From Candidatus Zambryskiibacteriota bacterium (GTDB lineage Bacteria; Patescibacteriota; Minisyncoccia; Phycocordibacterales; DATDWN01): 38,926 nucleotides of DNA. Within the stretch, counting starts at the first letter, position 1. Each line of letters opens with the position of its first letter. The DNA lies in assembly GCA_026394815.1 (NCBI GenBank), contig JAPLZX010000011.1, positions 20,177 through 59,102 on the forward strand, given 5' to 3'. The translations under genes were made by a program, and so were the position numbers. The notes under the pieces were generated by a model. It ran no database searches, was not told the DNA's origin, and worked only from the letters and a program-made list of their open reading frames with translations. Positions 1 through 38,926 of the stretch are shown here, one piece after another.

Positions 1-255
1 AGTGATGAGAAAAAAGATAAAACAACAAAGAAAGTAAACAAAATAAATATTCAGCGCTATAAAGGTCTTGGAGAAATGAACTCGGAGGAACTTTGGGAAA
101 CTACAATGGACCCTGCAAGACGAATTCTGAAACAAGTTATTGTGGAAGATGGTGTATCTGCTGATAAAGTGTTTGATGTTTTGATGGGAACAGATGTACC
201 GGCTAGAAAAAGTTTTATACAGTCAAATGCAACGAAAGCAACATTGGATATTTAA
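1..255 (+). CDS. gyrB: DNA gyrase subunit B, C-terminal fragment (5' part outside window)
   Basis: Frame 1 reads ...[32 protein letters not shown]...[24 protein letters not shown], the GyrB/ParE C-terminal signature. Confidence 0.92.
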
Positions 256-275
256 ACAAAATTTCTTAAATTACG

Positions 276-301
276 AAAAACCGCTTAGTTAAACGGTTTT
301 T
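276..301. terminator. Probable bidirectional intrinsic terminator between convergent gyrB and pspC-domain gene
   Basis: Inverted repeat AAAAACCG (276-283) / CGGTTTTT (294-301) with A/T tracts on both sides. Confidence 0.6.
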
Positions 302-525
302 TCAGATTCTGTGTGTTCCATATGATGAACAAGAGGTTTTTTGGGCACAATTAGTACAGCGATAATGTATCCGATGACAGCTGGCATTAATCCTGTCAGA
401 ACTGCTATCAAAATATAGAGAAGTCGTAGAATGGTTGGGTCCATATCAAAATATTCAGCTATACCACCAATAACTCCTGCAAAGACTTTATCAATATCAC
501 TTTTATATAATCTTTTTTTAGTCAT
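289..525 (-). CDS. PspC-domain small membrane protein
   Basis: MTKKRLYKSDIDKVFAGVIGGIAEYFDMDPTILRLLYIL... matches the PspC motif. Start placed at ATG 525, just after the thrS stop. Confidence 0.85.
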   Translation of the reverse strand: MTKKRLYKSDIDKVFAGVIGGIAEYFDMDPTILRLLYILIAVLTGLMPAVIGYIIAVLIVPKKPLVHHMEHTESEKTV

Positions 526-526
526 A

Positions 527-2269
527 TTATTTCTTATTTTTAATTTCTTCCGAAAATTTTGAAACAAGTTCCTCTTTGGAAATTTGCCCAACCTGTCCGG
601 CATCACGAGATTCTAAAGTAACTTTATCAGCTTCTACTTCTTTATCTCCGATTACAATCCAGTATGGTATTTTTTGATTTTTTGCATCACGAACTTTTCC
701 ACCAAGATTTTTATCCTCATTATCCAATTCCGCTCTGATATTATTTTCTTTTAATAAATCAAAAATTTTCTTTGCATATTCATTATGATTTGTGCGAACA
801 GGAATGACTTTGACTTGCACGGGAGAAAGCCAAAGAGGGAAGTTACCGGAATAATTTTCTATCAAAATCATGATAAATCTTTCAGGAGAACCTATTATTG
901 CTCTATGTAACATTACCGGTCTTTTTTCTTTACCATCTTTATCCGTATATTTCAAATCAAATCTTTCTGGCATAACGAAATCAATTTGAACGGTAGATAA
1001 TTGCCACTCTCTACCAATTGCATCAGTAACCAACAAATCCATTTTTGGTGCATAAAAAGCCGCTTCACCAGGTCCGTCAAAGTATTCTATTTTATGACGC
1101 TTCATAATATCTTCGGCCCATTTCTCAACTCTATCCCAAGTTTTTGGGTCGCCAAGATAACTATCAATTTTTTTAGGGTCTCTGGTGGATAATCTGTATC
1201 TATATTTAAATCCAAAAGTGGCCATCACTTTTTTAGTCATATCTAGAGCCACATCTACTTCTTGGTCAATTTGGTCTTCTCGGCAGAATATATGACAATC
1301 ATCCTGAGAAAAAGAACGAACTCTAGCTAAACCACTTAATTCTCCCGGTCTTTCATCTCTATAAAGCATAGCAAAATCTGTATATCTCAAAGGTAAATCT
1401 CTATAACTTCTTGGTTGGCTTGCGTAAATTTGTGTGTGTTGAGGACAATTCATTGGTTTCAAAAAGAATTCTTCATCAGAATAATTTGAAACGACTTTAA
1501 ACATATCGTCCTTATATTTATTATAATGTCCAGAAATTTTAAACAGTTCGGCCTTTGCAATTTGTGGAGTCCACACCTGAGTGTAATTCTCTTTTGTTTG
1601 TAGCTCTTCTATATATTCGTTCAGCAATCTACGAATTAAAGTTCCTCTGGGAGTATATAAAGGCAAACCACTTCCAATGTAATCAGAAAATGTAAACAAA
1701 TCTAATTCTTTACCCAATTTTCTATGGTCTCTTTTTTTAGCTTCTTCTTGTTGTAAAATATACGCATCTAAATCTTTCTTTGATTCAAAAGCTAAACCAT
1801 AAATACGAGTGAGCATTTTATTTTTCTCATCTCCTCGCCAATATGCTCCAGCTATTCTGTCTAGTTTCCACGAGCCCGCAGGAATCTTGCTCATATCATC
1901 AATATGTCCACCGCGACACAAATCAACAAAATCACCGGATTTTTGTGTGGTTATTTGTTCATTTCTTTCGTTTATTTCTTTAATTAGTTCAAGTTTGTAA
2001 GGATTTCCGGCAAATAATTTCTTTGCCTCTTCAAATGATAGGTCGGATTTTTCAAAACCCTTCCAGGATTTTGCTGTTTCTCGCATTTTCTTTTCTATCT
2101 TTTGAAAATCTTTTTCAGAAACTGGTTTTTTGAATTCAAAATCATAATAAAAACCAGTGTCTATAGCTGGTCCGAGTGTTACCAATGTATCTGGATACAA
2201 ATCCAAAACAGCCGATGCTAGTAGGTGAGCCAGTGAATGACGAATTTTACCCAAATTTTCTTTTTCCAT
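527..2269 (-). CDS. thrS: Threonine--tRNA ligase (short form, apparently lacking the N-terminal TGS domain)
   Basis: RHSLAHLL, DLCRGGH, AGAYWRG, RDHRKLG, LKPMNCP, AAFYAPK and HRAIIGSPERF motifs. Confidence 0.97.
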   Translation of the reverse strand: MEKENLGKIRHSLAHLLASAVLDLYPDTLVTLGPAIDTGFYYDFEFKKPVSEKDFQKIEKKMRETAKSWKGFEKSDLSFEEAKKLFAGNPYKLELIKEINERNEQITTQKSGDFVDLCRGGHIDDMSKIPAGSWKLDRIAGAYWRGDEKNKMLTRIYGLAFESKKDLDAYILQQEEAKKRDHRKLGKELDLFTFSDYIGSGLPLYTPRGTLIRRLLNEYIEELQTKENYTQVWTPQIAKAELFKISGHYNKYKDDMFKVVSNYSDEEFFLKPMNCPQHTQIYASQPRSYRDLPLRYTDFAMLYRDERPGELSGLARVRSFSQDDCHIFCREDQIDQEVDVALDMTKKVMATFGFKYRYRLSTRDPKKIDSYLGDPKTWDRVEKWAEDIMKRHKIEYFDGPGEAAFYAPKMDLLVTDAIGREWQLSTVQIDFVMPERFDLKYTDKDGKEKRPVMLHRAIIGSPERFIMILIENYSGNFPLWLSPVQVKVIPVRTNHNEYAKKIFDLLKENNIRAELDNEDKNLGGKVRDAKNQKIPYWIVIGDKEVEADKVTLESRDAGQVGQISKEELVSKFSEEIKNKK

Positions 2270-2319
2270 GATTCTTATAGCATATCATTTTTTATATGAT
2301 TTTGTATATTTTGATTACA

Positions 2320-2348
2320 TTGACAAATTGTTTTGTGTCTATTATAAA
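2320..2348 (+). promoter_or_regulatory. sigma70 promoter of cassette 1
   Basis: TTGACA (2320-2325), 17-nt spacer, TATAAA (2343-2348). Confidence 0.7.
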
Positions 2349-2414
2349 TATACTTAGAAAAGGTAACAGAAGTCGGCTCGTTTCGAGTCAACTGTTTCTT
2401 TGGGAGATGAAACC

Positions 2415-2630
2415 ATGTCTAACAACCCAGCTGTTGATGGAAGAACTTTCCTAGACGAAGACTGGTTCAACAGAAACGCGAAGGTGGGTTGCCAGACCTG
2501 CAAAGGAGAGGGACTGATGGTGTGGCGTTCCTCTTTTGGTGGCCTTGTTGTTTGGACTCCATGTATTGAGTGTTTCCCGGGGAACGAACAAGCCATAGAA
2601 GTGTCAAAGAGGTCCCATGTTACCAAGTGA
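2415..2630 (+). CDS. Cassette 1: 71-aa Zn-finger miniprotein (CxxCxGxG...CxxC)
   Basis: GGGAGA SD upstream of ATG 2415; CQTCKGEG and CIEC motifs; own promoter and terminator; visibly higher GC than the flanks. Confidence 0.7.
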   Translation: MSNNPAVDGRTFLDEDWFNRNAKVGCQTCKGEGLMVWRSSFGGLVVWTPCIECFPGNEQAIEVSKRSHVTK

Positions 2631-2648
2631 CGGGGAATTGTACACGAG

Positions 2649-2683
2649 AAGGGGCTGGACACAGCGAAGACCAGCTCCTTTTT
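2649..2683 (+). terminator. Intrinsic terminator of cassette 1
   Basis: AAGGGGCTGG ... CCAGCTCCTT followed by TTT, abutting the dnaE stop. Confidence 0.7.
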
Positions 2684-5600
2684 CATTCCATCGGTTTAAC
2701 CTTATCAATCAAAATACTTTTACCTCCGTTTCTGGTGGAGAAGGTCCCTTTAATAACAATACAACTTTCAGGGATTAAAATATCTTGAAATTCCTCAAAT
2801 ATTTTTGGAAAAGCTACAACTTCAATTGAGTCTGATAAATCCGTTAATTTGAAGAAAATCATTTTATCTCCATTTTTTGTCATCACACTTCGGACTTCTT
2901 CAACAATTCCGCCAACAACCACAGCTTCTCTTTCTTTAGATTTTTCTTTTATTTTTTTGATATTTGTTTCTTTGTTTTCAAGTTTGTGTTTGAAACTATC
3001 CAAAGGATGTCCGGAAATATAAAGGCCAAGAAGCTCTTTCTCCCAAAGTAATTTATCGGTTGGATTTGTTTTTGGTGCTAACTCTAATTTTATATCGCTC
3101 GTTTGATTTTTATCAACCATCCCTAAAAATAGGGAATCTTGATCACTCTCTTTATTTCTTTCTTCCTTATTAAATGTTAATAATCTATCAAGGTTATATA
3201 AAAGTTCTGCTCTATCTCCAAAAAAATCCATAGCACCTGTTTTTATTAGTGATTCCAAAGATTTCTTATTCAGATTTTTGTCTTTTATGCGACGGAGAAA
3301 ATCAGAAAGAGATATAAATTTTCCATTCAATTTTCTTTCAGTGATGATAGAAGAAGCTATACCTTCACCAAAATTTTTAATAGTTGTTAGTCCAAAACGT
3401 ATTGCATCAAGATTTTCACCTGCTCCATTTTTAATCATCCCAAATCCTTCGAATGACTCATTTACATCTGGAGGAAGTACTGGAATTCCCATACGTTTAC
3501 ATTCACCAATAATTTCAGCAATTTTTTCTATGTCTCCTGATTCTGCGGTAAGTACAGCAGACATGTATATGGCAGGGAAGTTCGCTTTCATGTATGCAGT
3601 TTGATAGGCTACTTTTCCATAACTAGCTGCCTGAAATGGTTCAAATAAATCCCAAAGTTCTTCTGATTTTTTCTCCGACATACCACCATGTTTTTGACAC
3701 CCTTCCACGAATTTAACGTGCTGTTTAGCCATTTCTTCGCGAATTTTCTTTCCCACCGCTTTGCGGAATTTGTCTACTTCGCCCCATGTGTACCCGGCAA
3801 CTTCTATAGCAGTCATCATTAGATCATCTTGATATACAAGCACACCAAACGTACGGTCTAGAAAATCTTTCATTTTTGGGTGAAGATATATAACTGGTTT
3901 TTTACCATGTTTTCTAGCAATATATTCTTGTATATTATTTATCGGTCCTGGACGATATAAAGCCACCATAACATTGATGTCATATATATTAGTCGGTTTA
4001 AGTTCCATTAAAGCCCGTGTCATACCATCACCGTTTAGTTGGAATAATCCAATGGTTTCTCCTAGTGCCAACATTTTAAAAGTTTTTTTATCATCTATGG
4101 GAACATTTTCAATATCTATTTCTATGTTTTCTATTTTCTTAACTCTTTTTACGGCATCAGCTAAAATGGAAAGATTTCTTATACCAAGAAAATCAAATTT
4201 CAAAAGACCAACACCGTCTTCTCCTACCGAATGCATATCATATTGGGTGATTATTTTATTGTCACCTTTTGTATCATATTGAAGTGGCACATATTCAGTA
4301 AGAGGTGTTGGGGAAATAACAACTCCAGCTGCATGCACGGAAATATGTCTTGCACAACCTTCTATCTTTTTTGCCATATCAATTATTTTTTTTACATCTA
4401 CATCTATTTCATACATAGTTTTCAATTCTGGAGTTTCTTTCACAGCTCTTTCTATTGTCATAGGGAAACCTTGGGCGCCCATTGGTATAAGTTTGGCAAC
4501 AGAATCACCGACACCATATGGAAAACCAAGAGCACGAGTGACATCACGCACTGCACCTCGTGCCGCCATAGTACCAAAAGTTCCTATTTGAGCTACTTTA
4601 TCTACTCCATATTTTTGACGAACATAATCAATCATTTCATCTCTTCTATTATCAGCAAAGTCCATGTCTATATCTGGTGCAGACGGTCTTTCTGGATTAA
4701 GAAAACGTTCAAAAGGAAGTTTGTAAAGAATTGGGTCTACATTTGTAATACCAGATAAATATGTTACAAGAGAACCAGCCACCGATCCTCTAATGGTTGT
4801 TAAAATTCCATGTTCATGTGCATAGTGTAATAAATCAGATACAACTAAAAAATATGAAGCATATCCCTTGTCCTTAATAATTTTTAATTCATATTCCATT
4901 CGCTCAATTATTTCTGGAGTTTTTTTGAGTCCTCGTTTTTTAATACCTTCTTCAGTAATACGACGCAGCTCATCGTCATAGGACAAACCACTTTTTACCA
5001 CATAGTTGGGTAAAAACCACTTGCCGATAGATATTTCCAAATTACATCTGTCAGCAATTTTCTCAGTATTTTCTAGAGCATCAGGTAAATTTTTAAAATA
5101 TTTTTCCGCTTGTTCTTGATTTATAAAAGAAAAATCATCATCTCCTTCCTCAATTTTTTCATCGTTTTGATTTTGAACAGCAAGTAATGTATCGCGAGCA
5201 ACACGATCTTCTTTATTTATATAATAAACATCATGGCAAGCGACAAGAGGTGTATTTGTCTGGGTTGCGAACTCAACCATTTTTTTCATATTTTCTTCGT
5301 GACCTTTCATTTCTGGATGATGTGTTATTTCTAGAAAAAAATTTGGTTTTTCAGAATTACCATCAAATGTTTTTTTATACCAACTCAACCTTTCCATAGC
5401 TTGTTCGGTATTGGCAAGTTGGAGTGATTTCAAAATATCATTTGAAAAAGATGGAGCGATAGCAATAAGTCCTTCGTGGTATTTCTCCAGAAGTTCACGG
5501 TCAATTCGGGGTTTATAATAAAATCCTTCCAAATGAGCGAAGGTAACAAGTTTGATTAAATTTTTGTAACCAATCTCATTTTCTGCCAGAAGCACTAATC

Positions 5601-5865
5601 GATAGCGTTCTTTGTCGACACCTGTTTGTTTATCAAATCGTGAACGATAGGCGACATAGGCATCTATACCTATAATTGGTTTGATGTCTTTTTTTCTACA
5701 GGTTTTATAAAACTCAATTGCTCCGTATAGATTGCAGTTATCAGTTAAAGCCAGGGCATTCATATTATTTTTTTTTGCTTCAGCAACCAATGCATCAATT
5801 TTAGGCAAAGCGTTTAGTAGTGAATAGTGAGAGTGAGTATGGAGATGTACGTATTTAGATGACAT
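2683..5865 (-). CDS. dnaE: DNA polymerase III alpha subunit (apparent ~8-aa in-frame deletion near 3630)
   Basis: PHP domain HLHTHSHYSLL; RGSVAGS, FERFLNPER, PDIDMDF, HAAGVVI, GLLKFDFLG; C-terminal OB fold. Confidence 0.97.
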   Translation of the reverse strand: MSSKYVHLHTHSHYSLLNALPKIDALVAEAKKNNMNALALTDNCNLYGAIEFYKTCRKKDIKPIIGIDAYVAYRSRFDKQTGVDKERYRLVLLAENEIGYKNLIKLVTFAHLEGFYYKPRIDRELLEKYHEGLIAIAPSFSNDILKSLQLANTEQAMERLSWYKKTFDGNSEKPNFFLEITHHPEMKGHEENMKKMVEFATQTNTPLVACHDVYYINKEDRVARDTLLAVQNQNDEKIEEGDDDFSFINQEQAEKYFKNLPDALENTEKIADRCNLEISIGKWFLPNYVVKSGLSYDDELRRITEEGIKKRGLKKTPEIIERMEYELKIIKDKGYASYFLVVSDLLHYAHEHGILTTIRGSVAGSLVTYLSGITNVDPILYKLPFERFLNPERPSAPDIDMDFADNRRDEMIDYVRQKYGVDKVAQIGTFGTMAARGAVRDVTRALGFPYGVGDSVAKLIPMGAQGFPMTIERAVKETPELKTMYEIDVDVKKIIDMAKKIEGCARHISVHAAGVVISPTPLTEYVPLQYDTKGDNKIITQYDMHSVGEDGVGLLKFDFLGIRNLSILADAVKRVKKIENIEIDIENVPIDDKKTFKMLALGETIGLFQLNGDGMTRALMELKPTNIYDINVMVALYRPGPINNIQEYIARKHGKKPVIYLHPKMKDFLDRTFGVLVYQDDLMMTAIEVAGYTWGEVDKFRKAVGKKIREEMAKQHVKFVEGCQKHGGMSEKKSEELWDLFEPFQAASYGKVAYQTAYMKANFPAIYMSAVLTAESGDIEKIAEIIGECKRMGIPVLPPDVNESFEGFGMIKNGAGENLDAIRFGLTTIKNFGEGIASSIITERKLNGKFISLSDFLRRIKDKNLNKKSLESLIKTGAMDFFGDRAELLYNLDRLLTFNKEERNKESDQDSLFLGMVDKNQTSDIKLELAPKTNPTDKLLWEKELLGLYISGHPLDSFKHKLENKETNIKKIKEKSKEREAVVVGGIVEEVRSVMTKNGDKMIFFKLTDLSDSIEVVAFPKIFEEFQDILIPESCIVIKGTFSTRNGGKSILIDKVKPME

Positions 5866-5907
5866 ATTTTACATTATAACATGTCATATGATGGCGCAGG
5901 GAGGGGG

Positions 5908-5950
5908 TTGATATTAAGTAGATTTAGTGGTACTATGCTAAAGGAGGTGA
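5908..5950 (+). promoter_or_regulatory. Promoter and strong SD of cassette 2
   Basis: TTGATA (5908-5913), 17 nt, TGG-TACTAT (5931-5936); SD AAGGAGGTGA 5941-5950. Confidence 0.75.
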
Positions 5951-5955
5951 GTTCA

Positions 5956-6192
5956 ATGAGTCAACTATCACGTTTGGTAGTTGGGAGGAAATCAGGAGTT
6001 CCTCTCGATGAGCTGGAGGCTGAGTTTTTGGTCTGGATTCAGAGAATTTTGGACCAAGGCGACCACAACTCGGCGGACAAAATTCTCCTGTATAACGCCG
6101 TGCTCCTGGTACGTGAATGTGTCGACCTTCGCAAGAAGGCTGAACCAATCACAGTGCTCGATCCCACCACCGGGGAATTCAAAAAGTGGTGA
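5956..6192 (+). CDS. Cassette 2: 78-aa hypothetical helical protein
   Basis: ATG 5 nt after AAGGAGGTGA; spot count 31/60 GC in 6061-6120; MSQLSRLVVGRKSGVPLDELEAEF... Confidence 0.75.
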   Translation: MSQLSRLVVGRKSGVPLDELEAEFLVWIQRILDQGDHNSADKILLYNAVLLVRECVDLRKKAEPITVLDPTTGEFKKW

Positions 6193-6219
6193 TGGTTGGA
6201 TTCGAATCACGGTTCTTTG

Positions 6220-6255
6220 GAGGGCTGTTTGCGCGCACGCGCCGACAGCTCTTTT
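6220..6255 (+). terminator. Intrinsic terminator of cassette 2
   Basis: GAGGGCTGTT-T-GCGCG-CA-CGCGC-C-GACAGCTCTT hairpin with a T-tract. Confidence 0.75.
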
Positions 6256-6275
6256 CGTATGTTAGAATTATTTAT

Positions 6276-6896
6276 ATGAAATATATTGTCGGAATTGATG
6301 AGGTGGGGCGTGGCCCTTTAGCTGGACCAGTGACTATTTGTGTTATTGCTTGTGATATAAAACTATACACAAAATTAAAAAAAAATAGACAGTTACCCCC
6401 ACTTGGAAAAGATAGTAAAAAACTCTCTCAATTTAATCGCCAAAAATACGCAAGAACCCTAAAAGCAATTATCCAAGGTCTGCCCTTGGATAAGAAATAC
6501 ATAGGCCTAGCCTATGTAGTGGTAAATGTTTCAAATAAAATTATTGATGAGAAAGGAATTTCTTTTGCTATAAAAAAAGCTATAAGCCAGGGAATTAAAA
6601 AATTAAGATTAAATCCTAAAAATTGTCAAATATTACTTGATGGTGGATTAAAGGCACCAAAAGAATTCAAAAAACAAAAAACAATAATAAAAGGAGATGA
6701 AAGGGAAAAAATTATTGCTTGGGCATCTATACTGGCAAAAGTAACGCGAGACGCTCTAATGTGTCGGCTGGCCAAAAAATATTCACAGTATGGATTTGAA
6801 ATTCATAAAGGTTATGGAACTCTAAATCATCGAAAATATATAAAAAAATATGGTTTATCAAATATTCACCGAAAGAGTTTTTGTAGAAATATTTGA
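6276..6896 (+). CDS. rnhB: Ribonuclease HII
   Basis: GIDEVGRGPLAGPV, DSKKL, LLDG, IKGD, ASILAKVTRD, HKGYGT and HRKSF motifs. Start placed at ATG 6276. Confidence 0.96.
   Translation: MKYIVGIDEVGRGPLAGPVTICVIACDIKLYTKLKKNRQLPPLGKDSKKLSQFNRQKYARTLKAIIQGLPLDKKYIGLAYVVVNVSNKIIDEKGISFAIKKAISQGIKKLRLNPKNCQILLDGGLKAPKEFKKQKTIIKGDEREKIIAWASILAKVTRDALMCRLAKKYSQYGFEIHKGYGTLNHRKYIKKYGLSNIHRKSFCRNI
6469..6518. repeat. Two adjacent perfect palindromes inside rnhB
   Basis: TTATCCAAGG-TCTGC-CCTTGGATAA (6469-6493) and TACATAGGC-CTA-GCCTATGTA (6498-6518). Confidence 0.8.
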
Positions 6897-6930
6897 TTTT
6901 TTCAAAGCTTTAATGTAATGTATTCACATT

Positions 6931-7155
6931 ATGGTTGTACGAATGCGTAGCACAAAAAGTCACCGAAACCACAGACGATCTCACGATGGTCTGTCTAATC
7001 CTGCTGTCACTTTGGACAAAAATACAAATGTTCCACATTTGCGTCACAGAGCGTCTCTTGTTACCGGTCAATATAAAGGCCGAGTGGTGATTGACATGCA
7101 GGCAAAGATTGCAAAACGCGCAAAAAAGGAGAAAGAAACAAAGAAAAATTCGTAG
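6931..7155 (+). CDS. rpmF: 50S ribosomal protein L32 (Cys-less form)
   Basis: MVVRMRSTKSHRNHRRSH...HLRHRA...GQYKGR L32 pattern; basic; upstream of nusB/rnc. Confidence 0.88.
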   Translation: MVVRMRSTKSHRNHRRSHDGLSNPAVTLDKNTNVPHLRHRASLVTGQYKGRVVIDMQAKIAKRAKKEKETKKNS

Positions 7156-7171
7156 TTCTCAAATTGTTTCA

Positions 7172-7200
7172 TTGATAATTAAAATATTGGTTGCTATAAT
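7172..7200 (+). promoter_or_regulatory. sigma70 promoter of nusB-rnc
   Basis: TTGATA (7172-7177), 17 nt, TGC-TATAAT (7195-7200). Confidence 0.65.
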
Positions 7201-7222
7201 AACAATGAAGTTATTTTAAAAT

Positions 7223-8116
7223 ATGGCAAACAGGCACCTTTCCAGATCAATAGTTTTGCAAACACTTTTTGAGTGGGATTTTAGTTCTAAAAATTCCAAA
7301 GAAATTATAGAAATTTTTAAGCGTAATTTGAGAGAATTTGCTCCGGGCCACGGAGATTTTTCTTTTATGGTGAACTTACTCAATGGTATTTTAGAAAAAC
7401 AAAAAGATATTGATTTAATTATAGAAAAAGCCGCTCCGGATTGGCCAATAGATAAGATAAGTATTATAGACAGAAATATTCTGCGCATAGGACTTTTTGA
7501 ACTCCTTTTTTCTGACAGAGGAGAAGTTCCTCCGAAAGTTGCAATAAATGAAGCCATAGAATTGTCCAAGGCCTTTGGTGGAGAAACTTCCAGTAAATTT
7601 GTCAATGGAGTTTTGGGGGCTGTTTACAAAGAACTTGGTGAACCCGGCAAAGAAGAAACCTCAAAAGACAAAAGAAAAGCCCAAATGCCTGCAAATGTAC
7701 CGATACAATATCTTGGCGGAGCTGTCGTCTATGCGCGAGATAAAAAAGATATTTATTTAGCTCTTGTTCATGATGTATTTGGTCATTGGACTTTATCAAA
7801 AGGAAAAATTGAGCAGAACGAAGATATTAAAACTGGAACTGTTCGTGAAATTAAAGAAGAACTTGGACTCGACATAGTCATTAAAGAAAAACTAGGAGAA
7901 AATGAATATCCCACATATCATCCGGAAAAAGGAAAAATAAAAAAACACGTTACATACTTTTTGGCAGAATCAAAATTTGTGGAAATTACACCAGAAGCCA
8001 AAGGAGGATTAGATGATGCCAAATGGTTTAAATTGGCTGATATAATTGACTTAAATTTCTATAATGATATATTGCCGTTGATAACCAAAGCGATAAACAT
8101 ATTACTAAAAAAATAA
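7223..8116 (+). CDS. nusB: Transcription antitermination factor NusB fused to a C-terminal NUDIX hydrolase domain
   Basis: N-terminal RHLSR...DRNILR...VAINEAIELSKAFG...FVNGVL; C-terminal WTLSKGKIEQNEDIKTGTVREIKEELGL Nudix box. Confidence 0.92.
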   Translation: MANRHLSRSIVLQTLFEWDFSSKNSKEIIEIFKRNLREFAPGHGDFSFMVNLLNGILEKQKDIDLIIEKAAPDWPIDKISIIDRNILRIGLFELLFSDRGEVPPKVAINEAIELSKAFGGETSSKFVNGVLGAVYKELGEPGKEETSKDKRKAQMPANVPIQYLGGAVVYARDKKDIYLALVHDVFGHWTLSKGKIEQNEDIKTGTVREIKEELGLDIVIKEKLGENEYPTYHPEKGKIKKHVTYFLAESKFVEITPEAKGGLDDAKWFKLADIIDLNFYNDILPLITKAINILLKK

Positions 8117-8118
8117 CA

Positions 8119-8814
8119 ATGACTACAGATTTCACGGAATTTAAAAAGAATGCAAAACTTACATTTAAAGATGCTGGTCTTTTGACCCAGGCTTTTGTTC
8201 ATCGCTCATATATAAATGAAAACAAACAATCTGGGTTAGCGCACAATGAAAGATTAGAATTTTTGGGAGACGCGGTTTTAGAACTTGTCATTACAGATTA
8301 TTTATATAAAAAATACACAGATAAAGCAGAAGGAGAACTGACTGCCTATAGATCTGCTTTGGTAAATGCTGACACTTGTGCTGGAATTGCTACTGACCTG
8401 GGAATGGATGAGTATCTTTTATTATCAAAAGGTGAAAGCAAAGATGTTGGTCGCGCAAGACAATATATATTGGCAAATGCTCTGGAAGCCCTCATAGGCG
8501 CTGTTTATATTGATCAAGGATATGATTCTGCAAAAGATTTTATTGAAAGAAATTTTGCTCCGAAAATAGAAGATATAATTTCTACAGGAAGTCATGTTGA
8601 CGCAAAGAGTTTGTTTCAAGAAAAAGCCCAAGAGTTTGATGGTGTTACTCCATTTTATAAAACTATTAAAGAAGCTGGTCCCGACCACGAAAAAAAATTT
8701 ACAGTTGGTGTTTATGTTGGGAAAGATTTGGTGGCCACAGGCGAAGGGGAATCAAAACAGGATGCAGAACAGGAGGCTGCCCGTGAGGCTTTGAAAATCA
8801 GAGGGTGGAATTAA
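8119..8814 (+). CDS. rnc: Ribonuclease III
   Basis: HNERLEFLGDAVL signature; dsRBD with KSLFQE...GPDHEKKF...SKQDAEQEAA. Confidence 0.97.
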   Translation: MTTDFTEFKKNAKLTFKDAGLLTQAFVHRSYINENKQSGLAHNERLEFLGDAVLELVITDYLYKKYTDKAEGELTAYRSALVNADTCAGIATDLGMDEYLLLSKGESKDVGRARQYILANALEALIGAVYIDQGYDSAKDFIERNFAPKIEDIISTGSHVDAKSLFQEKAQEFDGVTPFYKTIKEAGPDHEKKFTVGVYVGKDLVATGEGESKQDAEQEAAREALKIRGWN

Positions 8815-8862
8815 TTAAAAATTTTTCTTTTATTCAAATATTTTTGATATACTAATATCGAT

Positions 8863-11124
8863 ATGTATTTGAAATCTATAGAGCTTGCGGGTTTTAAAAG
8901 TTTCGCTAAAAAAAGCGAGCTTAATTTTACGTCAAAGATTTCGGCTATTGTTGGGCCAAACGGTTCAGGGAAGTCAAATGTGGCCGAAGCTTTCAGTTTT
9001 GTTTTAGGTGAACAATCAATCAAATCACTTCGCGGGAAAAAAGGTGAGGATTTGATATGGAATGGTTCAAATGACACACCTCGGGCAAATAGGGCCAGCG
9101 TTAAAATAGTTTTTGATAATAGTAGCAAATTTCTACCAATAGATTATGAAACAGTTACCATCGAGAGAGTGGTGCATCGCGATTCTGTAAATGAATATAT
9201 TATAAATGGTTCGCAAGTGCGTCTGCGAGATGTGGTGGAGCTTTTGGCTTCTGCTCACATTGGTTCATCCGGACATCATATTATTTCTCAAGGCGAGGCG
9301 GATAGAATTCTCAATGCGAATATAAAAGAGAGAAAATCTATGATAGAAGATGCTCTGGGTCTTAAGATGTATCAATATAAAAAACAGGAAAGTGAAAGAA
9401 AATTAATCAAAACTCGAGAAAATATAGCTCAAACACAATCTTTGCGTCGTGAAATAATGCCTCATATTCGTTTTTTAAAAAAACAAGTTGAAAAAGTTCA
9501 AAAGACTATTGAATTGAGAGATGACTTACAGAATCAAGCCTTGGAATATTGTAGACGAGAAGATGAATATATAAAACAAACTACAAAAAGAATAGACGAA
9601 GAAAAATCACCTTTACTTACCAAAGAAAAAGAACTAATTAAAGAACTTAATGAAGCAAAAGCAGTACTTGAGGGAGCAAAACATAGAGACGCTACCTCCG
9701 AAGAACTTATAACACTTGAGCAAGATTTACATAAAACCAGAGACGAGAAAGATAATCTATTTCGCGAGGTTGGGAAACTTGACGGTGAGATTTCTTCACT
9801 TGTCAGAATGGTTAAAAAACAAGAAGAGTTAGCTTTTTCATTGGAACACAAAACAATCACCCTGGTCTCTGTGGAAACACTATCAACGCAAATAGAAACA
9901 AAAATCAAAGAGGCCAAAAAGATTGGAGACATAGAAACTCTTTTAAAAACATTGGATGAAGTGGGGGAATTACTTTCCAGATTTATAGACAAAAACAAAA
10001 GTAAAGTAGACATGTCACTTCTAACAGAAGCCCAAAAAGACATAGAAAATTTAAAAGAATCAAAAAAACAAATAGAAGAATCTCTCGGTAAAATAAAAAA
10101 CAAAGAAAGCGAACTATCATTTCAATATACGGCATTACAAAATAAAATAGAAAAAGAAAAAGATTCAAATCGTGATGCAGAAAAAGCCGTTTTTCGTGTC
10201 ATGGCGGAATCGCAAGAAGTTCGTTCCAAATTACACACTCTGGCAGTAGAGGAGGAAACATTACGTCTAATTCGTGAAGATTTTAAAAGAGAACTTACAG
10301 AATTAGGTATGTTACTTGGCACCCATATTTTACAATTCCAATCTCTCTCTTTTGATTTTAATGAGCCAAGAAATGTGCAGGAAGAACGTCGTCGCAAAAT
10401 AGAAAAAATAAAAATCCGTTTGGAGGATGCTGGTGGCGCAGGGGAGACTGATGTTCTAAAGGAATATACAGAAGTAAGCGAGAGAGATGCTTTTTTAGAA
10501 AAAGAGCTGGCCGATTTAGAAAAATCAGCAGAATCTCTAACAGAACTTATTACGGATTTAGATTTACGTCTTTCTACAGAATTTAAAAATGGAGTTGATA
10601 AAATAAATATACAATTTAAAGAATATTTTGCTGTTATGTTTGGTGGTGGTGAGGCAAAACTTAATGTTGTAAAACCAGAGAAGAAAAACAATATTGATGA
10701 ATCAGTGTTATTTAATGACGAAAGCGAATTGGATTTTGCCGGAGGTACTGACGGTAAGGCCGAAGGCTACGACGGTATAGACATAGAAGTGAATCTTCCA
10801 AAGAAAAAAATAAAAGGCTTAATGATGCTCTCGGGAGGAGAAAGAGCTTTGACTTCTATCGCCCTGCTTTTTGCAATCTCCCAAGTTAACCCTCCGCCAT
10901 TTATCGTTTTGGACGAAACGGATGCAGCATTGGATGAGGCAAATTCAAAAAAATATAGCGATATGATAGAAAATCTTTCGAAATATTCTCAACTTATTTT
11001 AATTACTCATAACAGAGAGACAATGTCTCGTGCCGGGATTCTTTACGGTGTCACTATGGGAATGGGAGGCAGTTCAAAACTTTTGTCGGTGGCATTTGAG
11101 GAAGCAGTCACAATAGCCAAATAA
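8863..11124 (+). CDS. smc: SMC-family chromosome segregation ATPase (short, 753 aa)
   Basis: GFKSF, Walker A GPNGSGKSN, IISQG Q-loop, LSGGE signature, LDETDAALD, ITH; coiled coil in between. Confidence 0.92.
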   Translation: MYLKSIELAGFKSFAKKSELNFTSKISAIVGPNGSGKSNVAEAFSFVLGEQSIKSLRGKKGEDLIWNGSNDTPRANRASVKIVFDNSSKFLPIDYETVTIERVVHRDSVNEYIINGSQVRLRDVVELLASAHIGSSGHHIISQGEADRILNANIKERKSMIEDALGLKMYQYKKQESERKLIKTRENIAQTQSLRREIMPHIRFLKKQVEKVQKTIELRDDLQNQALEYCRREDEYIKQTTKRIDEEKSPLLTKEKELIKELNEAKAVLEGAKHRDATSEELITLEQDLHKTRDEKDNLFREVGKLDGEISSLVRMVKKQEELAFSLEHKTITLVSVETLSTQIETKIKEAKKIGDIETLLKTLDEVGELLSRFIDKNKSKVDMSLLTEAQKDIENLKESKKQIEESLGKIKNKESELSFQYTALQNKIEKEKDSNRDAEKAVFRVMAESQEVRSKLHTLAVEEETLRLIREDFKRELTELGMLLGTHILQFQSLSFDFNEPRNVQEERRRKIEKIKIRLEDAGGAGETDVLKEYTEVSERDAFLEKELADLEKSAESLTELITDLDLRLSTEFKNGVDKINIQFKEYFAVMFGGGEAKLNVVKPEKKNNIDESVLFNDESELDFAGGTDGKAEGYDGIDIEVNLPKKKIKGLMMLSGGERALTSIALLFAISQVNPPPFIVLDETDAALDEANSKKYSDMIENLSKYSQLILITHNRETMSRAGILYGVTMGMGGSSKLLSVAFEEAVTIAK

Positions 11125-11131
11125 ACAGAAT

Positions 11132-11163
11132 CCCCATCGCGCGCTCAAATGCTCGCGATGGGG
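11132..11163. terminator. GC-rich hairpin between convergent smc and cassette 3
   Basis: CCCCATCGCG ... CGCGATGGGG perfect 10-bp stem. Confidence 0.7.
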
Positions 11164-11167
11164 CTGG

Positions 11168-11575
11168 TCATCTCACGTCTTCGATTGTGAGGTAAGAACC
11201 GAGTTCCGTCAGTTTTCCCCCGGGGTGTGGGGTTGTCAGTGCCTTGAACCTGATGCGTTTAGCATATTCCAGGTTAGGGACTGATTCCCACCTTCCGGTG
11301 AAGTGGACGCCGTGCCAAATGTCCACACACCAACTTCGTTTCTGTGAGTACCCGGTCTTGGATACCCACAGGCGAAAGAACCCAATGTGTTGTTCACCCC
11401 GGTCAATAGACAAATCACCACACTCAGAGATTTCCATGGCGGTTTCTCTGATTCTGGCGACTGCTGTCGACCGTGAGATGAGGGGCAGAACGACCTGCCA
11501 CTTTTCTTGCAGAATCTCGGTTGAGAGCAATGGCATCACACGAAACGGCCATTGCAATATCCTAGCAACAGGCAT
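11168..11575 (-). CDS. Cassette 3: 135-aa hypothetical protein
   Basis: Minus strand reads TATAGT-atat-AAGGAGGTG-tcac-ATG; spot count 33/60 GC in 11281-11340. Confidence 0.75.
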   Translation of the reverse strand: MPVARILQWPFRVMPLLSTEILQEKWQVVLPLISRSTAVARIRETAMEISECGDLSIDRGEQHIGFFRLWVSKTGYSQKRSWCVDIWHGVHFTGRWESVPNLEYAKRIRFKALTTPHPGGKLTELGSYLTIEDVR

Positions 11576-11579
11576 GTGA

Positions 11580-11598
11580 CACCTCCTTATATACTATA
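11580..11598 (-). promoter_or_regulatory. -10 box and strong SD of cassette 3
   Basis: TATAGT (11598-11593) and AAGGAGGTG (11588-11580) on the minus strand; -35 weak. Confidence 0.6.
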
Positions 11599-11613
11599 CA
11601 ACATTATTTAGAC

Positions 11614-13563
11614 TTAATCCAGTAGTTTGTAATCTAGGACTCTTTTTTCCATATCTGCGGAAATTACTTTAAATCGGACAGAGTTACCTAAAGTAAATTT
11701 GCGTCCAGTTTTTTCTCCTTTCAGGGTGTAGTTTTTTTCATCCAAAACATAATAATCATCATCAATATCACGAATTTTTACCATTCCCTCACACTTTGTT
11801 TCTTTCTCTTCTATGTATATGCCCCATTCTGTTACACCGGTTATTATGCCGTCAAATTCTTCGCCGATATGTCCCGTCATATATTCAACCTGTTTATATT
11901 TTATACTTGCTCTTTCTGCATCGGATGCTTTTTTCTCCAGTTCAGACGAAGCCAGACAAATACTTTCAAATTTTTGATACTCGTTTTGTTCTATTTTTCC
12001 ACCTTTTAATTCTCGCTCAAGAAAACGGTGTACTAACAAATCAGGATATCTACGAATTGGGGAAGTAAAATGGGTGTAATAGGTAAAAGCCAAACCAAAA
12101 TGTCCAATATTTTTTGTGGAGTAAACTGCTTTTGCCATACTGCGGATTGTAGCTGTTTTTATGAGTTCTTCATTTGGTGTGCCCTCCACTTCCTTAAGAA
12201 GAGCATTTATATCTTTTGATGTGACAACTCCATTTTTGTTTTTTAATTCAAAACCCAGGGCTTTTAAAAATATAGCCAAATTTTCTATTCTTTCTGGGTC
12301 TGGGTTTGCGTGGATTCTGTACACAGACTGAGAACCTTTTTTGCGTATATCTTTGTTTTGTGAAAGAAAAACAAATTTTGCCACAGCTCGGTTTGCCAGT
12401 AACATAAATTCCTCCACTAACTTATGTGTAGCCAAACGACTTTTTTTATATACTCGGATTGGCTTTCCGTTTTTATCCAACTCAAATTTTACTTCTTCGG
12501 TTTCAAAATCAATTGCACCTCCGTAAAATTTTTTCTTTTCTAATTTTTGAGCAATTTCTTTTAATTTACGAAGTTCTGTCTGATGCGGGCCATTTTTTTT
12601 GCCATCTATTATTTCTTGTGCTTCTTCATAGGAAAATCGTTTATCACTTTGTATTACTGTACGACCAAACCATTCCTTCAAAACATTTCCTTCTGCTGTT
12701 ATTGTAAATACAGCAGAAAATGTAAATTTATCTTCATTTGGATTTAAAGAACAAAGGTCATTGGACAAAATCTCCGGAAGCATTGGTATTGTGCGGTCTA
12801 CAAGATAAACAGACAGTCCGCGCTTTTCAGATTCATGGTCAAGTTTTGTGTTTGGTGTGACAAAATAAGAAACATCGGCAATATGTATTCCAACTTCGTA
12901 TTTATTATTTCCTAAATCGACAAATGAAATTGCATCATCAAAATCTTTTGCATCACTCGGATCAATAGTCATAGTTGTAACATTTCTCATGTCACGACGA
13001 TTTTTTATTTCGGCTTCAAAATTATTTTTATATTCATTTTTTATTTTCTCTGCTTCATTTTGTACTTCAATAGGGAATTCGATACGAAAGCCTTTTTCCA
13101 AAACAATTGATTCCATTTCTGTATTATTTTCACCTTTTTTACCTATGACTTTAATAAGCTTGCCTTGGAGACTTTTTGATTCCCAATCAACAATTTTTAC
13201 TAAAACTTTATTTCCTTCAGTTACCTTTGTTTCTTTTGGTAGGAAAATATCAACATATAATCTTTTATCATCTGGAATTATAAATGTGCTGCCTTTATGT
13301 TTTTCTACAACACCAACAAACTCTGTTTTCGCTCTTTTTATTATTTTATTAACTTTGCCCTGTTCTCTGTTTCTGATTTTTTTTCCAGTTTTTGAGATTT
13401 CTACGATATCACCATTAAAAGCTCGATTAATATATTGTGGTTGTATTTCTATACTATCTTTATTGGGAGTACCTGCCTGCACGGGTAGGTCAAAAAAACC
13501 AACACCTTTTGTGTTGATACTAATGGGTCCAATCAAGGCCTTTCTCTTCTCAACGTCTTTCAT
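11614..13563 (-). CDS. rnr: Ribonuclease R
   Basis: TIDPSDAKDFDDAIS, VGIHIADVS, VEEFMLLAN, GHFGLA, YTHFTSPIRRYPDL; C-terminal S1 domain. Confidence 0.96.
   Translation of the reverse strand: MKDVEKRKALIGPISINTKGVGFFDLPVQAGTPNKDSIEIQPQYINRAFNGDIVEISKTGKKIRNREQGKVNKIIKRAKTEFVGVVEKHKGSTFIIPDDKRLYVDIFLPKETKVTEGNKVLVKIVDWESKSLQGKLIKVIGKKGENNTEMESIVLEKGFRIEFPIEVQNEAEKIKNEYKNNFEAEIKNRRDMRNVTTMTIDPSDAKDFDDAISFVDLGNNKYEVGIHIADVSYFVTPNTKLDHESEKRGLSVYLVDRTIPMLPEILSNDLCSLNPNEDKFTFSAVFTITAEGNVLKEWFGRTVIQSDKRFSYEEAQEIIDGKKNGPHQTELRKLKEIAQKLEKKKFYGGAIDFETEEVKFELDKNGKPIRVYKKSRLATHKLVEEFMLLANRAVAKFVFLSQNKDIRKKGSQSVYRIHANPDPERIENLAIFLKALGFELKNKNGVVTSKDINALLKEVEGTPNEELIKTATIRSMAKAVYSTKNIGHFGLAFTYYTHFTSPIRRYPDLLVHRFLERELKGGKIEQNEYQKFESICLASSELEKKASDAERASIKYKQVEYMTGHIGEEFDGIITGVTEWGIYIEEKETKCEGMVKIRDIDDDYYVLDEKNYTLKGEKTGRKFTLGNSVRFKVISADMEKRVLDYKLLD
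13471..13490. repeat. GC-rich 20-bp imperfect palindrome in frame within rnr
   Basis: ACCTGCCTGCACGGGTAGGT, encoding (D)LPVQAG. Confidence 0.65.
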
Positions 13564-13581
13564 GGTGGTATTGTAGCATAT

Positions 13582-13644
13582 TTGTCTTGATGGTAGAAAG
13601 TGTTATAATTGCGCCAGATTAGTAATCCCGATGAGAGGAGGTGA
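13582..13644 (+). promoter_or_regulatory. Promoter and strong SD of cassette 4
   Basis: TTGTCT (13582-13587), TGT-TATAAT (13604-13609), SD AGGAGGTGA (13636-13644). Confidence 0.7.
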
Positions 13645-13650
13645 GAAAAA

Positions 13651-13878
13651 ATGAAGAAACACAGGATGGAACTGCTCGAAGTGGCGCAGGCTCTTCTAAA
13701 ACTGGATATCAACAGTCCCCCTGAAGAAATCCAGAACCTAATCGAAGATGGTCATTTCCATCTAAAGTGGTTAAGGAGCGATCCCTGCAATGTAATCCAG
13801 ACACACGCCCTTGACCAAAGGATAAGAAGAGCCGAGTTTCTACTTGAGCAGAAAGAAGCAGTGAGTCAGAGGAGATAA
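13651..13878 (+). CDS. Cassette 4: 75-aa hypothetical helical protein
   Basis: ATG 6 nt after AGGAGGTGA; raised GC; own downstream hairpin. Confidence 0.75.
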   Translation: MKKHRMELLEVAQALLKLDINSPPEEIQNLIEDGHFHLKWLRSDPCNVIQTHALDQRIRRAEFLLEQKEAVSQRR

Positions 13879-13907
13879 GGGGGGACACATGTCACTCCGT
13901 CGTCGGG

Positions 13908-13954
13908 AAAAGTGTTCGTGCAGTCCTGTGGGACATAAGTCGCGAACACTTTTT
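13908..13954 (+). terminator. Intrinsic terminator of cassette 4
   Basis: AAAAGTGTTCGTG ... CGCGAACACTTTT(T) with inner GTCC-TGTG-GGAC stem. Confidence 0.75.
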
Positions 13955-13970
13955 GTTGTTAAAAAATGTG

Positions 13971-13999
13971 TTGACTCAAGGGTAATGTTTTGTTACTAT
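13971..13999 (+). promoter_or_regulatory. sigma70 promoter of rpsP (leaderless geometry)
   Basis: TTGACT, 17 nt, TGT-TACTAT, then ATG 7 nt downstream. Confidence 0.75.
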
Positions 14000-14006
14000 G
14001 TGGAAC

Positions 14007-14420
14007 ATGTTAAAAATAAGATTACAAAGAGTAGGAAGAAAACACGAGCCAACATTTCGGTTGGTTTTAACTGATTCAAAAAATTCTACTAAAAGCGGTA
14101 GATATCTAGAGAATCTTGGTAATTATGATTCTAGACATGGAGAGACCTCTAATTTTAAAACAGACAGAATTACACATTGGATGTCAAAAGGGGCTCAAGT
14201 TTCCGCTACAGTTCACAATATGCTTGTAAGTAAAAAAATAATTGAGGGTAAAAAAATTAATGTTCTACCACTCAAAAAACCTGTTATTAAAGAAGCAAAA
14301 AAAGAAACACCTGTTAAAACAGAAATTCCAGAAGATATTAAAGAAGAAATAGTAGAAGAAGTCCCTGCAGAAGAATTAACTCCTACCACAGAAAAATCAG
14401 TGGAGGAAATTGCCCAATAG
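14007..14420 (+). CDS. rpsP: 30S ribosomal protein S16 with acidic C-terminal extension
   Basis: MLKIRLQRVGRK...GRYLENLGNYD...WMSKGAQVSATV. Confidence 0.96.
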   Translation: MLKIRLQRVGRKHEPTFRLVLTDSKNSTKSGRYLENLGNYDSRHGETSNFKTDRITHWMSKGAQVSATVHNMLVSKKIIEGKKINVLPLKKPVIKEAKKETPVKTEIPEDIKEEIVEEVPAEELTPTTEKSVEEIAQ

Positions 14421-14495
14421 ATTTATTTGACTATATTTGGTTTTGGCTGGTATAATAGTACTGTATTCTTTTACAATTAATCGATAGAATTCATC

Positions 14496-14810
14496 ATGGA
14501 AAACGACGTAAAATTTTTAGATTTTGTGGTTAAATCATTGGTTGAGCATCCTGAGGACGTGAAGATAACAAGAACGGTGGATGAGATGGGAGTGCTTATG
14601 AATTTAGATGTTCATAAAGATGATATGGGTAAAATAATTGGTCGTGAAGGAAACACAGCAAAAGCCATTAGAACATTACTCCGTGTTGTTGGAATGAAAA
14701 ATAACTCTCGAGTAAATTTGAAAATCAATGAGCCTGCTGGAAGTATGCCAGAGGTTAAAGCGGGAGCGACAAAGTCCCTAGACGATGCAATGGCTGATTT
14801 GAAGATATAA
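14496..14810 (+). CDS. khpA: KH-domain RNA-binding protein (KhpA/YlqC family)
   Basis: VKSLVEHPEDV...DMGKIIGREGNTAKAIRTLL; rpsP-KH-trmD context; promoter TTGACT 14427 / TATAAT 14451. Confidence 0.9.
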   Translation: MENDVKFLDFVVKSLVEHPEDVKITRTVDEMGVLMNLDVHKDDMGKIIGREGNTAKAIRTLLRVVGMKNNSRVNLKINEPAGSMPEVKAGATKSLDDAMADLKI

Positions 14811-14827
14811 ATTCTAAATCTAGTAAA

Positions 14828-14869
14828 AAATAAAAAACTGTGGTATAGTATTGCCACAGTTTTTTATTT
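14828..14869. terminator. Long inverted repeat between khpA and trmD
   Basis: AAATAAAAAACTGTGG ... CCACAGTTTTTTATTT, a 16-bp perfect stem. Confidence 0.7.
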
Positions 14870-14874
14870 ATAAC

Positions 14875-15528
14875 ATGAATTTTCATATAATAAGTTTATT
14901 TCCAACCGCCTTTGACTCATATTTAAATGAGTCTATTATTGCTCGAGCCATAAAAGATAAAAAAATTAAAGTTAATTTTTATAATCCTCGTGATTTTTCT
15001 GATGATAAATGGAAAAGAGTGGACCAAAAGCCTTACAGTGGCGGTCCTGGAATGGTCATTCAAGCCTTGCCAACCGTCAAAGCAATTGAAAAAGCTCTGA
15101 CAAAAATAAAGAAAAACAAGAAAGCAAAAGCAAAAATCATTTTCTTTTCTCCAGGTGGAAAACAATTTACAACGGATTACGCAAAAAAAACAACAAAAAA
15201 ATACTCCGATATTATTTTTATCTGCGGAAGATATGAAGGTATAGACGCTAGAATAAAAAAGATATTCAAAATGGAAGATATTTCAGTCGGCCCTTTTGTT
15301 TTGACTGGAGGTGAATTGCCGGCAATGATTGTTTTGGATTGTATTTCCAGACAAATAGAAGGAGTGCTTGGTAATTTTGATTCTCTTGAGGAATCTCGTG
15401 TTTCAAGTCATGATGTTTATACTAGACCGGAAGTTTTTAAATATAAAGGCAAAAATTATCGCGTGCCTAAGGTTCTTCTCTCTGGTAATCATAAAAAAAT
15501 AGAAGATTGGAAAACAAAAAAAAGATAA
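14875..15528 (+). CDS. trmD: tRNA (guanine-N1)-methyltransferase
   Basis: MNFHIISLFP, VDQKPYSGGPGMV, CGRYEGIDAR, SVGPFVLTGGE, YTRP, VPKVLLSGNH. Confidence 0.96.
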   Translation: MNFHIISLFPTAFDSYLNESIIARAIKDKKIKVNFYNPRDFSDDKWKRVDQKPYSGGPGMVIQALPTVKAIEKALTKIKKNKKAKAKIIFFSPGGKQFTTDYAKKTTKKYSDIIFICGRYEGIDARIKKIFKMEDISVGPFVLTGGELPAMIVLDCISRQIEGVLGNFDSLEESRVSSHDVYTRPEVFKYKGKNYRVPKVLLSGNHKKIEDWKTKKR

Positions 15529-15568
15529 AAATTTGCACATTGCGAATTTTTTGTTACACTATATCTCT

Positions 15569-16342
15569 ATGAATATTATTGACGTAAAGAATGTCTCAAA
15601 AAATTTTGGGGAAGTGAAAGCAGTAGACAACATTTCTTTTTCTGTAGAAACAGCTTTCCTTGGTCCTAATGGTGCCGGCAAAACAACAACTATCAAAATG
15701 CTTACCACACTTCTTCCGCCGTCTAAGGGTTCAATTATTCTAAACAATCACAATGTTATCCTAGAACCTGATGCAACTCGTCATTCTTTCGGTATTGTTT
15801 TTCAAGACCCATCCATTGATACAGAACTTACAGCCTATGAAAATATGGAATTTCACGCTGTACTTTATAGTATGAAGTCTACACTTTATAAACCCCGAAT
15901 ACAGGAACTTTTGGAACTTGTTGACCTTTGGGATCGTAAAGATAGTTTGACCAAAGAGTTCTCTGGTGGGATGAAACGTCGTCTTGAAATTGCTCGTGGG
16001 CTTTTGCATCATCCAAAAGTTTTGTTTCTTGATGAACCGACACTGGGACTTGACCCTCAAACTCGCAATCATATTTGGAGTTATATACAAAATCTCAATA
16101 AAAAAGAAAATCTGACTGTATTTTTCACTACACATTATATGGAAGAGGCCGATAAAGTAGCAGATACGGTTTGCATTATTGATCACGGGAAAATAATTGC
16201 AAATGGAACACCAAATGAATTGAAACAAAAAACAAACTCAAAGACTCTTGAGGATGCCTTTCTTGCTTTAACCGGCAAGAATATTCGCGAAGATTCTGGC
16301 GATAATCAAATGAAAATTACAAATAGAATGTGGAGAAGATAA
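15569..16342 (+). CDS. ABC transporter ATP-binding protein (DrrA-like), apparent ~4-aa deletion before Walker A
   Basis: GPNGAGKTT, FSGGMKRRLEIARG, LFLDEPTLGLDP, TTHYMEEA. Confidence 0.92.
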   Translation: MNIIDVKNVSKNFGEVKAVDNISFSVETAFLGPNGAGKTTTIKMLTTLLPPSKGSIILNNHNVILEPDATRHSFGIVFQDPSIDTELTAYENMEFHAVLYSMKSTLYKPRIQELLELVDLWDRKDSLTKEFSGGMKRRLEIARGLLHHPKVLFLDEPTLGLDPQTRNHIWSYIQNLNKKENLTVFFTTHYMEEADKVADTVCIIDHGKIIANGTPNELKQKTNSKTLEDAFLALTGKNIREDSGDNQMKITNRMWRR

Positions 16343-16352
16343 TAATAAATTT

Positions 16353-17096
16353 ATGTCAACAATTTACATACTTTGGCTTAGACAATTAAAAAGATATGTT
16401 CGCTCAAAACAAAGAATGTTTGCATCTCTTGCACAACCACTTCTTTTTCTAGTGGCTTTTGGTTTTGGTTTTAGTTCAATATTTGCAAAAGCAGGCGGGG
16501 GAAATTACATTGAGTTTCTCGCGCCCGGAATTATTGCTATGAGTGTTATGTTCACTGCGGTTTTTTCTGGTATTGAAATCATTTGGGACAAACAATACGG
16601 ATTTCTCAAAGAAACCTTAGTCGCTCCTGTTTCTAGATTCAATATTATGCTTGGGCGAACGCTTGGTGGTGCTACGGTAGCCTTTATACAAGGTATCATT
16701 GTGCTTATAATCACGCTTTTCATTGGGTTTAAACCAGTTGTTTCGGGAATTTTTTTAGCGATTGTTTTTATGTTTCTTTTGGCACTTTTCTTTACGGCAT
16801 TTGGTACGGCCATTGCATCCAAGCTCGATGATATGCAAGGTTTTCCACTGATTATTAATTTTATTGTAATGCCACTATTTTTTCTCTCTGGCGCTCTATT
16901 TCCTATTGCAGGATTACCAGCAGTATTTGCCGATATTGTAAAACTTAATCCGTTATCATATGCAGTTGATGGTGTTCGTGGGGCTCTAACGGGAATGCAT
17001 ACATTTTCATTTTTTACAGATGGTATTGTGCTCACTCTAATTACACTTGTTTGTTTGTGGATTGGTGCAGAATTATTCAAACGAATACAGGCTTAA
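16353..17096 (+). CDS. ABC-2 type permease (DrrB-like)
   Basis: Several hydrophobic segments; FLAPGI, FLSGALFP and NPLSYAVDG motifs. Confidence 0.92.
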   Translation: MSTIYILWLRQLKRYVRSKQRMFASLAQPLLFLVAFGFGFSSIFAKAGGGNYIEFLAPGIIAMSVMFTAVFSGIEIIWDKQYGFLKETLVAPVSRFNIMLGRTLGGATVAFIQGIIVLIITLFIGFKPVVSGIFLAIVFMFLLALFFTAFGTAIASKLDDMQGFPLIINFIVMPLFFLSGALFPIAGLPAVFADIVKLNPLSYAVDGVRGALTGMHTFSFFTDGIVLTLITLVCLWIGAELFKRIQA

Positions 17097-17117
17097 TTTT
17101 TGCGATAATAAAAACAG

Positions 17118-17152
17118 TAAACCCCGACCTTATATTGCAAAGTCGGGGCTTA
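17118..17152. terminator. Hairpin between convergent ABC permease and cassette 5
   Basis: TAA-A-CCCCGAC ... GTCGGGG-C-TTA. Confidence 0.65.
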
Positions 17153-17617
17153 TGCTGTGCGAGACAGCTCGGCACAGGTTCTTTGGTCGCCGTAATCAAG
17201 GAGACGAACAACTCCATGATGACGACCAAATTGACGTGGGGAAATTGTATCTGGGATACTGCAGGTTTTGAAAGGGGTGGCCGTTCCAAGTTCTTGTATT
17301 GAGATTGGTTCAGCCCTTTCTTGGATGATAACGAACCCAGTAAACCACACTGACATAATTGGCACGACCCTTGAGTCATGTTTGTTCTGCCAGTAATGGC
17401 ATTCTACTCGGTTAGCGATAAGGCCTGCGAAAATATCGCTTACCATCGCTTTACCAAGAGTTTCTCCATATTTTGTAAAAAACCGCTTTCGCAGTTCTCG
17501 ACACAACAGGAGAAATGGAATTCGGAGTATAAAACGGAGAACCCTTATTTTCCCGATTTTATACGCCCTATTGCCGAACACCACCACAAAACGGGTGTTC
17601 CCAAACCTTAGTCTCAT
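17150..17617 (-). CDS. Cassette 5: 155-aa minimal protein-kinase-like fold protein
   Basis: AAAGGAGGT-tttc-ATG start; ordered motifs GNTRFV, AYK, ANRVE, IQERA, DTISPRQFG, LLDYG. Confidence 0.7.
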   Translation of the reverse strand: MRLRFGNTRFVVVFGNRAYKIGKIRVLRFILRIPFLLLCRELRKRFFTKYGETLGKAMVSDIFAGLIANRVECHYWQNKHDSRVVPIMSVWFTGFVIIQERAEPISIQELGTATPFKTCSIPDTISPRQFGRHHGVVRLLDYGDQRTCAELSRTA

Positions 17618-17621
17618 GAAA

Positions 17622-17684
17622 ACCTCCTTTTTTACAATACCACATAAAAAATATTTGTCATCTAGAGTTATTGGCTGATACAAT
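17622..17684. promoter_or_regulatory. Back-to-back divergent promoters of cassette 5 and the Pif1-like helicase
   Basis: Minus: ATGACA (17661-17656), TGG-TATTGT (17639-17634), SD AAGGAGGT. Plus: TTGTCA (17655-17660), TGA-TACAAT (17679-17684). Confidence 0.6.
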
Positions 17685-17690
17685 AGCCTA

Positions 17691-19373
17691 ATGATGACTC
17701 AATCTGAAGCCTTGGATATTTTAAAAACGGGAAAGAATGTTTTTTTGACCGGCCCTGCTGGGAGCGGAAAAACTCATGTACTTAATTCTTATATCGAATA
17801 TTTAAAATCGCATGCTGTGGATGTGGCTATCACTGCTTCTACTGGTATTGCCGCAACGCATCTTGGAGGGATGACTATACATTCTTGGTCTGGGATTGGT
17901 GTTCGTGACACACTTACGGATTATGATATTGATGATCTTATGCAGAGACAATATCTTTACAAAAGATTTGATAGAACAAAAGTCTTGATTATTGATGAGG
18001 TGTCTATGCTTCATCATTTCAGGTTAGATTTGGTAGAGTGGATATGTCGACAAATGAAACACAATGAAAGACCTTTTGGAGGCATGCAAATTGTTTTGTC
18101 TGGAGATTTTTTTCAGCTTCCTCCTGTTACGCGAGGTGATTTGGTTGAGTCAGAATTTGCATATAAGGCAGAATGTTGGAAAGATGCAAAACTGACAACT
18201 TGTTACATATCGGAACAACATCGTCAAAAAGACAATGTTTATCTTTCTATACTAAATCAAATCCGCCAAAACAAAGTTACAACAAAAACAATAGAACTTT
18301 TAAAAACTCGTTTTAATAAAGACCCGGAGTCCGGCAAGGAATCAACCCGACTCTATACACATAATATTGATGTTGATGTGGTAAATAAGCGTTATTTAGA
18401 TTTAATAAATGCCGAGAAGAAGGATTATCACATGACTTCAAAAGGTTCGCGTGGTTTGGCCGAGACTTTAAAAAAGAATTGTTTATCTCCGGAAAAACTA
18501 GAGTTAAAAAAGGGCGCTAGAGTAATGTTTACAAAAAATCATACAGAAGGTGGGTATGTAAATGGTACTCTTGGTGTTGTCATAGATTTCAATTCTTTCG
18601 GTGACCCGGTTGTTGAAACCAATAATGGTATGAAATTTTCTGTAACACCTCAATCATGGAAAATAGAAGAGGAAGGAAAAGTAAAAGCTGAAATTTCTCA
18701 ACATCCACTGCGCTTAGCCTGGGCTATTACTGTGCACAAAAGTCAGGGGATGTCCTTAGATGCTATGGAAGTGGATTTGTCCAAGTCATTTGTTCGTGGA
18801 ATGGGATATGTAGCTTTATCACGAGTTCGTTCTTTGGATGGAATGAAATTGCTTGGGTTTAATGATATGTCACTTGAAATTGACCCGGAAGTTTTGGAAA
18901 AAGATTTAGAGTTTCAAAAAATGTCAGAAACAGCAAAATCTAGATTACACGAAATGTCTCGCGAGGAGATTTTGGAGAAACAAAAAGAATGGATGCACAA
19001 AATTGAGCCAGAGGAAAAAATAAAAATAAGGAGAAAAGAAAAAGAGGAAAATAAGGAAATGAAAAAATCTACCCAAGAAATTACAGCTGGGATGCTTGCC
19101 GAGGAAGTACCACTTGCCGATATTGCAGAGGTAAGGGGAGTGAAACAAGAGACTATTGTTTCTCACATTGAGGATTTATTAGCGAAAGATAGAAAAAAAT
19201 GTCCAGACATTACTTATTTGAAACGTGAATTAAAACGTAGTGAATTAGATGATATTTTATCCGCGTTCAAAAAATGTAAAACAACAACTCTCTCACCAGT
19301 ATATTATTTTTTAACCAAACAAAAAAAGAAGACAAGTTATCTCAAAATCCGCCTGGCAAGACTATTTTTGTAA
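17691..19373 (+). CDS. Pif1-family (SF1B) helicase with C-terminal helix-turn-helix domain
   Basis: FLTGPAGSGKT, TASTGIAA, TIHSWSG, IIDEVSM, FGGMQIVLSGDFFQLPPV, LAWAITVHKSQG, YVALSR; C-terminal IAEVRGVKQETIVSHI. Confidence 0.92.
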   Translation: MMTQSEALDILKTGKNVFLTGPAGSGKTHVLNSYIEYLKSHAVDVAITASTGIAATHLGGMTIHSWSGIGVRDTLTDYDIDDLMQRQYLYKRFDRTKVLIIDEVSMLHHFRLDLVEWICRQMKHNERPFGGMQIVLSGDFFQLPPVTRGDLVESEFAYKAECWKDAKLTTCYISEQHRQKDNVYLSILNQIRQNKVTTKTIELLKTRFNKDPESGKESTRLYTHNIDVDVVNKRYLDLINAEKKDYHMTSKGSRGLAETLKKNCLSPEKLELKKGARVMFTKNHTEGGYVNGTLGVVIDFNSFGDPVVETNNGMKFSVTPQSWKIEEEGKVKAEISQHPLRLAWAITVHKSQGMSLDAMEVDLSKSFVRGMGYVALSRVRSLDGMKLLGFNDMSLEIDPEVLEKDLEFQKMSETAKSRLHEMSREEILEKQKEWMHKIEPEEKIKIRRKEKEENKEMKKSTQEITAGMLAEEVPLADIAEVRGVKQETIVSHIEDLLAKDRKKCPDITYLKRELKRSELDDILSAFKKCKTTTLSPVYYFLTKQKKKTSYLKIRLARLFL

Positions 19374-19380
19374 AACTAAA

Positions 19381-20391
19381 ATGAATAAGAAATACTACAC
19401 ATTATTGGTTTTATCACTGATTGTCTTTTTTGCATTTAATTTTTTTATTTACACAACCTCTTTTGAGGTTTCAACAGAGGGAATAAAATATCCAGTCCAA
19501 CAACTGGTAGAACAGAAAAATCCATCGGTTTTAAATTTTGGTGATGTTATCTTTGATAGAGGAGTACGAAATATAATAGAAAATCGCGGGCGAGATCCAT
19601 TTGAATATATAAAAAAAGATTTAAATATTATAAATAAGTTTAACGTTATTATTGTGAATTTAGAAGGTCCTATTGTAGAAATGGATAGGAGTAAATGTCA
19701 ATCAAAAGACTACAATTTTCAATTTGCTTCTACTACTCCAGAGTTTTTAAAAAGTGTAGGTGTAAATATGGTCAATATCGCAAATAATCATAGTTATGAT
19801 TGTTTGCAAGCTGGGTTAGATAGCACAAAGGAATATTTAGAAAAAGCGGGAATTGATTACATAGGAGACAAAGAACTTGAAAAAAGCTATGTCATAAAAA
19901 CAATTGGTGGTAAAAAAATAGCTTTTGTTGGTATAGATGAAACAGTTGCACTAATTCCTGTTTCAAATTTTTATTCTCTTATAAAAAGACTAGATACAGA
20001 AAATGATTTTGTTGTGGTTAATATTCACTGGGGAGCAGAATATGAATTAGATAAAACTGAAGCACAAATAGTAATAGCACACAGTCTTATAGACAACGGT
20101 GCAGATGTTATATTTGGTCATCACCCACATGTTATAGAGTCGATGGAGATATACAAAAACAAGGCGATATTTTATTCTCTTGGTAATTTTGTTTTTGACC
20201 AAAATTTTGGAGATACAACGATTGGGCTTGGAGTAGGGGTTAAATTTAAAGACGAAAAAAGTGTTTTTACAATCTTTCCATTCAATATAAAACTTTTTGC
20301 TCCGGAATTTATGAAAGATGAAGAGAAAGATTTGTTTTGTGAAAATTATTTAAAACTCATTAGTCACACAGGATGTGTTTTTGAGATATGA
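19381..20391 (+). CDS. CapA/PgsA-family metallophosphoesterase with N-terminal membrane anchor
   Basis: GD, NLEGP, ANNHSYD, HWGAEY, GHHPHV and YSLGNF motifs. Confidence 0.9.
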   Translation: MNKKYYTLLVLSLIVFFAFNFFIYTTSFEVSTEGIKYPVQQLVEQKNPSVLNFGDVIFDRGVRNIIENRGRDPFEYIKKDLNIINKFNVIIVNLEGPIVEMDRSKCQSKDYNFQFASTTPEFLKSVGVNMVNIANNHSYDCLQAGLDSTKEYLEKAGIDYIGDKELEKSYVIKTIGGKKIAFVGIDETVALIPVSNFYSLIKRLDTENDFVVVNIHWGAEYELDKTEAQIVIAHSLIDNGADVIFGHHPHVIESMEIYKNKAIFYSLGNFVFDQNFGDTTIGLGVGVKFKDEKSVFTIFPFNIKLFAPEFMKDEEKDLFCENYLKLISHTGCVFEI

Positions 20392-20407
20392 ATTTGTGGT
20401 TTCTAAC

Positions 20408-20416
20408 TTATCCACA
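20408..20416 (+). promoter_or_regulatory. DnaA box
   Basis: Perfect TTATCCACA. Confidence 0.6.
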
Positions 20417-20425
20417 CCCTCATAC

Positions 20426-20455
20426 TTGACGAGTGAACCTTGGTTCACTTATAAT
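20426..20455 (+). promoter_or_regulatory. lexA operon promoter with putative SOS box in the spacer
   Basis: TTGACG (20426-20431) and TATAAT (20450-20455) flank the palindrome AGTGAACC-TT-GGTTCACT (GAAC-N4-GTTC). Confidence 0.85.
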
Positions 20456-20484
20456 GTAAACATATAAATACTAAGAGAAAAAAT

Positions 20485-20697
20485 ATGTCTAAACAAAATT
20501 TAGAAAAAGTTTTAAGAAGAGAATTAGAAGTTTTGAATGATCAAATAGACGAGAAAATAATAAGAGGTTTATCCTATGCTAGGGAAGCAAAGCGACACAA
20601 GTTTATTCTCTCTAGTTTGGCAAATATTCATAGAGAATCACGATCTGATTCTGGGTGGTTGGTTAAATCTTTCAGTAGTACTTTTTCTATAATATAA
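20485..20697 (+). CDS. 70-aa hypothetical protein, first gene of the lexA operon
   Basis: Clean ORF between the SOS-box promoter and lexA (4-nt gap); helical with a hydrophobic/amphipathic C-terminus. Confidence 0.75.
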   Translation: MSKQNLEKVLRRELEVLNDQIDEKIIRGLSYAREAKRHKFILSSLANIHRESRSDSGWLVKSFSSTFSII

Positions 20698-20701
20698 ATA
20701 T

Positions 20702-21280
20702 ATGGGTGAAGAAAAATATATCTTACAAAAAAACAAAATAATTTCTTTTTATCAAAAAAACAGACGAATGCCTGGCTACAAAGAAATTATGGCACTTGTT
20801 GGTTTCAGATCTAAGAATGCTGTATACAAACTGATAAATAAACTTGTAGATGATGAAGTGGTTGATAAAGATTCACAAGGCAGACTTACACCAATGAAAA
20901 TTTTTGGAGAGATCCCTCTTTTAGGTCTCGTCGAGGCAGGCATTCCAACCATTGTAGACCCGAATCTTTTAGATTCATTAAATTTGGACGAATATCTTGT
21001 AAGTAATAAGGAATCAACCTATTTATTAGAAGTCAAAGGTGATTCCATGATAGATGAGGGTATAAAAGAGGGGGATTTGGTTTTGGTAGAGAGAAAGGGT
21101 GACCCAAAGGATGGAGATATTGTTATTGCTGAAGTTGACGGTGGTTGGACGATGAAGTATTTCAAAAAGAAAGGTAATTTGATATACCTTAAACCAGCCA
21201 ACAAAAACTACTCACCAATATATCCGCAATATGATTTGAAAGTGGTAGCGATTGTTAAAGGAGTAATACGTAAATACTAA
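20702..21280 (+). CDS. lexA: LexA-family SOS repressor
   Basis: N-terminal wHTH (PGYKEIMALVGFRSKNAV), GLVEAG cleavage site, VKGDSM Ser and TMK Lys catalytic dyad. Confidence 0.9.
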   Translation: MGEEKYILQKNKIISFYQKNRRMPGYKEIMALVGFRSKNAVYKLINKLVDDEVVDKDSQGRLTPMKIFGEIPLLGLVEAGIPTIVDPNLLDSLNLDEYLVSNKESTYLLEVKGDSMIDEGIKEGDLVLVERKGDPKDGDIVIAEVDGGWTMKYFKKKGNLIYLKPANKNYSPIYPQYDLKVVAIVKGVIRKY

Positions 21281-21284
21281 AAGT

Positions 21285-21680
21285 ATGGAAGAAACAAAAT
21301 ACAAAATAATCGTTGTGCGAGGAGCGTTTGTTGATCCTACATTGCTAAACAAATTTAATCCAACGATAATTGAGGATTATGAAGAAGGAGATGAATGGCA
21401 AGGTCTTGATGAGATTACTGTTACTCTTAAAGATATAAAAGAATTACAAAAGATTATGATTAAACATTATAGTGGTCAAAATAATCCATGGTATATGGAT
21501 GGACACAAAGAAGAAAATAAGAATGAGCTTATTGTTGTTTTTGGTGCTGATGATGGTGAAAATGGTAAAATATTTCAGTTTAAAAGAACTGATATAGATG
21601 AGATCGAGAAAGTAAAAAAATATGGAATTTCAAAAGGAATTCCAGAAGAGCAAATGGATTTTGGTCAATTAAATGTTTAA
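21285..21680 (+). CDS. Acidic hypothetical protein
   Basis: 131-aa ORF tightly packed after lexA; no family recognised. Confidence 0.7.
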   Translation: MEETKYKIIVVRGAFVDPTLLNKFNPTIIEDYEEGDEWQGLDEITVTLKDIKELQKIMIKHYSGQNNPWYMDGHKEENKNELIVVFGADDGENGKIFQFKRTDIDEIEKVKKYGISKGIPEEQMDFGQLNV

Positions 21681-21683
21681 TGT

Positions 21684-21944
21684 ATGAAAATAATAGTAAA
21701 AGCTAAACCAAATTCGAAAATTGAGATGATGGAGAGGATAGGGCAACCATCCCTTGATTTGGAAGGTGTCAGGCCAAGTATTGTCGAATACAAAGTTTCA
21801 ATTAAAGAACCACCTATTGGTGGAAGAGCAAATGAAGCTATTGTGAAGGTTTTGGCAAAATATTTTGATGTTGCACCATCTCTTGTGCGGTTAGTTTCTG
21901 GAGCATCTAGTAAAAGAAAGGTTTTTGAAATACTTAATCAGTAA
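21684..21944 (+). CDS. DUF167 (YggU-like) protein
   Basis: VKAKPNSK...VSIKEPPIGGRANEA...LVSGASSKRKVFEI. Confidence 0.85.
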   Translation: MKIIVKAKPNSKIEMMERIGQPSLDLEGVRPSIVEYKVSIKEPPIGGRANEAIVKVLAKYFDVAPSLVRLVSGASSKRKVFEILNQ

Positions 21945-21972
21945 ATTTTATTTTTGAGTATGTCAAATGGGG

Positions 21973-21992
21973 TGTGAATAGTATGTGGATAA
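21973..21992 (-). promoter_or_regulatory. DnaA box pair upstream of the rpoB promoter
   Basis: TGTGGATAA (21984-21992, perfect) and TGTGAATAG (21973-21981, near-consensus). Confidence 0.6.
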
Positions 21993-22007
21993 CTACATTG
22001 ACTTTAC

Positions 22008-22037
22008 TTGACAAATAATATGCTCTTGACGTATACT
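22008..22037 (+). promoter_or_regulatory. sigma70 promoter upstream of the rpoB leader
   Basis: TTGACA (22008-22013), 18 nt, TATACT (22032-22037). Confidence 0.7.
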
Positions 22038-22052
22038 CTATTTTGACTTCAT

Positions 22053-22268
22053 ACGATTGAGTCTCTGGTGAAAAGCGAAGAAGTGTAGGGAATTACAAGG
22101 TGAGAAGTCGTGTTACGACTTCGCAAGACCTTGAGCATCTGTACTCAGATGCGAAAGGTGTACAGAACCTGTAAGGTTAATAAGTTCTCAAACCATTTTG
22201 CATTTCAATCGTTAACAAATAAATAGCAAAGACAACAACCTCTTTGGGGAAGGGGGCTTGTTTTTGTT
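22053..22268 (+). ncRNA. Putative structured RNA / cis-regulatory leader upstream of rpoB (unassigned family)
   Basis: Closing stem ACGATTGA/TCAATCGT encloses stems CAAGGT/ACCTTG, GAAGTCGT/ACGACTTC, GCATCTG/CAGATGC and AGGT/ACCT; a terminator-like hairpin follows. Confidence 0.6.
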
Positions 22269-22320
22269 GGTTTTCGTTTTATTAATAAACAAAAGAGGGT
22301 TTTAAAAAATAATATTTTTT

Positions 22321-25300
22321 ATGAATATAACAACTGCTCGTCCACAGAAGTTTTTCAGTCGTTTTAGAAAACCACTTGCACCAACACCAAATTTCGTCGA
22401 GCCACAATTGAATTCTTTCAAGTGGCTTGTGGAAAAAGGACTGAAAGAAGTTTTTGAAGAATTTTCTTCCATAAAAGATTTTTCAGAAAAAAAGTTTACT
22501 TTGGATTTTACTGGTTTTGAATTAGCCCAAGCAAAACACGATGAGTATTATGCAAAAGATAACAAACTTTCCTATGAGGCGCCTTTGAAAGTCAAGGTAA
22601 AACTAAAGAATCATATTCTTGGTACGGAAAAAGAGCAGGAGATTTTTATGGCTGATTTTCCCCTAATGACTTCTCACGGCACATTTATCATTTCTGGTAT
22701 TGAAAGAGTTATTGTCCCTCAACTTGCCCGTTCATATGGTGTGTTTTTTACGGCCTCTGAAGTCAAAGGCCGCAAACTTTTTGGGGCTAAGATTATACCT
22801 TCTCGAGGGGCTTGGATAGAAGTAGAATCTGATGCAGAGGGGATGATCTATGTTCGTATTGATCGAAAAAGAAAATTTGCTAGTACTACTCTTCTTCGTG
22901 TTCTAGGAGCAAAAGATGATGCAGGAATCAGGAAGCTTTTTGCGGGGGATAAATTTGCAACTCAATCCATGGAAAGAACTTTATTGAAAGACAAAGATAA
23001 AACAGTAGACGAAGCATTTATTGAAATACATAAAAGATTGCGTGATGGAGATTTAGCTACAGCAGACAATGCACGTGAATTTATTAATTCTATTTTTGAA
23101 GAGGAAAGATATGACCTTTCTCCCGTTGGAAGATATAGATTCAACAAACGATTTAATAAAAAGATGGATGATAAGGAATTAAAGAGAAAAACCATATCTC
23201 TTGATGATCTTGTTATAATAATTTCTCATATAGCATTCCTTAATAACACTCCAAACGCGATGGAAGATGATATAGACCATCTAGGAAGTCGTCGTGTACG
23301 ATTTGTCGGAGAGCTTTTTCAACAAAAAATCCGTACCGGCATGGCCCAGATTAAAAGAAATATTCAGAACAGAATGTCTACTATTGATACGGATGTTACT
23401 CTTCCTATTCAGTTTATATCCCCAAAACCACTTCAAGCTCGTATTAAAGAATTTTTCACAACAAACCAATTATCACAATTTATGACGCAGGAAAACCCTC
23501 TTGCCGAAATAGAAAATCTTCGTACTCTTTCTGCCCTAGGACCTGGTGGTCTTAATCGTACCAGAGCAGGGTTTGAAGTTCGTGATGTGCACACTTCTCA
23601 CTACGGGAGACTTTGTCCAATACATACTCCAGAAGGACCAAATATTGGTTTGGTATTACGTCTTGCTATTTATGCCAGAATTAATAGTTTTGGAATGATA
23701 GAAACTCCCTATGCGAAGGTTAAAAACGGCAAAGTAACAAATGAGATTGTATATATGAACGCATCCGAGGAAGAAAGTTTTGCTATAGCTCATGCTGCCA
23801 CTCCAGTAGATAAAGATGGTAAAATCACTGTTTCAGATGTAGAAGTTCGTATAGAAGGGAATCCAAGTACCGTATCAAAAGACAAAGTAAATTTTATTGA
23901 TGTCGCTACAAACCAAGCCTTCTCAATTGCCACATCAATGATTCCTTTCCTGAACCATAACGAAGCAAACAGAGCTCTTATGGCATCTAATATGCAAAGA
24001 CAAGCTACTCCGTGTATTATTCCGGAAGTTCCGCTTGTTGCCACTGGTATGGAAGCTGATGCTCTTAAAGATACAGGGAGATTAGTTATCGCTACCGAGA
24101 ATGGTGTAGTTACACATTCTGATGGTATGAAAATTGTTGTAAAAAATGATCAAGAAAAATATAAAGAATATACTCTTATAAGATTTTCACGAACAAATGG
24201 TTTTACGGCATTTCATCAAAGACCAAGGGTTAATGTTGGTGATAAAGTAAGAAAAGGGGATACGATTGCCGATACATCTGCAAGTAAAGATGGGCAATCT
24301 GCAATAGGGCAAAATATGCTTGTAGCTTTTATGTCCTGGAGTGGTTCAAACTATGAAGACGCTATTATTCTTTCTGAAAGAGTTGTAAAAAACAGTAAAT
24401 TTACATCTATCCACATAGAGGATTTTGTAGTTAATGTTAGGGAGACAAAACTTGGTCCAGAAGTGACTACATGTGATATTCCAAATGTTGGTGAAGCAAA
24501 ATTAAAAAATCTAGCAGAGGATGGTATTGTTCAAGTCGGAGCAGAAGTTCGTCCTGGAGACATTCTTGTGGGTAAAATTACTCCCAAAGGAGAAACCCAA
24601 CTTACTCCAGAGGAAAGACTTCTAAGATCACTTTTTGGTGAAAAAGCTCATGATGTAAAAGATACTTCAAAACGAATGGAAGGAGGTAAAAGAGGGCGTG
24701 TTATTAAAGTACAAATTTTTTCAAGAGAAAATGGTGATAAATTAGATTCAGGTATTATAAAAAGAATTTATATTGAAGTAGCCCAGCTTCGAAATGTTTC
24801 AGTGGGAGATAAACTAGCTGGACGACATGGAAATAAAGGTGTTATTTCAAAAATTCTTCCGGAAGAAGATATGCCGTATATGGTAGATGGTACACCTATT
24901 GATGTTGTTCTCACTCCACTTGGCGTGCCAAGTCGTATGAACTTGGGTCAGATTTTGGAACTTCATTTGGGACTTGCTGCACATACACTAGATTATCAAG
25001 CTATTGTTCCTCCATTTGCAGGAGCTACAGGCGAAGAAATAAAAGAAGAATTAAAAAAAGCTGGATTTTCAGAAACAGGGAAAATGAAATTATTTGATGG
25101 GCGAACCGGTCAAGCTTTTGAACAGGATATTGCCGTAGGTTATATGTATATTATGAAGCTTCATCATATGGTGGAGGATAAAATTCATATGAGGTCTATT
25201 GGTCCTTACTCACTTATTACACAACAACCACTTGGTGGGAAGGCTCAAAATGGTGGTCAGCGATTTGGAGAAATGGAAGTTTGGGCACTTTTGGGTCACG

Positions 25301-25521
25301 GAGCAGCGCATACACTTCAGGAAATTCTGACCATTAAATCGGACGATATTGTTGGTAGATCAGCGGCTTTTGATGCAATAGTCAAAGGCTTGCCTATTAC
25401 CCAACTAAATACACCAGCATCATTTAATGTGTTGTTAAATAATTTACGTGGTTTAGCTTTAGATGTTCAGATTAAAAGGGGGTCGAAAGAAATATTAGAT
25501 GGTCATAAAGAAATCGTTTAA
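22321..25521 (+). CDS. rpoB: DNA-directed RNA polymerase beta subunit
   Basis: DDIDHLGSRR, RDVHTSHYGRLCPIHTPEGPNIG, GDKLAGRHGNKG, GVPSRMNLGQ, GGQRFGEMEVWAL. Confidence 0.98.
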   Translation: MNITTARPQKFFSRFRKPLAPTPNFVEPQLNSFKWLVEKGLKEVFEEFSSIKDFSEKKFTLDFTGFELAQAKHDEYYAKDNKLSYEAPLKVKVKLKNHILGTEKEQEIFMADFPLMTSHGTFIISGIERVIVPQLARSYGVFFTASEVKGRKLFGAKIIPSRGAWIEVESDAEGMIYVRIDRKRKFASTTLLRVLGAKDDAGIRKLFAGDKFATQSMERTLLKDKDKTVDEAFIEIHKRLRDGDLATADNAREFINSIFEEERYDLSPVGRYRFNKRFNKKMDDKELKRKTISLDDLVIIISHIAFLNNTPNAMEDDIDHLGSRRVRFVGELFQQKIRTGMAQIKRNIQNRMSTIDTDVTLPIQFISPKPLQARIKEFFTTNQLSQFMTQENPLAEIENLRTLSALGPGGLNRTRAGFEVRDVHTSHYGRLCPIHTPEGPNIGLVLRLAIYARINSFGMIETPYAKVKNGKVTNEIVYMNASEEESFAIAHAATPVDKDGKITVSDVEVRIEGNPSTVSKDKVNFIDVATNQAFSIATSMIPFLNHNEANRALMASNMQRQATPCIIPEVPLVATGMEADALKDTGRLVIATENGVVTHSDGMKIVVKNDQEKYKEYTLIRFSRTNGFTAFHQRPRVNVGDKVRKGDTIADTSASKDGQSAIGQNMLVAFMSWSGSNYEDAIILSERVVKNSKFTSIHIEDFVVNVRETKLGPEVTTCDIPNVGEAKLKNLAEDGIVQVGAEVRPGDILVGKITPKGETQLTPEERLLRSLFGEKAHDVKDTSKRMEGGKRGRVIKVQIFSRENGDKLDSGIIKRIYIEVAQLRNVSVGDKLAGRHGNKGVISKILPEEDMPYMVDGTPIDVVLTPLGVPSRMNLGQILELHLGLAAHTLDYQAIVPPFAGATGEEIKEELKKAGFSETGKMKLFDGRTGQAFEQDIAVGYMYIMKLHHMVEDKIHMRSIGPYSLITQQPLGGKAQNGGQRFGEMEVWALLGHGAAHTLQEILTIKSDDIVGRSAAFDAIVKGLPITQLNTPASFNVLLNNLRGLALDVQIKRGSKEILDGHKEIV

Positions 25522-25534
25522 TCAGATTAACTAA

Positions 25535-29223
<3,689 letters not shown>

Positions 29224-29327
29224 AAAGTTCTTTCATAATCGCAAAATCTCTTTCTCGTCAAAATCTTTTCTTTGTCTAAACGAGATTTTGTTTGGTGGTA
29301 TTTAGAAGTTAACTTTATAACTTATTT

Positions 29328-30761
29328 ATGTCCTCATCTGTTGATCAAATCAAATCAAAAATAGATATTGTCACGCTGATTTCTTCGTACATAAAATTGG
29401 AAAAAGCGGGGACAAATTTTAAAGGTAAATGTCCATTTCATAACGAAAAAACTCCATCATTTTTTGTCTCTCCTGATAGGGGTACTTATTACTGTTTTGG
29501 TTGTCAGGCCAAGGGAGATATTTTTACTTTTGTTCAGGAATTTGAGGGGCTTGATTTCATAGGAAGTTTAAAAGTTTTAGCCGATCGAGCAGGGGTTGTG
29601 CTAGAACACTATAACGCTGGAGAAAAAACAGAAAAACAACATCTTCATTCTGTGTTGGAACAGGCAGTTTTCTTTTATGAAAAAAAACTGTCAGAGAATA
29701 AAGAAGCACAGGACTATCTTTATGGTAGAGGTGTGACAGACAGAACAATAAAAGATTTTCGTATTGGTTTTGCTTCGGCGGAGTGGCGAGATTTATTTGA
29801 GTATTTATTGGAACGAGGTGTCACTGAAAAAGATATGCTTTTAGTTGGTTTGATTAAACAAAAAGAAGGAACTGATTCCTATTACGATACATTTCGTGGG
29901 CGTATTATGTTTCCCATAAACGATTCATCTGGACGAGTTGTTGGTTTTTCTGGAAGAGCACTAAATCCTGATGAAAAAATACCGAAATATTTGAATAGTC
30001 CGGAAACAATTTTGTTTAATAAGTCAGAAATTTTATTTGGATTAGATAAAGCAAAAAAGGATATTAGATTAAAAGATTATTCTATTCTTGTTGAAGGACA
30101 AATGGATTTAATAATGCTTCATCAGGTGGGGATTACAAATGCTGTTGCATCATCTGGTACAGCTTTAACTGAAAATCATCTTATAAAACTTTGCAGACTT
30201 TCAAATCGTATTATTATGTCTTATGATGGTGATAATGCTGGTTTTTCTGCTTCAAATCGTAGTAGCCAACTAGCCCTGTCTTTAGGGATGGAGTTGAAAC
30301 TGGCGGTTATGCCAGAAGGCAAAGACCCTGCCGATCTAGCAAAAGAAGATGTAGAAAAATTGAAAGAATGTCTAAGAAATTCAAAACATATTATTGATTT
30401 TTATATAGATACTCTACTTTCTCGTAACCTAGAATCTCGTAAACTTGGTCAGGAAATACGAAAGCATGTATTACCTTTTGTGGCCTTACTTACAAGTACT
30501 ATAGAAAAAGCACATTTTATAAAAAGTATTGCTCAAAAAACTTTTATAAAAGAAGAAGCACTTTGGGAAGATTTAAAGCAGGTTGGAGTAAATTCGCCAG
30601 ATTTACCAAAAGTAGATATACAAACTTCTCCACCAAAAAAACGGATTGAAGCGATAGAAAGAAGGGTTTGGGGGATTATTTTGTGGCAGAAAGGAAATAA
30701 AGATAAAGTAGAGAATGTAGATATAGAAGAAAAGCAAATAAAATTTTTGGAGACAGATTGA
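29328..30761 (+). CDS. dnaG: DNA primase (C-terminal part probably continues in 30758-31033)
   Basis: CPFHNEKTPSF Zn finger, FRGRIMFPI, PKYLNSPET, VEGQMD, YDGDNAG, KDPAD. Confidence 0.95.
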   Translation: MSSSVDQIKSKIDIVTLISSYIKLEKAGTNFKGKCPFHNEKTPSFFVSPDRGTYYCFGCQAKGDIFTFVQEFEGLDFIGSLKVLADRAGVVLEHYNAGEKTEKQHLHSVLEQAVFFYEKKLSENKEAQDYLYGRGVTDRTIKDFRIGFASAEWRDLFEYLLERGVTEKDMLLVGLIKQKEGTDSYYDTFRGRIMFPINDSSGRVVGFSGRALNPDEKIPKYLNSPETILFNKSEILFGLDKAKKDIRLKDYSILVEGQMDLIMLHQVGITNAVASSGTALTENHLIKLCRLSNRIIMSYDGDNAGFSASNRSSQLALSLGMELKLAVMPEGKDPADLAKEDVEKLKECLRNSKHIIDFYIDTLLSRNLESRKLGQEIRKHVLPFVALLTSTIEKAHFIKSIAQKTFIKEEALWEDLKQVGVNSPDLPKVDIQTSPPKKRIEAIERRVWGIILWQKGNKDKVENVDIEEKQIKFLETD

Positions 30762-31033
30762 AGGAATTAGAAAGTAGATTCCAACAAGAAAAAGATTTAT
30801 TAATGTTTGAGATGGAAAGTTATTATAGTGATAAACCTGATTTAAGCCGAGATATTAATTATTTACTTTTAGGGCTTGAAGAAGAATATTTAAAACAAAA
30901 GTTTACAATAGCTATGGTAAATCTTCAAAAAGCAGAACAATCAAAAAACAATGAAGATATTTCAAAATATTTAAAGGAGTGTCAGGAGATTTCACAACAA
31001 ATAAATACAATTAAAAACACCTATGAAAAATAA
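30758..31033 (+). CDS. Probable frameshifted C-terminal helical domain of DnaG
   Basis: Helical ORF overlapping the dnaG stop in the -1 frame; only a TTG start; fills the gap to rpoD. Confidence 0.55.
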
Positions 31034-32318
31034 AAAAATAAAAAAACATGAAGGAACAAGGCGTAAGCTACGACAGTCTACCAAGAGATTGGTAAAAGCT
31101 AAACCAAAGGCAAAGAAAATAAAGAAGAAAAAATTTGTTGTGCCTAAAGTTCGTAAGAAAAAGAAAAATAAAAGTTCTTTAGCTATGCGAGCAGCAAAAA
31201 CCGTATCACACAAAAACACTCCAAAATTAAAAAAGGCAGACAGACAAGGAGAGGGAATGATAAAACTATTAGCCAAAGGTAAAGACCGTGGTTATATTAC
31301 CTATGATGAGATTTTGAAAGAGTTTCCAACTATTGAGGATGATATTATTTTTCTAGATGAACTTTATGAAAAATTATCAGGAAGCGGTGTTGATATTTTG
31401 GAAGGAGGAGGATTGCTTGAGACACCTCAAAATGAGGACCTTGTAAATAAAAAATATTCCTATGGACGAAGTGGTGAGACATCCTACGATTCTATTCAAA
31501 TGTATCTCAAAGAAATTGGTCAATATCAACTTATTTCAGGTGGAATGGAAAAAGAGTTAGCAAAGCGTATAGAAAAAGGAGATGTTGAAGCAATAAATCT
31601 TTTAGCCAGAGCCAATCTACGTCTAGTTGTTTCTATTGCCAAAAAATATGCAAATCGTAGTCCAGACTTAACTCTTCTTGATCTTATACAGGAAGGGAAT
31701 CTAGGGCTTTTTAAGGCGGTCAGTAAATTTGATTGGACAAAAGGTTATAAATTTTCCACCTATGCAACCTGGTGGATTCGTCAAGCTATCACTCGTGCTT
31801 TGGCTGACCAATCGCGTACAATTCGTGTTCCTGTGCATATGGTAGAGACAATTGCAAAATATAAACAAGTGGTAAGACGTCTTTCTCAAGACCTCGGACG
31901 AGACCCACTACCAGAAGAGATTGCTATTGAAATGAATCTTCCGGTTGATAAAGTTTATACAATTGAGAAAATTGACCAAAGTACCTTATCTCTTGAAAGT
32001 CCGATAGGAGAGGATGGTGATGATAGTAAAAGTAAACTTGGGGATTTTCTTGCAGATGAAAAAATTCTTTCTCCAGACCAAGAGTCTGCTAGACGAATTA
32101 TATCCGACCAAGTTAAAGAAATTTTAAATGATTTACCGGAAAAAGAAAGAAAAATTTTGGAACTTCGTCACGGACTTGTTGATGGTGTGACACATACACT
32201 TGAAGAGGTGGGTAAAGAATTTGGTGTTACTCGTGAGCGTATTAGACAGATTGAAGCTAAGGCTCATGAAAAAATCCGCCAGCATGAAAAGATTAATCGC
32301 CTTCGTAATTATTACTAA
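31023..32318 (+). CDS. rpoD: Primary sigma70 factor with Lys-rich N-terminal extension
   Basis: Region 1.1 [80 protein letters not shown]. Confidence 0.96.
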
Positions 32319-32336
32319 CAGCTCGGGAATATCTTA

Positions 32337-32373
32337 AAATCAAAAACCCTTAACTTTAAGGGATTTTTGATTT
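32337..32373 (+). terminator. Intrinsic terminator after rpoD
   Basis: AAATCAAAAA-CCCTTAA-CT-TTAAGGG-A-TTTTTGATTT. Confidence 0.75.
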
Positions 32374-32399
32374 ACGAATATGATTACATATGATACTCT
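32371..32399 (+). promoter_or_regulatory. Putative promoter of cassette 6
   Basis: TTTACG (32371-32376), 17 nt, TGA-TACTCT (32394-32399). Confidence 0.5.
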
Positions 32400-32446
32400 A
32401 ATAAAGGAAATTTCTAGACAACCTTTTCAATACTACTGGGGGCCAA

Positions 32447-32632
32447 ATGATAAAAGCTTCTTATGTCGTTGACGGACAAAGGGTTTGCCCGTGTTGCGGA
32501 AGTACAAATATCATTATCGTGGTTAAGCAGTATCGCCACTGTCAAAACTGCGGGCAACTTCTGGAGTCTGTTGAGGTTGACAAAGAGAATGGAGGATGGA
32601 AACTGGCACCCCCTCCTGCCGTTTTGGAGTAG
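32447..32632 (+). CDS. Cassette 6: 61-aa zinc-ribbon miniprotein
   Basis: CPCCGS...HCQNCG; GGGGG SD-like run 4 nt before ATG; raised GC; downstream long hairpin. Confidence 0.7.
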   Translation: MIKASYVVDGQRVCPCCGSTNIIIVVKQYRHCQNCGQLLESVEVDKENGGWKLAPPPAVLE

Positions 32633-32691
32633 TCTCGTATTGGTGAAGGGCCCGTGTTTTTGGGGCCCTTAAACCATCACGAGGCTTTTTT
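32631..32691 (+). terminator. Long bulged hairpin terminator of cassette 6
   Basis: AGTCTCGT..TGGT.AAGGGCCC ... GGGCCCTT..ACCA..ACGAGGCT followed by TTTTT. Confidence 0.75.
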
Positions 32692-32723
32692 CGTAGCTTT
32701 TGATTTCGTGATATTCTATATGT

Positions 32724-35678
32724 ATGATTTCTAACAAAGAATTTGAAGAACGGTATAAAAAATTAAATAAAGAACAAAAAAAAGCCGTTGATACTATTGA
32801 TGGCCCTGTTTTAGTAGTTGCTGGTCCTGGTACAGGGAAAACAGAGATTTTAACTTTGCGTATTGCAAACATTTTAAAAAAAACGGATACAGCTCCTGAA
32901 AATATTTTAGCTCTAACTTTTACTGATTCTGCTGGAACTAATATGAGAAAAAGGCTTTCTCAACTGATTGGTGCTTCTGCCTATAGGGTAGTTATAAACA
33001 CCTTTCATTCTTTTTGTAATGATATTATAAAAAATTATCCAGAATACTTTCCAACTATTATTGGTTCGGCTCATATAACAGCGGTTGAATCACTTTCTAT
33101 TCTGGAAAAACTAATAGATAAATTAACACTTGATCTTTTGCGCCCTTGGGGAGAACCCTTGCATTATTTGCGAGATATAAATAAAAAAATAGAGGAATTA
33201 AAAAGAGAAGGGGTTACTCCAGAAAAATTTCAAAAAATAACAAAGGATGAAGAAAAAAGATTTAAAAATCGAAATGATTTATATCACCAGAAAGGAGCCT
33301 ATAAAGGGAAAATGAAAGGAGAACACAAAAAATTTGAACGCACTATAGAAAAAAACAAAGAATTGGCTTTAATCTACATTGAATATCAAAAAACATTAAA
33401 AGAGGAACGAAAATATGATTGGAGCGATATGATAATGGAAGTTTTACATGCTTTAGAGGAGGGGGGAGATTTAAAGTTATCTCTTCAAGAAAATCATCAT
33501 TATGTTTTAGTTGATGAACACCAAGATACAAATAATGCCCAAAACAGGATAATAGAACTTTTGCTTGATTTTCATAAAAACCCGAACATTTTCATTGTGG
33601 GAGATGAAAAGCAAGCAATTTTTCGATTTCAAGGTGCTTCTATTGAAAATTTCTTTTATTTTAAAAAACTTTATCCAATGGCAGAAGTTATAGAACTTTC
33701 AAGCAATTATCGTTCTAGTCAGGGGATTTTGGATGCTGCTCATTCTCTTATGCCTTCAAAGATTCCTCTTAAATCAAAAAATGTTTCATCAGGAGGTGCA
33801 GAGATTTATGTTGCAGAGCTTTCGACTAAAAGTTATGAACTTTATTTTGTAGCACAAAAGATAAAAGAACTTACAAAAAAAGAAAAAATTTCTCCAGAAG
33901 AGATTGCTGTGCTTTATCGTTCAAACAAAGAAGCTTTTGCTATATCTGAAGCATTACAAAGAGAAGAAGTAGTTCATGTTATAGAATCTGACGAAGATTT
34001 ATTATCTGAAAGATTTGTAAAAAAATTAATTATAATATTCGACACAATTTCTCATTATAGTGATGATGAATATTTAATTCCTTTACTTCATATAGATGAG
34101 TTTGAGATTGATGCTTTGGATCTTTATCGACTAATAGCTAAATCATCAAAAGAAAAAACATCTTTGTATGATTTAATATCTAATTCAGAAAACTACAATA
34201 TATTAGAAATTAGTAGGAAACTAAAATCTTGGACGAGATTTGCAAACAGTGATAACCTTTCTGAATTTTTGGAAAGAGTGTTACGAGAGTCAGGTATTTT
34301 AAATTCTATGATTTCATCAAAAAATGCCAGCGCATTTTTAGGTATTGAGAGACTTTTTGAGGAAGGAAAAAGAATTGCTACGAATCGAATGGGGGCAAGT
34401 TTTAAAGATTTTGTGGAATATATAAACATACTTAGAGATCATAATTTATTTATAAAACGTCCAAAACACTCTATAAATCAAAAAGCAGTTCGTTTAATGA
34501 CTGCGCACGGAGCAAAAGGTTTAGAGTTTGAATATGTCTTTATTATAAATGCTACAGAGAACTCTTTTGGAGAAAAAGCTGACCGAGATCATCTACCTCT
34601 TTTACCCAAAGTTTATTTGAAGGGGGATGTAGATATAAATCTAGACAAGAATTCTATAGAGGATGAGCGTCGACTTTTTTATGTTTGCATAACTCGAGCA
34701 AAAAAATTCGTCTATATTACACATGCTTCTTTTGATGAAAACGGGAAAGAAGTTTTAGCGTCACCTTTTGTCTTAGAGATTAGAGCCGATAGAAAAAACA
34801 TACTTGATACAAATCAATTTGAGAAAAAAATAAAAGAAAATCCACAATTACTTTTTGCAGAAAGAAAACCTGTGGAAATTCTAGAAATAGACCGTCAATT
34901 TATTAATGAATTATTCCATTCACATCCATTATCTGTTAGTGCTTTAAATAATTATCTGACATGTCCTTGGAAATATTTTTATAGAAATCTTCTTCGTATC
35001 CCCAGTTCTCCAGAAAAACATCAAATATATGGTATTGCTATGCATTCATCTGTTGAAGATATGTGGCGTGTAATGAAAGATAGGGAGGTAGATAAAAAAT
35101 TTCTTCTCGATTCATACAAAAGAAATCTAGGTCTTTTGGGTATTTTATCTCAAAGAGAATTTAATGAGGCTTTGGAAAAAGGCAACAAATCCCTCTCTGG
35201 TTGGTTTAAATGGTCAAATCCAAAACTGACCAATCCTGTAATTCCAGAATTTAAAATAAATGGAGTAGAATTGTCTCCTGGTATTATACTCTCTGGTAAT
35301 TTAGATAAGGTGGAGATTATCTCTTCAAACAAGGTTGTGGTGACTGATTATAAAACAGGCAAACAAAGAAGTCGTAATGATATAGAAGGTAAAACAAAAA
35401 ACTCTACTGGAGATATGAAAAGGCAACTAGAGTTTTATAAATTACTTTTGAAATTACACGATAACATTATTATGCAAACAGGGATTATTGAGTTTTTGGA
35501 ACCAAATGATAGTGGTAAATATAATCGTGAGGAATTTGAAATAAGTGAAGAAGAAGTTAATAAGCTTATAAAAACCATAAAACAAGCAGTAAAAGAAATC
35601 ACAACCTTATCTTTTTGGGATAAGGTTTGTGATGATAAAGATTGTCAATATTGTTCTTATAGAAAACTACTGAAGTAA
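32724..35678 (+). CDS. UvrD/PcrA-like SF1A helicase fused to a C-terminal PD-(D/E)XK nuclease
   Basis: AGPGTGKT, LALTFT, VDEHQD, VGDEKQAIFRFQGA, NYRS, MTAHGAKGLEF, ERRLFYVCITRAK; LSVSALNNYLTCP...GNLDKV...DYKTG...QLEFY...CQYC. Confidence 0.92.
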   Translation: MISNKEFEERYKKLNKEQKKAVDTIDGPVLVVAGPGTGKTEILTLRIANILKKTDTAPENILALTFTDSAGTNMRKRLSQLIGASAYRVVINTFHSFCNDIIKNYPEYFPTIIGSAHITAVESLSILEKLIDKLTLDLLRPWGEPLHYLRDINKKIEELKREGVTPEKFQKITKDEEKRFKNRNDLYHQKGAYKGKMKGEHKKFERTIEKNKELALIYIEYQKTLKEERKYDWSDMIMEVLHALEEGGDLKLSLQENHHYVLVDEHQDTNNAQNRIIELLLDFHKNPNIFIVGDEKQAIFRFQGASIENFFYFKKLYPMAEVIELSSNYRSSQGILDAAHSLMPSKIPLKSKNVSSGGAEIYVAELSTKSYELYFVAQKIKELTKKEKISPEEIAVLYRSNKEAFAISEALQREEVVHVIESDEDLLSERFVKKLIIIFDTISHYSDDEYLIPLLHIDEFEIDALDLYRLIAKSSKEKTSLYDLISNSENYNILEISRKLKSWTRFANSDNLSEFLERVLRESGILNSMISSKNASAFLGIERLFEEGKRIATNRMGASFKDFVEYINILRDHNLFIKRPKHSINQKAVRLMTAHGAKGLEFEYVFIINATENSFGEKADRDHLPLLPKVYLKGDVDINLDKNSIEDERRLFYVCITRAKKFVYITHASFDENGKEVLASPFVLEIRADRKNILDTNQFEKKIKENPQLLFAERKPVEILEIDRQFINELFHSHPLSVSALNNYLTCPWKYFYRNLLRIPSSPEKHQIYGIAMHSSVEDMWRVMKDREVDKKFLLDSYKRNLGLLGILSQREFNEALEKGNKSLSGWFKWSNPKLTNPVIPEFKINGVELSPGIILSGNLDKVEIISSNKVVVTDYKTGKQRSRNDIEGKTKNSTGDMKRQLEFYKLLLKLHDNIIMQTGIIEFLEPNDSGKYNREEFEISEEEVNKLIKTIKQAVKEITTLSFWDKVCDDKDCQYCSYRKLLK

Positions 35679-36359
35679 AGCATCAATAATAGGTTTCAAA
35701 CTTTCATATGGCACAGCCCCCCCTGTGATTGGTGTCTTTGTTCCATCTTTTGAAATGATTACTGAATATGGGGTTCCTTGTGCTCCTGCGTTTTGTGCAT
35801 CTTGAACACTCGCTTCTATTTTTGCTGCATATTTACCACTGGATAAACAAGTATTGAATGCTGTTACATCAAGACCCACAGCTTTTGCCATTTTTGGAAG
35901 TTCTGCTGGGTCGAGTGAATTATTTGAGTTTGTTGTTTGGTAAAGTAAATTAGTATATTCCCAGAATTTTTCTCCACTACCAAGTTCATTTGCGCACTCC
36001 ATTGCTTCTGATTCTTTACGTGCTTTTGGGTGATTTGAATCTATAGGAAAATGTCTATAAACCCAGGCAACCCTACCATCCTTACCATACTCATTCATTA
36101 CTCTTTGTAATGTATTATGAAATACTTTACAATAAGGACATTCAGTATCTGAATATTCTACTATTATTAAATCTGCATTTGGGTTTCCTAGGATATGATC
36201 ATCTGCAGATACAGGTTTCATACCAACATTAGTATTCACAATGGGAGCATTATTCACGGCTTTAATGGGGGCTTTTACATTTGAATAATACAAAGCTCCA
36301 GCTATTAAAGCTCCAGATATTACAACAGCTATTGGTACTGACAATTTTTCCATATTCAT
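35667..36359 (-). CDS. DsbA-family thioredoxin-fold protein with N-terminal membrane anchor
   Basis: IVEYSDTECPYCK, YRHFP and GTP cis-Pro motifs. Start at ATG 36359 (or 36353). Confidence 0.9.
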   Translation of the reverse strand: MNMEKLSVPIAVVISGALIAGALYYSNVKAPIKAVNNAPIVNTNVGMKPVSADDHILGNPNADLIIVEYSDTECPYCKVFHNTLQRVMNEYGKDGRVAWVYRHFPIDSNHPKARKESEAMECANELGSGEKFWEYTNLLYQTTNSNNSLDPAELPKMAKAVGLDVTAFNTCLSSGKYAAKIEASVQDAQNAGAQGTPYSVIISKDGTKTPITGGAVPYESLKPIIDALLQ

Positions 36360-36456
36360 CCCGTTTAGAAGTGGAGTCATATTTCATTTTGACCCAACTT
36401 AAATTAAATTTCTAATAAAACTTATCTTTATATGAACCACGTAGACTTCTAACGGG
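36360..36456. mobile_element. 97-bp MITE-like element with 6-bp target-site duplication
   Basis: Ends CCCGTTTAGAAGT / ACTTCTAACGGG (inverted, 1-nt indel), flanked by direct ATTCAT (36354-36359 and 36457-36462). Confidence 0.75.
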
Positions 36457-36499
36457 ATTCATATTTTTTAATTACGTTTCCGTGTTAATATTGTACTAT

Positions 36500-37252
36500 A
36501 TGACATATTTTGTGGCAATGATACTAGGTTTTGTTGAGGGGGCAACAGAATTTATACCAATTTCATCCTCTGGACACCTTATAATCTTTCGTCAAATATT
36601 GGGTGCAAATAATTTTAACAGTTTAGCTTTTGATGCAGTACTTCAGCTTTCTGCTGCATTAGCACTTTTTGTCTATTTTTGGAAGGATGTTTTAAGTTTA
36701 AAAGAAAATAAGACACTACTCTATACTATTTTAGTCGGAACAATTCCAGCAATTATTTTTGGATTATTGCTTGAGAATTGGATGGGGACTATTTTTCGTA
36801 ATACAGAACTCGTGGCGTTAACTCTGATTCTTGGTAGTGTTTTATTTTGGTATGCAGAAAAAGTAGCCAAACAAGATAAGGTAGTTACTTTGGGTAGGGG
36901 AATAATAATTGGGTTTTTTCAATGTCTTGCTTTAGTACCGGGAGTGTCCCGTTCCGGCGCCACTATCTCTGGAGGACTTATCACTGGGCTTAACAAAGAT
37001 GAAGCTGTGCGTTTTAGTTTCCTACTTTCTCTACCAATACTATTTGGAGCTGGTTTGAAAAAAGTTTTCGAAGTTCGTCAAGAATTATTTTCTGTAGATT
37101 TTGGCTTACCACTTTTTTTAGGATGTATTACGGCTTTTATCACAGGACTTATAGCAATTAATTTTCTTATAAAATATCTCAAGACCCACAGTCTAAAATT
37201 ATTTATCTGGTATAGAGTAGTTTTAGCAATAATTATATTTTTGGTTTTTTAA
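36500..37252 (+). CDS. uppP: Undecaprenyl-diphosphatase
   Basis: GFVEGATEFIPISSSGHL, QCLALVPGVSRSGATI, FSFLLSLP, FIWYR. Confidence 0.95.
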   Translation: MTYFVAMILGFVEGATEFIPISSSGHLIIFRQILGANNFNSLAFDAVLQLSAALALFVYFWKDVLSLKENKTLLYTILVGTIPAIIFGLLLENWMGTIFRNTELVALTLILGSVLFWYAEKVAKQDKVVTLGRGIIIGFFQCLALVPGVSRSGATISGGLITGLNKDEAVRFSFLLSLPILFGAGLKKVFEVRQELFSVDFGLPLFLGCITAFITGLIAINFLIKYLKTHSLKLFIWYRVVLAIIIFLVF

Positions 37253-37795
37253 ATAGTTGCACCATTATGAAGGGGTAGACAAAATAGTTTTTTGTATTCT
37301 ATTGTTTTTTCTAAGGGTCTATAAATTACCAACTTTTTGATTAACTTTTTTAAATTTTATTTCTAGATTTCTCTGGTTATAACAATTTTAAGATTCCAAA
37401 TTTTGTAAATTTTATAGCTACTTGAGATAAGGGGGAAGTCCTCATTTCTTATTTTTATTATAGTCGTTAAAGGATCTTTAAAAGACCAAAAATGAAAATT
37501 ATCTTGAGTTAGTACAATTATAAACCTTAATAAAGTTTCATAATAATTAATAAGAAAATTTCAAGTTTATTTGTTTTTTAACCTATAAATCAAAAAAGCT
37601 TTAAATAAATTAGTACGAACTAAATACATTAAAACCAGATGATTAATAGGTAATTTATAACTATTTCCTTGAGATTAAATCCTACTACTTTTTCTGAACA
37701 TTTTTTCAGGTCTTTTTCTTTATAAGAAAAATCTCTCGTAATTTCCCAAAATATTGCTTCGTCTTTTTCATGACGGATAGACAACAAATTGAGTA

Positions 37796-37841
37796 TTATC
37801 CACATATTTTTGTGTTTTTATATGAACACAAAATATATAAT
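37796..37841 (+). promoter_or_regulatory. DnaA box, inverted repeat and -10 box upstream of the tandem-HTH gene
   Basis: TTATCCACA 37796-37804; TTTGTGTT-N8-AACACAAA; TATAAT 37836-37841. Confidence 0.6.
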
Positions 37842-37848
37842 TATCTCA

Positions 37849-38926
37849 ATGAGTTCTGATCTATTTTTTGAAAATAAAAAATATATTTCAGTTAAAAAAG
37901 CCCATCTCTTGACGGGCTATTCAAAAGACCACATTAGTAAACTTTGTCGGCTTGATATTGTTGCATCAAAAAAAATAGGTCAGATTTGGTATGTCGGTGA
38001 AGAATCAATTCTCAAACATAAAGGTTCGTCTGTTTCTAATAATTTCCTTAAAATTGAAGACAGGTATATTTCAGTTAAAGAGGCGAGTCTCTTAACTGGC
38101 TATGCCAAAGATTATATAAGCAAACTTTGTCGACAACAGTTAGTGGTTTCTAAGATGATTGGTCGAGCTTGGTTTGTGGATGAGGAATCGATTTTAAAAT
38201 ATAAAAATGCTCCAACCAACTTTAATTTTTCACAAAATCTTAATGGACGAAAAAAAGAAGAAAAAGTTTTAGTTGAAAAATCTATTGTTGCCAAATCCCC
38301 AAAAGTAAAACATTCTAAACCTTCAGCTTTTAAATATTTCCATATCAATCTACCGAGAGTAATCACTCCTGTTCTAGTTGTTCTTCTTGTCCTAACCACC
38401 TTCTTTCTAAAAAACATCTCTCCAGTAGAAACCACATATCAAGCACTGAATGAAATAGTTGATTATTACAGCACAAAGCTAGGACAACAATACAACAATC
38501 TAGGTAATGTAATTATCAGAGAAACATCAACTCTCCTAAACAACCCAGCACTCTATCTAGTACAGAACCTAAAGTCTCTGTCAGAGAAAGAAGTAAATCT
38601 AGTAAAAACAATTAACACAAAATCTGTAGAATTAACATTAAACACTCCCAGAAGAATATTCTCATTCATCTCCGACTCTCTGAATGGAATAACAGATGCA
38701 AGAAATCTAACAGCTAATGTCATCACTTCACTTAATCCTTTTGACCAAGCAGGAGTACTGGTCTACCAGAAAATAAATAATTTGATTGATAACCTGCTCT
38801 ATCAACCAACATCTAGATTATTTACCACATCTGAAATTGTTACACCGACAGTTGTTAAACCAAAAGTTGTTGTACCTGAAGTACCCAAAGTCATTGTTCA
38901 AAAAGAAATCACTCCTCCTGCTCAAA
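37849..38926 (+). CDS. Partial ORF (runs off window): two tandem excisionase/MerR-like HTH domains, a TM helix, then a presumed extracellular region
   Basis: Open from ATG 37849 to the window end. Repeats YISVKKAHLLTGYSKDHISKLCR...IGQIWYVGEESIL and YISVKEASLLTGYAKDYISKLCR...IGRAWFVDEESIL, then VITPVLVVLLVLTTFFL. Absent from the ORF track because it has no stop. Confidence 0.85.
   Translation, partial: MSSDLFFENKKYISVKKAHLLTGYSKDHISKLCRLDIVASKKIGQIWYVGEESILKHKGSSVSNNFLKIEDRYISVKEASLLTGYAKDYISKLCRQQLVVSKMIGRAWFVDEESILKYKNAPTNFNFSQNLNGRKKEEKVLVEKSIVAKSPKVKHSKPSAFKYFHINLPRVITPVLVVLLVLTTFFLKNISPVETTYQALNEIVDYYSTKLGQQYNNLGNVIIRETSTLLNNPALYLVQNLKSLSEKEVNLVKTINTKSVELTLNTPRRIFSFISDSLNGITDARNLTANVITSLNPFDQAGVLVYQKINNLIDNLLYQPTSRLFTTSEIVTPTVVKPKVVVPEVPKVIVQKEITPPAQ

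Follow-up and report, generated by a model that had tools for sequence, protein, structure and literature searches.

Bacteria that GeneMarkS-2 places in its group C keep the anti-Shine-Dalgarno (anti-SD) sequence, and Shine-Dalgarno (SD) motifs serve their leadered and internal genes. The group comprises leaderless-rich genomes such as those of Mycobacterium tuberculosis and Deinococcus deserti (PMC6028130). Where the anti-SD has been lost, leaderless translation has been named as a possible alternative (Lim et al. 2012, PMC3457768), and such loss has already been published for lineages like the one studied here (PMC9297842). We found no description in the literature of leaderless initiation in these anti-SD-less lineages. 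Here we analyse a window of 38,926 nucleotides from a Candidatus Zambryskiibacteriota bacterium, which appears to be part of a 654-kb Patescibacteria (CPR) genome from a lineage without anti-SD and uL1.

Promoter boxes at the starts of backbone genes

The initial annotation had described a TAnnnT -10 box ending 6-9 nt ahead of the ATG in 12 genes of the window, often with a TGn extension. Hexamer and spacing were found as described in all 12, each ahead of an in-frame ATG, and ten carry the TGn, the exceptions being rpmF and the HTH gene (Table 1). The S24/LexA-like gene is a thirteenth case beyond these. The rnhB protein, read from its true ATG, begins MKYIVGIDEVGRG. Among 28 backbone starts inspected across the window, not one is preceded by an SD-like 5-mer at 25 nt or less, and inspection of the upstream sequence agreed with the claim that nusB, khpA and rpoB lack an SD at normal spacing.

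Table 1 Start-proximal boxes, cassettes and variable slots in the window (spacer: nt between box and start codon)
Feature	Position	Strand	Description
thrS	2267..2287	-	TGaTATGCT extended -10, hexamer 2279-2284, spacer 9, ATG 2267-2269; Pfam tRNA-synt_2b
Variable GC-rich slot, GC 0.43	2270..2682		Contains ORF 2354-2686 (minus); no SD at assumed start
dnaE	5863..5881	-	TGtTATAAT, hexamer 5873-5878, spacer 7, ATG 5863-5865; Pfam DNA_pol3_alpha
Variable GC-rich slot dnaE/rnhB	5866..6259		Contains ORF 5881-6192, GC 0.48; no SD at assumed start
rnhB	6260..6278	+	TGtTAGAAT, hexamer 6263-6268, spacer 7, true ATG 6276; Pfam RNase_HII
rpmF	6916..6933	+	TAATGT without TGn, spacer 9, ATG 6931
nusB-NUDIX, leadered backbone example	7192..7225	+	TGcTATAAT 22 nt 5' of ATG 7223; short leader without SD
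smc	8845..8865	+	TGaTATACT, hexamer 8848-8853, spacer 9, ATG 8863
Cassette hyp135	11168..11598	-	135-aa ORF 11168-11575, GC 0.52; SD AAGGAGGTG 11580-11588; -10 TATAGT 11593-11598
rnr	13561..13578	-	TGcTACAAT, hexamer 13570-13575, spacer 6, ATG 13561-13563
Cassette hyp75	13601..13878	+	75-aa ORF 13651-13878, GC 0.46; SD GAGGAGGTGA 13635-13644; TGtTATAAT 13601-13609
rpsP	13991..14009	+	TGtTACTAT, hexamer 13994-13999, spacer 7, true ATG 14007; Pfam Ribosomal_S16
ABC ATPase	15552..15571	+	TGtTACACT, hexamer 15555-15560, spacer 8, ATG 15569
Cassette hyp177/155	17150..17639	-	ORF 17150-17617, GC 0.46; SD AAGGAGGT 17622-17629; TGgTATTGT -10 at 17634-17639
pif1-like helicase	17676..17693	+	TGaTACAAT, hexamer 17679-17684, spacer 6, ATG 17691
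S24/LexA-like gene	20688..20704	+	TATAAT, spacer 8, ATG 20702
Variable GC-rich slot, GC 0.42	32319..32708		Contains zinc-ribbon-like ORF 32447-32632; no SD at assumed start
uvrD/addA-like	32709..32726	+	TGaTATTCT, hexamer 32712-32717, spacer 6, ATG 32724
uppP	36483..36502	+	TGtTAATAT, hexamer 36486-36491, spacer 8, ATG 36500
HTH gene	37836..37851	+	TATAAT without TGn, spacer 7, ATG 37849

Genome-wide counts were made with our own crude gene calls, based on a codon-usage score, and a first-ATG rule, so the percentages are approximate. TAnnnT stood at spacer 6-9 in 240 of 636 first-ATG starts (37.7%), against 18.2% when the upstream 40 nt were shuffled, and TGnTAnnnT in 109 of 636 (17.1%), against 0.9% in shuffles and 3/523 mid-gene controls. 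Over the shuffled background, this amounts to an enrichment of about 2-fold for TAnnnT and about 19-fold for its TGn-extended form, with a sharp maximum at spacer 6 (17.8% TAnnnT and 8.8% extended; further upstream about 4% and 0.3% per position). The aligned logo shows a T-rich stretch at -20 to -17, TG at -15/-14, TATAAT, T at -1 and A at +1. Gene context matters: the box (TAnnnT/extended) precedes 67%/33% of divergent genes and about 60%/27% of genes with a same-strand gap of 11-100 nt, and falls to the background level of 24%/2% where the gap is 10 nt or less (n=158). This dependence favours a promoter over a ribosome-binding motif. At most transcription-unit heads, a -10 box lies 6-9 nt (mode 6) 5' of the ATG; it usually carries the TGn extension and lacks a -35. 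Genes no more than 10 nt behind a same-strand neighbour have neither box nor SD; their upstream sequence is A-rich and G-poor and a 4-nt overlap is frequent, the spacing of same-strand genes having maxima at -4 (26 cases) and +1 (21 cases). SD use by core genes shows no enrichment genome-wide, an SD 5-mer lying at -20 to -3 in 3.5% compared with 6.2% in a control region.

Among 28 same-genus orthologues of rnr, the box is kept at spacer 6-9 in 25, of which 23 include TGn; the two other frames give 1/28. The box shifts together with the start codon, GTG starts included. The other window genes found in the relative G047 keep the box in six of ten cases. There, rnhB has the same arrangement at spacer 6, the rpmF orthologue has TGtTATGAT at spacer 8, the uvrD/addA-like gene has TGtTATCCT at spacer 6 and the pif1-like helicase box is unchanged, at spacer 6 ahead of a GTG; the smc box is the same at spacer 10, outside the 6-9 range, and no box at spacer 6-9 was found for dnaE, rpsP or S24. 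In each of the eight genomes sampled from the order, TAnnnT is in excess (+0.14 to +0.26) and the SD excess is close to zero. The leaderless signal is missing from G080, an anti-SD-less genome of another order (2.5% extended, TAnnnT excess -0.04), and is strong in several anti-SD-bearing Patescibacteria (G064 20.7%, G117 15.1%, G088 14.5%), so leaderless use and anti-SD loss are not tightly linked.

16S rRNA tail and ribosome components

The 16S 3' tail after helix 45 in this genome is GGAAUAAUUCAAUUUGAA, without CCUCC. The initial annotation had proposed inspecting this end for an anti-SD, and CCUCC proved absent from this genome and from 13 order relatives. All 14 of the order's 3' ends that could be read have the same tail type, five from the same genus and nine from other families, and CCTCC is absent from the whole of one full-length same-genus 16S. 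Elsewhere in the phylum, 29 of 30 loci bear GATCACCTCCTTTCT, a CCUCC-bearing tail, the lone exception coming from the same class. Searches of a 96%-complete genome found IF3 and a short S1-like protein but neither uL1 nor bS21. No second 16S was seen in near-complete relatives. As the 16S lacks CCUCC, the question of what reads the cassette SDs, posed in the initial annotation, is a real one.

SD-led cassettes in variable slots

The cassettes proved genuine, with about 46 GC-rich ORFs lying in about 61 variable intergenic slots, which are non-aligning, length-variable stretches within a backbone that is syntenic with, and 75-80% identical to, that of G047. GC at the three codon positions of the cassettes is 0.53/0.44/0.57, a coding-like periodicity, and backbone GC3 is 0.24. 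Their ORFs have leaders and canonical SDs 5-8 nt 5' of the ATG, the distances at which SD-to-ATG spacing reaches its maximum (10, 18, 9 and 14 cases, against about 4 per position), and the median ORF length is 71 aa behind SD-led ATGs versus 18 aa behind other ATGs. A TTGAC-N17-20-TAnnnT promoter accompanies 12/46 cassettes, against 6/316 and 9/323 in the backbone, and in none of the 46 cassette ORFs does a -10 box lie within 10 nt of the start. One cassette SD is perfectly complementary to the canonical 16S tail over 15 nt. Signal peptides and transmembrane segments are visible by eye in cassette proteins, whose Pfam/PHROG matches include NUDIX, DksA/TraR, OMP decarboxylase and PHROG 4301.

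Strong start-proximal SDs had been reported for cassettes only, and those of the window indeed belong to three GC-rich ORFs, hyp135, hyp75 and hyp177/155 (Table 1). The hyp135 slot is GC-rich throughout 11125-11613 (GC 0.51). The hyp177/155 product is a member of a phage-related family (PHROG 4301, E=8e-7) with its nearest Atlas clusters in Minisyncoccota and viruses and a paralogue on C16. In G047 the slot equivalent to 32319..32708 measures 2.1 kb. ORF 13889-14074, which overlaps rpsP, is probably spurious. The window gave no match to any Rfam family.

Same-slot homologues with 32-47% amino-acid identity, sampled at two slots, have an SD or SD-like motif in five of five cases; the SD is retained in hyp135 homologues in L035, L048 and L060, and an SD-like motif in hyp75 homologues in L032 and L036. 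Retention across such highly diverged proteins disfavours a decaying relic. For most cassettes, no relatives outside the genus were found in GTDB genomes, viral contigs or metagenome contigs, which disfavours recent import from well-sampled SD-using donors; a whole-sequence test, which is insensitive, did not clearly detect the cassette class beyond the genus.

Interpretation and comparison with known systems

The initial interpretation, leaderless backbone genes beside SD-led cassettes, is supported, all of its refutation tests that could be run having come out in its favour. From promoter position, we infer that the boxed genes are leaderless or near-leaderless. RNA polymerase would start at the A of the ATG, or 1-3 nt earlier, and ribosomes would load on the 5'-terminal AUG by leaderless initiation, with downstream genes translated via termination-reinitiation or coupling; start-site selection would pass from SD pairing to the promoter. 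Taken together, the data probably describe a leaderless, anti-SD-less and uL1-less backbone with accessory, SD-led, GC-rich cassettes. The latter would be fast-evolving accessory genes, partly phage-related, that use a classical bacterial expression grammar with which the resident 16S would be unable to pair; they would then be translated without SD pairing, or the motif would be read by a factor other than the 16S tail. Given their orphan status and the retention of the SDs, calling them accessory genes with foreign grammar leaves cassette composition and SDs unaccounted for.

It is very improbable that the -10-like hexamers are an AT-rich by-product, or a Bacteroidota-type non-SD ribosome-binding motif, and the genes not leaderless. 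Upstream regions are AT-rich and shuffling alone places plain TAnnnT at spacer 6-9 in 18% of cases, but against this stand the 19-fold enrichment of TGnTAnnnT, its sharp spacer-6 maximum with T/A at -1/+1, and a motif that follows the start codon, GTG included, in 25/28 rnr orthologues and drops to background in the 158 genes close behind a neighbour, where a ribosome-binding site would still be needed. Hardly more credible is an origin of the cassette ORFs and SDs as chance features of GC-rich spacers, as structured RNAs or as assembly chimeras. The SD spacing maximum, the 71 versus 18 aa ORF lengths and the codon-position GC periodicity all speak against it, as do protein matches obtained where DNA matches fail and strongest in the proposed frame, the Pfam/PHROG families matched, the absence of any Rfam match in the window, and the reappearance of GC-rich islands in matching slots of independent same-genus genomes; in its favour, GC-rich DNA is poor in stop codons and yields long ORFs by chance, most cassette ORFs have no family, three of the six window ORFs lack an SD and ORF 13889-14074 is an overlap artefact.

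A possible, if doubtful, explanation is that the cassettes were acquired horizontally, either recently or by continuous resupply, for example from phages, anti-SD-bearing Patescibacteria or hosts, with -35, SD and GC as donor signatures devoid of function here and translation weak or SD-independent. Slots hypervariable between species with a 75-80% identical backbone, unameliorated composition, phage-related families (PHROG 4301 and the DksA-like PHROG 54), nearest Atlas clusters that include viral ones and a patchy OMP-decarboxylase-like cassette (32/301 phylum genomes; best identities 58%, 51% and 48%) would fit, and the canonical tail of 29/30 other phylum loci matches the cassette SDs. Imports sit less well with several species having homologues in the same slot and with each cassette being a tidy promoter-SD-ORF unit, unlike a random fragment. 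One cassette searched in 5.8 billion clustered proteins returned no close relatives, nor were any found in GTDB genomes, viral contigs or phage records, metagenome contigs giving one weak match. We consider it unlikely that the SDs are functional, under selection and read by something other than the 16S 3' tail. The reader could be a protein or another RNA recognising GGAGG close to the start of a short leader, or foreign ribosomes of the canonical kind, such as a host cell's. The motif is kept in 5/5 homologues despite 32-47% protein identity; AGGAGGTGTCAC is common to L031, L032 and L036 and a one-base variant, AGGAGGTGTCCC, occurs in L035, and the ORFs behind them are not all detectably homologous. 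As the cassettes are mostly orphan, no external pool of SD-using donors is apparent. Complementarity exceeds the GGAGG core, reaching 15 nt, GC3 is maintained at 0.57 within a genome of 0.24, and the -10 is often 5-9 nt 5' of the SD, which would put the SD at the extreme 5' end of the transcript. Against such a reader, we know of no precedent, and no candidate emerged, with no CCTCC in the 16S, bS21 not found and no second 16S seen; the homologues are few and come from two slots, and cassette transfer within the genus could mimic conservation.

The probable arrangement, a leaderless backbone with SD-led cassettes, differs from each described system. Unlike in group C genomes, the anti-SD is missing from the 16S here, SDs are absent from backbone internal genes, and the promoters are in most cases TGn-extended with no -35. 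Bacteroidota, group B of GeneMarkS-2, are described as having rare SDs and an A-rich stretch 5' of starts (PMC6028130), which operon-internal genes here resemble. In Bacteroidota the anti-SD is retained and the A-rich motif precedes all genes; here, the anti-SD has been lost and first genes bear a promoter box in place of that motif. In the Parcubacteria of Tsurumaki et al. 2022 (PMC9297842), CCTCCT is missing at the 16S 3' end, as here, and anti-SD-lacking lineages overlap uL1-lacking ones, both losses also being found here; that paper does not state the initiation mode ("leaderless" has 0 occurrences), and its available text reports no SD-bearing gene class, unlike the present genome. In the insect endosymbionts and hemotropic mycoplasmas of Lim et al. 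2012 (PMC3457768), anti-SD loss goes with absent upstream SD-like signals, as in the backbone here. SD-led mechanisms appear "not at all" in those genomes according to that study, whereas the present one holds a discrete, compositionally distinct class of genes with long canonical SDs.

Promoter-like boxes before backbone starts

The source genome, from a Candidatus Zambryskiibacteriota bacterium, comprises 654,496 bp on 24 contigs and is 96% complete, with a GC content of ~35%. Pfam places in the housekeeping backbone of the window thrS, dnaE, rnhB, rpmF, nusB-NUDIX, rnc, smc, rnr, rpsP, khpA, trmD, an ABC transporter, a pif1-like helicase, a PGA_cap protein, an S24/LexA-like protein, rpoB, rpoC, dnaG, rpoD, a uvrD/addA-like helicase, dsbA and uppP. 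The window yielded neither an Rfam family at the gathering threshold nor, with ARAGORN, a tRNA. Genes were called crudely, by a codon-usage log-odds score trained on ORFs of at least 1200 nt followed by a greedy non-overlapping choice, with the first in-frame ATG taken as the start; the 650 gene calls and their starts are heuristic, and some motif counts and signal peptides were assessed visually from printed lists. In rpoC, an 83-aa ORF encodes the N-terminal part in a different frame from the main ORF, which begins at profile position 53 of Rpb1 domain 1, and the gyrB C-terminus is broken near window position 37/76; these breaks could be frameshifts, assembly errors or real features.

The initial annotation had named 12 window genes in which a TAnnnT -10 box ends 6–9 nt before the ATG. 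With all start regions printed, each of them (thrS, dnaE, rnhB, rpmF, smc, rnr, rpsP, ABC ATPase, pif1, uvrD, uppP and an HTH gene) proved to have the reported hexamer at the reported spacer, the distance from hexamer to start codon, before an in-frame ATG. Ten of the 12 boxes are extended (TGnTAnnnT), those of rpmF and the HTH gene being the exceptions, and the S24/LexA-like gene adds a thirteenth case (TATAAT, spacer 8). In four genes (rnhB, rpsP, ABC ATPase and uppP), the longest ORF has its first start codon upstream of the ATG that follows the box; in rnhB and rpsP this ATG gives N-termini consistent with the Pfam domains. No box is found at spacer 6–9 of trmD, which probably starts at ATG 14878 (MNFHII...) and not at TTG 14851; a terminator-like hairpin (AAAAAACTGTGG...CCACAGTTTTTT) lies 3' of khpA.

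The enrichment holds genome-wide. TAnnnT occurs at spacers 6–9 in 240 of 636 starts (37.7%), compared with 18.2% when each upstream 40 nt was shuffled, and the extended box in 109 of 636 (17.1%), compared with 0.9% in the shuffled set and 3 of 523 mid-gene control windows. By position, TAnnnT has a sharp maximum at spacer 6 (17.8% of 635 starts), flanked by shoulders at 7–9, over a background of ~3–5% per position farther upstream and 1–3% before internal ATGs; the extended box peaks at 8.8% at spacer 6, against ~0.3% elsewhere. A genome-wide motif logo, proposed earlier as a check, gave a promoter-like pattern for the spacer-6 class (n = 132): T-rich at -20 to -17, TG at -15/-14, TATAAT, T at -1 and A at +1, with only a faint -35. 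Transcription starts ~6–8 nt past the last T of a -10 box, so that +1 would fall on the A of the ATG at spacer 6.

Frequency of -10 boxes by gene context
Context	n	TAnnnT	Extended
Divergent from upstream neighbour	130	67%	33%
Same strand, gap 11–40 nt	93	59%	27%
Same strand, gap 41–100 nt	86	64%	28%
Same strand, gap ≤10 nt	158	24%	2%

Gene context decides between a promoter and a ribosome-binding motif: genes lying 10 nt or less behind a same-strand neighbour need a ribosome-binding site, not a promoter, and their box frequency is at background level. Distances between same-strand genes are most often a 4-nt overlap (26 cases) or +1 (21 cases). Under the mechanism we propose, extended -10 promoters would be positioned so that transcripts start at the AUG, and tightly packed downstream genes would follow without any SD.

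The box is conserved with the start it precedes. TAnnnT stands at spacer 6–9 before an in-frame start in 25 of the 28 same-genus rnr orthologues whose upstream sequence is long enough, 23 of these with TGn, and the two other frames combined yield a box in only 1 of 28; the box moves with the start codon, which is GTG in four loci. Most same-genus relatives (L032–L060) also carry, ~25–40 nt upstream of the rnr start, a conserved AAATGGTCAAAT-like motif in the -35 region, perhaps a -35 element specific to this gene or the binding site of a regulator. G047, the closest relative sampled, is collinear with the source genome, with ~75–80% DNA identity in the backbone, and keeps the box at spacer 6–9 in 6 of 10 orthologues of the window's leaderless genes; the smc box lies at spacer 10, and dnaE, rpsP and S24 are without one. 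Matched against window positions 2200–22000, the contigs of three same-sample metatranscriptome runs gave mostly low-complexity pieces of ~35 nt, together with two exact pieces of ~180 nt from one run (X3).

Loss of the anti-SD and its distribution in the phylum

That core genes lack an SD, as the initial annotation had remarked for a few of them, is borne out. In the window, 28 backbone starts were checked and no SD-like 5-mer was present within 25 nt of any of them, and no SD 4-mer is enriched 0–40 nt upstream of genes genome-wide, counts near backbone starts being lower, if anything. SD 5-mers at -20 to -3 precede 3.5% of genes, compared with 6.2% in a control region, with GTGAT-type words left out because they derive from the TGaTA part of the promoter.

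The single 16S match in the genome is on the minus strand of contig C17, its 5' side cut by the contig end. In its 3' exon the universal AAGTCGTAACAAGG motif and helix 45 are followed by GGAATAATTCAATTTGAA, and the suggested inspection for CCUCCU revealed no CCTCC after helix 45. All 14 of the order's 3' ends that could be read, 5 of them same-genus and 9 from other families, have this tail type, and one full-length same-genus 16S has no CCTCC anywhere. Elsewhere in the phylum GATCACCTCCTTTCT is present in 29 of the 30 loci returned, the sole exception being G080 (L099–L104; tail GACTATTTCATTTTTTT), a genome of the same class and another order; G059, another Patescibacteria genome, has the canonical tail as well. 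An insert of ~840 nt, with weak matches to group II intron D1–D4 (31.6 and 24.3 bits, below gathering scores), splits the 16S gene near E. coli position 1397.

Two possible stand-ins for the anti-SD were rejected. CUCCUU (CTCCTT in the gene), ~22 nt past helix 45, lies in a hairpin and is not conserved; because sequence beyond the tail varies in relatives, it was excluded as a displaced anti-SD. Pairing with the new tail was dismissed for lack of enrichment before box-less genes, a class with an A-rich, G-poor stretch at -10 to -3: complementary 5-mers occur before 39.6% of them versus 37.5% and 37.2%, and 6-mers before 10.5% versus 13.0% and 13.6%. In most relatives (L001–L020) the replacement tail contains a mini-hairpin, UUC-loop-GAA, which in two becomes UUCC-loop-GGAA; the variants resemble covariation and suggest that the new tail is folded, not single-stranded. 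Among ribosomal components, the 96%-complete genome yielded no uL1 (PF00687), which was detected in 14 of 14 control genomes, although its lack in an incomplete genome is not proof of absence; bS21 was likewise not found in the genome, and IF3 and a short S1-like protein are present.

By the same crude method we compared the whole source genome with 24 others, mostly 60–116 kb of each (26 kb for G038); 9 genomes of this sample are anti-SD-less, 14 anti-SD-bearing and 2 of unknown tail status, and the comparison is descriptive only because kin are not independent. All 8 anti-SD-less genomes of the order show a TAnnnT excess of +0.14 to +0.26, extended boxes in 3.7–19.4% of genes and an SD excess of about zero. 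In the 14 anti-SD-bearing genomes the median TAnnnT excess is smaller (+0.11), the extended box has a median of 4.2% (range 0–20.7%) and the median SD excess is +0.13. G080 lacks the leaderless signature (extended 2.5%, TAnnnT excess -0.04) and would have to rely on another initiation mode. The varying box levels across the sampled genomes suggest that leaderless initiation is widespread in the phylum at differing levels; its signal is consistently high where the anti-SD is gone, and is neither necessary nor sufficient for anti-SD loss.

The source genome and its seven sampled order relatives offer a concrete, testable answer to what replaces SD pairing. Gene-calling programs that look for an SD will assign wrong starts in these genomes; the window's ORF lists extend rnhB, rpsP, ABC ATPase and uppP beyond their true ATGs on the upstream side.

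GC-rich cassettes with SD motifs

Genome-wide, 65 non-backbone gaps of at least 150 nt have a GC content of at least 0.40 (37 kb). Removal of four rRNA-region gaps, on C17 and C19, left 61 islands (30 kb), of which a few still hold tRNA genes. Within them the SD core-to-ATG distance peaks at 5–8 nt (10, 18, 9 and 14 cases, versus ~4 per position), and ORFs behind an SD have a median of 71 aa, with 71% of at least 40 aa, versus 18 aa and 25% for other island ATGs. The 46 SD-led ORFs listed as cassettes have GC contents of 0.53/0.44/0.57 at the three codon positions, versus 0.46/0.34/0.24 for 408 backbone genes; those in the window were missed by the coding score because their composition is foreign. 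Several of the 46 have signal peptides or membrane helices, as judged by eye.

Coordinates of features (window positions unless a contig, C, is named)
Feature	Location	Strand
GC-rich island	2270–2682	
GC-rich island	5866–6259	
GC-rich island	11125–11613	
GC-rich island	13564–14006	
GC-rich island	17097–17690	
GC-rich island	32319–32723	
Cassette ORF after rnr	11168–11575	
Cassette ORF with ~60 nt DNA similarity to L032	13651–13878	
Cassette ORF with Atlas neighbours	17150–17617	
C7 cassette, TTG start 8407, open to contig end	C7:8390–8939	
SD-led 62-aa ORF	C17:3274–3462	minus
Insert in 16S gene	C17:~4135–4976	minus
~165-nt repeat	C4:54221	
~165-nt repeat	C8:17474	
~165-nt repeat	C6:7589	
~165-nt repeat	C11:6727	
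~165-nt repeat	C12:34197	
~165-nt repeat	C24:22153	
~165-nt repeat	C24:26591	
ABC transporter pair	15569–17096	
Region of terminator-like hairpin and trmD start	14820–14880	
rpoC, N-terminal ORF	25547–25798	
rpoC, main ORF	25735–29223	
gyrB C-terminus	1–255	
Exact X3 piece	7819–7999	
Exact X3 piece	10044–10223	

Cassette promoters are of another type. A -10 box within 10 nt of the start is absent from all 46 cassettes, and TTGAC-N17-20-TAnnnT lies within 80 nt upstream of 12 of 46, versus 6 of 316 and 9 of 323 backbone genes; because these promoter counts differ, the two compartments differ not only in translation signal but also in promoter type. The GC-rich C7 ORF (GC 0.52) is preceded by a TTGACA -35, an extended -10 (TGcTACCTT) and then an SD of 15 nt perfectly complementary to the canonical 16S tail of outgroups, whose flanking bases may place it in a hairpin loop. 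Leader trimming at an ACA beside the ATG was considered and dropped, AC standing directly before the ATG in only 8 of 46 cassettes (by eye). A GC-rich SD-led ORF with AAAGGAGGTGG upstream lies between the 16S gene and tRNA-Ile on C17. Seven copies of a GC-rich repeat, at 70–90% identity and all outside the window, have a long terminal stem in which both sides change together (atatc/gatat, aaatc/gattt, aaacc/ggttt); the repeat was assigned to no family and may represent a miniature mobile element or a structured RNA.

The slots that hold cassettes coincide exactly with the stretches that do not align between the source genome and G047 and whose length varies: 489 nt versus 2.5 kb after rnr, and 405 nt versus 2.1 kb before uvrD. 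Several G047 slots likewise contain GC-rich SD-led ORFs, and a GC-rich ORF with an SD-like motif within 100 nt follows rnr in 20 of 30 same-genus loci, a scan that counted weak motifs and had no chance control. Variable content is not always GC-rich or SD-led: the AT-rich leaderless ABC transporter pair is absent from the syntenic place in G047 (window 15515–17674 compared with 5031–5554 of locus L152).

Same-slot protein homologues of the post-rnr ORF occur in 3 of 29 other loci (43%, 41% and 32% identity), and ORF 13651–13878 has homologues in 2 (47% and 39%). Apart from the ~60 nt shared with L032, similarity is undetectable at the DNA level; the proposed frame scores best in the comparison, and an SD or SD-like motif is in place in 5 of 5 homologues (AAGGAGGTG, AGAGGT twice, GAAGGAGGTGA and AAAGGGGTGAG). 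Scanning of 13 island ORFs from other contigs and 6 from the window against Pfam and PHROGs returned one NUDIX protein, one DksA/TraR zinc finger (PHROG 54), two members of PHROG 4301 and one OMP-decarboxylase-like ORF outside the 46, and no family for the remainder. The last gene is patchy in the phylum (32 of 301 genomes), and a scan of genome contigs with it found no relatives. The nearest Atlas clusters of ORF 17150–17617 are mostly Minisyncoccota and viruses, and a search for homologous proteins returned only the query. No cassette relatives were detected among phage records (tblastn) or by scanning viral contigs with cassette alignment A1; a metagenome contig scan with a 228-aa cassette gave one weak match (36% identity over 47 residues), and the best Atlas score for hyp135, the post-rnr ORF, 0.77, is at an uninformative level. 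Whole-sequence SD-to-ATG spacing, too insensitive a test to pick up the cassette class in relatives, gave ratios of 0.67–1.17 in anti-SD-less genomes including the source genome.

Judged by these features, the cassettes are real genes with a classical -35/-10/SD grammar, whose SDs the resident ribosome cannot read by base pairing. Herein lies the surprise: a full classical expression grammar persists in cells that, judging by sequence, are unable to read its SD. A competing explanation makes the cassettes imports or mobile genes and their signals relics of a donor, as slot hypervariability, foreign composition and phage-related families would suggest, but it does not fit their orphan status or the SD retained in homologues. 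That retention, the maintained GC content and the long complementarity, up to 15 nt, to a tail this lineage has lost would instead speak for selection, which would keep the SDs, -35 promoters and GC-rich codons as an expression compartment whose reader is not the resident 16S tail. We consider selection of this kind unlikely, and our analysis found no reader of cassette SDs. Were the SDs under selection, as-yet-undescribed SD recognition or expression outside the carrier cell would be indicated: the reader could be a putative GGAGG-recognising factor acting on short 5' leaders or, in the boldest form, canonical ribosomes foreign to the organism, for instance a host cell's.

Relation to known initiation systems

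In the full texts of one article library, we found no description of a leaderless regime in Patescibacteria, Parcubacteria, the candidate phyla radiation or Saccharibacteria; in the opened matches on these lineages, 'leaderless' occurs only in reference lists or unrelated contexts. What replaces SD pairing after anti-SD loss is asked and left open in two studies (PMC9297842, PMC3457768), the former of which never uses the word 'leaderless'. With the anti-SD-less, uL1-less Parcubacteria (PMC9297842) the source genome shares the missing 16S CCUCC(U), and uL1 was not found in it either; from these two features we infer a 'Parcubacteria' placement, for which the 654-kb genome and the mostly Minisyncoccota nearest Atlas cluster of one cassette are indirect hints.

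Canonical SD-led initiation combines a GGAGG-type motif 5–10 nt before the start, above chance, which the cassettes have, with an anti-SD on the resident 16S 3' end, which the genome is without; the SD-like cassettes are therefore not classifiable here as users of SD/anti-SD pairing. Group B of the GeneMarkS-2 classes (Bacteroidota-type) has an A-rich motif before all genes and retains the anti-SD, neither of which applies to this genome, where a promoter-like box precedes first genes and only the box-less class shows the A-rich stretch. Group C, the leaderless type, is defined by a -10 box ~6–10 nt before operon-first genes, above background, and this is present: the box precedes 59–67% of divergent genes and genes behind 11–100-nt gaps, against 24% at gaps of 10 nt or less. 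With good confidence, we interpret the backbone regime as a group C-like architecture (PMC6028130) that would have been taken to the point where SD pairing is abolished, a known kind in a new setting.
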